A DNA stretch of 60,709 bases from Candidatus Kaiserbacteria bacterium RIFCSPLOWO2_01_FULL_45_25. GTDB lineage: Bacteria > Patescibacteriota > Minisyncoccia > Phycocordibacterales > UBA918. Shown here piece by piece: positions 1-60,709 of the stretch. Numbering within the stretch: position 1 is the first letter of the stretch; each line of letters opens with the position of its first letter. Position numbers and translations under genes: made by a program. The DNA lies in contig MFLT01000008.1 in the NCBI GenBank assembly GCA_001781415.1, positions 101,916 through 162,624 of the forward strand, written 5' to 3'. A model generated the notes under the pieces. It had not been told where the DNA came from, did no database searches, and saw nothing but the letters and a program-made list of their open reading frames with translations.

Positions 1-50
1 AGTTCAGCGTGAACTTCCAGTCCGATAGTGGTTTTGTAGATTGTACTCAT
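1..50 (-). CDS. gatB: Asp-tRNA(Asn)/Glu-tRNA(Gln) amidotransferase subunit B, N-terminal fragment running off the window edge
   Basis: Manual translation from ATG at 50 gives MSTIYKTTIGLEVHAEL, matching the GatB N-terminal IGLEVHxxL motif; not in the ORF track. Confidence 0.8.
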   Translation of the reverse strand, partial: MSTIYKTTIGLEVHAE

Positions 51-108
51 AGTAAAAAAGCGAATTAAAAATAAACTAATCAGACAAGTAGTAACTTGTC
101 GGTCTATT

Positions 109-1083
109 CTACGATTGTCTTAGGTGTTGTACAAGTGAATCAGCCAATTCTTTGACCCCTTCCCCTGTTTCTACAGAGATTACAAACACACGATTCTCAT
201 TTTTGTCAATAGTCTTGAGTACGGTCTCCAAATACGCTTCATTTACAAGGTCTTTTTTAGTAAAAATAATCCACTCTTCCTTGTCTGTAAGCTCTTTGCT
301 GAAGGCACTGAGCTCCTTGCGGATGGTTTCGTAGCGTTCTAGAGCGTCCTCTGTCTCAAGCGAGACGAGGTGTAGGAGCATTTTGGTACGAGTTACGTGT
401 CGCAAGAATGTGTGTCCGAGGCCTTTTCCGGCAGCAGCACCTTCAATGAGACCAGGAATATCTGCCAAAACGTACCCATAAAAATCTCCTAAATGTGGCT
501 CGAGTGTAGTGAATGGAAAGGCACCAATTTTTGAGTGCGCATTAGTCAGAGAATTAAGGAGAGTCGACTTCCCGGCGTTTGGCATACCAATTAAACCGAC
601 GTCCACGACGAGTGAAAGTGCGATCTCAAGCTCCCCTTCTTCCCCAGCCCGACCAAGGGTCGCTTCTTCTGGAGACCGGTTGATAGAAGACTTGAAGTGC
701 TCGTTTCCGAGTCCACCGCCTCCACCCTTGAAGACTCGCTCTAGTTGTCCTTCCTCAAGTAGTTCGTAGGTACGACCACGCTCACGGTCAGTCACCATTG
801 ATCCGATAGGTACGTCAATAATCAAATCCTCTCCGTTTTTACCGAAGCGACTTTTGTTCTCTCCTGGTCCTCCCGACTCCGCCTCGAACTCTTTGGAGCC
901 TGTGTACTTAGCTAGCAGGTTCACGTCACGAACAGCCCGCAAAACGATATCGCCGCCCCGGCCGCCGTTACCGCCAGATGGTCCAGCCATCGGTCGAAAC
1001 TTCTCATGACTCCAGCGCACTACGCCGTCTCCGCCGTTTCCAGCCTTTGCATAAATTGTAAGTTGGTCTATAAACATGGACAT
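109..1083 (-). CDS. obgE: GTPase Obg/CgtA, lacking the C-terminal OCT domain
   Basis: FIDQLTIYAKAGNGGDG Gly-rich Obg fold; G1 GMPNAGKS, G2 FTTLEP, G3 DIPG, G4 TKKD; start moved to ATG 1083 (alternative 1077). Confidence 0.97.
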   Translation of the reverse strand: MSMFIDQLTIYAKAGNGGDGVVRWSHEKFRPMAGPSGGNGGRGGDIVLRAVRDVNLLAKYTGSKEFEAESGGPGENKSRFGKNGEDLIIDVPIGSMVTDRERGRTYELLEEGQLERVFKGGGGGLGNEHFKSSINRSPEEATLGRAGEEGELEIALSLVVDVGLIGMPNAGKSTLLNSLTNAHSKIGAFPFTTLEPHLGDFYGYVLADIPGLIEGAAAGKGLGHTFLRHVTRTKMLLHLVSLETEDALERYETIRKELSAFSKELTDKEEWIIFTKKDLVNEAYLETVLKTIDKNENRVFVISVETGEGVKELADSLVQHLRQS

Positions 1084-1225
1084 AGTGATAACACAAAAAA
1101 CCTTATCTGTACAGAATAATCCCCAAAGACAGACAGAGTGAATTAGTCTGTGGCACAGGTCGTGGCCGCGCAAATTATCAGACACCCGCCACCTTTGGGT
1201 AACAGGTAGTCGTTACCCATATAAA

Positions 1226-1254
1226 ACAAAACCACCCGAAGTGGGTGGTTTTGT
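1226..1254. terminator. Bidirectional intrinsic terminator-like hairpin
   Basis: ACAAAACCACCC-GAAGT-GGGTGGTTTTGT inverted repeat downstream of the holin-family gene. Confidence 0.75.
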
Positions 1255-1320
1255 CGGTTACTCATACTTCAGGTAACAGTGTCCGACGACCAGAATGTCT
1301 AACAAAATAGAGCTATGTCG

Positions 1321-1653
1321 CTACAGGTACTTATTGAAGACAGCACTCGCTACCGACACAATTAGTGATCCTAGTAGTGCGTGGAGGAAAGTCTCTACCG
1401 CAAACCCATCGATGAACGTTGCAGCAAACCAGAATAACGCTGCGTTGATAACAAACATAAACAACCCCAAAGTGAGAATAGTGATTGGAAAAGTCAGGAC
1501 AACCAAAATTGGTCGAACAAAGAGATTGAGTAGTCCGAGCACAATCGCAGCGATAAGAGCTGGGTAGAATCCGTCCACTGTGATGCCAGGAATGTACTCC
1601 GCGACAATCAAGAGGACCAGCGCGGTCAGTAATAATCGAGTAATTAATTTCAT
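1321..1653 (-). CDS. 4-TMS phage-holin-family (YvlD-like) membrane protein
   Basis: Four hydrophobic helices; LGLLNLFVRPIL..LTFPITILTLGLF..VINA signature. Confidence 0.85.
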   Translation of the reverse strand: MKLITRLLLTALVLLIVAEYIPGITVDGFYPALIAAIVLGLLNLFVRPILVVLTFPITILTLGLFMFVINAALFWFAATFIDGFAVETFLHALLGSLIVSVASAVFNKYL

Positions 1654-1663
1654 AACTATGAGA

Positions 1664-4183
1664 TTATTTTGAAATAAGCTTCCATGAGCCAGCCGCCAAA
1701 AGCGCCTCGGCTTTTTTGAACTTCAGGGTCTGAGTATCAGTACCGTCAGTGATAGTCACTAAGTCATTACGGCCAACCGCTTCCTTGGCCCGAGCTGGTG
1801 CGCTGCCACCCTTAGACTCACTGGCACCCGCCGCTGCTTGCGCTGCTTCAGACTGCTTCTTCATCTCCGCTTCCTCACGTTCAATTATAACTGGTTGTAG
1901 TCGTGGCAACACTTCGGCAATACGGATAAGGACAACCTGCTGCATTTCCTTGAAGAGACGGGTGCCTTCCTTGCGGTATTCAATGAGTGGATCACGCTGT
2001 CCGTAAGCACGTAGGTTTACGCTTGAGCGAGTATATGACATCACCTCAAGGTGTTCTACCCAAAGAGTATCAATCATCTGGAGGGCCAGTCGGCGGAATA
2101 AATTACGGAAGACTTCCTCTCCTAACTCGGCTGTCTTGGCTGCCACCGCTGCCGCTGACTCGGGCGACATGTCTCGTACCTCAGCCAGCATCTTGTCTAT
2201 CTCAACAGCGTCCCCCACCAAGAGCTGGTGGCGGCGAGAGTAGATAGCCATACGCTGCAAATTTAGTACATCATCGTAGGCGAGGATTTGCTTACGAGCA
2301 TCAAAGTGAAATCCTTCGATGCGAGTCTGAGCACTTTCGAGTGTCTTGGCGAGCATGTTCATTTCAATTGGCTGGTCTTCAGGAATACCAAAAGTGCCCA
2401 TCAGGCTCTTTACCCTCTCCCCTCCAAAGACCCGCATCAGGTTGTCTTCCATCGACACAAAGAACTGTGTCTCTCCAGCATCGCCCTGGCGGCCGGCACG
2501 ACCTCGTAGCTGATTATCTATGCGTCTAGCCTCATGTCGCTCTGTACCAAGCACAAACAGGCCTCCGAGAGCCTTTACGGCCTCAGCCTCCTCTACAGTG
2601 GCTTCTGGGCCGCCTAGTTTGATGTCTACACCACGACCAGCCATGTTGGTGGCCAATGTTACCGCTCCAATCTTTCCAGCCGCTGCGATAATCTCTCCTT
2701 CTCGTTCGTGGTTCTTGGCGTTAAGCATCTGGTGAGTTACTCCAGCTTGTGCCAGTGCAATTGAAAGACGTTCGTTTGATTCAATTGAAGCAGTACCAAT
2801 AAGAATTGGCTGCCCTTTAGTGTGAACCTCTTTTACTTTGGCGATGATAGCTTTAAACTTACCCGCCTCGTTTTGGTAGATTAAGTCAGTGTGATCAAGG
2901 CGGGCAATCTTGCGATTGGTTGGAATTGGAATCACCTCTAGGTTGTACACTGTAAAAAATTCTTCTTGAGAGGTCAGAGCCGTACCAGTCATACCAGACA
3001 GCTTCTTGTACATACGGAAATAGTTCTGGTACGTAATAGATGCAAAGGTCTTTGACTCACGCTGAATAGTTACACCTTCTTTGGCTTCTACTGCTTGGTG
3101 TAGCCCTTCAGACCAACGTCGCCCTGGCTGGAGTCGTCCGGTGAATTCATCAACAATTACTACCTCACCATCACGCACTACATACTCTTTATCCTTGGTA
3201 TAGAGAGCTTTAGCTCGGACCGCTGTCTCTAGGTGGTGTACGTATTTAATTCCCTTGTCTGTATAGATATTGTCGATACCAAGCATCTTCTGTGCAGCAT
3301 CAATACCAGCGTCCGTTAAGGTCGCACTCTTGAGCTTCTCATCTACTGTGAAATGCTCTTCTATCTTTAGGTTGCGTGCAATCTGAGCAAAGGTACCGTA
3401 GAGATTTTCTGAGTCATTAGCTGGTGCTGAAATGATGAGCGGTGTCCGGGCTTCGTCGATAAGAATAGAGTCAATTTCGTCGACAATCGCGTAAGCGTGT
3501 CCACGCTGACGGAGATGCTCAGCTTCGTATTCGATATTATCGCGTAGGAAGTCAAAACCAAATTCACTGTTGGTTCCGTAAGTAATATCAGCTGCATAGG
3601 CTTCTTGTCGGGTACATGGTCGCAGGAAGTCGTAAACAACCTTGTATGAACCTACCTCATCTCGCACACTATCAAGCTCTTGGTGAGTACTATCGTATAT
3701 ATATGAAGAGTCGTGATTTATCACACCAACACTGAGTCCAAGCGCAGCGTAGATCTGACCCATCCAAACAGCATCACGACGAGATAGATAGTCGTTAACC
3801 GTAACTACATGCACTCCGTTTTGAGTGAGAGCATTGAGGTAAGCCGGCAAAGTACCTACTAGTGTCTTTCCTTCTCCAGTCCGCATCTCAGTGATGTTGC
3901 CACGATGGAGAATAATTCCGCCAATCATCTGCACGTCGTAGTGACGTAGTCCAAGTGTCCGCTTTGCCGCCTCACGCGTCAGCGCAAAAGCCTCAACCAA
4001 TACATCATCGAGTGTCTCTCCAGCCTGCAGCCGGCTTTTGAGCTTGGCTGTCTCCTCTGGCAAAGATTCAGTAGCTAACGCAGCAAATTCCTCCTCCTTG
4101 GCATTAATAGCATTAATAAGCGGAGTGACTGATTTCAACTCCTTTTCGTAGGTTGGACCAAAGAATCTATCTAAAAATGTCAT
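1664..4183 (-). CDS. secA: Preprotein translocase ATPase SecA
   Basis: EMRTGEGKT, VTVNDYL, IVDEIDSILIDEARTPLIIS, ATNMAGRGVDI, QLRGRAGRQGD motifs; start moved to ATG 4183 (MTFLDRFFG). Confidence 0.98.
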   Translation of the reverse strand: MTFLDRFFGPTYEKELKSVTPLINAINAKEEEFAALATESLPEETAKLKSRLQAGETLDDVLVEAFALTREAAKRTLGLRHYDVQMIGGIILHRGNITEMRTGEGKTLVGTLPAYLNALTQNGVHVVTVNDYLSRRDAVWMGQIYAALGLSVGVINHDSSYIYDSTHQELDSVRDEVGSYKVVYDFLRPCTRQEAYAADITYGTNSEFGFDFLRDNIEYEAEHLRQRGHAYAIVDEIDSILIDEARTPLIISAPANDSENLYGTFAQIARNLKIEEHFTVDEKLKSATLTDAGIDAAQKMLGIDNIYTDKGIKYVHHLETAVRAKALYTKDKEYVVRDGEVVIVDEFTGRLQPGRRWSEGLHQAVEAKEGVTIQRESKTFASITYQNYFRMYKKLSGMTGTALTSQEEFFTVYNLEVIPIPTNRKIARLDHTDLIYQNEAGKFKAIIAKVKEVHTKGQPILIGTASIESNERLSIALAQAGVTHQMLNAKNHEREGEIIAAAGKIGAVTLATNMAGRGVDIKLGGPEATVEEAEAVKALGGLFVLGTERHEARRIDNQLRGRAGRQGDAGETQFFVSMEDNLMRVFGGERVKSLMGTFGIPEDQPIEMNMLAKTLESAQTRIEGFHFDARKQILAYDDVLNLQRMAIYSRRHQLLVGDAVEIDKMLAEVRDMSPESAAAVAAKTAELGEEVFRNLFRRLALQMIDTLWVEHLEVMSYTRSSVNLRAYGQRDPLIEYRKEGTRLFKEMQQVVLIRIAEVLPRLQPVIIEREEAEMKKQSEAAQAAAGASESKGGSAPARAKEAVGRNDLVTITDGTDTQTLKFKKAEALLAAGSWKLISK

Positions 4184-4295
4184 AGTGGGCCTAGTATATA
4201 CGCTCTTTATTATAAATACAAAAAGCAAAATCGCCCCTTGCGGGACGATTATGCAACAAGTCGTACTGGCAGATGGAACGTTCCGTCTGCAGATA

Positions 4296-4463
4296 TTACT
4301 TTTTTGACTTCTTTGCTGCCTTCTTCTTTGGAGCAGCCTTCTTTGCTGCCTTCTTCGCTACCTTCTTAACAGCCTTCTTTACTGTCTTCTTCACAGCCTT
4401 CTTTGGTGCTGCCTTCTTTGCGGTCTTCTTCGCTACTTTCTTGACAGCTTTCTTTGTTGCCAT
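4296..4463 (-). CDS. Histone H1-like Lys/Ala-rich nucleoid protein (55 aa)
   Basis: MATKKAVKKVAKKTAKKAAPKK...; repeated KKAVKK/KKAAKK units; ATG at 4463. Confidence 0.85.
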   Translation of the reverse strand: MATKKAVKKVAKKTAKKAAPKKAVKKTVKKAVKKVAKKAAKKAAPKKKAAKKSKK

Positions 4464-4606
4464 ATATGTGATGAGAGTATTAGTGAATAAAATTCGACCG
4501 CAACACCTTCTCGAGTTGAAAGAACAATTCGGAGAGAGAAGATATTTGCTTACATATATTATCGCGCGTAAAAAAAATTTACACAATCACTTTTACAAAA
4601 TTTATT

Positions 4607-4615
4607 TGTGGATAA
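4607..4615 (-). promoter_or_regulatory. Consensus DnaA box (TTATCCACA)
   Basis: TGTGGATAA on + strand is an exact 9/9 match; single isolated copy. Confidence 0.45.
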
Positions 4616-4616
4616 G

Positions 4617-4660
4617 AAAATGCGTGAAAAATTTTTTTAAAAAAATTTTTCACGCATTTT
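4617..4660. repeat. Perfect 44-bp spacerless palindrome
   Basis: AAAATGCGTGAAAAATTTTTTT followed immediately by its exact reverse complement AAAAAAATTTTTCACGCATTTT. Confidence 0.95.
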
Positions 4661-4691
4661 AAAAATAAATTTTAGAAAATAAAAAATATTT

Positions 4692-5729
4692 TTATTTATT
4701 TTTTATAAATCGTACCTCAGGAGAAATAATTATTTTTGTTTTTACGTACACTAAATCAGAAATGTGTGTGGCAAATTTTTTAATTTCATCAGTCGTCGCT
4801 CCGCCATAATTTACGAGCACGAGTGCTTGAGCTTCGTAGAGTCCAACGTTTCCTTTCTTGTATCCACGGAGGCCACATATCTTATCTAGCACGTATCCTA
4901 AGGATATTTTGACCATTCCCTCTCCCGCCTCATACTGCGGAAGCTCGGGATACTTCAAGCGTAACGCATCTGCTTCAAAGCGACGCACCACTGGATTCTT
5001 AAAAAATGATCCAGCTGTACCGAGTACTGTCCAGTCTGGAAACTTCGCCGCGCGAATTGCAATAATCGCTTGCCGCACTTCTTCTACTCTTGGAGTAGTG
5101 TCTCCAAATTTATCTCTCAAGTCTGCGTAACCAATTTTTGGTGTCAGATTTTTTTGTAAATCAAAATGCACTGCGGTGATAAAATAATTTTTTCCATTTT
5201 CTTTTTTGAAAAATGATTCGCGATAGGCAAATTCACACTCATCATTATTGAGCACATCTACTTCTCCAGTGACAACATTACACACTTCAACATGCGCAAT
5301 TAATTGCGCCACCTCCACTCCATACGCTCCGACATTTTGCACCGGAGTCGCTCCGACTGTACCTGGAATTGCCGACAGATTTTCTAGTCCCCAATACCCC
5401 TTCGCTACACTCTCCGCTACGACCTCATCCAGCATTTCGCCGGCTCCACACACGAGCGTCACTCGCCCATCCTCATACTCGGTGTATTCACGTCCCTTGA
5501 TAGCACACCAAACAACAACTCCGTTGTAGCCAGTGTCATCAATCAGCATATTTGACCCTCCTCCGAGGAATAATAATGGTAGTTTTTGAGAGCGCGCAAA
5601 GGCCACCGCCTCAGTTAAGTCAGCTTGATTAGTAACGGTCACAAAATAACGAGCTACACCACCCGTCTTGAGGGTGGTGTAGTTTGCTAGTTGGATATTT
5701 TCTTGAATTTGTATTGGCATAGTTGCCAA
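4692..5729 (-). CDS. murB: UDP-N-acetylenolpyruvoylglucosamine reductase
   Basis: TLKTGGVARYF, LGGGSN, IPGTVGATPVQNVGAYG, GTAGSFFKNP, PEV motifs. Confidence 0.97.
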   Translation of the reverse strand: MATMPIQIQENIQLANYTTLKTGGVARYFVTVTNQADLTEAVAFARSQKLPLLFLGGGSNMLIDDTGYNGVVVWCAIKGREYTEYEDGRVTLVCGAGEMLDEVVAESVAKGYWGLENLSAIPGTVGATPVQNVGAYGVEVAQLIAHVEVCNVVTGEVDVLNNDECEFAYRESFFKKENGKNYFITAVHFDLQKNLTPKIGYADLRDKFGDTTPRVEEVRQAIIAIRAAKFPDWTVLGTAGSFFKNPVVRRFEADALRLKYPELPQYEAGEGMVKISLGYVLDKICGLRGYKKGNVGLYEAQALVLVNYGGATTDEIKKFATHISDLVYVKTKIIISPEVRFIKNK

Positions 5730-5735
5730 TACACT

Positions 5736-7928
5736 TTAGCAGCCTTCTTGCGGTTGTCTACCTGCTTCTAGGTTATCAGCGTAACAGTTAGCGGTCTTAG
5801 CAAAGGCTGGACGAACTTCTCCGGCTTGGCGAAGAGTGGCGACGGCTGAGGCAGTGTCACCCACCTGACTATATAAGAAAGCGAGCGAAGCCCAGTTTTG
5901 ATCTACTTCTGGATTACTCTTTACCTTCTCCTTATACAGCTCCACCATAAAGGCATAGTCCTTTGCTTGATTCACGGCACCCAAGAGGAAATCATTCTTT
6001 GCAAAACCACTTAAGATTTCTGGAGTAGTAGCCAAGGCCTTAGCAGCCTCTCCTTCACCATTGTTGAACAACATGGTTGCATAAAACTCTCTAGCCTCGG
6101 CGTTACGCTCATCGAGATCAAGGGCTTCTTTAAATAAATCCCGCGCTCCAACAACATTACCAAGACTATACTCAATGATAGCTTGCTGCGAAATAATAGA
6201 TTGCTTCCGTGGAGACAATTCACGCGCTCTGGCCATCTCAGTCTTGGCTCGCTCTAGGTCACCCAAGGAACGATAAAAAGTACCAATAAACACATGGATA
6301 CGGGCATCGCCTGGCTTGTCTTTGGCTAATCTATCTAGCTCACGAATCGCGAGCTCAACATACTTCATCCGCACCTCTTCACTTACCTGCTCATTGCGAA
6401 TAATAGACATCGCCTGCTGCGCCACCTGTTCAGCAATTTCTTGCTGCGCAAATGAATTGCGATTTACCGCTCGCTCAAAAGCTTCAAGACGTTCAACAGG
6501 ATCAGCGGTGGCGCGGTAGCCTTCGATGATATCGGAAGCAGCGTGCATGCCCGGTAGGTGCAAGGTATATACCAAGAACACCACCAGTAGGGCTGCCACT
6601 GGTGCCACAAACTGCTTTACCAACACTGGATCAATCTTAAACTTCTCTACCGATGGCATCACTTGCCCGACGCGACTATGGATAAGCGCCAAGATAAGCG
6701 CGAAGAACATGTAACTAACGATGTTATCAAACACCACGATATTGTGCGTAAAGTACCCGGCCAAAATACCGATAAGTACACCACGCTCCAGTACAGTAAA
6801 CGTCTCCTTCTCGCGGCGCAGGAACGGCTCCACAAACAAGTAATACAAAGCGGCCACAAAGATACTGAGGTAGGCAAAGAGTCCCAAGAAACCACCAGTC
6901 ACCAACCAATCCATGAAGATATTATGGGAACGGTCAAACCACTGCTCTTGGTTAAAGAGGAACGGATTATACTGCTCATTAAACACAAAGTTAAAGTTAC
7001 TCTGACCCCAACCAAGGACTGGTCTCTCCTTCACACCCTCCCAAGCCATTCGCCAGATGGTCATACGCACACGTAAGTCTTCTCCGAGGTCAATATTGGC
7101 CACACGAGCAAGGTTTCCGTTGTTCTGAATGAAGTCAGCATCTTTACCAAGAATCAAAGTTCCGGCCCCAAGAATTAAGACAATAAAGGCTCCAATCGCG
7201 TATTTACGGAACTCACGATACTTCGCACCAAACAGCATGATGTATGTCACCATCACAGCTAAACCAGCCCCAAACCCGAGGACAGTACCGCGAGTACCAG
7301 AGTTCATCAAAGCATAAATAAATAGAACAGACAGCAAGATGTAAACCACTCTATGTAGCGTCACCTTACTCTCCACAAACATCCAAAAGGCAATGAAGAT
7401 GTGGAAGAGCATGTAGATAGAAAAGTAAGCAGCGTTACCGAGATAACTCTCAATACGACTACCTTCACGTCCCTCAACTACACCAGTATATTGCGCTACA
7501 CCATAGATGGCCGCTATAAGCGCAACAGCTAACGTAGTATGCAAATACCAATTCCAAGCCTTCTTGGTCGTAAAGACACTTCCCAAGACCACCACATACA
7601 AGAACACATGTACGAGCGTGATGTATCCATCCATACGTTCAAAGTTGCTCCAGAAACTTGATTCCGGATGCACTCCAAACATATTCGCAAAAAACATCAC
7701 TCCCAGGAGCACACTGAAACTTGAAAGAATCCATGAGAACTTCGGTCGATAAGTCGTATCCAGCAAGGCCAAAACCGCCCAAGCTACAAAGACCAACTCA
7801 ACAATGATACGAAAGGCAAAGTTTTTGCCGGTAATAAAAGGAAAGAAATAATCGTTTGCCACAAACAATGTCAGAAACGGAATTGCAAACAATCCTCCGT
7901 AGACAATAGCCTTTAAAATGTCATTCAT
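5736..7928 (-). CDS. O-antigen ligase-like (Wzy_C) membrane protein with C-terminal TPR repeats
   Basis: About 12 TM segments, SGTRG, R..IWRMAWEG..ERPVLGWG..NF and DRSHNIFMD motifs; TPR-like helical C-terminus. Confidence 0.88.
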   Translation of the reverse strand: MNDILKAIVYGGLFAIPFLTLFVANDYFFPFITGKNFAFRIIVELVFVAWAVLALLDTTYRPKFSWILSSFSVLLGVMFFANMFGVHPESSFWSNFERMDGYITLVHVFLYVVVLGSVFTTKKAWNWYLHTTLAVALIAAIYGVAQYTGVVEGREGSRIESYLGNAAYFSIYMLFHIFIAFWMFVESKVTLHRVVYILLSVLFIYALMNSGTRGTVLGFGAGLAVMVTYIMLFGAKYREFRKYAIGAFIVLILGAGTLILGKDADFIQNNGNLARVANIDLGEDLRVRMTIWRMAWEGVKERPVLGWGQSNFNFVFNEQYNPFLFNQEQWFDRSHNIFMDWLVTGGFLGLFAYLSIFVAALYYLFVEPFLRREKETFTVLERGVLIGILAGYFTHNIVVFDNIVSYMFFALILALIHSRVGQVMPSVEKFKIDPVLVKQFVAPVAALLVVFLVYTLHLPGMHAASDIIEGYRATADPVERLEAFERAVNRNSFAQQEIAEQVAQQAMSIIRNEQVSEEVRMKYVELAIRELDRLAKDKPGDARIHVFIGTFYRSLGDLERAKTEMARARELSPRKQSIISQQAIIEYSLGNVVGARDLFKEALDLDERNAEAREFYATMLFNNGEGEAAKALATTPEILSGFAKNDFLLGAVNQAKDYAFMVELYKEKVKSNPEVDQNWASLAFLYSQVGDTASAVATLRQAGEVRPAFAKTANCYADNLEAGRQPQEGC

Positions 7929-8012
7929 ATGGGTGCAAATATACCATATCCTAGAATCGACCCCGCACTAGACGAAAGGCAAAAACCGGTTTGAAAACAC
8001 AATAGACATATG

Positions 8013-8044
8013 AAAACGGCTGGGAACAAGTTCCCAGCCGTTTT
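8013..8044. terminator. Long intrinsic terminator-like hairpin
   Basis: AAAACGGCTGGGAAC-AA-GTTCCCAGCCGTTTT just after the stop of 8062..8790. Confidence 0.8.
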
Positions 8045-8061
8045 TCGTACGCACCTTCGTG

Positions 8062-8790
8062 CTACTTGTTGAGTTGAATCTTTTTGTCCACTTCCTCTTC
8101 AAACTCAGGCGCGGTTTCGGAAATACGCTCGATGTCCGTCTCTTCCGAGACACCGATCTGCACCTCGAGAATGATGAGCGGCTCATCATCTGGTGCCTTT
8201 GGCGCATGCCATACCCCTGGCAAGTTCACCCGCACCTCGCCTTTCATGGAGAAGAAGAACTCCGTCCGGAGTTTGTGTCGTTGCAGCGACAGCTTCATGC
8301 CCGGATTAATGTGAAGCAGCTTCACCTTGAGAAGTGGCATGTCGAGGATGACATCGTAGTGACCCCAACGCGTCATCACCCGTTGCTTGGCATTGATGGC
8401 CGAGCTAGAGCTGTACTTGCCACCACCGAGCCCAAAGACTGGTTCGATACCGAGCTCCGCACAGACTTGCAGTTCTGGCGTGTTGTCGCTGGTGCGGTCG
8501 CCGCCGTTACCGAAGTAATCGGGCTTGATTCGCCTAAGCGCTTCACAGACAGTGCCGTCAGTGTCATCAACCTCATGAATATGAGGCGTGTACGCCTCAA
8601 GAATCTTCTTGCGGTCGACCCACGGCTGGTGAAAACTACCCTTCTTACGAACAAGCCACGCGTCACTGTTGACGATAATGTGCACTTCCCCGTATTTACT
8701 AGCCGCTTCAATCATCGCAATGTGACCTGGGTGCATTGGATCGAATCCGCCCGAGATTGCAATGGTTTTCGGTTTTGATGTCGTATTCAT
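8062..8790 (-). CDS. Cytidylyltransferase-family (HIGH) domain fused to a short mannose-6-phosphate-isomerase-type cupin
   Basis: SGGFDPMHPGH and IKPDYFGNGGDR motifs; C-terminal RWGHY..VKLLHINPGMKLSLQRH..RTEF cupin-like part. Confidence 0.85.
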   Translation of the reverse strand: MNTTSKPKTIAISGGFDPMHPGHIAMIEAASKYGEVHIIVNSDAWLVRKKGSFHQPWVDRKKILEAYTPHIHEVDDTDGTVCEALRRIKPDYFGNGGDRTSDNTPELQVCAELGIEPVFGLGGGKYSSSSAINAKQRVMTRWGHYDVILDMPLLKVKLLHINPGMKLSLQRHKLRTEFFFSMKGEVRVNLPGVWHAPKAPDDEPLIILEVQIGVSEETDIERISETAPEFEEEVDKKIQLNK

Positions 8791-8954
8791 ATATATATGT
8801 ATACCAAAAGAAGCCGAAAAAGGTTACACGACCATAAACATAGTTGAGGATAAATACCACTGTTCTACCACCCTGGACCACAAGCAACCTTTCTTCTGGT
8901 CATTAGGTTGTAGAAAATGTTAGTATGATGCAAATTTAACGGTAGTAATTATTT

Positions 8955-10013
8955 ATGAAAAAAGCACTTATCACAGGCATTACAGGACAAGACGGCTCAT
9001 ACTTAGCCGAGCTACTACTTGAAAAGGGCTACGAAGTGCATGGTATCATCCGTCCTTCAAGCTCTATCAGGACGGCCCGCATCGAACACCTTTTTAATAA
9101 TCCAGAAGTACACGACAAGACCCTCTTCCTACACCACGGCGACCTAACAGACACTACCAACATCTCTACCCTAATTCGCAACATCGAACCAGATGAGGTA
9201 TACAACCTCGCTGCTCAGAGTCATGTCCGTATTTCTTTTGACCTGCCTGAACTAACTGCCGAGACTGATGCTATGGGCACCCTTACTATCCTAGAAGCAA
9301 TTCACAAACAAGGCTTGAGTGACAAAACCAAATTCTACCAAGCCTCTACTTCAGAGCTCTACGGTCTTGTTCAAGAAACCCCCCAAAGTGAGACAACCCC
9401 CTTCTATCCCCGCAGCCCATACGGTGTAGCCAAGCTATACAGTTTTTGGATTATCAAAAATTACAGGGAAGCCTACAACATGTTTGCCTGCAACGGTATC
9501 CTTTTTAATCATGAAAGTGAGCGTCGCGGCTACAACTTCGTGACTCGCAAAATCACTATTGGCCTTTCCAAAATTAAGCTTGGTCAACAAGACGTTTTAG
9601 AGCTCGGTAATCTAGATGCTAAACGGGACTGGGGCTACGCCAAAGAATACGTAGAAGCAATGTGGCTTATGCTACAGCAAGACACGCCTGAAGACTTTGT
9701 AATTGCCACCGGCGAGACCCACAGCGTGCGAGAATTTATTGAAGCGGCTTGTGATGAACTTGGTATTAAACTTACCTGGCAAGGTACCGGAGTTGATGAA
9801 CTTGGTATTGATCAAGAGACTGGAAAAACCATCATTAAAATTAATCCTCAGTACTTCCGCCCAACTGAAGTAGACCTACTACTTGGTAATCCAACTAAAG
9901 CCAAAGAAAAACTAGGCTGGGAGGCAAAGATTAAATTTGCTGAACTAGCCAAGCTTATGACCAAAGCTGACTTTGAGCTGATGAAAAAGTACAACGGTGA
10001 ATTTCGTTTCTAG
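8955..10013 (+). CDS. gmd: GDP-mannose 4,6-dehydratase
   Basis: [48 protein letters not shown]. Confidence 0.98.
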
Positions 10014-10016
10014 ATT

Positions 10017-10457
10017 ATGATGAATCATATTCCCCTACCCACCTACAAAAAAATTCACGCCCTAATGCCTATCCCTTGTGTTGATGTAGTCATCGTCCAC
10101 GACGGAGCCGTCCTCTTGGGACTGAGACTAAATAAGCCTGCCGAAGGGGTGTATTGGTTCCCCGGTGGTCGAGTTCAAAAAGGAGAAACTCTCGCAGCGG
10201 CAGCTAAGAGAAAGGCTGAGGAAGAAACTGGCTTAACTGTAAAGATAGTCAGACAACTGGGCACAGAAGAGACTATGTTCCCAGACGGTCCATTTGACGG
10301 ACCCACTCACACCATCAACGTAGTCTTCTTAGCTACCTGCAAAAACCCGACGAACCTCAAGGCCGACTCACAAAACTCCGACCTCAAGTGGTTTACCAAG
10401 CTCCCCAAAAACTCACCGGGTTATGTCAAAAAATTCACTAAGCTTGCCCTAACTTAA
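10017..10457 (+). CDS. NUDIX hydrolase, GDP-mannose mannosyl hydrolase-like
   Basis: PIPCVDVV..P..G.YWFPGGRVQKGE..EEETG; located between gmd and fcl as Gmm/WcaH usually is. Confidence 0.85.
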   Translation: MMNHIPLPTYKKIHALMPIPCVDVVIVHDGAVLLGLRLNKPAEGVYWFPGGRVQKGETLAAAAKRKAEEETGLTVKIVRQLGTEETMFPDGPFDGPTHTINVVFLATCKNPTNLKADSQNSDLKWFTKLPKNSPGYVKKFTKLALT

Positions 10458-10466
10458 ACAAAGTTA

Positions 10467-10494
10467 AACCCCGTAGTCGCAAGACTACGGGGTT
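10467..10494. terminator. Bidirectional terminator between convergent NUDIX genes
   Basis: AACCCCGTAGTC-GCAA-GACTACGGGGTT. Confidence 0.8.
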
Positions 10495-10519
10495 CTTTGT
10501 TTTGACACAGCCTTGTTGT

Positions 10520-11074
10520 TCAAGGCATGGCCAAAGAACGAACGGGTTCCCGATGCAGATAGGAAATCGCCTTCTGCACATAAATCGGGAACACAATCTC
10601 GTGGGCGGCCTCAGGCGTAAACCAGCGGAACTCGGCCTTGTTGGTATCGAGGTGAATCTGCTGTTCGTATTCCGGCCACACCTGGAAGCAGGTACTGAGG
10701 GTGAAATAGGCTTCGCCGCCCCCTGCACTCTCGGGGTTGCAAATCGACTGCAGCAAGACGAGCTTGGTGCCACAGGCTTCAGGCACAAACCCGAGCTCCT
10801 GCCGGCAGACGCGAGGCAATGCTTCAGCCGGGATTTCGCCTGGCAAGATGCGGCCGCCCGCAAAAAACCACTCGCCCGCCCAAGGAGCTTCACGACGCTT
10901 CGTGAGCAAAAACTCGAAGCCGCGTGCGCCATACCGCGTAGGAATGACATCCGCCGTGGGCGTGTTGGACCACTGGCGGACCGCGCCAGCAACCTCGTCC
11001 GGAATGAATTTCCGCGACCGAGCAAGCTCCGCAATCTGTTCAGCGGACTGAGGATAAAAAGGATCGTGTTGCAT
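10520..11074 (-). CDS. Second, divergent NUDIX hydrolase (GDP-mannose hydrolase-like); SD-bearing accessory gene
   Basis: TPTADV..FLLTKRREAPWAGEWFFAGGRILPGE..RQELG; start moved to ATG 11074, preceded by AAAGGA. Confidence 0.8.
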   Translation of the reverse strand: MQHDPFYPQSAEQIAELARSRKFIPDEVAGAVRQWSNTPTADVIPTRYGARGFEFLLTKRREAPWAGEWFFAGGRILPGEIPAEALPRVCRQELGFVPEACGTKLVLLQSICNPESAGGGEAYFTLSTCFQVWPEYEQQIHLDTNKAEFRWFTPEAAHEIVFPIYVQKAISYLHREPVRSLAMP

Positions 11075-11135
11075 GTCTCTCTTCCTTTCAGGTGTAAAAA
11101 ACAAAAAATCGGACCAATGTCCGAGCCCAACCAGA

Positions 11136-11163
11136 ATTATGGGATATTCCATACATAAGTCAA
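11136..11163 (-). promoter_or_regulatory. sigma70-type promoter of the reverse NUDIX gene
   Basis: TTGACT-16 bp-CATAAT on the minus strand. Confidence 0.65.
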
Positions 11164-11214
11164 GCAACCCCTTTTGTTCTTATCTTGTTAGAATAAGTGA
11201 TATCATAAAAACTT

Positions 11215-12153
11215 ATGGAAACAACATCTAAAATTTACGTAGCCGGTCATCGCGGTCTCGTGGGCTCTGCTATTGTACGAGCACTAACAACCCAAGGCTT
11301 TACCAATCTCATTACGCGCACAAGTAAAGAACTGGATCTCACCAACCAAGTAGCAGTGAGTGAATTTTTCTCAACAGAAAAGCCTGAGTATGTTTTACTA
11401 GCGGCAGCCAAGGTGGGCGGAATCATGGCCAACAAAACCTACCCCGCTGAATTCATATACCAAAACCTCCAGATTCAAAACAACGTCATAGAGAACGCCC
11501 ACAAAAACGACGTCAAAAAACTTCTCTTCTTGGGAAGTTCTTGTATCTACCCAAAGATGGCTCCACAACCAATTAAAGAGGAATATCTTCTTACTGGTGA
11601 GCTTGAACCATCAAACGAGGCGTATGCCATTGCCAAGATTGCTGGTATCAAAATGTGTCAGTCATATAACACACAGTATGGAACAAACTACATCAGTGTG
11701 ATGCCGACCAACCTCTATGGTGAAAACGACAACTTCGACCTAGAGACCTCACACGTCCTCCCTGCCCTAATCCGGCGCTTTGACGAAGCCAAGACCAACA
11801 ATCTTCCTAGTGTCACCCTCTGGGGCTCTGGCACACCAATGCGTGAGTTCTTGTATGTAGACGATTTAGCTGATGCCTGTGTCCACCTCATGCAGACCTA
11901 CGACCACAGCAACGAGATTGTAAACATCGGCACTGGCGAAGACGTCACTATTAAAGAATTGGCCGAGACCATTGCCGCCACAATTGGCTACACCGGCACC
12001 CTAGAGTGGGACACCACTAAGCCAGACGGCACCCCACGCAAACTCCTCGATGTATCAAAACTCCACTCTCTTGGTTTCAAGCACAAAATCTCACTTGAAG
12101 ACGGTATCAAAAAAACCTACCGGTGGTATAAAGAAAATAACCCTGTAAAATAA
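11215..12153 (+). CDS. fcl: GDP-L-fucose synthase
   Basis: [61 protein letters not shown]. Confidence 0.98.
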
Positions 12154-12159
12154 CTGGTC

Positions 12160-12849
12160 ATGTCTCACACGACAGTAACAGACTTTACACATATTGAACT
12201 GTCTTCACACATAAAGACAGTTCTTCTTGATTTAGACAACACCTGCTACCAATACGACCCGTGCCACCAAGCTGCCATGCAAGACTTCAGGCAGGCTCTA
12301 GAAAGTATCGCTGGTCCTATTCCTGACTTTGATACGCTATATAAAGCAGCGCAGCAACAAGTGAAAGTCCGCATCCCCACTCATGCCGCCAGCCACAGTA
12401 GAGTTCTCTACGCTCAAGCCCTATGCGAGCTCATTGGTCGGACCGACGCCCATATCCATGCAGCCCACTTAGAAAAAGTCTACTGGGATACCTTCCTTAG
12501 CACTATGCAAAAAACTGCTGGGTTAGACGCTTTTCTTGCGCATTGCCGAAAAAGTGATACAACAGTTGTAGTTGTTTCTGACCTTACTACCACCATTCAA
12601 TGCCAAAAGCTGGTCGCTCTACATATTGCAGAAAATATAGACTTTTTAGTTACTGCTGAAGAAGTGGGTGCAGACAAACCTGACCCAAAGCCCTTTTTGG
12701 TAGCTCTAGAGAAAGCTGGGGGCGATATACAGACATCGATAGTAATTGGAGATAACTATGAACGCGACATAGAAGGAGCTATGGCTCTTGGCATCGCCAG
12801 TATTCTGATTACTCATGACACAAAAAATCAAACAACTCCTGTACGATAA
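12160..12849 (+). CDS. HAD-superfamily phosphatase
   Basis: Motif I LDLDNT, motif III DKP, motif IV GDNYERD. Confidence 0.9.
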   Translation: MSHTTVTDFTHIELSSHIKTVLLDLDNTCYQYDPCHQAAMQDFRQALESIAGPIPDFDTLYKAAQQQVKVRIPTHAASHSRVLYAQALCELIGRTDAHIHAAHLEKVYWDTFLSTMQKTAGLDAFLAHCRKSDTTVVVVSDLTTTIQCQKLVALHIAENIDFLVTAEEVGADKPDPKPFLVALEKAGGDIQTSIVIGDNYERDIEGAMALGIASILITHDTKNQTTPVR

Positions 12850-15800
12850 AACTGGTCACTTTAAACTTACCTTTCTTTCTTCGTATCTTTTTGTTTTTGG
12901 ACTAATCGCCAAGCTCTACGCAGCCACATTTTTTACTGGAGAAAATTTTACACATTTATTTACCCCATTTCTTAAGTCGTTTATTTTACAAGCTGGCAAT
13001 CCCTACCAATTCTTTTTTCAAAATGGTCTCCTTGAAGCTTTTCCCTATCCGCAACTGATGTTATATGTGATGTCTGCTCCCGCAACCATCATGGGTCAAC
13101 TCCTAGGCCCAGAACTATTTATTGTAACTCCTGGTGACTCACTCCTTTTCCACCTGCCTATACTAGCAGCCGACATCGTCATACTGGTAGTACTTTCTAG
13201 ATGGCTCAAAAATAAACATACAGAATTACTGTGGTTATACTGGCTTTCTCCAATCCTCTTCTACATCAACTACATCCACAGCCAACTTGATGCAGTACCA
13301 ATTGCCCTCACTTTTGTATTTCTATATTTTTTGTTTAAAGAGCGCTGGCTGTATGCTTTCATTTTTCTCGGTGCGGCCATCGCTACCAAATTCCATATAA
13401 TAATCCTACTTCCCTTTACACTAATTTATTTGTGGCGTCGTCGGGTATCAAAAGTACTCATTAGTATATTTGCAGCTCTGCCAATTCTGGTTTTTCTTAT
13501 CGTCAACAATATACAACTTCTCAGTGAGGCGTTTTTAACTATTGTCTTTGCCAATCGTGAACAAGGTAAAGTATTTGATTTACAGATGTCCCTAGGTAGT
13601 GAGCATGTACTTTATATAATTCCTTTTGCGTACATTCTATTATTTTTACACGCACTTACCTTTACTCGACTCAACCGTGACACCTTTGTCATGTTCTTGG
13701 GGTTCAGCTTCGGTATTTTAACTCTTGGCATTCCACCAATGCAGGGTTGGTACTATTGGATACTTCCCTTTTTGATATATTTTTATGTTAAAAACGAACA
13801 ATTCTCAAAAGTACCGTTCATTATTCTTACCGCTGCGTACTTTGTACATTTTGCACTTATTCCTGATTCGGACTATGTTTCAGTTTTTAGTGCCATAGCA
13901 CCTGCGGTAGCCTCCTTACCAAACCCATATGAACTAATCAGTAACGCTGGCTTCGATGCTGATTTGGTAAGTAACTTAGCTTTGAGTTTTCTACAAGCCT
14001 GTCTATTCATGAATGTGCTGTGGCTATACCGTCGTGGTGTAGAAGAAAGTAAAAAACAAAAGTTATACAACATGCCATACCTTATTGGTATTGCTGGTGA
14101 TTCTGGTAGTGGCAAGAGCACCTTAACTGATCTATTTGTTGACCTATTTGGTACCAAGCACGTAGCTATAGTACCTGGTGATGCAATGCATAAATGGGAA
14201 CGAGGAGATACCATGTGGAGTAAATTTACCCACCTCGACCCTAGAGCAAATCAATTGCACCACGACCTAGAATATGTCCGTCAATTGCAAAGCGGGCAAG
14301 ATATCTACCGTCGCCATTATGACCACCATACTGGTAAATTTTCAACTCCAGACAAGCTAGAGTCGAAGTCGGTCGTAGTCTTTGAAGGACTACACTCTTT
14401 CTTCTTAACTGAGATGCAGCAGGCGCTTGATCTAAAAGTATTCATCAAACCCGACGATCAACTACGCACTCACTGGAAAGTAAAGCGTGATATGGCTGAC
14501 CGTGGCTATACCAAAGACAAGGTACTCGCCCAACTCAAAACCCGCGAGCAAGACGCCAAAGAATACGTAAACATCCAAGAGAAATACGCCGATATTACTT
14601 TCTCACTAAAGTCCCTCATCACCATTCCTGAGACAGACATTGGTACTGATATTAATGTACCGGTTTATCTGGAAATCACTTGCGATAATAAGATCTACCT
14701 TGAGCCATTCCTCGAGACACTTTCTACGTATGTAAACATTGAGCACACCTTTACCGACAAACACCAAATAGTGAGCTTAACTGGTTCAATCTCTGGTTCA
14801 GTACTAGAACACCTATCGTACTCACTCGTGCCAGACTTGTTTGATATTGTTACCGAAAAACCACACTGGTCTTCCGATCATCGCGGCATCATGCAGCTCT
14901 TTATCTCGTACTACATTCTCAACTCTCTCAACTATAATCGTCAATCAACTCCGACTAAACCTTTGCGTAGAAACGCTACACTTACCGATATCGTACAGAG
15001 TGCCAACCTAATTGGTGCTGAGTGTACTTACGTACAAGGTGGAGGAGGCAATGTTTCTGTAAAAATCAATAATGACGTCATGGCTGTAAAAGCCTCTGGA
15101 CTACGCTTGGAGGAACTCCAAGAAACATCTGGTTTTGTCGGTATCGACCACTGTGCAGTACGGCGCTTTTTTAATACCCCGCGTGACAACAATACTGACG
15201 CTAAAGCCCTAGCGACGGCTTACAATGCAGCAATCTCGGCCAGCAAAGTAGCGTTGCCGGGCTATCCTGACACAGAACTTCGACCATCAATTGAGACCGG
15301 ATTTCATGCCATCCTCGATACCGCTGTGATTCACACTCATTCTGTCTTCGTAAATATCCTGACTTGTAGTAACGAAGGTACCGACATCTTGAAGAAACTT
15401 TTTCCCGAAGCTGCCTTTGTCCCCTACTACACCCCCGGAGCCTCACTTACATTTGCCATCAGTCAATTCTTAAAGACCGCTCCATATACCGTTTTCTTTC
15501 TGGAGAATCATGGAGTTATTGTCTCAGGCAAGACAGTAGCTGAAGCTCATTCCAAGCACGCTGAGATAAACTCTGTCATTAAAAAATACCTCCACCTCCG
15601 TGACGATTTCCCTGTTACTGCCGTAGTTACCGAAGCTGATGGTCGGCTAGTAAGCAACCACGCCTCTTTGCGTGCGTTCATTTTAAAACACTCAGACTTA
15701 CTCCCCATCTTTACTGAGACGATTCTATTTCCAGACCAGGTAGTATATTGCACCAAGTTTGGCTTTGCGGGAGATAATAAACCAATTACCGTAGACAGAG

Positions 15801-15991
15801 TGACTGGAGAGATTACCTATGATGTATCATATAAAGAAGCCCTAGCCTTTATTGAAACGTTTGTTGCTTGGGTATATATTGAATCAGAAATTCGCCGCCA
15901 CAACTTCATCCACAAACTCATAACTGCCGAAGAAGGCCAATACATCCTAAACATGGACAGCGAAAAATACCGCCAAAGACTAATCACTTAG
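12815..15991 (+). CDS. Three-domain fusion: GT-C-like membrane domain + uridine kinase/phosphoribulokinase-like kinase + class II aldolase/epimerase
   Basis: N-terminal ~410 aa polytopic region with YIHSQLD; IGIAGDSGSGKST P-loop and FEGLH from about 14072; QGGGGNVSVK, VKASG, RPSIETGFH, VIHTH, LENHG from about 14980. Confidence 0.85.
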   Translation: MTQKIKQLLYDKTGHFKLTFLSSYLFVFGLIAKLYAATFFTGENFTHLFTPFLKSFILQAGNPYQFFFQNGLLEAFPYPQLMLYVMSAPATIMGQLLGPELFIVTPGDSLLFHLPILAADIVILVVLSRWLKNKHTELLWLYWLSPILFYINYIHSQLDAVPIALTFVFLYFLFKERWLYAFIFLGAAIATKFHIIILLPFTLIYLWRRRVSKVLISIFAALPILVFLIVNNIQLLSEAFLTIVFANREQGKVFDLQMSLGSEHVLYIIPFAYILLFLHALTFTRLNRDTFVMFLGFSFGILTLGIPPMQGWYYWILPFLIYFYVKNEQFSKVPFIILTAAYFVHFALIPDSDYVSVFSAIAPAVASLPNPYELISNAGFDADLVSNLALSFLQACLFMNVLWLYRRGVEESKKQKLYNMPYLIGIAGDSGSGKSTLTDLFVDLFGTKHVAIVPGDAMHKWERGDTMWSKFTHLDPRANQLHHDLEYVRQLQSGQDIYRRHYDHHTGKFSTPDKLESKSVVVFEGLHSFFLTEMQQALDLKVFIKPDDQLRTHWKVKRDMADRGYTKDKVLAQLKTREQDAKEYVNIQEKYADITFSLKSLITIPETDIGTDINVPVYLEITCDNKIYLEPFLETLSTYVNIEHTFTDKHQIVSLTGSISGSVLEHLSYSLVPDLFDIVTEKPHWSSDHRGIMQLFISYYILNSLNYNRQSTPTKPLRRNATLTDIVQSANLIGAECTYVQGGGGNVSVKINNDVMAVKASGLRLEELQETSGFVGIDHCAVRRFFNTPRDNNTDAKALATAYNAAISASKVALPGYPDTELRPSIETGFHAILDTAVIHTHSVFVNILTCSNEGTDILKKLFPEAAFVPYYTPGASLTFAISQFLKTAPYTVFFLENHGVIVSGKTVAEAHSKHAEINSVIKKYLHLRDDFPVTAVVTEADGRLVSNHASLRAFILKHSDLLPIFTETILFPDQVVYCTKFGFAGDNKPITVDRVTGEITYDVSYKEALAFIETFVAWVYIESEIRRHNFIHKLITAEEGQYILNMDSEKYRQRLIT

Positions 15992-16061
15992 TACCATTAA
16001 AAATTAGTTGCTACATCACTATTAACTTGATGGTGTTATATAGCGATTTACAGTTAACAAA

Positions 16062-16086
16062 AACCCGCTTCACGTGGAAGCGGGTT
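16062..16086. terminator. Bidirectional terminator
   Basis: AACCCGCTTC-ACGTG-GAAGCGGGTT between convergent genes. Confidence 0.75.
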
Positions 16087-16111
16087 ATTTTTATACCTGT
16101 TTCTTGTCTAA

Positions 16112-16741
16112 TTAAAGACCACTAGCCTCCCACTGCGGTGCTTCTTCGAGAGAAGTCATAACGGCTGTTGGCGAAAAATTGAGAGCCTTCATCTCAGCAA
16201 CGTACGCCGCGATATCTGCCGGTCGACCCCACCGCTCGGGACAAACCAAACAGGTCTTAAAGCCCTGCAAGCGACGCACAATATCTGCGTCAAGCGGAAG
16301 TTGAGTGTTGGTATCGATCCAGACCCAATCGAGAAGCGGCTGTCCATCGACTACCTGTGCCTCGACTGCCTCAATAGGCTCAGCTTCGCTGTAACGAACA
16401 GCAATCTTCCTGACGCCTTCTTTGCGCGTAGCCCGGTAAAGATAAGGGAACTCGACATCAAGCAGGAAGTAGTCGCTTATGCCATAACTTTCGACCAAAT
16501 CCATCGCTACTTGCTCGTAGCCAGCCTCCTTCAGATTGAGGATGATGCCGCCAGTCAGACCACGATCGACGTAAGCCTCGAGAAAAGTCTCAAGATCTAC
16601 GTATTCGATGTCACTTTTCAGCGGATCATGATTCAGCAGCATTCGCTCGCCCCAGCCACGAATATCAATTTCAACCCCAAAGTGTTGTGGGACACGAGCC
16701 AGCTTTTCCAAGGTGTTAACTCTGTGTGCAAATATTTTCAT
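16112..16741 (-). CDS. Glycerophosphodiester-phosphodiesterase-like (PI-PLC/GDPD fold) protein; SD-bearing accessory gene
   Basis: AHRVN..GVEIDIR..LNHD motifs, WVWID, CLVCPE; AGGAG 5 nt before ATG; TTGACA at 16817-16822. Confidence 0.75.
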   Translation of the reverse strand: MKIFAHRVNTLEKLARVPQHFGVEIDIRGWGERMLLNHDPLKSDIEYVDLETFLEAYVDRGLTGGIILNLKEAGYEQVAMDLVESYGISDYFLLDVEFPYLYRATRKEGVRKIAVRYSEAEPIEAVEAQVVDGQPLLDWVWIDTNTQLPLDADIVRRLQGFKTCLVCPERWGRPADIAAYVAEMKALNFSPTAVMTSLEEAPQWEASGL

Positions 16742-16875
16742 ATAGACTCCTGCTTATCAATTGGGATACAAAATTGCACCCCTTCTAGTTCGGATAATTA
16801 CACAAATATAAACTACTGTCAATAATAGATCTCGTAATGATTAAAGAATTATTATGTATAATAATCACACATTTT

Positions 16876-17772
16876 ATGAAATTAGTCATCCCAATGTCAG
16901 GTAGTGGTAGCCGTTTCGTTCAGGCTGGCTACTCTTCGCTTAAGCCACTGATTTTAGTTGAAGGTCGTCCACTCATTGCTCATGTCCTCGATATGTTTCC
17001 TGGCGAAGAGGATGTTGTATTTATCTGTAATCCAGAACACATAGCTACAACTGACGTGGTAGCTATACTCAAATCCCTTAAACCTAACTGCACGATAATC
17101 ACTACCGCGCCAGGTAAACAAAAAGGACCGGTAGAAGCCCTCACACACGCCTTTACTGTCATTGGTGACGATGAAGATGTGCTAGTAAGTTATTGCGACT
17201 TTACTCAAGCGTGGGACTACGCTACCTTTAAAGACTCCACCAAGACTGGTCAATTCGCTGGAGCCGTACCTGCCTACACCGGCTTTCACCCTCACCTGCT
17301 TAGGAAAAACCTCTATGCCGGAATAATTGCTGATCAAAATAATGTAATGCTCAATATACAAGAGAAGCACTGCTTCACTGAAAATCCAGAGGATTCATAT
17401 CATTCAGGCGGCATATACTACTTTGCTTCAGGAGAACTACTTAAGCGCTATGCTACAGAATTAATTAAAAGTGGTGTAAACCTAAATGGTGAATACTACG
17501 CAAGTATGATGTACCCATTATTACTGAAAGATAACCATTCAGTATCCGTCCCTACAGCAGACACCTTTATGCAATGGGGCACACCTGAAGATTTAGAAGA
17601 GTACGAAGCTTGGTCCAGACTGCTACATGCAGAGCTAGGCCTACAAAAGCAAAGGACAGATATACCAGAAGCGAGAGAAGAATTAGTAAAAATCCCCTAC
17701 CCCGAAAATTCTCCTGAGTTTCAAAAGAGTTATAGGTACTGGCACAATTATTTTAAACAATCACAACTATGA
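16876..17772 (+). CDS. Sugar-phosphate nucleotidyltransferase-family protein 1
   Basis: LVIPMSGSGSRFVQAGY..LKPLI, SYCD, WGTPEDL; start moved to ATG 16876. Confidence 0.85.
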   Translation: MKLVIPMSGSGSRFVQAGYSSLKPLILVEGRPLIAHVLDMFPGEEDVVFICNPEHIATTDVVAILKSLKPNCTIITTAPGKQKGPVEALTHAFTVIGDDEDVLVSYCDFTQAWDYATFKDSTKTGQFAGAVPAYTGFHPHLLRKNLYAGIIADQNNVMLNIQEKHCFTENPEDSYHSGGIYYFASGELLKRYATELIKSGVNLNGEYYASMMYPLLLKDNHSVSVPTADTFMQWGTPEDLEEYEAWSRLLHAELGLQKQRTDIPEAREELVKIPYPENSPEFQKSYRYWHNYFKQSQL

Positions 17773-18587
17773 TAAACATCATTCCTATGGCCGGCCTTGG
17801 TTCACGATTTGCTCAAGAAGGCTACCTGTTACCAAAGGCTCTTGTTCCCGTTTCTGGTAAACCAATGATCACACAAGTAATTAACCATCTACCAGAAGCC
17901 GAAAAATCTGTCTTCATCATACGCAAGGAACATCTTACTGATTATAAAATTGATGAAGTTATTAAAAACACACAAATAAATACAAGAATAATTGCTCTTG
18001 ATAAAACTACCGAGGGTCAAGCCTCTACTTGTCTTCTAGGACTTGAAGGGGTGGATGATGAGGAAGAAGTTTTTATCAGTGCTTGTGATAATGCTTTTGT
18101 TTTTAATGTTGAGAAATTCGAGGCTTTAAAAAAAAGAAGTGATGTTGATTGCATTGTCTGGACATTCACTCAGGATGAACTTCTAACCGCCAAACCTGAA
18201 GCTTGGGGCTGGATTAAACTAGATAGCGACGGTGAAACTATCAACGATATGTCGGTCAAAATCCCAGTTTCTGACGACCCTTTTAATGACCACGCAGTAG
18301 TGGCCACATTTTGGTTTCGCCGGGCTGGTGACTACAAAGCTGCTTACGCCAAAATGGTTGAAGAAAACCATCGTGTCAACAATGAGTTTTATGTTGACTC
18401 AATGCCGGTATTTATGAACAAATTAGGGAAAAAAAGTGTCATCTTCCCAGTTGATTTATATGTTGGTTGGGGCAAGCCGGCCGACCTACACCTCTACGAT
18501 TTACGCGAATATCAATACGAGATAAAACAAGGGGAGGGCTTCGAAAACAAAAACTGGCACTCTTACTTCTCTCACCTTTCAAAATAA
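17769..18587 (+). CDS. Sugar-phosphate nucleotidyltransferase-family protein 2
   Basis: IIPMAGLGSRFAQEGY..PKALV, TEGQASTC, SACD, NNEFYV, GWGKPADL; ATGA overlap with the previous gene. Confidence 0.85.
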   Translation: MINIIPMAGLGSRFAQEGYLLPKALVPVSGKPMITQVINHLPEAEKSVFIIRKEHLTDYKIDEVIKNTQINTRIIALDKTTEGQASTCLLGLEGVDDEEEVFISACDNAFVFNVEKFEALKKRSDVDCIVWTFTQDELLTAKPEAWGWIKLDSDGETINDMSVKIPVSDDPFNDHAVVATFWFRRAGDYKAAYAKMVEENHRVNNEFYVDSMPVFMNKLGKKSVIFPVDLYVGWGKPADLHLYDLREYQYEIKQGEGFENKNWHSYFSHLSK

Positions 18588-18652
18588 AAACCCCATAAGA
18601 CCAAAAAGGTCGATGGGGTCGGTCCAAGATTTAACTTGAACCAAATGGAACA

Positions 18653-19552
18653 TCAGGCGGTCATCAACACTTCCTTGAAAATCGTGACCAACCGCTCGGC
18701 GGTCTCGGCATTGTTGGCCCCAATCATGAAGTTGGCGTCCATGACCGAGAGCGGGACGACCTCTTGCAAAGTGCCACCCTTGTTGCTGAAACTCTGCACA
18801 ACTCCTCCAGCTTCAGTCACCAACAGTCCCGGCGTGATGTCGTGCGGACCACCACGGCAGGTAGTGATAACCCCCGCCACGGAGTTCCGTCCCAGCGCGA
18901 GCAGAGCGTAATGTCCGCAGTTGGTACCCATGGCATACGTGATGCCGATATCGTTGAGGGCGACCATGAGCCGTCCCCAAGTTGCCGGTGAAGTAACCGG
19001 ATGGTCCTTCAGAGCAAAGCCGTGGTAGCAGTCGACCAAGACGACCGAGCCAGAGCCAAACTGACCCGCCCAGACCTTGGTTTCTTCCGCCACATGCAAG
19101 TCTGCTTCGAGATCACCACTGCTGTAGAAAGCAAAGGTGCCCGAACCTTCCTCAGCAAACATCACCTTGCCAGTAGCGGGCTCACCGACCACGCAAGCCG
19201 TCACCGTCTTGCGTTTGATGTCATAGAGAGCCACGCTCACGGTTGAGGTGGGAGCGCCGATGGCAAAGGGCTTAGAGCCATCCAGCGGATCGACCAGAAA
19301 GACCAAGTCCTGCTTACCGCCGCCCTGATCGACAAACCCCACCTCCTCCGACCACACGTCGTAAGGAGATTGCTTCAACACCGCGAGTATGGCCGCTTCG
19401 CTCACCTTGTCCCATTTGGTGACCACGGTGTTTTGACCATCACCTTGCTTGGTCACGACCTGGCCCACGGCACTACGTTGACCAAGACGAACCTGAGCCA
19501 TACCGGCCAGAGTCGCCTGAATCATCGTTTGCATCACTTTAGTTGAACTCAT
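18653..19552 (-). CDS. Divergent inositol monophosphatase (FIG superfamily) protein; SD-bearing accessory gene
   Basis: VTKWD..SE, WSEE, LVDPLDGS motifs; GAGG 5 nt before ATG. Confidence 0.8.
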   Translation of the reverse strand: MSSTKVMQTMIQATLAGMAQVRLGQRSAVGQVVTKQGDGQNTVVTKWDKVSEAAILAVLKQSPYDVWSEEVGFVDQGGGKQDLVFLVDPLDGSKPFAIGAPTSTVSVALYDIKRKTVTACVVGEPATGKVMFAEEGSGTFAFYSSGDLEADLHVAEETKVWAGQFGSGSVVLVDCYHGFALKDHPVTSPATWGRLMVALNDIGITYAMGTNCGHYALLALGRNSVAGVITTCRGGPHDITPGLLVTEAGGVVQSFSNKGGTLQEVVPLSVMDANFMIGANNAETAERLVTIFKEVLMTA

Positions 19553-19597
19553 TTGGACCTCACAATAAAAGATTGTTTTGGGACCATTCCCAAAAGC

Positions 19598-19625
19598 ACT
19601 GTACCTGGGATATTCAAAAAGTCAA
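19598..19625 (-). promoter_or_regulatory. sigma70-type promoter of the IMPase-like gene
   Basis: TTGACT-16 bp-TACAGT on the minus strand. Confidence 0.6.
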
Positions 19626-19632
19626 TAAATTC

Positions 19633-19663
19633 AGCCCCCTCGCACACGTGGTGAAAGGGGGCT
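19633..19663. terminator. Terminator-like hairpin after the 2H gene
   Basis: AGCCCCCT...AGGGGGCT followed by TTTT on +. Confidence 0.6.
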
Positions 19664-19679
19664 TTTTGACTGATGACAT

Positions 19680-20312
19680 CTAGGTCGTCAGCAGGTCGTA
19701 GGTCGTCCCGACAAAGGTACCTTGCGAGACAAACTCCAGCGGCCGTTTTTGGAGCAGCACATTCCAGTCCTCGACCACCTTCGTCAGCCACACTGCAGCT
19801 GCGATGGAATAATTAAAGCGCTGGATGCGCGCCACAGTGGAATGAAAGATAGGCAAGGGTTTTGGCACACCATCATGTTCAGTCATGACCTGGGTCGCCC
19901 AGCCGCGCCATTCGGAAACAGCAGCCGGCACCCCTTCATTCATGAGCACAATGTTGCCGCCGCCATCCAGCACCAAACGATTGAAGGTCAACAGGTGGCT
20001 ATCAACGTAGTCAACTCCCGATTCGAGTTCTGACTGCGCTTCATGTCCACCTGCAGCGACCTGAATCGTCACATGGTGTGGGAAATCGCGCCGAGCCATG
20101 AAGAATGAGTAGTGTTGACCTTCTTCCAGACGTCCCAAATCTCGCAAGAGCTCGGATAATCCACCATTCAAATCCTTCAACTTCACCGCCACAATCAAGT
20201 CATTGCGGAGGACTTCGCTGACTCCAGGAAACAATGGGATCGTTCCATTCTGCAGCTTCTCCACGCCGGCCTGATGACTGGCATCATAGCGATCTTTGAA
20301 AAAAGCTTTCAA
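19680..20312 (-). CDS. 2H-phosphoesterase superfamily (LigT-like) protein; SD-bearing accessory gene
   Basis: Two HxT motifs (PHHVTIQ, IFHSTVA) about 85 aa apart; TTG start with AAGGAG 6 nt upstream. Confidence 0.7.
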   Translation of the reverse strand: MKAFFKDRYDASHQAGVEKLQNGTIPLFPGVSEVLRNDLIVAVKLKDLNGGLSELLRDLGRLEEGQHYSFFMARRDFPHHVTIQVAAGGHEAQSELESGVDYVDSHLLTFNRLVLDGGGNIVLMNEGVPAAVSEWRGWATQVMTEHDGVPKPLPIFHSTVARIQRFNYSIAAAVWLTKVVEDWNVLLQKRPLEFVSQGTFVGTTYDLLTT

Positions 20313-20431
20313 TTGGCTCTCCTTGAAAAGGACCGATTAGCACTATGCGTCTCGTATCTATTACAGATTAAAACATACTTTTATACATTTGTATATACAT
20401 GACGATAGACTGTATACTAAGTCTAATACTC

Positions 20432-20842
20432 ATGCGAAAAACTTTTGAAATATTCACGCTAAACTTTTTTACAAAAAACTTTGCTACGTTTTTTTGTATT
20501 GGCGTTACTACTGCCCTTTTTGACTACTTATTATATATTTTTCTCCTATCACACGATTGGCCGATGCTGCTGGCTAAATCTTTAGCTTCAGCAATTGCTG
20601 TGGTATTTAATTACTTACTCAATTCTAAATTTAATTTTGGCAAGGTCCATACCATGAGCTTAAAACACCTAGGCTATTATGGAATTTTGTATGTTTTTCT
20701 CATCCTTATTCATACACTATTTAACCAAGGATTGTTTATCGTCCTAAACAATGTCAATATAGCTGTATTTGGGGCACTATGTATTTCAACTTTTGTGAAT
20801 TACATAGGTGTCAAAAAGTTTTTCAATCATTTTCGTAACTAA
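20432..20842 (+). CDS. GtrA-family small lipid-linked sugar flippase
   Basis: Four TM helices, F..IGVTTALFDY, AVVFNYLLNSKFNF, FVNYIGVKKF; start moved to ATG 20432. Confidence 0.85.
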   Translation: MRKTFEIFTLNFFTKNFATFFCIGVTTALFDYLLYIFLLSHDWPMLLAKSLASAIAVVFNYLLNSKFNFGKVHTMSLKHLGYYGILYVFLILIHTLFNQGLFIVLNNVNIAVFGALCISTFVNYIGVKKFFNHFRN

Positions 20843-20856
20843 TAATTTTATTCTGT

Positions 20857-21552
20857 ATGTTGTTTGAACTCGCAAAAAAACTAAGCTTTATTCAAAACAT
20901 TGTGGTGGATATGCAAACATCACTACATCCTTCCATCATGCACAATCTTGGGAAGATTGAAATGATTAAGAAAGCCATGTGGCATTGTGAACTAGAAGGT
21001 ATAACTGGCGACTACTTCGAGTTTGGAATCTATGAGGGCACTTCATTGTACGCAGCTGTCAAAGCTCACAAAAAAATAAACAGTGCGTACAAGCGAAACT
21101 TCTACGGTTTTGACTCTTTTGATGAAGGCTTTAAATATTTTGACACCAAGGACAAGCATCCTTATTTTAAGGAGGGAGACTTTGTAAGTTCATATGAAAA
21201 GGTGTTACGAAGATTTCGAAAATTCCCTCACGTAAAATTGATTAAAGGATATTTTGAAGAAACCACAACCACTCCTGAAGCAAAAAATATTTACGGGGAC
21301 AACAAATGTGCCATCATTTTTATTGACTGTGACTTGATGCACCCTGCTGGTGTTGCACTTGAGTATGTATACCCAATACTGCAGCCTGGCTCAATCATTA
21401 TTCTGGATGATTACTTTGCCTACAAGGGAGCTGAGGACCTAGGTACCAGTGGTGCCTTACGCGCTTTTCAAGAAAAGCACCCTACGGTTAAGGTACGAGA
21501 ATTTTCTGATTATGGATACGGAGGTAAATCTTTTGTGGTAACTAGTTTATAA
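20857..21552 (+). CDS. TylF/MycF (macrocin O-methyltransferase) family protein
   Basis: GDYFEFGIYEG, YGFDSFDEG, IKGYFEET, FIDCDL, PGSIIILDDY. Confidence 0.88.
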   Translation: MLFELAKKLSFIQNIVVDMQTSLHPSIMHNLGKIEMIKKAMWHCELEGITGDYFEFGIYEGTSLYAAVKAHKKINSAYKRNFYGFDSFDEGFKYFDTKDKHPYFKEGDFVSSYEKVLRRFRKFPHVKLIKGYFEETTTTPEAKNIYGDNKCAIIFIDCDLMHPAGVALEYVYPILQPGSIIILDDYFAYKGAEDLGTSGALRAFQEKHPTVKVREFSDYGYGGKSFVVTSL

Positions 21553-21568
21553 ACATAATTTTATAGGT

Positions 21569-22279
21569 ATGAAGTTATCTATAGTAATTCCCTGCTACAA
21601 CGAGGCAGAGAATATCCCTAAATTAATCCGAGCATACGCTGAGGTAATCACTCGGAACGACATTGAGATTATCTTGATCAACAACGGATCGACTGACAAC
21701 ACAGCCGCACTTCTCACCGAACTTGCTCCACAACACTCACCTTGGCTTCATGTAGTTACTGTACCGGTGAATGAAGGCTACGGGTTTGGTATTCTGCAAG
21801 GCCTCAGGGCCGCTCAAGGTGAGTTTATTGGTTGGACCCACGGTGATCTACAAACACCCCCCGAGGACGTTTTAACTGCCCTTAGCATTATTGAGTCAAA
21901 AGGTAGCCCTACTGACATTTTTGTAAAAGGAAATCGTTACGGACGTCCTCTTTTTGATCTTATCTTTACTTGGGGAATGAGTGTATTTGAAACTATTTAC
22001 ATGGGGACAGTGTTATATGACGTGAACGCACAACCAAACGTATTTCACAGAAGTTTTTTTCAAGACTGGACAAACCCGCCACACGACTTTGCCCTTGATT
22101 TATACGCCCTATATATGGCCAAGAAAAAAGGCATCAAAATCATACGCTACCAGGTACCGTTTCTTAAGAGAGTACATGGCGAATCAAAATGGAATACTGG
22201 CTTTGGTGCAAAGTGGAAATTTATCAAGAGAACAATCTCGTTTAGCGTTATGTTGAAAAAACGCCTCCTTACAAAATAA
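21569..22279 (+). CDS. GT2 glycosyltransferase, polyprenyl-phosphate glycosyltransferase (GtrB/DPM-like)
   Basis: SIVIPCYNE, NNGSTD, NEGYGFGILQG, WTHGDLQ, R.HGESKW. Confidence 0.88.
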   Translation: MKLSIVIPCYNEAENIPKLIRAYAEVITRNDIEIILINNGSTDNTAALLTELAPQHSPWLHVVTVPVNEGYGFGILQGLRAAQGEFIGWTHGDLQTPPEDVLTALSIIESKGSPTDIFVKGNRYGRPLFDLIFTWGMSVFETIYMGTVLYDVNAQPNVFHRSFFQDWTNPPHDFALDLYALYMAKKKGIKIIRYQVPFLKRVHGESKWNTGFGAKWKFIKRTISFSVMLKKRLLTK

Positions 22280-22291
22280 TCCCGGTTTTAC

Positions 22292-24031
22292 ATGATTAAT
22301 CAAATATTTTCAAAAAATGCTCTGACTTATGTTTTTATAGTCATTGTTTTTGTTAGTTTTTTGATACATCTTAATTTTAGACAATCTCATTTTCAAGAAT
22401 TGGATTCATCTGGTGTCTATTATGTCTTAAATAATTTTCCGACAAGTGCTATGAATTTCATAAGCATGTCATACATGAGTGAAAATTTAAAAATTTTCAA
22501 GACAAGAGAAGCAGCAGAAAATTTTTTTAATAAAGAAATAGTTGATAAAAATTTAAGAGCAGTACTGGGAGCAAAATATAATGACAAAAATAAAGAACTG
22601 ATAATATCAGAGATCTATCAGGGTAAATCAATATTTTTCTATTTGCGGGCTGCTGAAATTTTAGCTTTAAATAAAATAGTACACTTGCTACCAATCCCTT
22701 TGTTTACCAGTATAGTACAACCGCTTTCATCGACATATTCTCCTGGTCCTGGTTTTTTCTACGGATTCATGGGTGCACACAGCTCTTATGATGACTTCAT
22801 GAAATTTGCTGGAACTTTTCAGCTTTTGATATTTCATTTAGGTGTCTTAATCATGTTCTTTACTGTTTCATTTTTGAGTAAAAATCGATTTACTGCACTG
22901 ACAGTTGGATCATTGATGCTATTTTCATATTCTTTATATTCTTATGCCCATCACATGGGAAGCGTTACATGGAATATATTTGTACCTACTATCTTCATAG
23001 GGTTATTACTCTATTACTATAACAAGGAAAGAGAGGATATTTTGCGTAGAGTTTCGATTATATCTTCATGGCTCCTACTTTTTAGTTACCTAGTTCCCTA
23101 CTTATGGTTTGCTACCATAACTTCAATAGTAGTAATTGATAAAAATAGCGGTATTAGTGTATTCAACTTAGAGTATCTAAAAAAGATTGTTATAAGTCAG
23201 AAATGGTTCCTAGTATCTTCCGTTGTTTGTTTGCTATTAATCCTTCCTCCAAGCCAAGGTTTTCGAGGTTCAGCAGAATCATTAGTGGAATTTATTCAAT
23301 TTTTCTATTACGGACTATTAAATTACTTTTATTTATACGGAAACCTTACTTATCTCTCACTAATCGAATTCTGGGTATTTTTTACCCTGTTCGTGAGCGG
23401 TCTATATGTTGGTTATAAAAAGATCAAGGGTTCAGAAAAAAAACTGATCTGGTATTTTATAGTATCTTTACTAGCGCTCTATTCTGTATCGGTTGTATTT
23501 AACATTCTCAGCTTTATACCTTCTCGTCATATATTATTTTTGACACCAGTATTATTTATCATCATTTCGTTTGCAATCGATGTTTTATACAAGCGACTAG
23601 ATATGGTGTTGTTAGTATTATTTAATGTACTGTTGATATCAGCTGGTTTTTATTCAGTAATTGCCAGCCAAGACGTAACCTTTGACCAAACGCTTCATGC
23701 CAAAGTTCCAACATACATAGACTCAGTTATAGTGTACGGTGAAAATTATCCTTTAAAATATAGGTTCGAAGACTCACATCACGCGTTCATAAAGAAAGGA
23801 AATGTTTTATTGAGTGAACAAATAAAGCCCAATGTAAGATATCTCTACGTGAGTCAACTTGGCTGTTTTGAGGATTTGCTCCAAGATGCAAAAGACGAGG
23901 GTATACATGTTGTTCTTGAGAACAAAAAGCAATACGTGACCGACCAAAAATTTATTGCTTTTGATCCTAGTGACTTTGTATTCAATAGCCCAAATAATTA
24001 TTGCCAGGCTGAATTTATTTGGAAGGAATAA
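22292..24031 (+). CDS. Polytopic membrane protein, putative GT-C glycosyltransferase (GtrX-like) or polymerase
   Basis: About 11 TM segments, acidic QELDS after TM1, periplasmic loop and tail; very AT-rich; follows GtrA and GT2. Confidence 0.55.
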   Translation: MINQIFSKNALTYVFIVIVFVSFLIHLNFRQSHFQELDSSGVYYVLNNFPTSAMNFISMSYMSENLKIFKTREAAENFFNKEIVDKNLRAVLGAKYNDKNKELIISEIYQGKSIFFYLRAAEILALNKIVHLLPIPLFTSIVQPLSSTYSPGPGFFYGFMGAHSSYDDFMKFAGTFQLLIFHLGVLIMFFTVSFLSKNRFTALTVGSLMLFSYSLYSYAHHMGSVTWNIFVPTIFIGLLLYYYNKEREDILRRVSIISSWLLLFSYLVPYLWFATITSIVVIDKNSGISVFNLEYLKKIVISQKWFLVSSVVCLLLILPPSQGFRGSAESLVEFIQFFYYGLLNYFYLYGNLTYLSLIEFWVFFTLFVSGLYVGYKKIKGSEKKLIWYFIVSLLALYSVSVVFNILSFIPSRHILFLTPVLFIIISFAIDVLYKRLDMVLLVLFNVLLISAGFYSVIASQDVTFDQTLHAKVPTYIDSVIVYGENYPLKYRFEDSHHAFIKKGNVLLSEQIKPNVRYLYVSQLGCFEDLLQDAKDEGIHVVLENKKQYVTDQKFIAFDPSDFVFNSPNNYCQAEFIWKE

Positions 24032-24074
24032 ATAAGAATATAATCTGTTTTATCAAAGACAGTTTTCTGAAAAC

Positions 24075-25376
24075 ATGAAAAATTTACCACACCGAACTCT
24101 TCAGACTGTTTTACCCAACTGGGCCTACGAACGCCTAAATGAATATTTGAATAGTGAAGGTTTAAGACGATATGCCTCAAACACGGCCTGGGCACTAGCA
24201 GCCAAAATTTTTAGTGTAATTATGTCATTTTTTGTGACCATATACCTTGTTCGGTATCTTGGTCCAGAAAACTACGGAAACCTCAGTTACGCTGTGAGTT
24301 TTGTTGGAATCTTCTCTGTACTCAGCACACTAGGTATTGATAACGTCCTATATCGTGAGCTCATAGTCTATCCAGAAAAACGAAATGAGTATCTCGGTTC
24401 TGCATTTTTGCTTAAACTTTCTGCTGGCTTTATTGCTTGTGTCTTCACTATATTTGGAGCCATCTTTTTTGCAACTGATGACGTATCTCAGCTCATTATT
24501 ATTATGTTGGCCGCTACGTTCATTTTTAATTCTTTTAATGTTGTTATTTATGAATTTCAGGCAAACGTAAAGCAAAAGTACCCTTCATTGGTATCACTAG
24601 CAGTTGTCTTTATTTTAAACCTGTTAAAACTCTCTGTAATAGCCTTGGATCAAGGAATTATATACATCGGTGGTATTTTACTTTTGGAATCAGTCTTGTA
24701 CGCTACATTCTTTATATTTATTAGGATTAGACACTACGGTACTTTTCGAGACTGGACTTACAACAAAACAATTGCGGTGAGTATACTTCGTGACTCTTGG
24801 CCGTTTATCTTTATCGCCCTCTTTGCCTCGGTATATGCACGAATCGACCAAGTGATGCTGAAGCACCTCATCGACAGCTCAGCTGTAGGTATCTACGACG
24901 CAGCCGTAAGAATTGCTGAGGTTTGGTTATTTGTACCTGGTATCATTGCTTCTTCTCTTTTTCCGGCCATCGTGAACGGTAAAAAGACCAGCGTTTACGA
25001 GTATAAAAAGCGACTCCTCAATTTAACCATTTTTTTAGTAATCATCGCTGGGGCATTAGCTACCTTTTCTTCATTCATTGCAAAGCCGTTGATACATACA
25101 CTGTACGGTCCAGCATTTATTGAGAGCGCTGGTGTATTTACTATTTATATATGGTCAGGGGTTTTTGTCTCTATCAGTCTTGTATTGCATTATTTCCTGC
25201 TAGCAGAAAATAAACGCAAAGTGATTTTCTTTAGTTCGCTCGGTACCATGATTACCAATATTGCGCTTAACGTACTGCTTATCCCCGTCTATGGAATTAC
25301 TGGAGCCGCCTTGGCTACCCTCATTTCTTATGCGATTTTGATTTTACCGATTATACTAATATTCAAACTTAAATAA
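24075..25376 (+). CDS. wzx: Wzx-type polysaccharide flippase
   Basis: RYLGPENYGNLSY, LSTLGID, YARIDQVML, VGIYDAA, LNVLLIPVYGITGAA. Confidence 0.92.
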   Translation: MKNLPHRTLQTVLPNWAYERLNEYLNSEGLRRYASNTAWALAAKIFSVIMSFFVTIYLVRYLGPENYGNLSYAVSFVGIFSVLSTLGIDNVLYRELIVYPEKRNEYLGSAFLLKLSAGFIACVFTIFGAIFFATDDVSQLIIIMLAATFIFNSFNVVIYEFQANVKQKYPSLVSLAVVFILNLLKLSVIALDQGIIYIGGILLLESVLYATFFIFIRIRHYGTFRDWTYNKTIAVSILRDSWPFIFIALFASVYARIDQVMLKHLIDSSAVGIYDAAVRIAEVWLFVPGIIASSLFPAIVNGKKTSVYEYKKRLLNLTIFLVIIAGALATFSSFIAKPLIHTLYGPAFIESAGVFTIYIWSGVFVSISLVLHYFLLAENKRKVIFFSSLGTMITNIALNVLLIPVYGITGAALATLISYAILILPIILIFKLK

Positions 25377-25378
25377 AT

Positions 25379-26272
25379 ATGAACGAAACGCAATATAGTA
25401 TCGGTGTAGTTACTTATCACGCTAGATTTGAAAGTTACTTTAAGCCATTGATTAGACAACTAGTTCGTATATTCCCTGATAAAGAAATCATTTGTGTCAT
25501 AAATGGCCATCCAGACCGCACACTACAAATAAACTACCTCAAGAAGGTGGTGGCTTTTTTGAGATCATTTCCAAATGTTCGCCACCTTACTTACGACACC
25601 AATCAATCGCTATCCAAATGCTGGAACCAAGTAATCATTCTCTCTCCCACAGAGCGTATACTTCTACTTAATGATGACACTCAGGTGAGTGAGCTGTTCC
25701 GTACAGAGCTAGATGCGATTATAGGAAATTCAGAAGTATTCACCATAAATAGGAGCTGGAGTCATTTCGTTATATCAAAAACAACAATTAAGAAAGTCGG
25801 TTGGTTTGATGAGCGATTTCCTGGCATAGGACAAGAAGACGGTGATTTTGCCTATCGAATGGCCATGCAAAATGTGGATTTAAAAAATATTGATTTTACA
25901 GGCATAAGAAATTTTGTGGCTGAGCAAGAAAATCCAAGCTGGTCAGAGGTGTCACCGGTCGTAAGTGGTACTCGCTATTCAGACATCAATCGTGAATTTT
26001 TCAACAAGAAATGGCTAACTCCCCTAAACTCACCTAATATTTCAACTTTTTCTCATTACTGTGTCTTTAACGGGGCCCCTGCCCCATTTACTCCAATACC
26101 AGAAATGGAGACACCGATATTTTATGAATTTTCAGTTTTGGACAATACTGAAGACGAGAACTTTAGGCAATCATTCACTGTTCGGTCGCTGCAGATACAT
26201 CTACAGAGAGTATATTTTACCCTAGGACGCGCAGTAGCCAGATTTCTGCGCAAAATAAAACTAAAACTATGA
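25379..26272 (+). CDS. GT-A fold (GT2-like) glycosyltransferase
   Basis: SLSKCWNQ, LLLNDD, VGWFDERF..GQEDGD. Confidence 0.75.
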   Translation: MNETQYSIGVVTYHARFESYFKPLIRQLVRIFPDKEIICVINGHPDRTLQINYLKKVVAFLRSFPNVRHLTYDTNQSLSKCWNQVIILSPTERILLLNDDTQVSELFRTELDAIIGNSEVFTINRSWSHFVISKTTIKKVGWFDERFPGIGQEDGDFAYRMAMQNVDLKNIDFTGIRNFVAEQENPSWSEVSPVVSGTRYSDINREFFNKKWLTPLNSPNISTFSHYCVFNGAPAPFTPIPEMETPIFYEFSVLDNTEDENFRQSFTVRSLQIHLQRVYFTLGRAVARFLRKIKLKL

Positions 26273-27012
26273 CAGCCATTTCAATTATCACCTCGATGTA
26301 CCGGACTGAACAACACTTGCCTAATTGGAGCAAGCAAGTTTTATCTTTTGCCGAAGAAGCCCGTAAAATTGGTCTTGATTTTGAAATTAACGCCATCGCC
26401 AACGAGCCGTCGGAAATCGAGCTTGAGCATTTAAATAAACTAGCCCTCTATCCATGGTTCCATATTCATAGCGTGCCTCGTGAATCAATCTATGCATCTT
26501 GGAACCGAGGAGTCCGAGTCTCAACGGCAAAGGTATGTACTTTTTGGAATGTCGACGACATTCGCAACGCCAAAGCCATCGCTGATGGACTCAATCAAAT
26601 CGCTAATAGCTCTTCGACAGAAGAGACTAGTGCCGTTGTATACTTCCCTTTCATTTACAAGCGGTACATAAATTTCTTAAACCATAACTTTTTGGTAAAG
26701 CGCACTACCGTACGGCCACCTATCTTTAGTAAAGCTAAGTTTATACAATCTATGCACATGGGCCCGTTCTTCATGTTTACAAAAAGCGCTTATGGGCGCA
26801 TTGGTGGTTTTGATGAGAAATACACTATTGTTGGAGACTATGAATGGCAAGCCCGAGCGGCTGCAAATGGAGTACAGTTCCTAAAATCAGATACTATTGC
26901 GGGAATATTTACTAACAACGGCAAGACATTAAGCGGTAGTCGGGCCGCCAAGCACACTGGCGAACTTCAGTCAGTTTACGATAAATTTAACGTTGCCAAG
27001 ACGGCAGTATAA
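26269..27012 (+). CDS. GT2-family glycosyltransferase
   Basis: IYASWNRGV, WNVDD, IGGFDEKY..VGDYEW. Confidence 0.78.
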   Translation: MTAISIITSMYRTEQHLPNWSKQVLSFAEEARKIGLDFEINAIANEPSEIELEHLNKLALYPWFHIHSVPRESIYASWNRGVRVSTAKVCTFWNVDDIRNAKAIADGLNQIANSSSTEETSAVVYFPFIYKRYINFLNHNFLVKRTTVRPPIFSKAKFIQSMHMGPFFMFTKSAYGRIGGFDEKYTIVGDYEWQARAAANGVQFLKSDTIAGIFTNNGKTLSGSRAAKHTGELQSVYDKFNVAKTAV

Positions 27013-27013
27013 T

Positions 27014-27952
27014 ATGAAAATAATTGCACTAGTTCCTGTAAAGAATGAAAGTTGGGCCCTCCCTTCTTACCTTTCTAGTGTCTCAAAAATTGCTGACCAC
27101 ATCATTGCACTAGATGACTCCTCTACTGATTCAAGCAGAGACATCCTGAAAGCGGCCGGAGCTACAGTTGTAGAATATGACGCAACTGGAGAAAAGCTAG
27201 TAAACATGGGTAAGCGTAGACAACGACTCTTGGAACTTGGTCGTGAGGCTGAGGGTACTCACTTTATTTGGCTTGATGCTGACGAAACTTTTTCTGCCAA
27301 CTTTGTAGAAAAAGCCGAAGAGATAATTTCAAAATTACAGCCAGGTGAAAAGCTGGCGATGCGATGGGTGCATGCCTGGAAAAACACAGACCAGTATCTA
27401 AGCGATATTAAATCCCCCTTTGGTTATATTTGGAAAGATTTTATTTTCTGTGATGATGGTCAAAGTAACTTTAAGGATAAATTTCTATCAGAAAGTAGGA
27501 CCCCAGGGGAATATAGCGAGCCGATAAAACTAAAAGAGGAGGACGGGATTGTCTTACATTGGCAATTCACTCGATGGAAAACAACACAATACAAACAAGC
27601 TCTGTATCGATGCATTGAATTAATAAAGGGTGAAAGAAGTGCTCGTAGGATAAACCATACCTATAGCATCACTCTTGATGACACAAACTTAGAGACAGAG
27701 TACCTCAAAAATACCTGGGTAAACGGCACAGTTACACCTGCTACAATAGAAGATACACAATATTTCCACGCTAGACTTCTTGAACTATTTTCTACCCACG
27801 GGATTAAATTCTTTGAACCTCTTGAAATTTGGCATATACCTGAATTAAAAGAACTGTTCCAGAAAACAACAGGTTACACACCAAAATTAGAAGTATTTCC
27901 TAAATGGCTTATATACTTGAACACAATAAAAAATAAAATTTTTCATGATTAA
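27014..27952 (+). CDS. GT2-family glycosyltransferase
   Basis: VPVKNE, DDSSTD, WLDADE; start moved to ATG 27014. Confidence 0.8.
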   Translation: MKIIALVPVKNESWALPSYLSSVSKIADHIIALDDSSTDSSRDILKAAGATVVEYDATGEKLVNMGKRRQRLLELGREAEGTHFIWLDADETFSANFVEKAEEIISKLQPGEKLAMRWVHAWKNTDQYLSDIKSPFGYIWKDFIFCDDGQSNFKDKFLSESRTPGEYSEPIKLKEEDGIVLHWQFTRWKTTQYKQALYRCIELIKGERSARRINHTYSITLDDTNLETEYLKNTWVNGTVTPATIEDTQYFHARLLELFSTHGIKFFEPLEIWHIPELKELFQKTTGYTPKLEVFPKWLIYLNTIKNKIFHD

Positions 27953-28838
27953 AAAAATACTAAAGAGGAGTTTAAATAGGGCTGCAGAAATATTTGGGTG
28001 GCAAATAGTTTTTTTACCAAAAAATTCAACCGCCAGAACCACTGCTGTTAAATCTGATTTAGGATTTTGGTACGCTGGCAATGTCTTTGACTCAAGTGAT
28101 ATTGCTTACGGGGTTTTTCGTAATGGTCTCGTAGAAGAAATGGAGACTAACTTAGTAGTACGTGTATTAAATACAATCAGTGAAGCGGTCAACGGTTTGC
28201 ATTTTTACGACATAGGTGCAAATTCTGGTTACTATGGAATCTTAGCAGCATTTTTAGGTAAAGATAAAACTAAAACTTTTTCTTTTGAGCCACTAAAAGA
28301 ATATGTAAATTTAATCAAAGATTCTGTTGATATTAATCATTTAGAAAATTCTGTAAAAGTATTTACTACAGCTCTTGGAGCTTCTGAATCTTCTGGGGTT
28401 ATCCAAATCTCTGGATCTGGTTCCAGTCTAGTTCCTGGATTTCTCGGCAAGGATAATCCCTGTCCAACTAGGGAAATTACTATTCAAAAGTTAGACGATA
28501 TTGTTAAAACACAAAATCTCCCTCTACCACATTTTATAAAAATAGACGTTGAGGGATTCGAACTTGCTGTATTACGTGGCAGTGAGAGTACAATAAAACA
28601 AGCAAAACCAGTACTTTTTATTGAGGTTGCCAATACACTTATCACTACACATGGAAAATTTGTAAATACGGAAGCCAGGGTGGTTTTTGATTTGCTTGCT
28701 GGGCTAGGTTACAATGCCTTTATTGTCAAAGAGACTATTGAAGCTATTAACACCGTATCAAATGACACTGGTGTGTACATGTATCTCTTTTTGAACAACG
28801 AAAATCCACTACACGAAAAAATTAAACAAAGTCTTTAG
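27945..28838 (+). CDS. FkbM-family methyltransferase
   Basis: YDIGANSGYY, SFEP, TALG, IKIDVEGFELAVLRG. Confidence 0.92.
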   Translation: MIKKILKRSLNRAAEIFGWQIVFLPKNSTARTTAVKSDLGFWYAGNVFDSSDIAYGVFRNGLVEEMETNLVVRVLNTISEAVNGLHFYDIGANSGYYGILAAFLGKDKTKTFSFEPLKEYVNLIKDSVDINHLENSVKVFTTALGASESSGVIQISGSGSSLVPGFLGKDNPCPTREITIQKLDDIVKTQNLPLPHFIKIDVEGFELAVLRGSESTIKQAKPVLFIEVANTLITTHGKFVNTEARVVFDLLAGLGYNAFIVKETIEAINTVSNDTGVYMYLFLNNENPLHEKIKQSL

Positions 28839-28843
28839 AAAAT

Positions 28844-29953
28844 ATGGAAAAATTCTGGTTTGGTAAGAGAGTACTTGTAACAGGAGCAGATGGATTTGTA
28901 GGAGCACATTTAATTAAACAGCTACTTATGGACAAAGCTGTTGTGGTTGCAACCGTACGCCACCACCGTCCACTCAGCACTCTCGATCTCATTGCTGAAC
29001 CAGAAGAAAACGTTGGTAAGCCAGACATTGAAACATGTGACCTTTTAGACTATCAGGAAATTAGACGAATTTGTGATCGCCATCAAATCGATACTATTTT
29101 TCATTTAGCAGCCACTGCAATTGTGAGTAACGCAGCCAACTCTCCAATGTCGACCATTGAAAACAATGTGATGACAACACTAAATCTCCTTGAAGTTGCG
29201 CGCATCAATAACATTCCGCGTGTTGTTATTGCCTCAACCGATAAAGCCTATGGTGACCATGCTACTGACGAGACTGAGTCCCTTCCCTACAAAGAAAACT
29301 ATACCCTTCGCGGATTAGACATTTACAGTGCTTCAAAAGTTTGTGCTGATATGATTGCGCAAACGTACGCTTTCCAATTTAAACTTCCAGTAGTAATTAC
29401 GCGATCATGTAACATCTACGGACCAGGAGACCTGAACTTCACCAGACTTATTCCACGCACTATAATGCGACTTATTTCAGGAAAGGCTCCAGTCATTAAC
29501 TTGGGCAATGAGAATGTACTCCGTGAGTACTTATATGTTAAGGATGTGGTTAATGCCTACATGCACCTAGCAGAAAACATTGAAGTTTTTTACGGCGAAC
29601 AAAACAAAAATATGCCAATTAGTGGGCCAGGGACTTATGGTTGGCCAGCTTTTAACTTCTGCTCATACACCGCAGAAGAAACAAAGAACCTTTCAAGTTG
29701 TGAGAACATAAAAAGCGTAAAAGATGTTATTACAATTTTACGCAAAAAAGTTAACGACATTGAGCCAATTACAATTCCAAAGCCAGCAAACTTTATTGAA
29801 ATACCAGACCAGTATCTAGACTGTACCAAGATGAGAAACTTAGGTTTTAATTCATCAACTAGCTTTGAAACTGGCGTTAAGGAAACTATCGACTGGTACA
29901 CAAAACATTACGATACGTTAAAGATAAATGCGGCAAAATACATAAATAGCTAA
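28844..29953 (+). CDS. NAD-dependent nucleotide-sugar dehydratase/epimerase (extended SDR)
   Basis: VLVTGADGFVG, FHLAA, STDKAYG, YSASK, NIYGPGD, REYLYV. Confidence 0.92.
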   Translation: MEKFWFGKRVLVTGADGFVGAHLIKQLLMDKAVVVATVRHHRPLSTLDLIAEPEENVGKPDIETCDLLDYQEIRRICDRHQIDTIFHLAATAIVSNAANSPMSTIENNVMTTLNLLEVARINNIPRVVIASTDKAYGDHATDETESLPYKENYTLRGLDIYSASKVCADMIAQTYAFQFKLPVVITRSCNIYGPGDLNFTRLIPRTIMRLISGKAPVINLGNENVLREYLYVKDVVNAYMHLAENIEVFYGEQNKNMPISGPGTYGWPAFNFCSYTAEETKNLSSCENIKSVKDVITILRKKVNDIEPITIPKPANFIEIPDQYLDCTKMRNLGFNSSTSFETGVKETIDWYTKHYDTLKINAAKYINS

Positions 29954-29955
29954 TC

Positions 29956-31200
29956 ATGTCTTTGATCCAAACAATCAACTCCCGTTTAAAAAATGACAGT
30001 AGATTGTACTGGTGGATTCGTGAGTGTTATGTGTCACTGTATATACGACTAAAAGAACTGTCAGATACCCCTACACCAACAAAAAGAAAGCGAGTGCTTT
30101 TTTATCATATAAATAGCCTAGGTCACGCCGGTACAGAAAAATTCATCCAGATATTAGCAAAATACTTAGATAAAAATACTCATGAGGTTTTTTATCTATA
30201 TCCAGAAAATAAAAAAGGTGAACCTGGATATAAAGAGCGATATGAGTATGTAGAAAAGAGTGGTGTAAAAATGCTCCCTTTCTTATATGAGGAAGTCTCT
30301 AACACACCTCCTTATTTTGTATCAAAGATGAATCCAAATCTCCAGGCACTTATTTCTGGACTTGGTATAGATGTTTTTGTGACGGCGGGAGCAGGTCATG
30401 CCGATTTTCCTTTTTCAGGCATAAAAAATGTTCCAATTATTCTTTTAAATATTTTTGGTCAGCCAAACCTCCAAAAAAATATTGCCTTTCATCTTTGCAT
30501 CTCAAAAGAAGTAGCCAAAAAAATTGAACTAATTGTTCCACAAAATAAAATTAAAGTATTTCCAGTCCCTTCTGAAGGACCTATACCAGAAGCAATTTCG
30601 CTTGGTGCTAGTCTCCGAGAAAAATTTAATATTGATAAAAATCACACGGTTTTTGGACGTATCGGAAGATCAGATAATGGTATCCATGACACTATTGGCA
30701 TCGAGGCGTTTAAGATTGCATTAAAGCAGAGAAATGATATTCACTATTTAATAATGTCTGCGCCTTCAGATTTAATAGAGCAGGTAACAAAGGAGAATAT
30801 ACCTAACGTGCACTTTGTACAGCCAAGTAGCGAGGAAAGCGATATTTGGGCTTTCCATGCTGCTATTGATGTTCTGGCTCACTTCAGAAAAGACGGTGAA
30901 TCATTTGGTCTTAATATAGTAGAATCTATGCTTTCTGGAAAACCTATAGTCACACATAAGTCTCATATCTGGAATGCACACTTAGAATACCTAGATGAAT
31001 CTTTTTCACGAGTGGCAAATAAAGATGATGTACTTACCTATGCTGAATACCTACTAGAATTTGCTGACCTTAAGGACAAAGGCCTACTAGCTGATATGGG
31101 GTTAAAAGCACAAATAAAGTCAGAAAAACTTTTTCATATTTCTAACCTAATAAAAGAATTTGAAAACCTGATTAAACAAGCAACTTCTAAAAATGCTTAA
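29956..31200 (+). CDS. GT4-family glycosyltransferase
   Basis: AGTEK N-terminal motif; GESFGLNIVESMLSGKP (EX7E). Confidence 0.88.
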   Translation: MSLIQTINSRLKNDSRLYWWIRECYVSLYIRLKELSDTPTPTKRKRVLFYHINSLGHAGTEKFIQILAKYLDKNTHEVFYLYPENKKGEPGYKERYEYVEKSGVKMLPFLYEEVSNTPPYFVSKMNPNLQALISGLGIDVFVTAGAGHADFPFSGIKNVPIILLNIFGQPNLQKNIAFHLCISKEVAKKIELIVPQNKIKVFPVPSEGPIPEAISLGASLREKFNIDKNHTVFGRIGRSDNGIHDTIGIEAFKIALKQRNDIHYLIMSAPSDLIEQVTKENIPNVHFVQPSSEESDIWAFHAAIDVLAHFRKDGESFGLNIVESMLSGKPIVTHKSHIWNAHLEYLDESFSRVANKDDVLTYAEYLLEFADLKDKGLLADMGLKAQIKSEKLFHISNLIKEFENLIKQATSKNA

Positions 31201-32209
31201 TGTAATTTCACGTTCGATAGTTTCTACTCATACGCGTGGACCGCGTAAGGTAGTAGCTAATTTGCTGAAAGGATTAGATGAGATTGGTTATCCATACGTA
31301 GTAAATGCTGCACTGGATGCGACAGACACACTATGGATCCACGATGACAGCGCTGCGCTTGAAGCTGCGCTGGCACTACCAGGTTCTCCAGCTATTATTG
31401 CCGGACCAAATATCTTTACCCTACCCAGCGAAATACCTAGTAGTGTTTTGGCAAAGAACGTACTCTTCATCCATCCAGCCAAGTGGGTACAGGAATTTTG
31501 GGATAGGTTTAGTACCACAAAAATAAACAGTGTGGTTTGGCCGGTCGGTATCGATACCAGGACTTTTGCACCAATTGATTCAATGGCAAAAGACCTTGTG
31601 CTTGTATATAACAAACAACGTCCACAATCAGATGTAGACGCTGTCTGCAAAGCACTAGAAGCTCGAGGAGAGCGGTTTGCGGTAATTACTTACGGCAATT
31701 ACAAGGAGACTGAATATCAGGAACTCCTCGCAGAAGCCAAAGCTGTTGTATGGGTGGGACGCTCTGAAAGCCAAGGAGTAGGTCTCCTTGAGTCACTATC
31801 CATGAATGTGCCTATACTGCTTTGGGATATTAAAAAATTTGGTGATTTTGTCGGGGCTTCACAATCTAACTTTTCAGCCGAGCAGCTAGCTTTTACTCCA
31901 GTCACTGCGGCGCCTTATTTTGATGAACGCTGCGGTATACGACTTATCACACAAGCAGACTTAGAGCCGACCCTAACTACCTTCCTTAGCTCCCTCTCCA
32001 CTTTTGGTCCCCGAAGCTATATAGAGGCTGAACTATCTCTCGCCAAACAAGCTACGGCTTTTGTAGAGCTCTTCAAGATTAATTTTAATAAGACCGATAG
32101 TGAGCTTAAAAGCCCAGTGCTTCATTCCACCAAAAAGTGGCAAAATGGCACGCTTTACTTCAAGTGTCTTACCCGCCTAAAAGATGCAGTGCGTCAGATA
32201 ATACGTTAA
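31193..32209 (+). CDS. GT-B fold glycosyltransferase
   Basis: WPVGIDT, ESQGVGLLESLSMNVP (EX7E). Confidence 0.8.
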   Translation: MLNVISRSIVSTHTRGPRKVVANLLKGLDEIGYPYVVNAALDATDTLWIHDDSAALEAALALPGSPAIIAGPNIFTLPSEIPSSVLAKNVLFIHPAKWVQEFWDRFSTTKINSVVWPVGIDTRTFAPIDSMAKDLVLVYNKQRPQSDVDAVCKALEARGERFAVITYGNYKETEYQELLAEAKAVVWVGRSESQGVGLLESLSMNVPILLWDIKKFGDFVGASQSNFSAEQLAFTPVTAAPYFDERCGIRLITQADLEPTLTTFLSSLSTFGPRSYIEAELSLAKQATAFVELFKINFNKTDSELKSPVLHSTKKWQNGTLYFKCLTRLKDAVRQIIR

Positions 32210-32210
32210 T

Positions 32211-32960
32211 ATGCAACCTATGTTACAGCTCGCTAAAAAAATCTATAAGCTCGGCAAGAATATTATTCTTAGTCCGTTTGTTATCTATGATTATTGGAGC
32301 TTCAAGCAACTAGATAAAAACCCCCGCTTTGAGTTAGGGATTCGAGACTTTTTTCCGCAAATATTTGATAAGACTAAGTTAACTGGTTTTGATCGGCACT
32401 ATGTTTATCACACTGCCTGGGCGGCACGTAAGGTAGCACAGATTGCTCCAGCCAAGCATGTTGATATCGCCTCTAGTCTCTATTTCCCAGGACTTGTCTC
32501 TGCGTTTATTCCGGTTGATTTTTATGACTATCGTCCGGCCCCACTACACTTGAGTGGACTCGCTACCGAACATGCAGATTTAACCCAACTTCATTTTGAA
32601 TCAAATTCAATTCCCTCTTTGTCTTGTCTGCATACCATTGAACACATTGGCCTTGGCCGCTACGGTGACCCGATTGATCCAGAGGGAGACATCAAAGCCT
32701 GTGCTGAACTGTCACGGGTACTCGCGCCGGGCGGGTCCTTGCTCTTTGTGACACCAGTTGGAAAAAAGGCGATTATTCAGTTCAATGCTCATCGCATCTA
32801 TACCTACGAAAAAGTACTAGCCCTCTTCCCCACCCTTAAACTCGAAGAATTTTCGTTTGTGCCTGAACATGGCACTGACGGTGTACATGAACACGCCAAT
32901 CCAATAGAACTACAAAATGAGACTTATGCTTGTGGCTTGTTCTGGTTTAAAAAAGTGTAG
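32211..32960 (+). CDS. DUF268-like SAM-dependent methyltransferase-fold protein
   Basis: HVDIAS, SCLHTIEHIGLGRYGDPIDPEGD, RIY motifs. Confidence 0.85.
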   Translation: MQPMLQLAKKIYKLGKNIILSPFVIYDYWSFKQLDKNPRFELGIRDFFPQIFDKTKLTGFDRHYVYHTAWAARKVAQIAPAKHVDIASSLYFPGLVSAFIPVDFYDYRPAPLHLSGLATEHADLTQLHFESNSIPSLSCLHTIEHIGLGRYGDPIDPEGDIKACAELSRVLAPGGSLLFVTPVGKKAIIQFNAHRIYTYEKVLALFPTLKLEEFSFVPEHGTDGVHEHANPIELQNETYACGLFWFKKV

Positions 32961-32963
32961 CTT

Positions 32964-33830
32964 ATGGTAATCGTTAACCTCAAAGGTGGACTTGGCAACC
33001 AAATGTTTCAGTACGCCCTGGGTCGTCACTTAGCAGAGAAGAATAATGCTGTACTCAAGCTCGACACTACGAGCTTATCTAAAGCCGAAGAAATCGGTAA
33101 TATCTACCGACCTTTTGACCTAGATGCCTTTAATATAAAAAACGAACAAGCCACTCCTGAGGAAATAAGAGCCCTGCAGTATCCCTATGGCCTTATTTCT
33201 AAATTCATAAATAATTTTAAGCTAAAGATACTGCGAAGGACTTTTGTCGAATTTGATGAAAAAATACTAGAATTAAAAGACAATACTTATCTTGATGGCT
33301 ATTGGCAAAGTCCAAAGTATTTTGAGGCTATTCGGAATATACTTATTGCTGAGTTCACTCTAAAGAGCCCACTTTCACCAAGCAGCCAAGCACTTCAAGC
33401 AAAGATACTTGAGTCTACTTCAGTAGCGCTTCATGTCCGCCACGGTGATTATGTAACTAACAAGCGAGTATTCAACGAAAATGGTATCTGTTCAGTTGAT
33501 TATTACAAACAGGCTATTGATATTATTTCTTCAAAGGTAACTAATCCAACATTCTTCGTCTTCTCTGATGATATTGCTTGGGTTAAGGCCAACCTTCCCC
33601 TACCGACTGAGACTGTCTTTGTGTCTGGTGAGACTATTAGTGCTCCAGAGGAGCTATACCTCATGAGTGTCTGCCAGCACAACATAATTGCCAACAGCTC
33701 ATTTAGCTGGTGGGGTGCTTGGCTTAACCAAAATGGAGACAAGACGGTAATTGCGCCAACTCCTTGGTTTGATACGATTACCTATGACGACAACCTTATT
33801 CTCAACTCATGGATACAACTACCGAAGTAA
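32964..33830 (+). CDS. GT11 alpha-1,2-fucosyltransferase
   Basis: GGLGNQMFQYA, GYWQS, HVRHGDY, FSDD, NSSFSWWGAWL. Confidence 0.95.
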   Translation: MVIVNLKGGLGNQMFQYALGRHLAEKNNAVLKLDTTSLSKAEEIGNIYRPFDLDAFNIKNEQATPEEIRALQYPYGLISKFINNFKLKILRRTFVEFDEKILELKDNTYLDGYWQSPKYFEAIRNILIAEFTLKSPLSPSSQALQAKILESTSVALHVRHGDYVTNKRVFNENGICSVDYYKQAIDIISSKVTNPTFFVFSDDIAWVKANLPLPTETVFVSGETISAPEELYLMSVCQHNIIANSSFSWWGAWLNQNGDKTVIAPTPWFDTITYDDNLILNSWIQLPK

Positions 33831-34597
33831 AAACTAAGCCACTTGTAACTATATTAATGCTCACGTACAACCGCGCGCATTTTTTGCCTGAAGCCATAGA
33901 TAGTGTATTACATCAAACCTGCAGTGACTGGGAACTTGTAATCATCGACGATGGCTCGACTGATGGAACCAAGGACCTTATTGCCAGCTACACAGACCCA
34001 CGCATTCGTTATATTAGACACGAAGATAATGCTGGGTTATTTGTTCGTCGTGTTGAATCACTTTCTTATGCAACTGGTGTATACACCGCAATACTCGATA
34101 GCGACGACTACTGGCCTGGTGAAAATAAGCTCACGGAGCAGGTAGCTTTTTTGGATATTAACCCTGAATATGTGGTGGTCGGAACTCAAGCCGAATTAAT
34201 TGATGCAGAGGGTAAAAACCTCGGAAGTTATCAAGTGGCAACAACTGATTCAGACATCCGAAATATAATTTTACGACGCAATCAATTTATTCACTCTAGT
34301 CTTCTTATCCGTACAGAGACACTCAAGAAGACAGACGGTTACCAACCTACTCTGGCCGAAGATCTTGAGTTGGTACTTCAACTTGGAAAACACGGAAAGC
34401 TAGCGAACCTTCCTTTTCCACACACTGCCCATCGAGAACACAGTGACTCTGAAAATGATCACGGAATAAAAATGGCACGCGGTGTAGACTGGATTATCGC
34501 CAGGCACGCTTATGCATACCATCACGCAATATCAGCCAGACTTTTTAGCAAACTACGCCTCTCGCTTGGCAGCCTAAAAGCCTTCCTATCTCAATAA
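33809..34597 (+). CDS. GT2-family glycosyltransferase
   Basis: LTYNRA, IDDGSTD, LDSDD, AED. Confidence 0.9.
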   Translation: MDTTTEVKTKPLVTILMLTYNRAHFLPEAIDSVLHQTCSDWELVIIDDGSTDGTKDLIASYTDPRIRYIRHEDNAGLFVRRVESLSYATGVYTAILDSDDYWPGENKLTEQVAFLDINPEYVVVGTQAELIDAEGKNLGSYQVATTDSDIRNIILRRNQFIHSSLLIRTETLKKTDGYQPTLAEDLELVLQLGKHGKLANLPFPHTAHREHSDSENDHGIKMARGVDWIIARHAYAYHHAISARLFSKLRLSLGSLKAFLSQ

Positions 34598-34674
34598 CAC
34601 AACAAGTTATCCCAACTAGTTAAATACTAACGTCTAAAGGGCAAAATAGGCCTTTAAAGCGGTCTTTAGGTGGA

Positions 34675-35556
34675 CTATCTGGTCTTTTTAGGCTTTGTTG
34701 GTTCTTCCTCATCAAAGCCCCATTCTGAAGACAGACTGCGGTGGAGCAGGCGGGATAATAGCGCGACGTCTTGGCGGTAGTAGTCTTTGAGGTAGCTCTC
34801 TAATTCTGGAGACAATGGAATCTTTCGCGCTACCATAGCCGCAGTCTCCAGTGGCACCTCGGGTGGATAGAGACGGTTGGCTAAATTGGTGAAAAAATCC
34901 TTGGTGTGTTGCTTGAGGAAACGGAAGGTACGCTTGATGAGACCAGGTTTGTGCTTTGGATCATCCTCAACTGGTACTAGATGCACAAGCGGAGGTGGGA
35001 TAAATGAACTATCTACACCAATATGCTCATAGGTTTCTTTAACTACTCGGAGCGCATCATTTCGCACATCGCCGGCGGTCACTACCAACAAATCAATTGG
35101 GGCGTAGTAGCTGAAGTATTGTGCCAGCTGGCGACCGTAGCGAGCATTAAAAAGTACGTCGGGATTTTGTTTAAGAAATAGAGCTAGCGAAGTCTGCGGC
35201 GTGATGGTATGTGCGCGTCTTGCCTCAACATACGCTACCCGTACCGAAGTCAGCGGATTCTCAATGACCGCCACTAGATGGGCGTTTGGGTAGGTGCGCA
35301 CAATAAGCGCCGCCGCCTGCGCACTTTGAATGTAGTTACTAGCCAGTTCGCCACACACCATACTTGCTCCCCGTTTGGCAAAAAAACTCTCGTACCAATC
35401 AATTCCCTGCTTGAAGGCTTCGGTACTGCCAAAAAACTGTGTGTCTGCGGCCGTGCAGACACCAGGGTGACTTTTTATATATGAATACAATAATGGCGCA
35501 GCGCTGGCGGAGCCAATACCGATAAATGAAACAAGTCTGCGTTGAGGGCGTCTCAT
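34675..35556 (-). CDS. Sulfotransferase-fold protein with a degenerate PAPS-binding loop
   Basis: FIGIG..LLYSYIKSHP, FF..GIDWYESFF, GE.A..Y, IENP, GRQLAQY, LKDYYRQDV; start moved to ATG 35556. Confidence 0.75.
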   Translation of the reverse strand: MRRPQRRLVSFIGIGSASAAPLLYSYIKSHPGVCTAADTQFFGSTEAFKQGIDWYESFFAKRGASMVCGELASNYIQSAQAAALIVRTYPNAHLVAVIENPLTSVRVAYVEARRAHTITPQTSLALFLKQNPDVLFNARYGRQLAQYFSYYAPIDLLVVTAGDVRNDALRVVKETYEHIGVDSSFIPPPLVHLVPVEDDPKHKPGLIKRTFRFLKQHTKDFFTNLANRLYPPEVPLETAAMVARKIPLSPELESYLKDYYRQDVALLSRLLHRSLSSEWGFDEEEPTKPKKTR

Positions 35557-35557
35557 A

Positions 35558-36916
35558 TTATATGGAGTTATCTTCGACCGGTTCTGTGGCTTCAGTTGCT
35601 TCAGCCATTCCCAAAAACAATACTTCTTCAATACTTTCCCGATACGCCGCTTTGTACCTGACTGGGTCCTCATGGAACTTAGTCATGATTATCTGCTGAG
35701 CATTTTCAGCGATGTGCTTGCGCAGCGGTAGGTCATTCATGAGAATATTGAGCTTGAGACTATACTCATCGATATTATCTGGGGCGCACATCAAGGCCGA
35801 TTCACCATCGGTAAATATATCCTCTCGCATTGGTGTACGGGCTAGAATCATCGGGATGCCGGCGGCGGCGGCCCGAAGCACAATCTCCTCACTTTCGGGA
35901 GTAGTGTCTGGCATTACTAGTACATTGGCGGACTTCATGTACTGAACGTCGTCTTTTACTCCCTCTTCAAATACCACCTGCTCACGTACTCCAAGGATTT
36001 TGGCGCGTTCTTCAAACTCCTTCTTGGCCGGACCTTCCCCCACCGCCACCAGTCCAATTCGGGGATTTTTTAAACCAAACCGAGCCGCGTCTATGACACG
36101 GTAGAAAAAGCTATCATGACCAAGGGTACCAACATACAAAATAATAAAAATGTATGACTTGTACTTAGCGCGTAAGTCTAGTGTAGACGGAGCGGTGCGT
36201 ACTCCTTCAAAATTATTGAAACGCGGCAAGACTGCTAAGTCTGCTGTCTGGAATCGCTTAGCCAAAAAATCATAGAGGGCTTTGGTGCTAGTACGAATAC
36301 TTAGAATCCGTGGGACGGTAAACCGCGGCATATACCGACGCCAGCGGTTGTGGCGATTCTTGGCCAAGAACTCCTTGGTGGTGTAGTCCTCAAGCACATG
36401 GAGCTGAACTGGGCGCTCATACTTTCGTCCGAGGTGGATTGCCAAAGCTGCACTTTCATACGGGTCGCGCGCCACAATGATGTCTGGACGAAAACCATCA
36501 GCAAACACCAATTGATTTAGTACTAATTTATTACCAACAAACGGTGTCCCCCACCAATCTTTATGGGTGGCGGTATACAGCCACATGTTGGGCGCCAAGC
36601 GCAAGACTGGGTTTTTGGCCGGGATACCCTGCCGCAATATTAGAATATGCACCTCATGAAAGAGGTCCGCCAAATTAGTGTATCCGTCTAGTGACTGCTG
36701 AGTAGGGTTGAGCAGTGACTCGTCTTGAGAAATAAATAACACCCGCGTGATATTGCGATTTGATTGTGTTTGAAAAACAGCGTCCGACCGCATCGCCTCT
36801 TCTACCGAGACATAAGTGTTGTCGTCTTTAGGGGCACTGTCTTTTTTGAGAATATATTCCAGGTTCGAACGCTCTACATCTGAGGCATCGAAGCTTGAAA
36901 GATTTTTCCTTGCCAT
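35558..36916 (-). CDS. GT4-like glycosyltransferase-fold protein, possibly degenerate
   Basis: ILYVGTL, VAVGEGP..EFEERAKILG, SANVLV, AAAAGIP; start moved to ATG 36916. Confidence 0.75.
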   Translation of the reverse strand: MARKNLSSFDASDVERSNLEYILKKDSAPKDDNTYVSVEEAMRSDAVFQTQSNRNITRVLFISQDESLLNPTQQSLDGYTNLADLFHEVHILILRQGIPAKNPVLRLAPNMWLYTATHKDWWGTPFVGNKLVLNQLVFADGFRPDIIVARDPYESAALAIHLGRKYERPVQLHVLEDYTTKEFLAKNRHNRWRRYMPRFTVPRILSIRTSTKALYDFLAKRFQTADLAVLPRFNNFEGVRTAPSTLDLRAKYKSYIFIILYVGTLGHDSFFYRVIDAARFGLKNPRIGLVAVGEGPAKKEFEERAKILGVREQVVFEEGVKDDVQYMKSANVLVMPDTTPESEEIVLRAAAAGIPMILARTPMREDIFTDGESALMCAPDNIDEYSLKLNILMNDLPLRKHIAENAQQIIMTKFHEDPVRYKAAYRESIEEVLFLGMAEATEATEPVEDNSI

Positions 36917-36973
36917 GTCACTACTAGTATACCGTGCTTGCATACAAGTATGGGAGTGCGTAGTGGGAGAAAG

Positions 36974-37978
36974 TTAATGAGTCTCAAGAATTTCCATGAG
37001 AGCTCGAGCTAGAGCGTGTGAGTCGTGACGAATTAAACTTCGCTTCACGACATCTCCAGAAGTCAGTACTACTTCTTCTTCAGACACTAGTGGCAGAGCA
37101 GTGATGGTGCACACGTCACCGTTACAATTATTTAAAATTGGATGGTTACCTTCAGCATCATACTTACTAAGCAAGTCATCACGAAAGGTCGCGGTATTAA
37201 TTAGCGCTACATCGGGCGCGCGACCAATATGAGCAGCTATCTCTGCGATATGTTCAGCGGCGTGCATGCCAACTGTCTGTCCGCGCTTAGACATCAAGTT
37301 ACAAACGTACACGATGGTGGCCTTGCTCTCCGCCACCGCTTCACGAAAGCCAGACACGACACAGTTGGCTAGTACACTGGTATATAAATCTCCTGGACCA
37401 AAGACAAGTAAATCAGCCGAAATAATGGCTTGGCGGGCATCTTCTGTGATATACGCCTCAGGTGTGACGCCAAGAGAAGTAATGCGTGAGTCACCTTGAT
37501 ATATGAGTGATTCGTCGATATCGTTCTCGCCAACCACCACCGTACCGTCTTCGTAAGTAGCAACAAGCTGCACGTCACTGGTAGTGACTGGCACTACTCT
37601 CCCCGAAACCTTGAGGATGTGCGAAGCGGCTTTGATGGCCGCCTCTTCGCTACCTAGGATGTCCGTGAGGGCGGTTAAAAATAAGTTGCCGAAGTTGTGT
37701 CCAGACAGTCCCTCACCCTTGGCAAAACGGTATAAGAAAAGTTGGCGAAGTAAGTCATCATGAGCATCCCCTTCTGAGGCCAGGGCGGAGAGGGCGTTTC
37801 GAACATCACCAATCGGCAGAAAACCAAACTCATCTCGCAGACGACCCGTTGAGCCACCTGAGTCCGCCATACTAACAATGGCTGTGATGTCTAGCTTATC
37901 AGCGTACGCGCGAAGTCCACGCAAAACTGTGTGCGTACCTGTCCCGCCGCCAACTACCACTACGCGCTTTTTTGTCAT
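36974..37978 (-). CDS. yvcK: YvcK/CofD-like UDP-GlcNAc-binding gluconeogenesis factor
   Basis: VVVGGGTG, DSGGSTGRLR, GDVRNAL, GHNFGNL, GPGDLYTS, NLM, RHDS. Confidence 0.92.
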   Translation of the reverse strand: MTKKRVVVVGGGTGTHTVLRGLRAYADKLDITAIVSMADSGGSTGRLRDEFGFLPIGDVRNALSALASEGDAHDDLLRQLFLYRFAKGEGLSGHNFGNLFLTALTDILGSEEAAIKAASHILKVSGRVVPVTTSDVQLVATYEDGTVVVGENDIDESLIYQGDSRITSLGVTPEAYITEDARQAIISADLLVFGPGDLYTSVLANCVVSGFREAVAESKATIVYVCNLMSKRGQTVGMHAAEHIAEIAAHIGRAPDVALINTATFRDDLLSKYDAEGNHPILNNCNGDVCTITALPLVSEEEVVLTSGDVVKRSLIRHDSHALARALMEILETH

Positions 37979-38020
37979 ATCTGTATAAAACTACGCAGTT
38001 ATTAAATAAGTAACGTGAAG

Positions 38021-39427
38021 CTAAGCTGGGTTAGCTGGCTGGTTGCGACCACTGAGTAAGACCACTAAAAAAGCTAGTCCAAGGATGGCAATGAGGCCGA
38101 GGTAATTGTTTCTACTATTACCACCATCTTCACTTGGCAGCGCGGCGGCTGCGGCCGCCGCGCTCTCTGGCTCTATCACTATCACCTCATTAGGAACCGC
38201 GCCATCTGGCCCGGCAGCAAGTGCACTCTCAGTAAAAAACCCAAACGGTGTAGAGACAGTAACCGGGCCGCCAGCAACCGTATCAGCACTACTTTCTTCT
38301 GCCGATTCATCAGCCTCAGATGTCCCGTCCTCATACGTTGAGGTGACAAGCTGTTGCTTGGTGTCATAAAGATAAACTGGTGACCACTGCCCAACCATGT
38401 CAGCTGGAATAGTAATAGTGGCCCTAGGTAAAATTATCGTCCTAGGTGGGAATACCACCGTCTCAACACCTTTAACGCTATACCCCGAAATATCGGTGTC
38501 GTACTGGGCATTGTTGTGAATTTGTATATCACCACTATCATTTCTTGTAATTGAGAATACTACTGGTAGCACTTTTATCTCATGCCGAGCCACTTGTTCA
38601 ACCTTATCTTTCTTGGCATACACAGTCACCACGTATTCACCAGGGTAGGCATAGGTGTGCGTCACTCGCTTTCCTTCCTCGGTATACATGTCACCAAAGT
38701 TCCAAATAAAGCGCACTGTACTATCTTGATTTTTATATACACCAGAGACGTCGACCTTCAGTGGAATACTTTGATTTACATACGCTACACTCTGCACATC
38801 GGGAGTTAAGGTCATCTTGGTCTCGGGGTTTTTAATTCGTACCGACACCGAAGAGCTTCGACCACTACTACTTTTATTTGAACCACTACTGGTCGTTTGT
38901 GTAGTAGTGGTGGTAGTGGACGTGTCGCTGGCTGGTGGTGTTACTCGCCCACCGCCATTTATGGCGCCAGGAGTTGGGGTGTCTGTGACCCACCCAGAGG
39001 CTGTATACTGCGCCGTCTCTTTGGTGGCGTTATCGCCACCGATGTTTTGCCAATCAGTGCCGCCAGACACCTGATCAATAATGGTGCCACCAGCATCACG
39101 GAGAGTGAGGGTCGCGCCGGTATTCACGAGCGCACCTGAATACGTCAAAAGAGCCGTGCTTGGTGCAGAATCATCACTGGTACGCTCAAGCACTCCATAC
39201 GATGCAGCCTCAATGCTACCAGTGAGTCCAATATTTAAATTTGCGCCGTCGGTGAGAGACCAACCAGCCAAAGACACAGCGCTGTCCCCAGCGTTGTATA
39301 GCTCAATCCATTCGTGATTAGCATTAGCACTACTGCCCATCCAGGCTACTTCATTAATGCGAACAGCATAGACCGTCTGCGTAACACCCAAAAATAAACA
39401 AGTGGAAATTACACAGAGGCGAAGCAT
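38021..39427 (-). CDS. Surface protein: lamin-tail domain + PKD domain + C-terminal membrane anchor
   Basis: Signal peptide; INEVAWMG..EWIELYN..W.TD.PTPG (LTD); WNFGD..HTYAYPGEYVV (PKD); C-terminal TM. Confidence 0.88.
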   Translation of the reverse strand: MLRLCVISTCLFLGVTQTVYAVRINEVAWMGSSANANHEWIELYNAGDSAVSLAGWSLTDGANLNIGLTGSIEAASYGVLERTSDDSAPSTALLTYSGALVNTGATLTLRDAGGTIIDQVSGGTDWQNIGGDNATKETAQYTASGWVTDTPTPGAINGGGRVTPPASDTSTTTTTTQTTSSGSNKSSSGRSSSVSVRIKNPETKMTLTPDVQSVAYVNQSIPLKVDVSGVYKNQDSTVRFIWNFGDMYTEEGKRVTHTYAYPGEYVVTVYAKKDKVEQVARHEIKVLPVVFSITRNDSGDIQIHNNAQYDTDISGYSVKGVETVVFPPRTIILPRATITIPADMVGQWSPVYLYDTKQQLVTSTYEDGTSEADESAEESSADTVAGGPVTVSTPFGFFTESALAAGPDGAVPNEVIVIEPESAAAAAAALPSEDGGNSRNNYLGLIAILGLAFLVVLLSGRNQPANPA

Positions 39428-39430
39428 ACT

Positions 39431-41458
39431 CTAGGAAGCAAATGGCGAACGTTCTCCGCCGGATGACTTAAAAAGTTTTTCAATTTTCTTCGGTGCTAGT
39501 GGGTCGTCTGAAGCAGTGTCTTGCTTAGCTTCCGGTGCAGTATGAGTCTCAAGGGCGCTAAAAGCAGCTTCGGCTTCGGCCGCCAGCCTCTCTATCTCTT
39601 CTCGATTAGCGACTGGTTTCGTCTCCTCTGGTTTTTGATGGACTGGAGCTGGAGTAACTTCTTCTGGCTTGTGAGGTGGTGGCACCGGCTCTCCGGCCGT
39701 ATGTACTCCAGTGTCTACCTGCTTCAGTACATCAGCAAGAGCACTGCGCAATGGACTCACCTCAGGGGCAGACTTGGTAGACTTATCTTCACCACCTTTA
39801 CTCAAACGAGCCAAAACCGCCTTCAAATCTTCTGGTGATTTTGATGGCTGCTGCGGGCGCTTGTGTGATTCATGCTCATGCTTTCGCTCTGGGTTTTGAA
39901 CTCGGGGCCGTTCTTCCGCCATATTTGCTTCTGGAGCACGTTCTTCTGTTCGCTTAGTAACAGGGGCCTGTTCTTTAGTATCTACTCTTGGGAGATGTTC
40001 AGTCTTTGGTCGCTCTGGCTGTCTAGGGGCTGCAGCGGGTTGGCTCTGACTTGTCTTGTGAACTGTTTCAACGGACTTGACTGGTGCAGTGGCGGCTGGC
40101 TTAACTGCAGCTTCACTCTTACGTTCAGCAACGTATTGGCTGTTGGTTTTTTTTGGTTCTACTTTTACTGGCGTATGGAGATCAAAAATTATTTTCTCAA
40201 CTTCTTCACGCGGACGAGCGTTGTTTTTGCGACTAGCGGCAATCACCATCCCCTTGCAAGACATATGTGGTCGCTCCACTGGCGGCAGCGTAACAGCGGA
40301 GAACGGCTGCGAGCCAATACCGTCAATCATGAGGGTGAGATAAATCTGCGCAAAACCAAGGTTCACTAAGTCCGTCGCTAGAAAGCGTGGGGTGAAGACA
40401 GTCTCTAATGTCTCAGCATCAAACGGCCCAACTCGGAATGAGACAGTAGTACCGACGTTACCAAAGACTGCGTCACGTACCTCCTCTTCCATCTGTTCGA
40501 TGTACTGGTGAGCGATGATGAGGTTGAGGTGATACTTACGAGCTTCAGAAAGAATGTTGGCAAAAGTCGCGTTGGCAAAAGACTGGAATTCGTCAACATA
40601 GAAGTAGAAGTTCGGCATGGTACGCATCTGCTCCACTGGCAAATCCGCGCGACTCATGGCAGCAAGGTAGATGCGGGTAGTGAGCATTGAACCAAGCAAG
40701 TTAGCATTGGTCTCACCCACCAGTCCTTTAGAGAGGTTCATAATGAGAATCTTTTTCTCATCCATGATTTTTCGAATATCAAAACTCGAATGAGGCTGTC
40801 CGATGATATTACGAATCAGCGGGTTACCAGTGAACTGGCCAATTTTGTTTTGAATAGCTGGCAAAGCCTCGGCCGCAAAGCGGTCGGTATAGTTGGCAAA
40901 CTCTTCAGTCCAAAACGCCTTCACGGCTGGGTCCTTACAATAATCCACCACCTGGTTGCGGTACGCCTTGTCTGAGAACAGACGGTTCACAGAGAGGAGT
41001 GTGGTGTCTGGGTACTCAATCAAAACCAACAGTGCATTGGTGAGGATGTACTCCATACGAGCACTCCAAGCATCTACCCAAATTTTCTTGAAGGTAGACA
41101 TGAGGCCAGACACCACCAAGTGACGTTTATCGGGACCAACGTCTTCCATCACGTTAAATGAGACGGGGTTGTCTAGATCAAACGGCGCGAAATACACCAC
41201 GTCGTTGATACGGTGCTCAGGCACGTAATCTAGTAGTGTCTCAGCCGCTGAACCGTGCGGGTCAATAAAAGCCATTCCTTCGCCGTTTTGGATGTCTTGG
41301 GCCGCCATGTTTTCAAGCAAAGTCGACTTACCCATACCAGTCTTCCCCACCACGTACATGTGACGTTGGCGGTCTTTGGCTTTAATACCAAAAGGCACCT
41401 GCTTGCCCCGGGCATCAGTCTTTGCAAAGAAAGTAATTTTTTCTGGATCAAAACCCAT
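39431..41458 (-). CDS. VirD4/TraD-like (DUF87/HerA-related) coupling ATPase with a long disordered C-tail
   Basis: HMYVVGKTGMGKST Walker A, IDPHG, YVDEFQ Walker B, EARKY, AHQY; start moved to ATG 41458. Confidence 0.88.
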   Translation of the reverse strand: MGFDPEKITFFAKTDARGKQVPFGIKAKDRQRHMYVVGKTGMGKSTLLENMAAQDIQNGEGMAFIDPHGSAAETLLDYVPEHRINDVVYFAPFDLDNPVSFNVMEDVGPDKRHLVVSGLMSTFKKIWVDAWSARMEYILTNALLVLIEYPDTTLLSVNRLFSDKAYRNQVVDYCKDPAVKAFWTEEFANYTDRFAAEALPAIQNKIGQFTGNPLIRNIIGQPHSSFDIRKIMDEKKILIMNLSKGLVGETNANLLGSMLTTRIYLAAMSRADLPVEQMRTMPNFYFYVDEFQSFANATFANILSEARKYHLNLIIAHQYIEQMEEEVRDAVFGNVGTTVSFRVGPFDAETLETVFTPRFLATDLVNLGFAQIYLTLMIDGIGSQPFSAVTLPPVERPHMSCKGMVIAASRKNNARPREEVEKIIFDLHTPVKVEPKKTNSQYVAERKSEAAVKPAATAPVKSVETVHKTSQSQPAAAPRQPERPKTEHLPRVDTKEQAPVTKRTEERAPEANMAEERPRVQNPERKHEHESHKRPQQPSKSPEDLKAVLARLSKGGEDKSTKSAPEVSPLRSALADVLKQVDTGVHTAGEPVPPPHKPEEVTPAPVHQKPEETKPVANREEIERLAAEAEAAFSALETHTAPEAKQDTASDDPLAPKKIEKLFKSSGGERSPFAS

Positions 41459-41483
41459 GATTTTATGTATGTAGTATAGCAAA

Positions 41484-41521
41484 CAAAAGCCCCAGCACCC
41501 GAAAGGTGCTGGGGCTTTTGT
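41484..41521. repeat. Hairpin/terminator, copy 1 of a 38-bp direct repeat
   Basis: CAAAAGCCCCAGCACCCGAAAGGTGCTGGGGCTTTTGT. Confidence 0.9.
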
Positions 41522-41545
41522 ACTGGTATACTAAAAGTTACAATT

Positions 41546-42763
41546 ATGGGACTAGAGCTATCTCAAGAAAATACCAAAGAAACAGTCGACACCAGCCGTC
41601 GTAATTTTTTGAAAATAGGCATGGCGGCATTTGGCAGCACCCTACTTAATAACAACATAGCAAACGAGGATGTCACAAAGGGAAAGCGACGGAAAGATTA
41701 TGAAATGGACAAAAAAGAAGCTGAGATTGGACCAGAAATTGAGGATAGTGTAAACGAACTAAAAGCGGGACTTGAACAAAAATACAATTTTTCAATTGAA
41801 TTAGTAGCTGCTGAAATAGCAGCTACTAAGTCTGCTACAGCAAAAGACTTTACCGAGCTTCGACTCATAAAAAAGTACGAGGCGTTATTAATGCTAGAGT
41901 CTACTTTAGCCAAATATCCGACTTTCATAATTTCAAAATCTGGACTAAAAAACTTAATGATTACCACCAAGAGTGGTAAGCGCTCAAACAGTGATTCTGT
42001 GGGATTTGTCACCTTTGGTCACCTTGAAGCACCTGAACGAAAAGACCAGCCCGTGCTAGTGATTGCCTACGACTGGAATAGTGGCGAAGACATACCAGAA
42101 AAATCAAGGCTTGATTCAGAGTTCGTGCCAGATAGTTTATACGAAGAATACGTATCTGAAGAATCAAAGATTACAAAAATTAGTTTTGAGCAAACTATTC
42201 ACCATGAATTTTTCCATTTTCTTGTTGACATGCCTGGAACAGAAAGCAGTTCTAGGAGTGCGGAATATTTTTTCACAAATAAATGGTCAGACAACTACGG
42301 TGATTTTAATGACAGAAAAAAAGAAGAGTATGAAAAAGTCATACAAGAACAATCTGAAAATAAAAACGAAGCCCCAGCTTTTCATACAATTACAGAGGAT
42401 ACTGCAGGCTTTGCCGTTCCGTACGGTTTAACATCAGACAAAGAAGACAGAGCGAGCGTTGTTGAGATACTTCTTAGCGGATACGAGGCGTATCTAATTA
42501 GAGACAAAACTGACATAATCTTGCACCAAAAGGTTGCCAGCATAAAAGAATTTTATTTTAATCTCAGCAATGGCCTTATGGATGATGAGTATTGGGAAGA
42601 CTTAAGGCTAAATCAGAAATTTTCTCCAGCCGTCGCCGAATTTACTGAAAAGGCCCATGGTATTATTAAAACACCATACGAGGAATATATCTTTAAAGAT
42701 AGGGTTTCTAGCGAATTGTACGCTGATTGGCAAAATCGATTAAAAATTGAGTATCCAAACTAA
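41546..42763 (+). CDS. Putative zincin metallopeptidase with a twin-arginine-like N-terminus
   Basis: SRRNFLK motif; IHHEFFH (HExxH) and downstream YG.T..KED.A; AT-rich. Confidence 0.65.
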   Translation: MGLELSQENTKETVDTSRRNFLKIGMAAFGSTLLNNNIANEDVTKGKRRKDYEMDKKEAEIGPEIEDSVNELKAGLEQKYNFSIELVAAEIAATKSATAKDFTELRLIKKYEALLMLESTLAKYPTFIISKSGLKNLMITTKSGKRSNSDSVGFVTFGHLEAPERKDQPVLVIAYDWNSGEDIPEKSRLDSEFVPDSLYEEYVSEESKITKISFEQTIHHEFFHFLVDMPGTESSSRSAEYFFTNKWSDNYGDFNDRKKEEYEKVIQEQSENKNEAPAFHTITEDTAGFAVPYGLTSDKEDRASVVEILLSGYEAYLIRDKTDIILHQKVASIKEFYFNLSNGLMDDEYWEDLRLNQKFSPAVAEFTEKAHGIIKTPYEEYIFKDRVSSELYADWQNRLKIEYPN

Positions 42764-42777
42764 CCAGAGTGATACAG

Positions 42778-42815
42778 CAAAAGCCCCAGCACCCGAAAGG
42801 TACTGGGGCTTTTGT
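42778..42815. repeat. Hairpin/terminator, copy 2 of a 38-bp direct repeat
   Basis: CAAAAGCCCCAGCACCCGAAAGGTACTGGGGCTTTTGT, one mismatch to copy 1. Confidence 0.9.
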
Positions 42816-42826
42816 GTGGCTACTTA

Positions 42827-44329
42827 TTATCCGCCAAATCGTTCCTCGGCGTACTTGAGTAGGTCGCGCACATCATCGTTACGATTCTCTGAACCGAGGA
42901 TAATGATAGCTACCACTCGTTCTTTCCCCTTCACTGAAATTGTATGTAGCGTCACTGACGTTTGCCCAGCAGCAATAGTCTCCCCCACCTTGCCGCCAAT
43001 GAAGTTATCTAAAGTTTCTACTTTATTAAAATTAACTAATTCACCAAACTCCCCACCGGTGTATGAACTAGCTGTATTTTGATTGGCAGTTATTTCCAGG
43101 ATGAAGCTACGGTTCGTGTAGATGTACTGCGCCAAGCGGAACAAATCACTAAGTGACGAAGTGTTCTCAGCACTGAGGCCTGAGGCATCGGCAAAGTTGG
43201 TGTGGAGCATACCCAATGAACGGGCCTTTTGATTCATGAGGGCAATGAATTCTTCACGTCCTAATTCAGCTGCTATTACTTCGGCTGCTTCGTTTGAAGA
43301 TTCCACTAGTAAGAGCTGAAGCAGACTATACATTGAAACCTTGCTGCGTTCTCCAAGACGTGGGATGAGTGATTGTACAAAGGTCGGCTCATTCACGTAC
43401 ACACTACTATCGAGGTTGATGTGCTCAGCCGCTACTAGTGCAGTCATGAGCTTGGCGACCGACGCAATTGGCGCTACAGCGTCTAGGTCACTTGAGGCCA
43501 AGACAGTACTGCTCTTCACATCAGCAATTAAGTAGTGCGGGGTTTTAAGATCAGGAATTTTTGGTTCATAGACAAAGTCTTCGGCTTCAACATCAGCAGC
43601 GTGAACCAAGACTGGTGTACCGACTGAAACCAGCTTATACAGTCGCTCAGCATCAGCATCAGCGAGTCTGATACCGCCACCAGCAAACTCTTCATTTACC
43701 TTTGTACCGTCAGCAAATTCCGGCCAACCATGGATAAAGAAGTTACCTTGGAATGAAAGACTCCATGGTTGATAGATTTGTCCCACCGTCGAGAAGTGTC
43801 GTTCTTTTTTGAACTCCACGGCATAAAGACCAGCTGGTGTCTGCCACCAGGTTCCTTCAATACCCTTGGCTAGAATTGGTGCACTTTCGGTCAAAATTCC
43901 ATTTTCAAAAAACCGAAGCTGCATCGCGGTAAGGTCGGCTTCGATAAAGGTGGTGGCTGCTTCCACAAACGCTTCGCGAGTCTCCGCAAAGAAGTTTGGT
44001 TGCGAGAGCGCTACTTGTACACCGTAATTAAGAACAGATCCACTATCGGCCTGCCCCGCCGGGAGATGGACCTCAGGAACTGGAGCACTTCCAACTGAAG
44101 CGAGAGATTGAACTCCTAAATATCCAGCTGAAATTACAAATACAAAGGCCGCCAGTGGCAACAAAAATAATACTGCGTAGGTATCAATTTGACGCAAAGC
44201 TGATGTCTTGCGCTCAGCTGTCGCTACTGACTTTGGCTTGAGATACGGAATCAGCGACCCATTGCCTGGAGTTGGTGTTTCATCTTCTAGTCGTACAGCA
44301 TAAAACCGACGCGGTGTTTCGTCTTCCAT
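42827..44329 (-). CDS. YkuD-like L,D-transpeptidase-fold domain fused to a peptidase S11 D-Ala-D-Ala carboxypeptidase
   Basis: WQTPAG, FIHG (YkuD); PIASVAKLMTA (SxxK), ESSNEAA (SxN), FADASGL, GGKVG; start moved to ATG 44329. Confidence 0.85.
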   Translation of the reverse strand: MEDETPRRFYAVRLEDETPTPGNGSLIPYLKPKSVATAERKTSALRQIDTYAVLFLLPLAAFVFVISAGYLGVQSLASVGSAPVPEVHLPAGQADSGSVLNYGVQVALSQPNFFAETREAFVEAATTFIEADLTAMQLRFFENGILTESAPILAKGIEGTWWQTPAGLYAVEFKKERHFSTVGQIYQPWSLSFQGNFFIHGWPEFADGTKVNEEFAGGGIRLADADAERLYKLVSVGTPVLVHAADVEAEDFVYEPKIPDLKTPHYLIADVKSSTVLASSDLDAVAPIASVAKLMTALVAAEHINLDSSVYVNEPTFVQSLIPRLGERSKVSMYSLLQLLLVESSNEAAEVIAAELGREEFIALMNQKARSLGMLHTNFADASGLSAENTSSLSDLFRLAQYIYTNRSFILEITANQNTASSYTGGEFGELVNFNKVETLDNFIGGKVGETIAAGQTSVTLHTISVKGKERVVAIIILGSENRNDDVRDLLKYAEERFGG

Positions 44330-44356
44330 GGTGTCATTATACCTTACGACCACAAC

Positions 44357-45700
44357 CTACTCTAAGACGTTAGACACACTAGAGGTAGCTACTTCCATTG
44401 TTCCTGGAGCCTTTAAGGCGCCTTTGGTGTAGATATTTGATGGCGCCCAAATCATAAAAGACATTACGCCAGCGTCATAGCTTGCTTGGATTTGTGCTCG
44501 CACTTCAGCGATGTCGTAGTTACCACCATAATCAAAGTCCTGGATCCAGGTACGGAGACGGTCGGCAGTGTAGACAGGCTTCTGGTATACCGCTGGCGTA
44601 GAAGTACCAACCCGTTCATGTAAGAAACCGTTCATTGGGGTGGTCTCAGACTTCATGCGATCTACTCCAGTCTTCATGGCGTGATAGACCACTTTGTATG
44701 GACTCAGGTTTGGGTCACCCAGGCCCAGATAGTCGTCTGGATAATGTGATGGATACACCATTGGCGCCACAAAATCAAAGTACGGAGCGGTTCGATCTTG
44801 GACTTGTCCAATTGAAAGGTCATCGTAGTTGGTAGTGGTCATTCCAAAGAGGTCGGCTGAGGTCCAAGGAGTAGAAGTAGCGCGGCCAGTGTTCGTGTGG
44901 CGCACAGCGGCAAATTTACTCTCATCATCAAGTGCTTTCTCTAGATATGCGAAGAAGGCTTCGAGGTTGGCCTGTTTGTCGCCCGGCCACTGACTACCGT
45001 CAGTGTGCTGAAACAATATGTCGCGCATGTTGCCGTCACTTGGGTACCGCACGTAGTCAAAGTTCAGCTCATCAAAACCTAAGTTGTATGTATCAACAGA
45101 CAAAGCAACTATGTGGTCCCAATATTCTTTGGCGGCCACATCAATAAACGACAGACCTTTGCCGTCATGCCAAACCGAAACTCCGTCTGACTTTTTGACA
45201 GCCAAGTGCGGAAAACGCTCAGCATGAAATGGGTCTTGAAAAACTGTGATACGACCAATGAGATAGATTCCTTTTGAGTGCATTTCTGCCACAAACTCTT
45301 TCATATCCCGCGCGCCGCAGCGCGCGTTTTCCCAACCTGGCATCAGGGCTGGGTTAGTTGGCTTAAACGAAATCGTGCCAGAGTAATCTTTGATATCCAA
45401 AATCACACTATTGATCTCTGTCTCCTCAACCAAAGTCACCAACTTCTCACGGAAGCTTGGTGTACCCGCCACACAAGAGGTCATGTAGATAGCTTTTACT
45501 TGAGCTGGGATTGGCACATGCTTTACCACTTCCCTAGTATCAGGAGGTTCAGGCTTGACCACTTCTTCTGCAGTCTGCTCCTTAGTTGCGACCGTGCCTG
45601 GCTTTTCATACGTCAAATCAGCCCGCGGTATTGAAGCGTGACTTAATAATGCCAGCAAGCTGACAAATCCAACTAGGGTCATACCTAGGTACTTTTGCAT
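44357..45700 (-). CDS. Putative glycoside hydrolase (DUF4015-like), membrane/secreted
   Basis: VKAIYMT, NSVILDIKD, GRITVFQD, GFDELNFDYVRYP, SADLFG, APMVYPSHY, TWIQDF. Confidence 0.85.
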   Translation of the reverse strand: MQKYLGMTLVGFVSLLALLSHASIPRADLTYEKPGTVATKEQTAEEVVKPEPPDTREVVKHVPIPAQVKAIYMTSCVAGTPSFREKLVTLVEETEINSVILDIKDYSGTISFKPTNPALMPGWENARCGARDMKEFVAEMHSKGIYLIGRITVFQDPFHAERFPHLAVKKSDGVSVWHDGKGLSFIDVAAKEYWDHIVALSVDTYNLGFDELNFDYVRYPSDGNMRDILFQHTDGSQWPGDKQANLEAFFAYLEKALDDESKFAAVRHTNTGRATSTPWTSADLFGMTTTNYDDLSIGQVQDRTAPYFDFVAPMVYPSHYPDDYLGLGDPNLSPYKVVYHAMKTGVDRMKSETTPMNGFLHERVGTSTPAVYQKPVYTADRLRTWIQDFDYGGNYDIAEVRAQIQASYDAGVMSFMIWAPSNIYTKGALKAPGTMEVATSSVSNVLE

Positions 45701-45705
45701 ACCTA

Positions 45706-45948
45706 CTATTGTAACTCGCGGTCAGAGAAGAGTTGCTTGGTTGTCTCCACGAAAGAGTCATCGCCTCGTTCTCCATTACCATGGTCTATTCTGGTGAAAT
45801 ACTGCGCCCGTCTCTGCATGTAGCCAATCAAGATAAGTAACGCACCCACACTAGCCACGGCATACTGTTTCCAATCTTCGGGAATACCAAGAAATGGAAC
45901 CAAAGTCAGAATGATACCGATGAAGAAGACGAGCGTTTCTTTAGTCAT
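45706..45948 (-). CDS. Small two-TM membrane protein
   Basis: MTKETLVFFIGIILTLVPFLGIP..W; start moved to ATG 45948. Confidence 0.7.
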   Translation of the reverse strand: MTKETLVFFIGIILTLVPFLGIPEDWKQYAVASVGALLILIGYMQRRAQYFTRIDHGNGERGDDSFVETTKQLFSDRELQ

Positions 45949-46026
45949 TGTTTGCAGTATACAGTACCCCTCCCACAAAACCAAAATGTGGATTAATAAG
46001 ACCACTCTTCTTAATTTTTTCAATAG

Positions 46027-46055
46027 AAAAAGCCGCAGCGGAGCTGCGGCTTTTT
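46027..46055. terminator. Bidirectional terminator
   Basis: AAAAAGCCGCAGC-GGA-GCTGCGGCTTTTT. Confidence 0.8.
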
Positions 46056-46076
46056 GTGCCTGAGGGTCAGTGACCT

Positions 46077-46286
46077 TCAGACATCATCTGGATATGGGAC
46101 CCACTTAGGCACTCCGTGAGTGGACACTTCCTTTCGGACCACCGGCGGTCGTTGGGGCAAAGTGCCGGGGGAAAGCGTGCCGGGAAGAAGCCTCCCCATC
46201 ATGCCTTCGATACCCCAGTGGTGCTGTTGCGACCGCGGTTTAGAGGGCTGGTGGGGTTTAGGTTCTTTTAAGATTTGTTGACTCAA
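46077..46286 (-). CDS. Small Pro-rich hypothetical protein (69 aa); SD-bearing accessory gene
   Basis: TTG start at 46286 with AAGGAG 5 nt upstream, its own promoter and a downstream terminator. Confidence 0.55.
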   Translation of the reverse strand: MSQQILKEPKPHQPSKPRSQQHHWGIEGMMGRLLPGTLSPGTLPQRPPVVRKEVSTHGVPKWVPYPDDV

Positions 46287-46324
46287 GTTTACTCCTTCTG
46301 GGTTGAAAAAACGGGACGACCCAC

Positions 46325-46352
46325 ATAATACAAGCCAATAGGTTAATGTCAA
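46325..46352 (-). promoter_or_regulatory. sigma70-type promoter
   Basis: TTGACA-16 bp-TATTAT on the minus strand, overlapping the rsmI stop. Confidence 0.65.
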
Positions 46353-47035
46353 TGACAATCAACCAACACCACATACTCCCCCCGAACCTTGTCTGGATAG
46401 GTAGTAAAGTAGTCAAAAACGTACTCTGCACTGCCCGATACCACCTCTTCGAAGAGCTTGGTGATTTCACGCGCTACCATGACTTTAGTCTCAGGCGACA
46501 CCGTCTGCTTGAGCGACTCCAGTGTCTTCATGATGCGATGGGTTGATTCAAAAAATATTACTGGGTGATCGTAATTTTCGAGCTCTTGGAAGAACGTCTG
46601 TCTTCCCTTCTTCTGCGGCACAAAGCCCAAGAATGAAAATTGGTTTCCAGAGAGGCCGGCGATAGAAAAAGCGGCAGTGACAGCTGAAGGACCTGGGATG
46701 GCATCAATTCGCCCAGCGTCTGCCTCACGGACTTTGGCCACCAAGAACACACCCGGATCAGACACACCCGGTGTACCAGCATCAGACACGAGCGCAATCT
46801 GCTTGCCAGCTTCGAGGTCAGTGATGATGTCTGCATGGACCTTTTCGCTAGTGTGGGCGTCGTAGCGCTTTAGAGTAGTTTTGATATCGTAGTGCTTAAG
46901 GAGATTACCAGTCACCCGAGTATCCTCACAAAGTACGTAGTCTACTTCTCGCAGAATACGAAGGGCCCGCATGGTGATGTCTTCCATGTTACCAATTGGA
47001 GTCGCTACTACATAGAGAGTTCCTTGTTTTTCCAT
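46349..47035 (-). CDS. rsmI: 16S rRNA (cytidine1402-2'-O)-methyltransferase
   Basis: LYVVATPIGNMEDIT.RA, CEDTR, VSDAGTPGVSDPG, IPGPSA, FESTHR, AREITKLFEE, GEYV. Confidence 0.97.
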   Translation of the reverse strand: MEKQGTLYVVATPIGNMEDITMRALRILREVDYVLCEDTRVTGNLLKHYDIKTTLKRYDAHTSEKVHADIITDLEAGKQIALVSDAGTPGVSDPGVFLVAKVREADAGRIDAIPGPSAVTAAFSIAGLSGNQFSFLGFVPQKKGRQTFFQELENYDHPVIFFESTHRIMKTLESLKQTVSPETKVMVAREITKLFEEVVSGSAEYVFDYFTTYPDKVRGEYVVLVDCH

Positions 47036-47073
47036 ATATATCTGCCTAAGCTACCACTTACGCAGACAAAAGA

Positions 47074-47101
47074 AAAGGCGAAGCGCAAGCGCTTCGCCTT
47101 T
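47074..47101. terminator. Terminator-like hairpin
   Basis: AAAGGCGAAGCGC-AA-GCGCTTCGCCTTT. Confidence 0.75.
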
Positions 47102-47123
47102 ATCATCGAGTCAGACCGACCAA

Positions 47124-47585
47124 TCAATCAATCGGACGACGGAACGGGAGGATGTTTTGAGAGCCCTCAAAGAGTGCCCCCGGCATTTCTCCACCGAGGA
47201 TGTCCTTCATCGGATCATCTTCGAGCCCGCGGTAGTGAGCCGGATGAAACATCATCCCGAAACCAAACACCTTGGCCTTGTGCTCTTTGAGCACTTGCTC
47301 AACAAACGCGACCCGTTCCTCGCGCTCAATCAGGTCGACCCCATCCGGCACATGCACCTGAGCGCAATACGGGTCACGCGCGAGCACGTAGTGGCTCATG
47401 AGGTCGCACGGCCGCACCTTCTTCAGGCCCGATTGTGCTCCTTGAGGGAACACGTAGCGGTACTGAATACAGTTGGTGTGCAACCACTCCCCCAGCCACA
47501 AAAGCAGCTGGAGCTTCAGAACGGTGAACCAGGTCAGTTCGCCAGCTTGGTTGACTTGGCCAGTCATGACAGTGAGAGCAATCAT
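47124..47585 (-). CDS. Hypothetical protein; SD-bearing accessory gene
   Basis: ATG at 47585 with AGGAG 7 nt upstream; own promoter and terminator; no family recognised. Confidence 0.65.
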   Translation of the reverse strand: MIALTVMTGQVNQAGELTWFTVLKLQLLLWLGEWLHTNCIQYRYVFPQGAQSGLKKVRPCDLMSHYVLARDPYCAQVHVPDGVDLIEREERVAFVEQVLKEHKAKVFGFGMMFHPAHYRGLEDDPMKDILGGEMPGALFEGSQNILPFRRPID

Positions 47586-47653
47586 CAAGAAACTCCTAAG
47601 TTGGTTGTAATTAGTCGACTTTTGAAGCCGACAGGAACAGAATCACAGTAATC

Positions 47654-47682
47654 AGTATGCCAGGATTTTACTAGGTTGTCAA
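47654..47682 (-). promoter_or_regulatory. sigma70-type promoter
   Basis: TTGACA-17 bp-CATACT on the minus strand, overlapping the murC end. Confidence 0.65.
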
Positions 47683-48969
47683 CAAAGTAGCTACTTCAGT
47701 AACATCCCCTGCCCCCATGACCAAGACCACTCCGCCTTGTGGTGTATTTTCCTTTACTGCCTCAGCGGCGCCACCATTAGTTTGGAAGACTTCAGTTGGA
47801 ATACCAGCCTCTACCAACTTCTCCGCCAACTGCTCACTGGTAATGCCGTAGGTATTCTCCTCTCGCGCGGCGTATATTGGCAGCAAGACCACCTTATCTG
47901 CCTTACTAAGGGCGGTCACAAAGTCAGCAAACAATTCATAGGTACGCGAATAGGTATGTGATTGGAAGACTAGTGTCAGATGACGGTCAGGGTACTGCTC
48001 ACGTGCCCCAGCGATAGTTGCCGCTACTTCAGTTGGATGATGACCGTAGTCATCAAAGACTGGTATGGCTCCCCCATCGTTTACAAACGTCCCTTTATAT
48101 TCAAAACGTCGCCAGGTACCAGCAAAATTCTCAAGTGCAGCTTTGGTGTCTGTATCATCAATACCAAGCGTCGCTGCTACCGCTCGTGCTGCCGCAGCAT
48201 TGAGGCGGTTATGCATCCCTGGCTGATGCAGTGACAGGGTGAGGTCAAAATACTTTCGGTAATCAATCACAGTCGCCACTACTCCTTCAAGGACTGGTTT
48301 GATGGTTGGACTGGTAGTATCAGTAATAATAAATCCACTCTCTGGTACAGACAGCGCGATTGTCCTAAAAGCGTCTTGCACATCTGCTAGGTCCTTGTAG
48401 TAATCGACGTGCTCGTGTTCGATGTTGGTTATGACCAATATCTCTGGCTTTAGGTGCAAAAAGTCTCGCTTATACTCACACGCTTCAACCACCGCGTACT
48501 TACTCTTACCAGGACGGAAGTTACTGCCAGTTTTACTACGCAGTGAGCCAATGATAGCGGTTGGATCTAGTCCACCTTCTTCTAGCACGTCAGTTAGCAT
48601 GGCAGTGGTTGTCGTCTTGCCATGGGCACCAGCGACCGCAATTAAGTAGTAGGGATTAGCGACCATTCCCAGGGCCTCGAAGTAGTTCATGGTCGGAATA
48701 CCCATGACACGTGCCTCTACTAACTCAGGGTGATCCTTAGGCATTGCTTCGGTATACACCACGAGATCAAAATCACTGAAAATATTCTCAGGTCCTTGAG
48801 TACCAAATACTTCAACCCCCTCAGCTGTGAGCGCATCGGTAATCACCGAAGGAGTGCGGTCGCTACCACTCACTAACTTCTTCTCATGCAAAAAGAACCG
48901 CGCCAGCGCAGACATACCGATACCGCCAACACCGATGAAGTGGATGCGATTAAAATTATTTAATTCCAT
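47671..48969 (-). CDS. murC: UDP-N-acetylmuramate--L-alanine ligase
   Basis: IHFIGVGGIGMSALA, GSD, AGAHGKTTTT, EACEY, DDYGHHPTE, FQSHTYSR, MGAGD; likely start ATG 48969 (alternative TTG 48990). Confidence 0.96.
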   Translation of the reverse strand: MELNNFNRIHFIGVGGIGMSALARFFLHEKKLVSGSDRTPSVITDALTAEGVEVFGTQGPENIFSDFDLVVYTEAMPKDHPELVEARVMGIPTMNYFEALGMVANPYYLIAVAGAHGKTTTTAMLTDVLEEGGLDPTAIIGSLRSKTGSNFRPGKSKYAVVEACEYKRDFLHLKPEILVITNIEHEHVDYYKDLADVQDAFRTIALSVPESGFIITDTTSPTIKPVLEGVVATVIDYRKYFDLTLSLHQPGMHNRLNAAAARAVAATLGIDDTDTKAALENFAGTWRRFEYKGTFVNDGGAIPVFDDYGHHPTEVAATIAGAREQYPDRHLTLVFQSHTYSRTYELFADFVTALSKADKVVLLPIYAAREENTYGITSEQLAEKLVEAGIPTEVFQTNGGAAEAVKENTPQGGVVLVMGAGDVTEVATLLTT

Positions 48970-49471
48970 AAGCGTTTTTAAATCTTTCAATGATTACCCT
49001 CTCATCTAACTCCGGTCGACCTGTCTTTTTGCACTGTTCAGAAAATATCTTCAATAATTCATTCGGAGAATGCCACTCCATCATCGATTTACTTTCAATA
49101 TCAAAATTTAAACGATCACCCTGCGAGACTAGTTTGGCTGAATGATAAATAGTTAGTTTTTCAAACGAATCTTGGTCTGGTCCAGTAATAGTGTCAATTT
49201 TTGCTCCCAGATATTTATCAACCATCACCTCAATACCAAACTCTTCTTTCATGCCGCGCACCACAGCATCTTGTAGGGGTTCATTACCCTCTAATGATTC
49301 ACGCATCAAATGATAAATATCATCCTGAAAATCCATCAAAAAGTGGACTGCTTCAGGAATATCTTTTTTGAAGAAATGGTGAACACAAATTTCGTGATTA
49401 TCGTTAAAAAGTACTCCACCAACCGAAATATGGTATGGCTGCGGCAAGCTGTGTTGGTAAAAATTATTCAT
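48956..49471 (-). CDS. NUDIX-fold hydrolase between murD and murC
   Basis: SVGGVLFN, ESLEGNEPLQDAVVRGMKEEFG (Nudix-box-like); overlaps both neighbours. Confidence 0.7.
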   Translation of the reverse strand: MNNFYQHSLPQPYHISVGGVLFNDNHEICVHHFFKKDIPEAVHFLMDFQDDIYHLMRESLEGNEPLQDAVVRGMKEEFGIEVMVDKYLGAKIDTITGPDQDSFEKLTIYHSAKLVSQGDRLNFDIESKSMMEWHSPNELLKIFSEQCKKTGRPELDERVIIERFKNAYGIK

Positions 49472-50831
49472 ACTTTTTAATTAACGCCATAAACTCATCA
49501 TTACGTTCGTATTCATTCTTATATTGTGAAAAGGAGGCGAAGCCAGGAGAGAACAAAATTATCTCCGGTACGGCAGCGACGAGTCTAGCCTCTTCAACGG
49601 CTGCGGTGAGATTTTCCACCACTACATAATTAGCATACCCCGCTGCCTCAAGCGCAGCTATGAGCGCGTCTGTCCCAGTACCCGGAATAAGCACCAGCTG
49701 CTTCACGTGAGCCACGATACCAAGCACTAGTGCACTAGTATCAATTCCCTTGTCTGCCCCACCAGCAATCAGGACGATGTTCTTATCATCGCCAGCCAAC
49801 GCCTTGATAGCGACAGTAGTCGCTTGAGGTGTAGTGGCATTGTTGTCGTTATAGACACGTACGCCGTCGAGTGTAGCAATGAGCTGTAGTCGGCCTTCGA
49901 CTCCAGGGAATGAAGCTAAGCCAGCAAAGATTTCGTCTTCAGTTAGTCCCACGGCCTTGAGTGCTTCATACGCGAGAGCAGCATTGAGGCGGTTGTGTTC
50001 GCCTGGCATAGATAGCAGCATGTCTTCAGGCAGCACAGAAGCATCAGCCAAGATTACTTCTTGTCCGATACTACCAGGCAGCTTCTGCGCCCGGGTAAAT
50101 ACCTCAGGCGTGGTCACCAGCACACCGCTCTCTTCCTGATGCAAAAATATCTGTGCCTTATCTAGGAAATATAAATCCATCGCCTCGGCTTTAGACTTCC
50201 CTCCCCGCTCGTAGTAGTTAAGGTGATCTTCCATGAAGTTAGTAAAGACCGCAACTGCCGGACTGATGCCTGCCCAACCAAAGCCTTGTAGCTGCCACGA
50301 GTCGAGCTCCATCACACATAGTGAATCTTCTTTTACTTGCTTGAGGAGTTGTAGGTTTGAGACACCGCGAACATTACCTCCAAGAAGCACTTCTTCGCCA
50401 GTAGTTACTGAAAGCACATGATGAATCATGTGTGTCACGGTACTCTTGCCGCGAGTACCGGTGACGCCAATGATTGGTACATGGGACAGTTCTGCAAATA
50501 AAGCCGCGCTTTGAACTAGACGCACACCCGCTTTTTTACACTCAAGTAGTACAGGCTCTTCAAGTGGAGCCCCGGCTCCGACCAAGACCAAATCAGCGTC
50601 TTTAAAATCAGCAAAGTCGTATGGTCCAAATTTAAACGAAATGTTTGGGTACTTAGTAAGCGCATCAACTGCAGGTTGCATGACACTTTGGGGAGCGTCG
50701 TCTACAACCAGAACTGTACCCCCCATTTCAGCAATATAGGCCGCGTCACCAATACCGCGCCCGATTAAGCCAACACGCATGACGGTTACATGTTTATCTT
50801 TAAAGTAGTTTGCAGCGCTTGAAGTTTCCAT
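49464..50831 (-). CDS. murD: UDP-N-acetylmuramoyl-L-alanine--D-glutamate ligase
   Basis: GVTGTRGKSTVT, GGN, ELDSWQL, DHLNYY, GEHNRLN, YNDNNAT, IAGGADKG, LFSPGFASFSQYKNEYER. Confidence 0.95.
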   Translation of the reverse strand: METSSAANYFKDKHVTVMRVGLIGRGIGDAAYIAEMGGTVLVVDDAPQSVMQPAVDALTKYPNISFKFGPYDFADFKDADLVLVGAGAPLEEPVLLECKKAGVRLVQSAALFAELSHVPIIGVTGTRGKSTVTHMIHHVLSVTTGEEVLLGGNVRGVSNLQLLKQVKEDSLCVMELDSWQLQGFGWAGISPAVAVFTNFMEDHLNYYERGGKSKAEAMDLYFLDKAQIFLHQEESGVLVTTPEVFTRAQKLPGSIGQEVILADASVLPEDMLLSMPGEHNRLNAALAYEALKAVGLTEDEIFAGLASFPGVEGRLQLIATLDGVRVYNDNNATTPQATTVAIKALAGDDKNIVLIAGGADKGIDTSALVLGIVAHVKQLVLIPGTGTDALIAALEAAGYANYVVVENLTAAVEEARLVAAVPEIILFSPGFASFSQYKNEYERNDEFMALIKKYE

Positions 50832-50918
50832 ACGATAAATTGAATATATTGGATATTACCACGATAAATCAAAGACTTCTAACCAGGCAGGTAAATCTCG
50901 TGATACACTACAAATAGT

Positions 50919-51491
50919 ATGACTCGTCGCAAAAAAGTCTTTAATATTATTCTTTTCCTAGGCCTAATATCGGCAGCGCTTTTTGCCTCGTTTATCTTGG
51001 CGGACTACATCGCCAACAACCACTCCTCTCGGGAACTAATCCAGGATTACGGATACTTTGGTATCTTGCTAGTAAGCTTTGTGGCTGGGCTAAATATGTT
51101 TGTGCCAATTCCAGCCGCCACCTTTGTACCGGTTTTTACCGCTGGTGGTATTTCTCTTCCAGAAATAATTTTCTTTTTGATAATCGGCACCATGGCAGCC
51201 AATCTACTGTCTTATTATCTTGGACAGTTTGGTGGCAAAATTACCAAATCACACTACCCAAATCTCCAGAAGAAACTAGTCACCTTATATAGCAGTAAAC
51301 GAAAATGGCTGCCTTACTTTGTGTTTGGCTTTGCTGCTTTTATCCCCCTCCCTGATGAAGTGTATTTGATTCCACTCGGAATCATTGGAGTTCGTTTAAC
51401 ACAATTTATTATCCCGCTTATTATTGGCACCACTGTCTATCAAGGCTTGGCGGCATTTGGAGTCGACAATCTCTTCCGTTTCTTTTTTTAA
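50919..51491 (+). CDS. DedA/VTT (YqaA-like) membrane protein
   Basis: Polytopic; AANLLSYYLG, FIPLPDE, IIPLIIG re-entrant helix pattern. Confidence 0.75.
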   Translation: MTRRKKVFNIILFLGLISAALFASFILADYIANNHSSRELIQDYGYFGILLVSFVAGLNMFVPIPAATFVPVFTAGGISLPEIIFFLIIGTMAANLLSYYLGQFGGKITKSHYPNLQKKLVTLYSSKRKWLPYFVFGFAAFIPLPDEVYLIPLGIIGVRLTQFIIPLIIGTTVYQGLAAFGVDNLFRFFF

Positions 51492-51545
51492 ATCAACTAG
51501 GTGGAAAAGCAATTGGTTCTCAAAGGGATTTGCTATACTTCATAT

Positions 51546-51743
51546 ATGCAACCAAAAAAACTAGAGCACTATAAATACTTCCAACCAATTGCCTGGGCCG
51601 TCTGTATTGGTTTTGCATTGTTTGTAGGGATGTTAGCCCTTAATATAAATGACGAGATTCAACGTTTAGGTAATTCTTCAATTGGCTTTGAACAAAGGCT
51701 TCAAAATCTTGAGGAAGCAGTTGGAGTAACTGAGGCAGAATAG
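51546..51743 (+). CDS. Small single-TM protein with a coiled-coil tail
   Basis: ATG 51546 (alternative GTG 51501), one TM helix, EQRLQNLEE heptad. Confidence 0.6.
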   Translation: MQPKKLEHYKYFQPIAWAVCIGFALFVGMLALNINDEIQRLGNSSIGFEQRLQNLEEAVGVTEAE

Positions 51744-51745
51744 TA

Positions 51746-51774
51746 AAAACCCCGAGCCTACGGCTCGGGGTTTT
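51746..51774. terminator. Intrinsic terminator
   Basis: AAAACCCCGAGCC-TAC-GGCTCGGGGTTTT. Confidence 0.85.
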
Positions 51775-51811
51775 GATTTCTAGTACAGGGGTTACATTTT
51801 TTGAATATTTC

Positions 51812-51820
51812 TGCTATAGT
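51812..51820 (+). promoter_or_regulatory. Extended -10 promoter for the tRNA-Ile transcript
   Basis: TG-C-TATAGT just before a structured GC-rich leader. Confidence 0.5.
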
Positions 51821-51823
51821 AGC

Positions 51824-51950
51824 GGGCACTTGAATAGATGTAGATGCCTGAGTGCCGCGCGAGCTGAAAATTCCGACTAGGAATTTTCCCGGTCGCAAAG
51901 CGAATTGCCGATGTTTACGAGGCAATAGGGATGGCTAATCAAGTAGAAAT
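51824..51950 (+). ncRNA. Candidate structured RNA or tRNA leader, family not recognised
   Basis: Four stems visible: 51825-30/51851-56, 51866-74/51880-88, 51893-96/51900-03, 51904-09/51921-26; no ORF. Confidence 0.4.
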
Positions 51951-51969
51951 AAGCTTTTGTTTCTTTTGT

Positions 51970-52043
51970 GCGCGCTTAGCTCAGATGGCTAGAGCATTCG
52001 ACTGATACTCGAAAGGTCCTAGGTTCGACCCCTAGAGCGCGCA
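51970..52043 (+). tRNA. tRNA-Ile(GAT), CCA not encoded
   Basis: Acceptor GCGCGCT/AGCGCGC, D-arm GCTC/GAGC, anticodon arm TTCGA-CTGATAC-TCGAA, T-arm CTAGG-TTCGACC-CCTAG. Confidence 0.96.
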
Positions 52044-52148
52044 CAAAATACGCAAAAGCTTTTTCTATTGGAGCATTCAATAAAAGGTGCTAGGTCTTTC
52101 ACCTATCCGCTATCACACGGGCTTTTACTATATCTGCAGGATAAAAGA

Positions 52149-52178
52149 AAAAGCCCGTGGTGAAAACCAGGGGCTTTT
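52149..52178. terminator. Bidirectional terminator-like hairpin
   Basis: AAAAGCCC..TGGT-GAAA-ACCA..GGGCTTTT. Confidence 0.65.
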
Positions 52179-52202
52179 GCGGGTGGATCGGGACAAAAGT
52201 GC

Positions 52203-52433
52203 TTAACACTTGCCCCAGAGGCCGCGGAAGATACGCCGCGGACCGCTGTCGTTCGGCAGGGCCTTGGCCACCAGGAAGGTGGCGATAGCCCAAAAGATCA
52301 GTGAGCCCCATCCTTGTCCGGTAACGGACAGGAAGGCGTAGGTGGTGATGAGTTGCCAGAGGCAAATCATCAACAGGATGATGGTTGCGAGAACCAGGAC
52401 GAGCCTGATTGTCTTACAAAAGTGCACGTTCAT
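52203..52433 (-). CDS. Small two-TM hypothetical protein; SD-bearing accessory gene
   Basis: Two hydrophobic helices; AGGAG 6 nt before ATG. Confidence 0.7.
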   Translation of the reverse strand: MNVHFCKTIRLVLVLATIILLMICLWQLITTYAFLSVTGQGWGSLIFWAIATFLVAKALPNDSGPRRIFRGLWGKC

Positions 52434-52475
52434 GTCTGTCTCCTACCCAGAAACGCTCTGGGCTTGCTACCTAAT

Positions 52476-52504
52476 ACAGTAGCACATTTTATGCTAAAAG
52501 TCAA
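52476..52504 (-). promoter_or_regulatory. sigma70-type promoter
   Basis: TTGACT-17 bp-TACTGT on the minus strand. Confidence 0.6.
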
Positions 52505-52539
52505 TAAATAGCGTGCATTGGGCTTGTTTTAATACATAA

Positions 52540-52575
52540 AAATAGGCCAGGAACGCAAGCGTTCCTGGCCTATTT
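52540..52575. terminator. 17-bp-stem terminator hairpin
   Basis: AAATAGGCCAGGAACGC-AA-GCGTTCCTGGCCTATTT. Confidence 0.85.
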
Positions 52576-52597
52576 GATCGTTGCTCTAGCGTTACCG

Positions 52598-52843
52598 CTA
52601 GCGCTGTTTGCGGCTGTCTAGGCGCTGCCAGACTCGCTCGTTGAGCTTCATGAGCCAGAAATTGATTCGATTAAGAACCCGTCTCCAGTTGAACTTCAGG
52701 TTGATGCACATCAATCCGACCAAGAACATGATGCCAAACAAGGAGAGGACAAACGCGCCGGAGTGTTTGTCCGGTTGCGGTCCAGCATAGATGCAAGCAT
52801 ATATGCCAAATGCGCAAACGGCCAGTAGGATACTTCGATACAT
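52598..52843 (-). CDS. Small two-TM hypothetical protein with a basic tail; SD-bearing accessory gene
   Basis: Two hydrophobic helices; GGAG 8 nt before ATG; TTGACA at 52901-52906. Confidence 0.7.
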   Translation of the reverse strand: MYRSILLAVCAFGIYACIYAGPQPDKHSGAFVLSLFGIMFLVGLMCINLKFNWRRVLNRINFWLMKLNERVWQRLDSRKQR

Positions 52844-52981
52844 GGGGATGTCTCCGTTGTTGATTAATCTGGGTACGATTTAACTGTACTTTGAGGTAAC
52901 TGTCAATCATTTTTGAAACAACCTGGCCTGGGTAGTACTCACCCTTCCTACCCATAGTCCATAGGCTATACTTATACGTAT

Positions 52982-53383
52982 ATGAAAAAAATCATAGCAC
53001 CAACAATTATTCTAGCCGCTTTCCCATTCATCTCTCATGCTCAGTCCTTCCAGGGTATGTTTAGTAACATCGTACGTTTTATTGATAGTACTCTCATTCC
53101 CTTCTTGTTTGGAATTGCCTTTCTGTTTTTTGTGGTTAATGTCTTTCGCTACTTCATTTTGGGTGGTGGTAACCCAGACGCACAAGAGTCTGCTAAATCT
53201 TTGGCTACATACGGTGTAGCAGCGTTTGTGTTTTTGATTATCTTCTGGGGCATTGTGAACATGCTCATTGGTTCACTTGGTATTAACTCAGAGCCAATCC
53301 GGTCAGACTATGTAAACAGTAATCGATCAGATGCTCCAAACAGTGGAAACGACGGTGGACTGCCTTTTAACGCCCTTCCGTAA
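52982..53383 (+). CDS. CPR-type TrbC/VirB2-like pilin
   Basis: Signal peptide, then LIPFLFGIAFLFFVVNVFRYF..GG..AKSLATYGVAAFVFLIIFWGIVN two-helix pattern. Confidence 0.75.
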   Translation: MKKIIAPTIILAAFPFISHAQSFQGMFSNIVRFIDSTLIPFLFGIAFLFFVVNVFRYFILGGGNPDAQESAKSLATYGVAAFVFLIIFWGIVNMLIGSLGINSEPIRSDYVNSNRSDAPNSGNDGGLPFNALP

Positions 53384-53390
53384 TCTTCAA

Positions 53391-53429
53391 ACAAAAAGAA
53401 CGGCGAGCTTGGCTCGCCGTTCTTTTTGT
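53391..53429. terminator. Bidirectional terminator between convergent genes
   Basis: ACAAAAAGAACGGCGAGC-TTG-GCTCGCCGTTCTTTTTGT. Confidence 0.85.
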
Positions 53430-53459
53430 TTATCACCTAGAGACCATCCAAAAAACCTC

Positions 53460-54380
53460 TTAAACAGTAGCTTCAGTTTCCATCAATCCTGGTCCTTCCT
53501 GGGCCGGATCAACAAAATCAAATTCATTCATGAATCCAAGTAGCTCCAGAGCTAGCACAGCCACCATCAAAAGTGGGGTCAGTATGGCTAGGCCAATGTA
53601 CCAGCCCCGCACAGCGTTTGGTTCAGCAACCACCCCGGCCTTCATGGCTACCAACGCCTTGTACATGACCGTAATCGCATAGAGGCAGATAATCGAGCCT
53701 AAAGCACTAAAGATAGGCTCTACCGCCAAGAGAGAGATTAAGTCAGCCGTGTCTTGCGTCAGACCAACGATACTAGCCAAGATTCCGAGCGCAAACCCAA
53801 CTGAGAAAAATATCACCACCATGGCTAAGGTTAGAAATATCAACCGGGCGGTTACTGCCCACCAATACCCTCGCACCAATTCAGTTGAACGCACTAGAGA
53901 ATCCATACCAGTAGCAGACTCTGCCGCCCGCGTATGCAGGGCAAACATGAGATACGTAGAGAGAATAATTCCGGGAATAATAAACATAATAAACCCAGAG
54001 AATAAAACGAGAGTACTTAAAGACAACACCCACAAATATGACCAAGCACTGCTAGATACTTCGCTGAAGTAAGTGCTGATTTTTTCCGTCCCGTCATTCA
54101 AGAAATACTTAACAGCGACAACTGTTCCTAGTACATTGATATAAAGAGCGATGAACATTACAACGGTCAAGGCTAGCACTTGCCATACACCAAGAGTGGT
54201 TCCAAATTCTATTAGGTACGCTGTCACTGACAGCACAATGCCGCTACCAGCCAGCAAAATAAATAAGGGCCAAGAGGTAAGACTCTTAGTGAATGATAAT
54301 GAGACTAGGTCACGATACTCTGGCAAAGCCGGACTGGCCACTTCCGCCACGCCATCAGTTGCTTGTATTTGATTATCCAT
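53460..54380 (-). CDS. Polytopic membrane protein (glycerophosphoryl diester phosphodiesterase membrane-domain-like)
   Basis: About 7 TM; FIIPGII..Y.F......E..GMDSLVRSTELVRGYWW.V..R pattern. Confidence 0.75.
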   Translation of the reverse strand: MDNQIQATDGVAEVASPALPEYRDLVSLSFTKSLTSWPLFILLAGSGIVLSVTAYLIEFGTTLGVWQVLALTVVMFIALYINVLGTVVAVKYFLNDGTEKISTYFSEVSSSAWSYLWVLSLSTLVLFSGFIMFIIPGIILSTYLMFALHTRAAESATGMDSLVRSTELVRGYWWAVTARLIFLTLAMVVIFFSVGFALGILASIVGLTQDTADLISLLAVEPIFSALGSIICLYAITVMYKALVAMKAGVVAEPNAVRGWYIGLAILTPLLMVAVLALELLGFMNEFDFVDPAQEGPGLMETEATV

Positions 54381-54417
54381 ATACTTATAAGCATAACATT
54401 GATAATCTCCAAAACAA

Positions 54418-54446
54418 CAAAACCCGCCTTATAAAGGCGGGTTTTG
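54418..54446 (-). terminator. Terminator of the 16S rRNA transcript
   Basis: CAAAACCCGCCTT-ATA-AAGGCGGGTTTTG, about 230 nt past the 16S 3' end. Confidence 0.8.
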
Positions 54447-54520
54447 TACAACATCGTTATGCAAAAATTTGCAAAGGAGAAGCTTCATTTAGTAGCGAGC
54501 TACCAAATTCACTTGAATTC

Positions 54521-54536
54521 TCTTTTGTCTTATCCT
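54521..54536 (-). other. 3' strand of the 16S processing stalk
   Basis: TCTTTTGTCTTATCCT on + is the exact reverse complement of 56233-56248. Confidence 0.8.
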
Positions 54537-54676
54537 AAAAGTCCGGTCTTTCCCTGGGGTCTGATACCATTTCAGAGAATTGAGTATCATCTCTCGTTAT
54601 ATGCTCAATTGAGGCATATAACATCGACCAATTAGCCGTGAGTTAAAGGGTCACCCCAATAATCCGACGTGTCCAA

Positions 54677-56136
<1,460 letters not shown>

Positions 56137-56232
56137 GACAGGGCACTAAGAGATAACTCTCTAGTGCATCTGCGTCAGTGAGACTATGCGGTACTGTACT
56201 ACTTCCCGCGCTCAACTGACTATTTTACCTAA

Positions 56233-56248
56233 AGGATAAGACAAAAGA
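56233..56248 (-). other. 5' strand of the 16S processing stalk
   Basis: AGGATAAGACAAAAGA on +, 16-bp perfect complement of 54521-54536. Confidence 0.8.
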
Positions 56249-56641
56249 AAATACAAATTAAATCTGTAAGACTTTTGTCTTTAATTATTTTTTTGCTAGC
56301 CCCGTTATAACGATGAAAGTTTCTGCCAGAAGCAGAATCGTTCGGATGTACTCGCGGTACACCTAGTAGCGTCACAACGGGGATTAGTGCATGTAGTTAA
56401 CTTCTTGCTTTAACAGCAAAAAGATAAACATGTACGTTCATATACATTGCTGTTGCAACAATATATATGTCTATTCAATTGTATGATTTTCATCCATACA
56501 ATCCTCATTAGCAACGACTATCAAAATAAATTTTGAAGGTCTTCACTCATGAGCTTTGTCAATGTTTCCAGTGTCCCCTTCAGAGTATAGTGTAGGCGCA
56601 TAAAAACGCCGCTACGTAACCTCCGATGAACAGTGCTGAGC

Positions 56642-56669
56642 ATTATACAGATACTTAAAAAGATTGCAA
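56642..56669 (-). promoter_or_regulatory. rRNA promoter (P1); a second -10 TATACT lies at 56584-56589
   Basis: TTGCAA-16 bp-TATAAT on the minus strand. Confidence 0.7.
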
Positions 56670-56728
56670 GTCTTTTGCCTTGATAAAGGGTTTCTCACCC
56701 CTTTAGACAGTTTCTTAAGCAAAGAAAA

Positions 56729-56772
56729 GACCGGCAGTTGTTTTCCCTTTGAGAGGAAAACAACTGCCGGTC
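56729..56772. terminator. 18-bp-stem hairpin insulating the rRNA promoter
   Basis: GACCGGCAGTTGTTTTCC-8 nt-GGAAAACAACTGCCGGTC. Confidence 0.8.
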
Positions 56773-56795
56773 CGGTCGATTTAGGGTTCAAAACC

Positions 56796-56909
56796 CTACA
56801 GCAATCCAGCGGCCAGGAGCGCCATGCTGAGAACGGCGCAAATCAGTACCAGCTTGAGCCCACCCTTCCAGCTGAACCACTCTTCGTAGTCATCTTTGTC
56901 TGTCTCCAT
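56796..56909 (-). CDS. 37-aa single-TM small protein, not in the ORF track; SD-bearing
   Basis: METDKDDYEEWFSWKGGLKLVLICAVLSMALLAAGLL*; AAGGAG 6 nt before ATG. Confidence 0.6.
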   Translation of the reverse strand: METDKDDYEEWFSWKGGLKLVLICAVLSMALLAAGLL

Positions 56910-56932
56910 GATGCACTCCTTGAAAAAGAAGA

Positions 56933-57697
56933 TTACCGATACAAAAGCACTCGCGCACCTTTGATGGCCGGGCCAGAGAGTGAGAGGAGGTTCAGCAGCT
57001 CATCGTTGAGCAACCGCACACACCCTAGTGTCTCATCTGCGAGGAAGTTCTCAGCGTCGTACCCACCGGTGCCGTGTATGTGTCGTGTGACCCAACTCGG
57101 CCGCAACTCCGCACCAACTTTCCAGTCAATGAGGATTTTGGCAACGCCCATGGCGTTGAGCTCATGGCCGGGTTCGAAACAACCCGGCGGCAGCTCTGGG
57201 TACTTCAGGCGAGCACTTTTGGTCGGACACCACCAAGGGTTTTTATCAACCGACTTGATGTATCCTTCCACCGCATCAGCATGAAGCTGATGCGGTTGCA
57301 CCGTGACCACCACCCAACCTTCAATCGGACTGACGATTCCCTTCTCGTCTTGGTGATAGAGCAGCAATTTCTTGCTAGCAGTATCAACGAGTAGGTTAAG
57401 GCCAGTCACAAGTGGTCGCGGCGGTATCTCCGGCGGTGTGAACCGCCCACCCTCAATTTCTTGAGAGATGGTTTCCCAGCATTCATCAAGTTGGGTATCA
57501 AGACACCCTTCTCGTTGTTGTTGGGTTTGATGAACAATGAAGTCACCAAGCTGTCTCGACATCACTCGCGACTCCGCAGCCTGAGCTGGGAGCGAGAACG
57601 ATATCCAGAACGCAAACGATAGCAGGGCCAACACGAGACCCTTAAGTGCAAGCATGACCCACCGGCCAAACTTGGTTCGAGATTGGGTCAAAGGCAT
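56933..57697 (-). CDS. YkuD-family L,D-transpeptidase; SD-bearing accessory gene
   Basis: N-terminal TM/signal; NPWWCPT, NAMG, HIHGT and TLGCVRL with catalytic His and Cys intact; start moved to ATG 57697 (GGAGGT 6 nt upstream). Confidence 0.88.
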   Translation of the reverse strand: MPLTQSRTKFGRWVMLALKGLVLALLSFAFWISFSLPAQAAESRVMSRQLGDFIVHQTQQQREGCLDTQLDECWETISQEIEGGRFTPPEIPPRPLVTGLNLLVDTASKKLLLYHQDEKGIVSPIEGWVVVTVQPHQLHADAVEGYIKSVDKNPWWCPTKSARLKYPELPPGCFEPGHELNAMGVAKILIDWKVGAELRPSWVTRHIHGTGGYDAENFLADETLGCVRLLNDELLNLLSLSGPAIKGARVLLYR

Positions 57698-57767
57698 GCA
57701 GGAACCTCCAGTACAAAGAATTGAATAAAGAATTGAATTGCGAAAGAACAAACACCAATTACTGGTG

Positions 57768-57776
57768 ATTATACCA
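57768..57776 (-). promoter_or_regulatory. Extended -10 promoter
   Basis: TG-G-TATAAT on the minus strand. Confidence 0.6.
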
Positions 57777-57879
57777 CAAATCTACAAAAAAGCTACAAAA
57801 GAAAAGACCCTAGCAAGTATGTTAGCTAGGGCCTTAGAGGGCTTGGTCAAGAACAAAGGGACAAACGAAAGGAAGAAGA

Positions 57880-58815
57880 TCAGGCCACCTCGGGACCAGG
57901 CGTGAAGACCGGCGTAATGCGAGATCTCAAATGATCACCAAACTGCCCGGGTGCGGCTGCAGTTTTGGCAGCACCACCACGACGCGACAAAGCGACGAGA
58001 CTGAAAATAATCGCCAGCACGGAAATCAATCCGAGCACAGCAATCGCTATCCACAACTTGCCCAAGTGCTTGGCAAGACCATCGACCTTTTCTGAGGACG
58101 TTTTTGCCATGTTGAATGCCGTTTGTGCTTGACCACCAACGGCAGCGAGGCCAGTCGTGTGATGATTGACAGCAAGCTCGAGCTTCTCCACCTTCCCTTC
58201 CACCACTTTGACGCGGTTGGTCAGGTCGACGATCGTTTGCGTTTCCGCAACGATCTTCGCCACATCACTTTTGAGCGCAGCTCGGCTGAGAGCCGTCTGC
58301 AACTCGCCGATGCGTCGATTGGTAGCGCCGAACTTCTTGTTCAAAGCCTCCAGCTGTTGCTGGACGTTATCGACAGTCACGACCGGGGCCGGGGGCGTTT
58401 GCACTTGGGGTGCAGCCGCGGCCGGAACCAGCGTGGTCGGCGGAGCAGAGGTTGTTGCCACTGCCACCACCTTCACGTCCGGCAACTTGAGGTTGCCCGC
58501 GTATTTACGGAACTCACCAACCGTCATTTCTGCCGGCAGGTTGTTGACCACCATGTTGAGGCTATGGAAGCCCACGCGCGAGACACTGCCCTGTTGGGCC
58601 TCATCCAGTGCGTTGTACATGGCGTTACTTACGCCGACCGTCTGGAAACGGTCAGAGCCGGGTTTCATCAACCCATCAGCCACCAGCGCCTGGGAGAACT
58701 GTTTCCAGCCCTCACCATCCGCGTAGTCCGACAGATCCACCGTCTTGGCCGAAGCGGCGAAGGCGATGGACACCATCAGCAGAAATGCGGCGAAGCCGCG
58801 GAAAATCTTCTTCAT
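57880..58815 (-). CDS. Secreted, membrane-anchored protein with a Pro/Thr linker and coiled coil
   Basis: Signal peptide (..IAFAASA), heptad region, C-terminal TM; GGAG 7 nt before ATG. Confidence 0.8.
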   Translation of the reverse strand: MKKIFRGFAAFLLMVSIAFAASAKTVDLSDYADGEGWKQFSQALVADGLMKPGSDRFQTVGVSNAMYNALDEAQQGSVSRVGFHSLNMVVNNLPAEMTVGEFRKYAGNLKLPDVKVVAVATTSAPPTTLVPAAAAPQVQTPPAPVVTVDNVQQQLEALNKKFGATNRRIGELQTALSRAALKSDVAKIVAETQTIVDLTNRVKVVEGKVEKLELAVNHHTTGLAAVGGQAQTAFNMAKTSSEKVDGLAKHLGKLWIAIAVLGLISVLAIIFSLVALSRRGGAAKTAAAPGQFGDHLRSRITPVFTPGPEVA

Positions 58816-58870
58816 GTTTCTTCTCCAAATTGGTTGAAGGCGGGGTTGGGTTTAACCCCGCCCCCACCAA

Positions 58871-59452
58871 TTAGTTGGGCTTGAACTTGCAGGTGCTGCA
58901 GGTTCCGCCACCAGTGACATTCGCACTGGAGTTGGACGAGCTTCCGCTCACCGCGAGCGCCCCGGCGTTGCCGCCGCGACCGCCTTGGCCACCTTGGCCA
59001 CCTTCGCCGCCAAAAGCGACGTTGTTGTTGATGGTGTCAATGCAGCCGCCGTTGGTGCAAATCTTTCCCTGCTTGCGTTGCAGGGCAGATTGGACCACGT
59101 AGTTCGCGACACCATTAACACCAGCACCGACCCCAACCTTGGTCAGCTCACCCGCCAAAGCAGGCGACCCTTGCACGGTCAGTTGGTCGAACTCCTTGCA
59201 GGCGTTCTCTTGCACAATCAGCGCCGGGTCCTTCTCATAGGCTTTCGCCTTTTCGAGACTGATCTGCTTCTTGAAGGTGCATTTCTTGGCCTCTGACGTG
59301 GTCATGCCGTCCGCACCCGGACTGACAGATGACGCAGTCATCATGCTGGTCCGTGTCGGGTCGACTTTTGCCACGCTGGCGCAACCGGTCAAAACGACCG
59401 AAGCCACAAGCAGAGACCACAGCGCGATGCGCTGGAAAAATGAAACTTTCAT
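58871..59452 (-). CDS. Lipoprotein with a Gly-rich, Cys-containing C-terminus
   Basis: Lipobox LTGC; GGQGGQGGRGG; CTNGGC and CSTC; AGGAG 6 nt before ATG. Confidence 0.8.
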   Translation of the reverse strand: MKVSFFQRIALWSLLVASVVLTGCASVAKVDPTRTSMMTASSVSPGADGMTTSEAKKCTFKKQISLEKAKAYEKDPALIVQENACKEFDQLTVQGSPALAGELTKVGVGAGVNGVANYVVQSALQRKQGKICTNGGCIDTINNNVAFGGEGGQGGQGGRGGNAGALAVSGSSSNSSANVTGGGTCSTCKFKPN

Positions 59453-59488
59453 GACTATCTCCTAGATGAATGGTGGGAAGGAAGGAAA

Positions 59489-59872
59489 TTACTCGCAGAC
59501 CCTGGCGTAGGTTGTAGTCTGACCACCAGGGATGATTGCACCTTGTCCAGGTGAAAACCATGGTCCCAGACACGAATTCAAAATTTGGCCGTGGATTTCA
59601 ATCACTTGCGAAGCAGTGGTAGTGGCCCCGATCAAAACCCATTTGCAGGTCTTTGTAGGGGTAGCCGTCACCACAGGTGGCACAACCTTCTTCGGCGGCG
59701 AAGCCTTGGAGGGTGGAGCCTTCTTTGCAGGGGGCGACATCACTGTCGGCACCCCGGGTTTCTTGCCATCAGCTTGCGCTGGCGTCATGTTGAGCACGAA
59801 GCCCATCATGACCATGAGGAGCGCGAGCAGAATCTGCCCGCACTTGGTTTGGGTCTTTGCGATTGCTCGCAT
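59489..59872 (-). CDS. Secreted Pro/Lys-rich hypothetical protein
   Basis: Signal peptide ending PAQA, PPAKKAPPSKASPPKK, three mature Cys; AAAGGAG 6 nt before ATG. Confidence 0.75.
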   Translation of the reverse strand: MRAIAKTQTKCGQILLALLMVMMGFVLNMTPAQADGKKPGVPTVMSPPAKKAPPSKASPPKKVVPPVVTATPTKTCKWVLIGATTTASQVIEIHGQILNSCLGPWFSPGQGAIIPGGQTTTYARVCE

Positions 59873-59933
59873 ATCGAACTCCTTTCGTAGTTGTCAAAGA
59901 ACGCGGGATTGCGTCCCTTTAAATTCATTAAGT

Positions 59934-59962
59934 ATACTACCATACTTTTACACAAAAAGCAA
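59934..59962 (-). promoter_or_regulatory. sigma70-type promoter for the 59872-57880 genes
   Basis: TTGCTT-17 bp-TAGTAT on the minus strand. Confidence 0.55.
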
Positions 59963-60002
59963 GGGCTAGAGCATCTTTATCTATAGCCCTATTTTAAAAA
60001 AG

Positions 60003-60027
60003 AACCCGTCTCAGAAAGAGACGGGTT
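60003..60027. terminator. Terminator hairpin
   Basis: AACCCGTCTC-AGAAA-GAGACGGGTT. Confidence 0.75.
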
Positions 60028-60075
60028 GGGTTGGATACGGGCGATCAAGCCCGCTTTGGTCAAATGACCAGGACC

Positions 60076-60498
60076 TTATTGGCCCTTCGTGAAGCCAACC
60101 ATGGCTTCGGCGTTGGTCACACTCGAGACACCAGCCTGGACACCGGAACCGCGAGAAAACGCGGCGCCGATGGCAGTGACCTTCTGACGAGCAGAGCCCT
60201 GTACGGTGTACGTGGCCTCGCCACAGCCGCCGGGGCAAGCGCTTCCAGCTGCATCGAGGGTGATGTTCATCACAGACGAACCTTCTTTGGTCACCTTCGA
60301 GAAGCCCTTCTGGCCTTCAAAGACCGAGATGGCGGTGCCAGCGGTGCCAGCCACACCATGAATGGTCAGGCCGGTGCCGACGGGGTTGGTGCTGGGCGTG
60401 CAACCACTGCAGGTCTGGGCCATGGCGGGTGCCGAAGCAAAGGCCAGGGTGGTCAGGGCGGCGGCGATGGCGGTACGGGGGAAAGAACGGAAGTTCAT
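60076..60498 (-). CDS. Secreted Gly/Ala/Thr-rich protein with CxxC and CxxxC motifs
   Basis: Signal peptide ending PAMA, CSGC, CPGGC; AAGGAG 6 nt before ATG. Confidence 0.78.
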   Translation of the reverse strand: MNFRSFPRTAIAAALTTLAFASAPAMAQTCSGCTPSTNPVGTGLTIHGVAGTAGTAISVFEGQKGFSKVTKEGSSVMNITLDAAGSACPGGCGEATYTVQGSARQKVTAIGAAFSRGSGVQAGVSSVTNAEAMVGFTKGQ

Positions 60499-60645
60499 GG
60501 CAGGCTCCTTAAAGGTTGCCAGGTTGAAGTGTGGAAGTTGCCGAGATGGCGACCTCCGGAAAGCCCCGCCGAAGCGAGAGCTTTGAAGGTTGGGGCTTTT
60601 TTGAATTAGCCACCTGGGACCCTCACTTCAACAGAACTAAGCAGG

Positions 60646-60673
60646 ATTATACACACTTTTACAAGTCTGTCAA
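60646..60673 (-). promoter_or_regulatory. Consensus sigma70 promoter
   Basis: TTGACA-16 bp-TATAAT, both hexamers perfect. Confidence 0.8.
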
Positions 60674-60709
60674 GTATGAAAATTTAGCGGTGTGGCTATG
60701 GTGGTCAGG

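Follow-up and report, generated by a model that had tools for sequence, protein, structure and literature searches.

Shine-Dalgarno-type motifs before a GC3-rich gene class in a bacterium whose 16S rRNA lacks CCUCC

In the established model, the function of a Shine-Dalgarno (SD) motif rests on its pairing with the CCUCC of the 16S rRNA. How, then, should such motifs be understood where the 16S rRNA has no CCUCC? The question is raised by the window, the whole 60,709-nucleotide stretch of DNA analysed here, for which an earlier note had proposed that translation starts under two regimes although the 16S rRNA of this genome has no anti-SD. Our analysis supports a two-tier split in this genome and extends it to the genus and the order; what the note had not recognised is that the core regime appears to be leaderless or coupled.

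The 16S rRNA tail and its surroundings

The source genome is that of a tiny, uncultured bacterium; among its relatives, the closest one with a name is 'Candidatus Paceibacteria bacterium'. At a completeness of 98%, the genome contains one SSU gene, and this 16S gene is unlinked from the 23S gene (C8:176122-180478). The letters after helix 45 read GGAUUAAUUCCAAUUGGAC, with AUUCC at 54679-54683 occupying the place of the E. coli CCUCC. As claimed before, the tail is free of CCUCC, and it is identical across about 15 genomes of the same genus. None of the 87 tails read across the order of this Paceibacteria (CPR) genome contains CCUCC. When families are compared, the bases in the former anti-SD place change together with those that follow them, in the manner of a small hairpin (UUCC..GGA, UUCA..UGAA, UUUC..GAAA). 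An anti-SD-lacking subgroup of Parcubacteria, with a 16S 3′ end devoid of CCUCCU lineage-wide, has been described (Tsurumaki, Saito, Tomita, Kanai 2022, RNA 28:1041; PMC9297842), and the source genome and all 87 tails fit this picture. The paper reports the rRNA loss only; the passages considered here presume that SD helices do not form, and contain neither the leaderless promoters nor the conserved SD-gene class described below.

A canonical anti-SD might be hidden in an unassembled second SSU, an alternative mature 3′ end, an edited RNA or a trans-acting CCUCC RNA. A CUCC partner of this kind is favored by the SD consensus, with its strict G at motif position 4. However, the second 16S copy that the note had suggested looking for was found neither in this genome nor in six congeners, each of which, single-contig and closed genomes included, gave one SSU match. 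The 16S is followed by a conserved, genus-specific trailer with compensatory stem changes in its alignment, where BLAST matches of congeners end at query position ~381-388; it contains no CCUCC, and no conservation is seen for the CUUCUCCUUUG that lies some 200 nt downstream. The CCUCC-containing sequences conserved between genomes G000 and G010 were only rRNA, tRNAs and tRNA-linked repeats, and a search for RNAs complementary to the tail found none. We therefore regard a hidden anti-SD as very improbable.

Two classes of gene starts

A purine motif lies 5-8 nt upstream of all 14 minus-strand starts for which it had been reported, with A directly 5′ of GG in 11 of them. The motif is of the GGAG type, except at 11074, where it reads AAAGGAA. 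These 14 ORFs have a GC3 of 0.52-0.78, compared with ~0.41 for leaderless-type core genes. Genome-wide, on home-made gene calls, GGAG occurs 5-8 nt before the ATG of an ORF 98 times against ~25 expected, with a peak at 6-7 nt and ~6 occurrences per spacing at other distances. The arrangement is almost confined to GC3-rich ORFs: GGAG starts at -11 to -9 in 34 of the 180 ORFs with GC3 of at least 0.55, against ~0.5 per position elsewhere, whereas no positional peak was seen in the 766 ORFs with GC3 below 0.45. Scored against GC3, as had been proposed, SD frequency is below 2% at GC3 <0.45 and 20-25% at GC3 >0.55. The class amounts to some 70-100 accessory genes, or 7-10% of genes.

The SD-bearing genes in the window share one anatomy, in which a TTGACA/-10 promoter, a G-poor leader, AGGAG, the ORF and a terminator follow each other (Table 1). 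The -10 box takes the form TGTGnTAnnGT, the C/A/U-rich leader measures 35-55 nt, and the start codon is ATG or sometimes TTG. TTGAC was found only upstream of SD genes, whose promoters share the extended -10 (TnTGn-TAnnnT) of their host genome. The units occupy variable slots, are rare among congeners and have core genes and the 16S gene as neighbors. Independent assemblies, among them a 692-kb contig from a different family, also have this class set among core genes, which makes a chimeric origin of the assembly unlikely.

Table 1. Coordinates of features in the window
Feature	Position	Strand	Details
NUDIX hydrolase gene	10520..11074	-	SD-like AAAGGAAGAGAG before ATG; own TTGACT/-10 promoter, terminator
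209-aa gene	16112..16741	-	AGGAG 5 nt before ATG
Inositol-monophosphatase-family (IMPase-like) gene	18653..19552	-	GC3 0.68; GAGG 5 nt before ATG
210-aa gene	19680..20312	-	TTG start preceded by AAGGAGA
AT-rich glycan gene cluster	20399..34597	+	GC3 0.24-0.44; overlaps, short gaps or -10 boxes
Leaderless-type core gene examples	42827..45948	-	-10 box 6-8 nt before ATG: ggTATAATgacaccATG, gtTACAATagtaggtATG, tgTATACTgcaaacaATG
69-aa ORF	46077..46286	-	TTG start, AAGGAG; promoter TTGACA-16-TATTAT at 46325-46352; terminator downstream
153-aa ORF	47124..47585	-	AGGAG; promoter TTGACA-17-CATACT at 47654-47682; terminator 47074-47101
76-aa ORF	52203..52433	-	GC3 0.78, AGGAG; promoter TTGACT-N17-TACTGT, TGTGC upstream; terminator
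81-aa ORF	52598..52843	-	GGAG, TTGACA promoter; terminator 52540-52575
Intrinsic terminator closing the 16S transcription unit	54417..54447	-	read from sequence
Structured trailer behind 16S, ~160 nt	54515..54675	-	genus-specific, conserved
16S 3′ tail	54676..54689	-	GGAUUAAUUCCAAU, read from sequence
16S rRNA gene	54676..56136	-	Rfam RF00177, 1388 bits, full length
Six-gene GC3-rich module	56796..60498	-	each gene with own SD
Module genes	60076-60498, 59489-59872, 58871-59452, 57880-58815, 56933-57697 (YkuD-like), 56796-56909 (37 aa)	-	
Module promoter	60646-60673		
Module terminators	60003-60027, 56728-56773		

The products include NUDIX, IMPase-family and YkuD-like proteins and proteins with signal-peptide-like N-termini, and look like envelope or housekeeping-type proteins of the cell itself. 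This bears on the idea that the units, with their canonical -35/-10, SD and GC-rich codons, are built in the manner of T-DNA for expression in the cell that the episymbiont lives on, whose ribosome the note had suggested, as its most speculative option, for their translation. The one point in its favor is the mismatch of these signals with the ribosome and core promoters of the cell that carries them. Given the nature of the products, the extended -10 specific to the carrying genome, the lack of linked transfer machinery, and searches that found no homologues in non-CPR genomes, we consider this explanation extremely improbable. The units also resemble phage morons or self-expressing cassettes, being promoter-gene-terminator units of distinct composition in variable slots, but unlike morons they have no prophage context and no linked integrase in the window, and several are old, with syntenic orthologues. 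A PHROGs scan of 10 proteins gave two weak matches (E 0.0009-0.005) to families of unknown function, neither of them convincing.

The core genes are without an SD, as the note had stated, and the A/T-richness upstream of them is that of a promoter -10 box abutting the ATG. In about one third, an extended -10 box stands 6-9 nt upstream of the ATG; the position weight matrix upstream of core genes likewise contains the extended -10 and no -35. TANNNT at -15 to -12 was found in 215 of 646 non-SD ATG genes versus 0 of 46 SD genes, over a background of 2% per position. Because the -10 box lies so close to the ATG, and no -35 accompanies it, the mRNAs of these genes are predicted to be leaderless. 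The remaining core genes are mostly coupled, and no SD was found in the glycan gene cluster. Where a gene has a long upstream region that lacks an SD, there is mostly a -10 box no farther than 13 nt from the ATG, and nearly all leadered genes bear the purine block.

Parts of this layout are known from other organisms. In 'group C' of GeneMarkS-2 (Actinobacteria, Deinococcus), the -10 abuts the starts of first genes and an RBS-type signal precedes others (bioRxiv 10.1101/193490). The genome studied here likewise combines -10-abutting starts with an RBS-type class. Group C organisms keep a canonical anti-SD, which explains their SD class; here it is absent, and the SD class is flexible, GC3-rich and monocistronic rather than operon-internal. 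In SD-scarce Bacteroidota/Flavobacteriia (PMC10783764, category iv; bS21 autoregulation), the anti-SD is occluded or lost and an SD is missing from the majority of genes. The strong SDs kept in Bacteroidia by a few genes such as rpsU are explained by ribosomes with a freed anti-SD. Our case is similar in that most genes lack an SD and the anti-SD is mutated or unusable, but here no CCUCC exists that could be freed, and the class of exceptions is as large as given above. Haloferax volcanii, according to the portion of PMC3986360 drawn on here, has mostly leaderless transcripts with SD motifs in a minority of leadered ones, and an initiation role of these motifs at 5′ UTRs was negated. Its layout is like the one predicted here, whereas Haloferax has an anti-SD and our genome, which has none, shows conservation of the motif among orthologues at a fixed spacing.

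Motif, tail and ancestry across the order

Residual pairing of GGAG with the degenerate UUCC tail (G-C, G-C, A-U, G.U) at the canonical register had been put forward in the note. The spacing agrees exactly with SD/anti-SD geometry, the CC of the tail is invariant within the genus, and in module gene B the motif alternates between AAGGAG and AAGGAA, either of which can pair with U. In addition, the excess of AGGAG-N6-7-ATG is 55/Mb in genomes with UUCC tails versus 33/Mb in those with UUCA tails (Mann-Whitney p=0.005, without phylogenetic correction). However, GGAA, the better partner of UUCC, forms no positional peak in this genome, most motifs have A before GG although the tail has A at the opposing place, and the hairpin covariation described above involves the very bases in question. 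The AAGGAG consensus fits the canonical tail better than the local one, and duplex energies computed with the canonical tail separate real from shuffled leaders better.

The comparison across the order bears on this directly. Of the 121 genomes of this anti-SD-less order, 112 have an excess of the SD motif. In G240, whose tail AUAUUUCAAAUUGA contains UUUCAA, GGAG peaks at a distance of 6-7 nt (17 and 9 versus ~2), 25 of 31 motifs have A directly before GG, and no peak of GGAA, GAAA or TGAA was found. An excess is also seen with tails lacking C at the anti-SD place (G170, G230). The motif thus does not track the tail of the species that carries it: the same AGGAG at the same spacing accompanies UUCCAA and UUUCAA, and UUCC pairing does not explain its occurrence in the relative with UUUCAA. 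We consider residual pairing unlikely and set this part of the note aside.

The note had also offered recent lateral transfer with SDs that have not yet decayed. The patchy distribution agrees with this. Occurrences are few (in 2 of 121 genomes and in 4 of 101), the nearest relative G010 shares 8-13% of the GC3-rich SD genes versus 65-77% of core genes, and most SD genes in the window sit in gaps of G010 synteny; the NUDIX gene is missing from its syntenic site there, and the orthologue of 16112..16741 is inverted in G010 and lacks the SD in both G010 and L053. In every genome examined, GC3 is 0.55-0.62 for SD genes versus 0.31-0.43 for the others. Atypical composition and absence from close relatives, both expected of a genomic island, are therefore present, whereas a search of 5.8 billion proteins found no near-identical or non-CPR donor. 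The best matches below 100% were 85% (IMPase-like gene) and 65% (a 311-aa protein), all to rare metagenome proteins, and the homologues inspected lie in CPR-like contexts beside AT-rich leaderless-type genes.

For the conserved cases, recency did not stand up to the comparison of orthologues. Those of the module, the IMPase-like gene and 19680-20312, at 46-85% identity, have retained both the SD and a high GC3 in the midst of a UTR that has diverged. The four syntenic orthologues of the IMPase-like gene (56-100% aa) carry GGGAGG, GGGAG or GAGGAG and are each GC3-richer than their neighbors, and TTG with (A/G)AGGAGA is found in 4/4 orthologues of 19680-20312 (54-100% aa). Between G000 and G010, GGAG or GAGG is kept in 7 of 8 intergenic cases with GC3 of at least 0.5, whereas most of the GGAGs that precede core genes of low GC3 by chance (LeuRS, others) have disappeared. 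The whole six-gene module occurs in three metagenome contigs at 46-65% aa, with most SDs kept and a GC3 of 0.5-0.7, beside AT-rich leaderless neighbors. Exceptions exist, since the motif of module gene B varies (AAGGAG/AAGGAA/AAGGAT), as does that of the YkuD-like gene (TGGAGG versus GAAAGG). The ortholog sample is small, and contigs L053-56 and L126-128 were compared without their 16S. Judged from these sequences, the SD genes are not fresh imports.

A broader form of the transfer idea takes the SD as a passenger: units would be exchanged laterally, with signals selected elsewhere (CPR with an anti-SD, other bacteria, phages or plasmids), and unstructured leaders would allow their translation. 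Lateral exchange, as suggested by the GC3 excess and by module alleles that are mosaic between contigs with near-identical flanks, could keep SDs without local function. The foreign-like composition, the slots absent from the nearest relative, the sparse distribution and a consensus better suited to the canonical tail all fit. On the other side, the search gave no close or non-CPR donor, the few homologues inspected adjoin AT-rich leaderless-type genes, the promoters carry the extended -10 of the host genome, and the motif is in excess throughout most of an order without CCUCC. Moreover, syntenic orthologues at 54-75% aa in two verified anti-SD-less genomes still have the SD, although the UTR on either side of it has been randomised. 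We regard the passenger explanation as possible but rather doubtful.

A possible two-tier expression layout

The explanation that we favor, at about an even chance of being right, is a native two-tier layout in which AGGAG would be a selected, non-canonically read start signal of the flexible genome. The first tier would be the AT-rich core, with an extended -10, no -35 and leaderless mRNAs, and with downstream genes coupled by overlaps; neither a leaderless start nor overlap coupling needs an anti-SD. The second tier would consist of the GC3-rich, often lineage-restricted genes and small modules, organized as self-contained leadered units.

We infer that the AGGAG block may act in translation as the start-site signal of leadered mRNAs, under purifying selection in the CPR cell and read neither by canonical CCUCC pairing nor by residual UUCC. 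The ribosome would be loaded on the unstructured, G-poor leader, for which the bS1-like protein with four S1 domains encoded in the genome is a candidate. The purine block at SD geometry would then set the start codon with the help of a partner that is not the canonical tail; candidates are the platform cleft left empty by the SD helix, and a factor made of protein or RNA. Two points speak against this proposal: to our knowledge, no bacterium is known to read SD motifs independently of the tail, and in Haloferax such motifs are present in 5′ UTRs with no function in initiation (PMC3986360). More tentatively, the motif might serve as a functional start signal across the whole anti-SD-less CPR order, read by an adaptor protein or RNA or by the vacated cleft, and provide a separate, possibly switchable channel for the accessory and surface genome beside the leaderless core.

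A large natural clade thus has no CCUCC, yet keeps AGGAG at the canonical spacing, under apparent purifying selection, in a defined gene class. If the motifs work, they represent a new way of reading the SD, with consequences for the mechanism of initiation, gene prediction in CPR and the expression of flexible genes in ultra-small symbionts. If they are idle, they offer a natural experiment on how long expression signals last in a pool of genes shared by lateral exchange. In both cases, the layout provides a marker, with leaderless, -35-less and AT-rich genes as core and GC3-rich genes with -35/-10, leader and SD as flexible, which could help to tell core and flexible genes apart in these organisms.

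Start motifs and promoters of the two gene classes

The earlier note had listed 14 minus-strand accessory genes preceded by Shine-Dalgarno (SD)-like purine motifs. All 14 starts proved real, with a GGAG-type block 5–8 nt upstream of each; that of the gene starting at 11074 reads AAAGGAA rather than GGAG. A precedes GG in 11 of the 14, as claimed, and the GC3 of these ORFs is 0.52–0.78. In a home-made, genome-wide ORF set, with gene calls and start choices following our own heuristics, GGAG begins at −11 to −9 in 34 of 180 ORFs with a GC3 of at least 0.55 (background about 0.5 per position), and no positional GGAG peak was found before the 766 ORFs with a GC3 below 0.45. SD frequency increases with GC3 from below 2% to 20–25%. 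Among ORFs of at least 60 codons, GGAG-N(d)-ATG was counted 18, 40, 28, and 12 times at d = 5, 6, 7, and 8, respectively, and about 6 times at other spacings. The motif is above chance genome-wide, position-specific, and tied to GC3-rich ORFs. An unbiased search for k-mers enriched before the GC3-rich ORFs returned GGAGA, AGGAG, GGAGG, and AAGGA, with GGAA not among them.

The purine block is present in nearly all leadered genes. The leaders are G-poor (5–13% G) and abundant in words such as GTTCTTTCAACCA. Many SD genes have a TTGAC(A/T) −35 and a TGTGnTA(t/c)TGT −10, located 20–50 nt upstream of GGAG; a strict TTGAC-N-TANNNT match was obtained for 22 of 98 SD genes, while TTGAC is essentially absent upstream of non-SD genes. 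GGAG lies 19 to 68 nt from the −10 box but at a fixed position relative to the start codon. We rejected AGGAGA as an alternative −10 of leaderless genes, since sigma-70-type promoters sit 20–50 nt upstream at varying distance, and also a leader hairpin masking the SD, the predicted accessibility of GGAG being the same as in shuffled leaders. Each SD unit is followed by an intrinsic terminator. Among the encoded proteins are a NUDIX hydrolase, a member of the IMPase family, and a weakly YkuD-like protein; the remaining SD proteins of the window gave no Pfam match. A PHROG search for a phage origin yielded no convincing match, and signal-peptide-like N-termini are not commoner in SD genes (31% vs 34%).

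Coordinates of the features discussed (window numbering unless a contig is named)
Feature	Location	Strand	Remark
SSU rRNA gene	54676–56136	−	sole SSU copy in assembly
16S trailer	54515–54675	−	about 160 nt, ~85% conserved across genus
Former anti-SD bases	54671–54689	−	
23S rRNA gene (L031)	C8:176122–180478	same as 16S	4357 nt
Single-gene SD unit	10520–11074	−	NUDIX hydrolase
Single-gene SD unit	16112–16741	−	
Single-gene SD unit	18653–19552	−	IMPase-family enzyme
Single-gene SD unit	19680–20312	−	
Single-gene SD unit	46077–46286	−	
Single-gene SD unit	47124–47585	−	
Single-gene SD unit	52203–52433	−	
Single-gene SD unit	52598–52843	−	
Six-gene module	56796–60498	−	own SD for every cistron
37-aa ORF	56796–56909	−	METDKDDYEEWF...
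GC hairpin	58816–58870	−	GGGGCGGGGUUAAACCCAACCCCGCC
5′ UTR of gene 60076–60498	60499–60645	−	~140 nt
Dispersed repeat copies	C3:33674–33725, C3:55169–55247, C3:70681–70727, C11:23696–23752		
Probable rplT (L20)	C6:7069–7389	−	

Before the low-GC3 genes, the words enriched at −16 to −4 are TATACT, TACAAT, and ATAAT, and a TANNNT box starting at −15 to −12 is present in 215 of 646 non-SD ATG genes versus 0 of 46 SD genes. The position matrix of the core promoters is an extended −10 (T-n-T-G-n-TAnnnT) with no −35. A −10 box abutting ATG without a −35 has been published as a signature of leaderless genes, and by this signature the low-GC3 core regime is leaderless. The upstream regions of core genes had been described as AT-rich and free of SD, which is correct, but their nature was overlooked: with −10 boxes just before ATG, they are promoters abutting the start codon. 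Other core genes mostly overlap or lie at most 20 nt apart.

The genome thus has two promoter architectures, the extended −10 alone in core genes and a TTGACA −35 essentially confined to SD units. Within the window, all 14 SD genes lie on the G-rich minus strand (plus-strand GC skew is negative throughout 1–60709), so they may be co-oriented with replication. Probable rplT is a core gene with an SD-like block, a strong AAAAGGAGGAUUG before ATG that is the same in the nearest species (G010); this block possibly runs into the gene before it, at that gene's end, or belongs to an L20 operator.

The 16S rRNA tail and the motif across the order

The assembly comprises 0.96 Mb in 13 contigs and is 98% complete, and the window corresponds to C8:101916–162624. 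One of the encoded proteins has its closest named relative in a "Candidatus Paceibacteria bacterium" MAG. Past a normal helix 45, the 16S tail is GGAUUAAUUCCAAUUGGAC, with AUUCC at the place of E. coli CCUCC, and it is unchanged in about 15 congeners. The absence of an anti-SD stated in the earlier note was confirmed: CCUCC is missing from the tail of the only SSU gene in the assembly, and the suggested search for a second 16S with CCUCC found no second or partial SSU gene in this assembly or in six congeners. Across the order, CCUCC occurs in none of the 87 tails read from 121 genomes (116 genera); ..UUUCAA.. and ..AUUCAA.. account for most tails, and C is absent from the anti-SD place in a few. 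The 16S and 23S genes are separated by 18 kb, with a terminator of its own behind 16S. The 23S gene spans 4357 nt against a model of 2925 positions and must therefore contain insertions of about 1.4 kb.

A hidden anti-SD supplying the pairing from elsewhere is very improbable in our judgment. The conserved 160-nt 16S trailer contains no CCUCC, and CUUCUCCUUUG, about 200 nt 3′ of 16S, is unconserved even in the relative that shares 98% identity across the 16S region. No trans adaptor complementary to the 16S tail was found, a search for a conserved small RNA with CCUCC gave only rRNA, tRNAs, and tRNA-linked repeats, and the CUCC sites within 16S are only the universal helical ones. Outside rRNAs and tRNAs, CCUCC strings conserved with G010 are confined to dispersed repeats containing CCUCGCUCGCCUCC, or GGAGGCGAGCGAGG on the opposite strand.

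The 16S trailer shows compensatory stem changes, several hairpins, and the 3′ end AGGAUAAGACAAAAGAG, and matches no Rfam family at the gathering threshold; CCAAUUGG of the tail is able to pair with CUAAUUGG about 45 nt further downstream. In the tails of the 87 genomes, the former anti-SD bases form a mini-hairpin or palindrome with the bases that follow, and the two covary across families (UUCC-AAUU-GGA, UUCA-AAU-UGAA, or UUUC-AAUUU-GAAA). This covariation suggests a folded and not a free tail, and because of it the tail looks remodelled, more than merely decayed.

By a crude reversed-pattern control, AGGAG-N6-7-ATG is in excess in 112 of 121 genomes of the order (8526 vs 5216). The excess is 55 per Mb with UUCC tails versus 33 per Mb with UUCA tails (p = 0.005, uncorrected for phylogeny). 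Residual pairing of this UUCC with GGAG, proposed earlier, was not supported and is improbable: the GGAA peak is absent, duplex energies show the canonical tail to be a better fit than the local one, and the same motif and spacing occur under a different tail. In a genome of another family (G240; 692-kb contig, tail AUAUUUCAAAUUGA), GGAG was counted 17 and 9 times at d = 6 and 7, where about 2 is the background, and 25 of 31 motifs have A before GG. The GC3 of the genes concerned is 0.59 versus 0.39, and no peaks were found for the words complementary to this genome's tail (GAAA, TGAA, and GGAA). By pattern counts, the d6:d7 ratio is 0.69 where the tail has CC and 1.26 where it has C only, with a reversed-pattern control confounded by codon phase; start-filtered counts gave a mean spacing of 6.3–6.4 in G010, G240, and the present genome, with no shift by tail type. 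Pairing of leader CCAA with tail UUGG was also rejected, having no fixed register to GGAG and a duplex energy unchanged by leader shuffling.

Distribution and retention of the SD genes

Synteny with G010 is unbroken, with about 70% nucleotide identity in core genes and 98% in the 16S region, and most SD units of the window occupy gaps in it. Orthologues in G010 exist for 8–13% of GC3-rich SD genes versus 65–77% of core genes, and the SD class of G010 itself is equally large (92 vs about 28 expected). Of 121 genomes of the family, 2 carry the IMPase-like gene, and of 101 genomes of the genus, 4 carry gene 19680–20312. For the IMPase-like protein, 13 homologues share 54–85% identity, followed by ordinary IMPases at about 30%, and the 311-aa protein of the module has 7 among 5.8 billion sequences; these homologue searches found no donors. 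Homologues with readable context lie in conserved synteny among AT-rich neighbours with −10 boxes at ATG and are GC3-richer than these (e.g., 0.52 vs 0.33–0.46).

In the four genomes carrying gene 19680–20312 (54–100% at the amino acid level), a TTG start follows AAGGAGA, GAAGGAGA, TAAGGAGA, or TGAGGAGA. The IMPase-like orthologues have GAGG, GGGAGG, GGGAG, or GAGGAG. In the module, genes C, D, and F have AGGAG, GGAG, or AAGGAG in all metagenome contigs, while gene B varies (AAGGAG/AAGGAA/AAGGAT) and the YkuD-like gene has TGGAGG in the window versus GAAAGG in other contigs. Between this genome and G010, both with verified tails, the motif is kept in 7 of 8 intergenic cases with a GC3 of at least 0.5, whereas chance GGAG before low-GC3 core genes (LeuRS and others), an internal control, is mostly lost. 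The orthologues of gene 16112–16741 in G010 and a metagenome contig have no SD. In these small ortholog samples, the SD is conserved while the surrounding UTR diverges. Recent transfer with undecayed SDs, as first proposed, agrees with the patchy, flexible distribution, but not with homologues that are old and syntenic, have no donors, and keep the SD.

In two metagenome contigs (L126 and L127), flanking core genes are nearly identical and module alleles are clearly different: the 311-aa homologues share 65% and 46% identity with the query, and the gene B N-termini differ. Such differences between nearly identical flanks suggest that these surface-type proteins undergo allelic exchange or evolve very fast. 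The mosaic alleles favor the possibility that SD and high GC3 are maintained by exchange in a gene pool selected elsewhere; the confinement of homologues to this clade, and promoters whose extended −10 is of the host type, argue against an external pool, and we consider this explanation rather unlikely. It is still more probable than residual pairing, a hidden anti-SD, or expression in a host cell, the last of which we give almost no credence.

The module contains further conserved elements. The GC hairpin, between two cistrons and immediately 5′ of the 311-aa gene's SD, is kept in the orthologous modules of L127 and L128 with compensatory changes and might act in processing or attenuation between the cistrons. 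The 5′ UTR of gene 60076–60498 (..GGCAACUUCCACACUUCAACCUGGCAACCUUUAAGGAGC..), near-invariant among the same contigs, holds a terminator-like hairpin and may be a regulatory leader. The 37-aa ORF is probably a real small protein gene because a 38-aa counterpart with AAGGAG is conserved in three other contigs.

A two-tier layout

Some bacteria that keep the anti-SD have both leaderless and RBS-led genes. Such dual layouts are known (bioRxiv 10.1101/193490), and so are SD-scarce genomes without CCUCC among Flavobacteriia (PMC10783764). Anti-SD loss has been published for a Parcubacteria subgroup (PMC9297842), and on SD helices that paper states only that they are presumed not to form. Literature and full-text searches found no paper linking leaderless genes, SD motifs, and Patescibacteria, and no description of SD-bearing genes in anti-SD-less CPR.

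As the most likely reading, with about an even chance, the leadered mRNAs of this clade use the AGGAG block as a functional, non-canonically read start signal, because nearly all leadered genes have it, non-ATG starts with strong SDs are conserved, and its spacing follows the start codon rather than the promoter. The weak point of a functional signal is the reader of the motif, which is putative; the encoded four-domain S1 protein could load the ribosome on the G-poor leaders. The results favor a two-tier layout that is stable over one that merely captures recent transfers at one moment.

What the first reader, a model, noticed from the sequence alone, without database searches (positions are those of the whole stretch)
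12815..15991. Unusual triple fusion: GT-C-like membrane domain, PRK/uridine-kinase P-loop and class II aldolase
SEEN: one uninterrupted 1058-aa ORF with a polytopic N-terminus (YIHSQLD motif resembling GT87/PIG-M-type GT-C enzymes), an intact Walker A (GDSGSGKST) and a class II aldolase/epimerase with all three Zn-binding His (HTH...NHG). KNOWN: PRK/UK enzymes phosphorylate ribulose-5P or nucleosides; class II enzymes (AraD, FucA, RhaD) act on ketose phosphates; GT-C enzymes use lipid-linked donors outside the cytoplasm. INFERENCE: a membrane-tethered module coupling ketopentose- or ketohexose-phosphate synthesis to extracytoplasmic transfer. I do not recognise this three-part architecture.
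Basis: partly seen in the sequence, partly recalled or inferred. Interest (0 to 1): 0.65.

Follow-up and report, generated by a model that had tools for sequence, protein, structure and literature searches.

The report
Glycosyltransferase, phosphoribulokinase and aldolase fused
One real 1058-residue protein of a tiny (about 1 Mb) Saccharibacteria-type bacterium joins a membrane glycosyltransferase-fold domain, a complete Calvin-cycle-type phosphoribulokinase and an aldolase-fold enzyme. It is a rare fused form of two neighbouring genes from a widespread, unstudied gene set that probably turns ribulose 5-phosphate into an unusual sugar for the cell surface.

Summary
ORF 12815-15991 is intact and has three confidently folded domains: a GT-C fold membrane domain (aa 1-410), a full phosphoribulokinase (PRK) fold (aa 418-707) and a class II aldolase fold with a family-specific C-terminal extension (aa 721-1058). 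A disordered linker (aa 708-720) joins the last two.

The fusion is not an assembly error. The same single frame occurs in four genomes of the genus and in about 17 protein clusters.

It is a lineage-specific fusion. In about 64 of 80 related loci from many phyla, a GT-C::PRK gene is followed directly by a separate aldolase gene. The fused forms make one clade.

Both genes belong to a conserved cassette:
- a HAD phosphatase whose best match, in 46 of 46 cases, is ribulose-1,5-bisphosphate 5-phosphatase
- GT-C::PRK
- the aldolase-like enzyme
- a PLC/GDPD-like protein
- two nucleotidyltransferases
- a GtrB-like GT2
- GtrA
- a second, variable membrane protein, GT-C-like by profile in several lineages.

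The genome has ribulose-phosphate epimerase but no RuBisCO.

Best reading: Ru5P is converted to RuBP, then to ribulose-1-phosphate, then to an activated, lipid-linked pentose-derived sugar that is transferred outside the membrane. The product and the aldolase step are unknown. I found no paper describing this architecture.

The parts
12160..12849 (+). HAD-family phosphatase. Its best family match is ribulose-1,5-bisphosphate 5-phosphatase. It overlaps the start of the fusion ORF by 35 nt.
   Evidence: Pfam Hydrolase/HAD_2. NCBIfam NF053830 at E 5e-48 and 164 bits, below the 330-bit cut-off. All 46 of 46 cassette HADs hit this family, and its best E-value across members (4e-60) is about 20 orders better than the next family's.
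12815..15991 (+). The 1058-aa fusion ORF (GT-C::PRK::class II aldolase-like), stop codon included.
   Evidence: Full-length AF2 model has pLDDT 88.6 and pTM 0.75.
12815..14044 (+). GT-C fold membrane domain, aa 1-410. By my reading it has about 12 TM helices with N and C termini inside. Conserved motifs FPYP (76-79), YxHxQxD (153-159), K192, NREQxK (247-252) and PPMQGWYYW (307-315) lie on outer loops.
   Evidence: AF2 model. Foldseek top 18 hits are all GT-C. Invariant residues. Positive-inside tally. Weak GT87, Alg6_Alg8 and ALG3 hits in relatives.
14066..14935 (+). Complete phosphoribulokinase-fold domain, aa 418-707. It has Walker A at 428-436, D456/H504 aligned with the PRK catalytic Asp-His dyad, and the motifs GDxMHKWER and WKxxRDxxxRG.
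   Evidence: PDB phmmer: 6hzk and 6kev PRK at E 7e-39, uridine kinases at 1e-13. Foldseek aligns about 300-350 columns to whole PRK chains, TMt 0.6-0.8. Invariant residues. Dyad definition from PMC9978339.
14936..14974 (+). Disordered linker, aa 708-720. It lies where the two genes end and start in split relatives.
   Evidence: It is the only internal segment with pLDDT below 50. Sequence is variable here, and split proteins end at this point. In split relatives the two frames overlap or abut.
14975..15988 (+). Class II aldolase-fold domain, aa 721-1058. It has the GGGGNVS and KASG phosphate loops, E827, H831, H840, H842 and H899. A family-specific C-terminal extension (about aa 925-1058) carries the invariant FPDQ (972-975) and the conserved EKYR motif.
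   Evidence: Pfam and NCBIfam. PDB 3m4r at E 2e-11 and TMt 0.77. Invariant residues in 57 sequences.
16062..16086 (.). Bidirectional terminator-like hairpin (10-bp stem, T-runs on both strands) between the fusion ORF and the convergent PLC/GDPD-like gene.
   Evidence: This is a consensus scan only.
16112..16741 (-). Cassette member 'U209', a small PLC/GDPD-like protein with HR..ExD..HD motifs. It is present in 63 of 81 loci.
   Evidence: hhalign against true GDPDs is weak (E 5e-4, probability 32%). RefSeq names the E. coli plasmid homologue a PI-PLC/GDPD family protein.
16837..18587 (+). Two tandem, overlapping sugar-phosphate nucleotidyltransferase genes: NT1 at 16837-17772 and NT2 at 17769-18587.
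   Evidence: Pfam NTP_transf_3 and NTP_transferase. Both carry a GxGSRF signature. The closest structure is 4evw. They are fused as NT1::NT2 or NT2::GT2 in other lineages.
20399..24031 (+). GtrA-family protein (20399-20842), TylF-like methyltransferase (20857-21552), GtrB/ArnC-like GT2 (21569-22279) and a 579-aa protein of unknown family that occupies the variable membrane-protein slot of the cassette (22292-24031).
   Evidence: Cassette co-occurrence. Second membrane proteins of other lineages are remote homologues of the GT-C domain. The window's own 579-aa protein gave no significant match and was not checked for transmembrane helices.

Best explanation
**Shown by computation.**
- The ORF is a natural fusion of two adjacent genes, made once in a Patescibacteria sublineage.
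- The two genes are a GT-C::phosphoribulokinase gene and the class II aldolase-like gene that follows it.
- Both belong to a conserved cassette found in many bacterial phyla and in at least one archaeal MAG.
- The cassette holds a HAD phosphatase, GT-C::PRK, the aldolase-like enzyme, a PLC/GDPD-like protein, two nucleotidyltransferases, a GtrB-like GT2, often GtrA, and a second, variable membrane protein (GT-C-like by profile in several lineages).

**Inferred mechanism.**
1. On the cytoplasmic face, the PRK domain phosphorylates C1 of ribulose 5-phosphate to give ribulose-1,5-bisphosphate. The genome's own ribulose-phosphate epimerase can supply the substrate.
2. The HAD phosphatase, whose gene overlaps the start of the fusion ORF by 35 nt, removes the 5-phosphate to give ribulose-1-phosphate.
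3. The aldolase-fold domain, now tethered to the kinase, acts on this ketose-1-phosphate. It more likely remodels it (epimerisation through a metal-bound enediolate) than cleaves it for catabolism.
4. The PLC/GDPD-like enzyme and the two nucleotidyltransferases convert the product into a nucleotide-activated sugar.
5. The GT2 loads that sugar on polyprenyl phosphate, and GtrA helps it across the membrane.
6. The outward-facing GT-C domain of this protein, and/or the second membrane protein, transfers it to a surface glycan.

**Effect of the fusion.** It fixes a 1:1 ratio of kinase and aldolase-fold enzyme and holds both at the membrane.

The identity of the sugar is unknown.
For: **The fusion is real and arose once.**
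- A single frame is seen in 4 genomes of the genus, in L001-L004 and in about 17 clusters.
- The fused forms are monophyletic (support 99/97) and nested among split Patescibacteria forms.
- The linker is the only disordered internal segment.

**The ancestral state is split.** In about 64 of 80 loci the aldolase gene overlaps or abuts the end of GT-C::PRK.

**The cassette is conserved** across 81 loci: anchor 81, NT/GT2 74, separate aldolase 68, HAD 65, U209 63 and GtrA 32.

**Fusions in other lineages link the parts.**
- GtrA::GT-C::PRK.
- Soluble PRK::ALD.
- NT1::NT2 and NT2::GT2.

**The kinase looks like a true PRK.**
- True PRKs match at E 7e-39, uridine kinases at 1e-13.
- The whole PRK fold is matched, TMt up to 0.80.
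- D456 and H504 align with the PRK catalytic dyad and are invariant.

**The phosphatase matches RuBP 5-phosphatase.**
- All 46 of 46 cassette HADs hit that family, with the strongest E-values of any family.
- The reference enzyme makes Ru1P, and its pathway partner is a FucA-type Ru1P aldolase (PMC9700705).

**The aldolase-fold domain looks active.**
- Metal, acid-base and phosphate-loop residues are invariant.
- The nearest families are ketose-1-phosphate aldolase domains.

**The membrane domain is GT-C with an outward face.**
- The fold is GT-C.
- Conserved motifs lie on outer loops.

**Genome context.** There is no RuBisCO in the genome, and Rpe is present.
Against: - No step has been assayed, and no product is known.
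- The HAD score (164 bits) is below the family's curated cut-off (330 bits). The PRK NCBIfam score (191 bits) is below its cut-off of 236. Substrates could therefore differ.
- The GT-C domain has no invariant acidic residue in its first outer loop, where catalytic Asp residues of GT-C enzymes usually sit (recalled from the literature). Only D120 (within TM2) and D159 (second outer loop) are invariant. PIG-U, a GT-C fold subunit of GPI transamidase that I recall as non-catalytic, is among the structural matches.
- Five Bacteroidota loci lack the aldolase gene within the stretch held, so that step is not universal.
- A ketose-1-phosphate is not an anomeric phosphate, so the way into a nucleotide sugar is unexplained.
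- The second membrane protein of this window (22292-24031) showed no detectable similarity to GT-C.
Confidence: 0.6

Rival explanations
1. Catabolic or salvage shunt. [quoted passage not shown] This would have no role in glycan synthesis, and the membrane domain would be only an anchor.
For: The HAD and the aldolase fold match the two haloarchaeal enzymes of that route. A soluble PRK::ALD fusion without a membrane domain exists. The aldolase catalytic set is the FucA-like PSxE..H, HxH and NHG set.
Against: - The trio is almost always embedded with two nucleotidyltransferases, a GtrB-like GT2, GtrA and further GT-C-like proteins inside glycan clusters.
- Gene fusions link PRK to GtrA and NT2 to GT2.
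- The route would spend ATP to reach DHAP, which the ordinary pentose phosphate pathway already yields.
- Five loci lack the aldolase but keep everything else.
- The match to the Ru1P aldolase family itself is weak, at 24-29 bits.
Confidence: 0.1
2. The kinase acts on something other than free Ru5P. Candidates are a lipid-linked or nucleotide-linked sugar phosphate, another ketose phosphate (xylulose-5-P, a hexulose or heptulose phosphate) or a nucleoside. The membrane domain would bind or present that substrate rather than act as a glycosyltransferase.
For: - Fusion of the kinase to the membrane domain is universal in 80 loci, which suggests a membrane-associated step.
- The membrane domain is unusually conserved for an acceptor-specific GT-C, at 47% mean column identity.
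- It lacks an invariant first-loop acid.
- The non-catalytic PIG-U is a structural neighbour.
- Curated PRK and RuBP-phosphatase cut-offs are not reached.
Against: - The PRK catalytic dyad and the motifs shared with cyanobacterial PRK are invariant.
- Similarity to uridine kinase is far weaker.
- A variant without any membrane domain exists, which argues for a soluble substrate.
- Conserved residues of the membrane domain sit on the outer face, away from the kinase.
Confidence: 0.2
3. Artefact. The 1058-aa frame would result from a sequencing or assembly frameshift that joined two genes.
For: In most relatives the two genes are separate, and their frames overlap at exactly this point. Read mapping could not be done.
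Against: - The same single frame without stops is seen at 98, 71 and 67% identity in three other genomes of the genus.
- It is seen in four independent MAG contigs.
- It is seen in about 17 clusters from different sources.
- The fused forms make a well-supported clade.
- The linker varies in sequence but not in frame.
Confidence: 0.01

Closest known systems
Phosphoribulokinase of the cyanobacterial, plant and archaeal type (PDB 6hzk, 6kev, 9qko, 5b3f)
   Same: - About 45% identity over the first 184 residues (my estimate from the alignment).
- The whole roughly 300-residue fold is matched, TMt up to 0.80.
- The Walker A motif is shared.
- D456/H504 align with the catalytic Asp-His dyad.
- The motifs DxxHxxxR and WKxxRDxxxRG are shared.

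Sources.
   Different: - It is fused behind a 12-TM GT-C domain.
- The genome has no RuBisCO.
- It scores below the curated PRK cut-off, 191 against 236 bits.
- The sequence of the C-terminal third is not matched by PRK profiles.
- It sits in a glycan cluster, not a carbon-fixation operon.
Non-carboxylating pentose bisphosphate pathway of haloarchaea: RuBP 5-phosphatase plus Ru1P aldolase (Sato et al. 2022, PMC9700705)
   Same: A HAD phosphatase of the same family (46 of 46 best hits) sits next to a Zn-type class II aldolase-fold enzyme. RuBP is used without RuBisCO.
   Different: - There, RuBP comes from nucleosides through ribose-1,5-bisphosphate, and the end products are DHAP and ethylene glycol.
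- Here, RuBP would come from Ru5P by a PRK.
- The aldolase-fold enzyme here belongs to a different subfamily with a 130-aa extension.
- The neighbours here are nucleotidyltransferases, GT2, GtrA and GT-C proteins.
Three-component glycan modification systems (GtrA/GtrB/GtrC; ArnC/ArnE-F/ArnT; CsbB/GtcA/YfhO)
   Same: A GtrA-family protein, a GtrB/ArnC-like GT2 and a GT-C fold membrane protein share one cluster. GtrA is even fused to GT-C::PRK in some relatives.
   Different: - Those systems use common nucleotide sugars, so they carry no kinase, phosphatase or aldolase module of their own.
- Here the conserved GT-C is fused to a kinase.
- Here a second, variable membrane protein is present as well, GT-C-like by profile in several lineages.
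GT-C enzymes of the ALG6 / PIG-M (Gpi14) / PimE (GT87) structural class
   Same: Fold match: 9wno at TM 0.59/0.61, 6snh at TMq 0.66, and 9dm5 and 9dm7. Relatives give weak Pfam GT87, Alg6_Alg8 and ALG3 hits.
   Different: - The window's own domain has no Pfam hit.
- A profile search gives no sequence-level PDB hit.
- There is no invariant acidic residue in the first outer loop.
- Sequence identity to the structures is 12-16%.
NDP-heptose activation logic (GmhA, HldE/HddA kinase, GmhB HAD phosphatase, HldC/HddC nucleotidyltransferase). Recalled from the literature.
   Same: The logic is the same: a second phosphate is added to a sugar phosphate, a HAD phosphatase removes the original one, and a nucleotidyltransferase acts on what remains.
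   Different: The enzyme families for the kinase differ. The substrate is a ketopentose, so the retained 1-phosphate is not anomeric. Two nucleotidyltransferases and a PLC/GDPD-like enzyme are present instead of one nucleotidyltransferase.
N-terminal aldolase domain of bifunctional aldolase/short-chain dehydrogenases (RhaEW/YuxG type; PDB 3m4r from Thermoplasma)
   Same: These are the best NCBIfam hits (E 1e-21 for the domain alone) and the best structure (3m4r at E 2e-11 and TMt 0.77). The metal and phosphate-binding residues are the same.
   Different: There is no dehydrogenase domain. Instead there is a 130-aa extension with FPDQ and EKYR motifs. Scores are far below the curated cut-offs, 76 against 1014 bits.

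Membership tests
Phosphoribulokinase (PRK, EC 2.7.1.19), dimeric cyanobacterial/plant/archaeal type | P-loop kinase of the PRK/UK fold that is closer to PRKs than to uridine kinases | tested here: met
   PDB phmmer gives PRKs at E 7e-39 to 1e-23 and uridine kinases at about 1e-13. Foldseek matches whole PRK chains with TMt 0.6-0.8.
Phosphoribulokinase (PRK, EC 2.7.1.19), dimeric cyanobacterial/plant/archaeal type | Catalytic Asp-His dyad (Asp58/His106 in Arabidopsis PRK, PMC9978339) and Walker A | tested here: met
   D456 aligns with the D of the cyanobacterial PRK motif lDdyH. H504 aligns with the H of ynHetG. Both residues and the P-loop G425..K434 are invariant in 74 sequences.
Phosphoribulokinase (PRK, EC 2.7.1.19), dimeric cyanobacterial/plant/archaeal type | Score above the curated family cut-off | tested here: not met
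   NF005655 scores 190.8 bits against a cut-off of 236. Only positions 6-222 of 326 profile positions are matched.
Phosphoribulokinase (PRK, EC 2.7.1.19), dimeric cyanobacterial/plant/archaeal type | ATP-dependent conversion of Ru5P to RuBP | not testable with these tools
   This needs an enzyme assay.
GT-C glycosyltransferases | GT-C membrane fold | tested here: met
   The AF2 model has pLDDT 92.6. The top 18 Foldseek PDB hits are all GT-C fold proteins.
GT-C glycosyltransferases | Conserved acidic catalytic residue in the first extracytoplasmic loop (recalled from the literature as typical of GT-C enzymes) | tested here: not met
   No invariant Asp or Glu lies between aa 40 and 105. The only invariant acids are D120 (TM2) and D159 (second outer loop). 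Structure-based residue equivalence could not be checked because no coordinates were available.
GT-C glycosyltransferases | Use of a polyprenyl-phosphate-linked sugar donor on the outer face | not testable with these tools
   Only context speaks for it: a GtrA and GtrB-like GT2 in the cluster, GtrA::GT-C::PRK fusions and conserved motifs on outer loops.
Glycosyltransferase family 87 (Pfam PF09594) | Significant match to the family model | tested here: not met
   The window's domain has no hit at E up to 1. Of 75 relatives, 24 hit at E up to 0.01, the best at 1e-7.
Class II (metal-dependent) aldolase/epimerase superfamily (Pfam PF00596) | Family match above cut-off, with the three His metal ligands, the Glu and the phosphate loops | tested here: met
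   PF00596 scores 67.9 bits against a cut-off of 22.2. E827, H840, H842, H899, GGGGNVS and KASG are invariant in 57 sequences.
Ribulose-1-phosphate aldolase (NF053831) and L-fuculose/rhamnulose-1-phosphate aldolases | Score above the curated equivalog cut-offs | tested here: not met
   Scores are 24-29 bits against 300 (Ru1P aldolase), 35 against 250 (FucA) and 52 against 568 (RhaD-ADH).
Ribulose-1,5-bisphosphate 5-phosphatase (NF053830), for the neighbouring HAD gene | Best-scoring family and score above cut-off | tested here: inconclusive
   All 46 of 46 cassette HADs hit this family, whose best E-value across members (4e-60) is about 20 orders better than the next family's. For the window's own HAD it is the top hit, but its score of 164 bits is below the 330-bit cut-off.
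Gtr-type three-component glycosylation | GtrA-family protein, polyprenyl-phosphate GT2 and GT-C in one locus | tested here: met
   GtrA is at 20399-20842. The GT2 at 21569-22279 has ArnC, PgfS and PpgS as its best matches. The GT-C domain belongs to this ORF.

The most novel reading that the evidence does not exclude
The cassette is an undescribed route to an anomerically activated ketopentofuranose (ribulo- or xylulofuranose). RuBP, otherwise known mainly as the RuBisCO substrate, would serve as a committed glycan-biosynthesis intermediate.

Proposed steps:
1. PRK and the HAD move the phosphate from C5 to C1.
2. The aldolase-fold domain sets the stereochemistry.
3. NT1 activates the 1-phosphate.
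4. The PLC/GDPD-like enzyme cyclises it to a 1,2-cyclic phosphate and opens that ring to the 2-phosphate, which is anomeric.
5. NT2 makes the NDP-pentulose.
6. GT2, GtrA and GT-C then deliver it.

This would fill the gap noted for Xulf-containing O antigens, whose precursor genes are unknown (PMC7685785).

I reached this chemistry before reading earlier notes of this scan that propose the same. That agreement is not independent evidence.
Probability: 0.2. Interest if true: 0.85.

Novelty: new variant of a known kind. Interest (0 to 1): 0.62.

Why it matters
**If the reading is right.** A Calvin-cycle-type enzyme and its product RuBP have a second, widespread job in building cell-surface glycans, in organisms that have no RuBisCO. 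These range from ultra-small Patescibacteria to Bacteroidota and Proteobacteria, and include an archaeal MAG and an E. coli plasmid.

**What this fusion adds.** The triple fusion is a natural 'Rosetta stone'. It shows that the aldolase-fold enzyme works with the kinase. Together with GtrA::GT-C::PRK, PRK::ALD, NT1::NT2 and NT2::GT2 fusions elsewhere, it ties all cassette parts into one pathway.

**Practical value.** It offers a compact single-polypeptide target for biochemistry. It also makes an open question directly testable: how rare ketopentose residues, or another pentose-derived unit, are activated for transfer.

**What is less new.** The fusion itself is a rare variant, represented by one 50%-identity cluster among the best 150 hits in 1.84 billion representatives. 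The cassette it belongs to has been flagged repeatedly in this scan, so the novelty of this particular window is moderate.

Tried and rejected
**Searches that gave nothing.**
1. A sequence-profile search of the membrane domain against PDB found nothing. Only fold comparison worked.
2. Literature searches for a GT-C plus phosphoribulokinase fusion, and for ribulose-1-phosphate plus nucleotidyltransferase plus polysaccharide, found no relevant paper.

**The E. coli lead from earlier notes.**

3. The complete cassette is on IncR plasmid NZ_CP145712.1.
   - Only 2 of 5426 complete E. coli genomes carry it, both on plasmids at 100% identity, in both near and distant DNA modes.
   - No link to the Xulf-containing serogroups O95 and O97 could be shown or excluded.

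**Weak or failed analyses.**

4. Calling U209 a GDPD rests on weak evidence. hhalign aligned 42 columns at probability 32%, the PDB profile hit was at E 1.1 and Pfam found nothing. I keep 'PLC/GDPD-like' as tentative. The motifs and the RefSeq name of the E. coli homologue support it.
5. A combined alignment with stand-alone aldolases misaligned them and was discarded.

**Readings considered and rejected.**

8. A uridine-kinase reading of the kinase is rejected on a gap of about 25 orders of magnitude in E-value.
9. A Calvin-cycle role is rejected because the genome lacks RuBisCO.

**Not possible.**

10. I could not obtain model coordinates, so I could not test whether D120, D159 and K192 cluster in three dimensions.

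Full report
**1. The observation**

The frame 12815..15991 (+) is open for 1058 codons. Pfam places a PRK/uridine-kinase domain at aa 423-597 (E 3e-39) and a class II aldolase domain at aa 736-923 (E 1e-18).

- YIHSQLD at aa 153-159
- GDSGSGKST at aa 428-436
- IHTHS at aa 839-843
- ENHGV at aa 897-901.

The N-terminal 420 residues have no Pfam hit of their own. Some relatives hit GT87, Alg6_Alg8, ALG3 and PIG-U weakly.

**2. The fusion is real**

The window lies in a 0.96-Mb, 98%-complete genome. Its nearest public relative is labelled Candidatus Saccharibacteria (L001, 98% identity).

Evidence that the single frame is genuine:
- It occurs without internal stops in 4 of 25 genomes of the genus, and in none of 16 other families of the order.
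- It occurs in four independent MAG contigs.
- It occurs in about 17 protein clusters at 59-98% identity from different sources.

The independent assemblies settle the point.

**3. The three domains**

*Membrane domain.*
- An AlphaFold2 model of aa 1-420, built on 75 homologues, has pLDDT 92.6 and pTM 0.91.
- Its top 18 Foldseek PDB matches are all GT-C fold proteins: Gpi14/PIG-M, ArnT, PimE, PIG-U, ALG6, ALG3/9/12, STT3, EmbB and AftB.
- From the helices, the positive-inside rule and the need for the ATP-using kinase to be cytoplasmic, I read 12 TM helices with both ends inside. On that reading all conserved motifs lie on outer loops: FPYP, YxHxQxD, K192, NREQxK and PPMQGWYYW.
- One defining feature is not met. 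No acidic residue is invariant in the first outer loop. Only D120 (in TM2) and D159 are invariant.

*Kinase domain.*
- It is about 45% identical to cyanobacterial PRK over 184 residues by my estimate from the alignment (E 7e-39). Uridine kinases reach only about 1e-13.
- In the full-length model (pLDDT 88.6, pTM 0.75), aa about 418-707 superpose on entire PRK chains with TMt up to 0.80.
- D456 and H504 align with the catalytic Asp-His dyad of plant-type PRK. They are invariant in 74 sequences, as are GDxMHKWER and WKxxRDxxxRG.

*Aldolase domain.*
- It keeps the Glu, the three His and both phosphate loops, invariant in 57 sequences from many phyla.
- Its closest families are the aldolase halves of bifunctional aldolase/dehydrogenases and PDB 3m4r.
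- It has a family-specific extension of about 130 aa with FPDQ and EKYR motifs.

*Linker.* The only disordered internal stretch is aa 708-720.

**4. Where the fusion came from**

- Of 80 related loci from 185,579 species genomes, only L001-L004 carry the three-domain frame.
- In about 64 loci, a 680-750-aa GT-C::PRK gene is followed at once by a separate 290-370-aa aldolase gene, usually with overlapping frames. A small frameshift in that overlap would be enough to fuse them (inference).
- In marine Flavobacteriaceae the aldolase gene sits a few genes upstream.
- In five Bacteroidota loci the aldolase gene is missing.
- In a maximum-likelihood tree the fused forms make one clade (support 99/97), nested among split Patescibacteria forms. 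This points to a single fusion event.
- Among 1.84 billion 50%-identity representatives, the best 150 hits contain the triple fusion once. They contain a soluble PRK::ALD fusion once. More than 140 of them are the two-domain form.

**5. The cassette**

Clustering all ORFs of the 81 loci shows a conserved set:

| Component | Loci (of 81) |
|---|---|
| Anchor (GT-C::PRK) | 81 |
| Nucleotidyltransferase/GT2 group (typically three genes) | 74 |
| Separate aldolase gene | 68 |
| HAD | 65 |
| 190-240-aa protein 'U209' | 63 |
| GtrA | 32 |
| TylF-like methyltransferase | 17 |

There is also nearly always a 520-690-aa polytopic protein of variable family.

- Several of these variable proteins are remote homologues of the anchor's membrane domain. 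hhalign gives probability 87-94% at E 1e-7 to 4e-6.
- U209 carries HR..ExD..HD motifs and is tentatively PLC/GDPD-like. In the five aldolase-less loci a canonical GDPD takes its place.
- All 46 of 46 cassette HADs hit NF053830, ribulose-1,5-bisphosphate 5-phosphatase, and that family's best E-value across members (4e-60) is about 20 orders better than the next family's.
- That reference enzyme was shown to make ribulose-1-phosphate, which a FucA-type aldolase then cleaves (PMC9700705).

Gene fusions in other lineages link every part:
- GtrA::GT-C::PRK
- PRK::ALD
- NT1::NT2 in Flavobacteriaceae, a Micrarchaeia MAG and an E. coli plasmid
- NT2::GT2 in Alphaproteobacteria.

**6. The cassette in this window**

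| Coordinates | Strand | Gene |
|---|---|---|
| 12160-12849 | + | HAD (overlaps the ORF start by 35 nt) |
| 12815-15991 | + | fusion ORF |
| 16062-16086 |. | terminator-like hairpin |
| 16112-16741 | - | U209 |
| 16837-17772 | + | NT1 |
| 17769-18587 | + | NT2 |
| 20399-20842 | + | GtrA |
| 20857-21552 | + | TylF-like methyltransferase |
| 21569-22279 | + | GT2 |
| 22292-24031 | + | 579-aa protein of unknown family |

Upstream lie GDP-fucose genes (gmd, NUDIX, fcl). Downstream lie a Wzx-type flippase and further glycosyltransferases. The genome has ribulose-phosphate 3-epimerase but no RuBisCO.

**7. Mechanism**

*Shown:*
- the domain folds
- the conserved catalytic residues
- the gene linkage
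- the fusions.

*Inferred:*
1. Ru5P is phosphorylated to RuBP by the PRK domain.
2. RuBP is trimmed to Ru1P by the HAD.
3. Ru1P is handled by the aldolase-fold domain.
4. The product is activated by U209 and the two nucleotidyltransferases.
5. It is loaded on polyprenyl phosphate by the GT2 and flipped with GtrA.
6. It is transferred by GT-C domain(s).

I favour remodelling over cleavage for the aldolase step, for two reasons. Five loci do without the aldolase while keeping the rest. Cleavage products would give the downstream enzymes nothing specific to work on. This is inference only.

The membrane domain is highly conserved, while the second membrane protein varies (its GT-C character is shown for some lineages only). 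That suggests the anchor recognises the conserved donor, or a conserved acceptor, and the variable paralogue adapts to lineage-specific acceptors (inference).

**8. Comparison with known systems, and novelty**

- The kinase is PRK-like but below the curated cut-off.
- The HAD and aldolase pair echoes the haloarchaeal non-carboxylating pentose bisphosphate pathway.
- The GtrA, GT2 and GT-C trio echoes Gtr and Arn systems.
- The kinase, HAD and nucleotidyltransferase logic echoes NDP-heptose synthesis.
- No known system combines these, and I found no paper on the architecture.

Earlier notes of this scan on other genomes reached the same cassette reading. I tested their E. coli plasmid lead and confirmed it. 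It occurs in only 2 of 5426 complete E. coli genomes. The proposed link to xylulofuranose-containing O antigens (PMC7685785) therefore remains untested.

**9. Verdict**

- The finding is real.
- The triple fusion is a rare, derived form of a widespread and uncharacterised pathway module.
- Its main value is as linkage evidence and as a convenient experimental handle.

Noticed in passing
L082:210-2192 (Logan contig SRR22198282_292857; protein P0111): This is a soluble PRK::class II aldolase fusion (648-660 aa, 43% identical to aa 411-1057 of the window protein). It has no membrane domain, and the 209 nt upstream hold no matching frame. It shows that the kinase and the aldolase-fold enzyme can work as a unit off the membrane.
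   Followed up: partly
proteins P0130, P0172, P0183, P0238: A different triple fusion exists in which a GtrA domain is fused in front of GT-C::PRK (772-844 aa). Among the best 150 representatives, at least 15 are 770-845 aa long with a 105-210-aa N-terminal extension.
   Followed up: partly
L030:11739-13220, L038:6109-7710, L027:10036-11421; L060:4687-6333, L052:11013-12602, L081:5612-7279: In alphaproteobacterial loci the second nucleotidyltransferase is fused to the GT2 (NT2::GT2). In Flavobacteriaceae, a Micrarchaeia MAG and the E. coli plasmid the two nucleotidyltransferases are fused to each other (NT1::NT2).
   Followed up: partly
L081 (E. coli plasmid NZ_CP145712.1, record 6022-14984): The complete eight-gene cassette sits on a 33-kb IncR plasmid from a human stool isolate, about 1.6 kb from an IS26 transposase gene. 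An identical copy is on a plasmid of strain ES3 from a bullfrog. No other of 5426 complete E. coli genomes has it.
   Followed up: yes
L045, L063, L065, L066, L079: Five Bacteroidota loci lack both the aldolase gene and U209. Directly after GT-C::PRK they carry a canonical GDPD (Pfam PF03009, E 2e-27). Whether an aldolase gene lies elsewhere in those genomes was not checked.
   Followed up: no
L052 (MAG labelled Candidatus Micrarchaeia archaeon): GT-C::PRK, the aldolase gene and a fused NT1::NT2 are present in a DPANN archaeal MAG at 32% identity. This suggests transfer across domains, or a binning error.
   Followed up: no
window 16112-16741 (-): The PLC/GDPD-like gene is inverted relative to the rest of the cassette here and in L001. 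In L002-L004 it is on the same strand as the fusion gene. A 10-bp-stem bidirectional terminator-like hairpin (16062-16086) separates the convergent genes.
   Followed up: partly
window 10520-11167 (-): A second NUDIX hydrolase gene (Pfam E 2e-11) lies on the reverse strand between the forward NUDIX (10017-10457) and the fcl-like gene. ORFs of similar length on the + strand there have no family hit.
   Followed up: partly
window 19680-20312 (-): This 210-aa ORF has no Pfam or NCBIfam hit and is conserved next to the cassette in L001 and L002 (cluster c34). Another first-stage note calls it a 2H phosphoesterase. That was not tested here.
   Followed up: no
window 5736-7928 (-): A 730-aa protein with an O-antigen-ligase (Wzy_C) domain followed by TPR repeats lies just upstream of the glycan cluster, next to murB and secA.
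   Followed up: no
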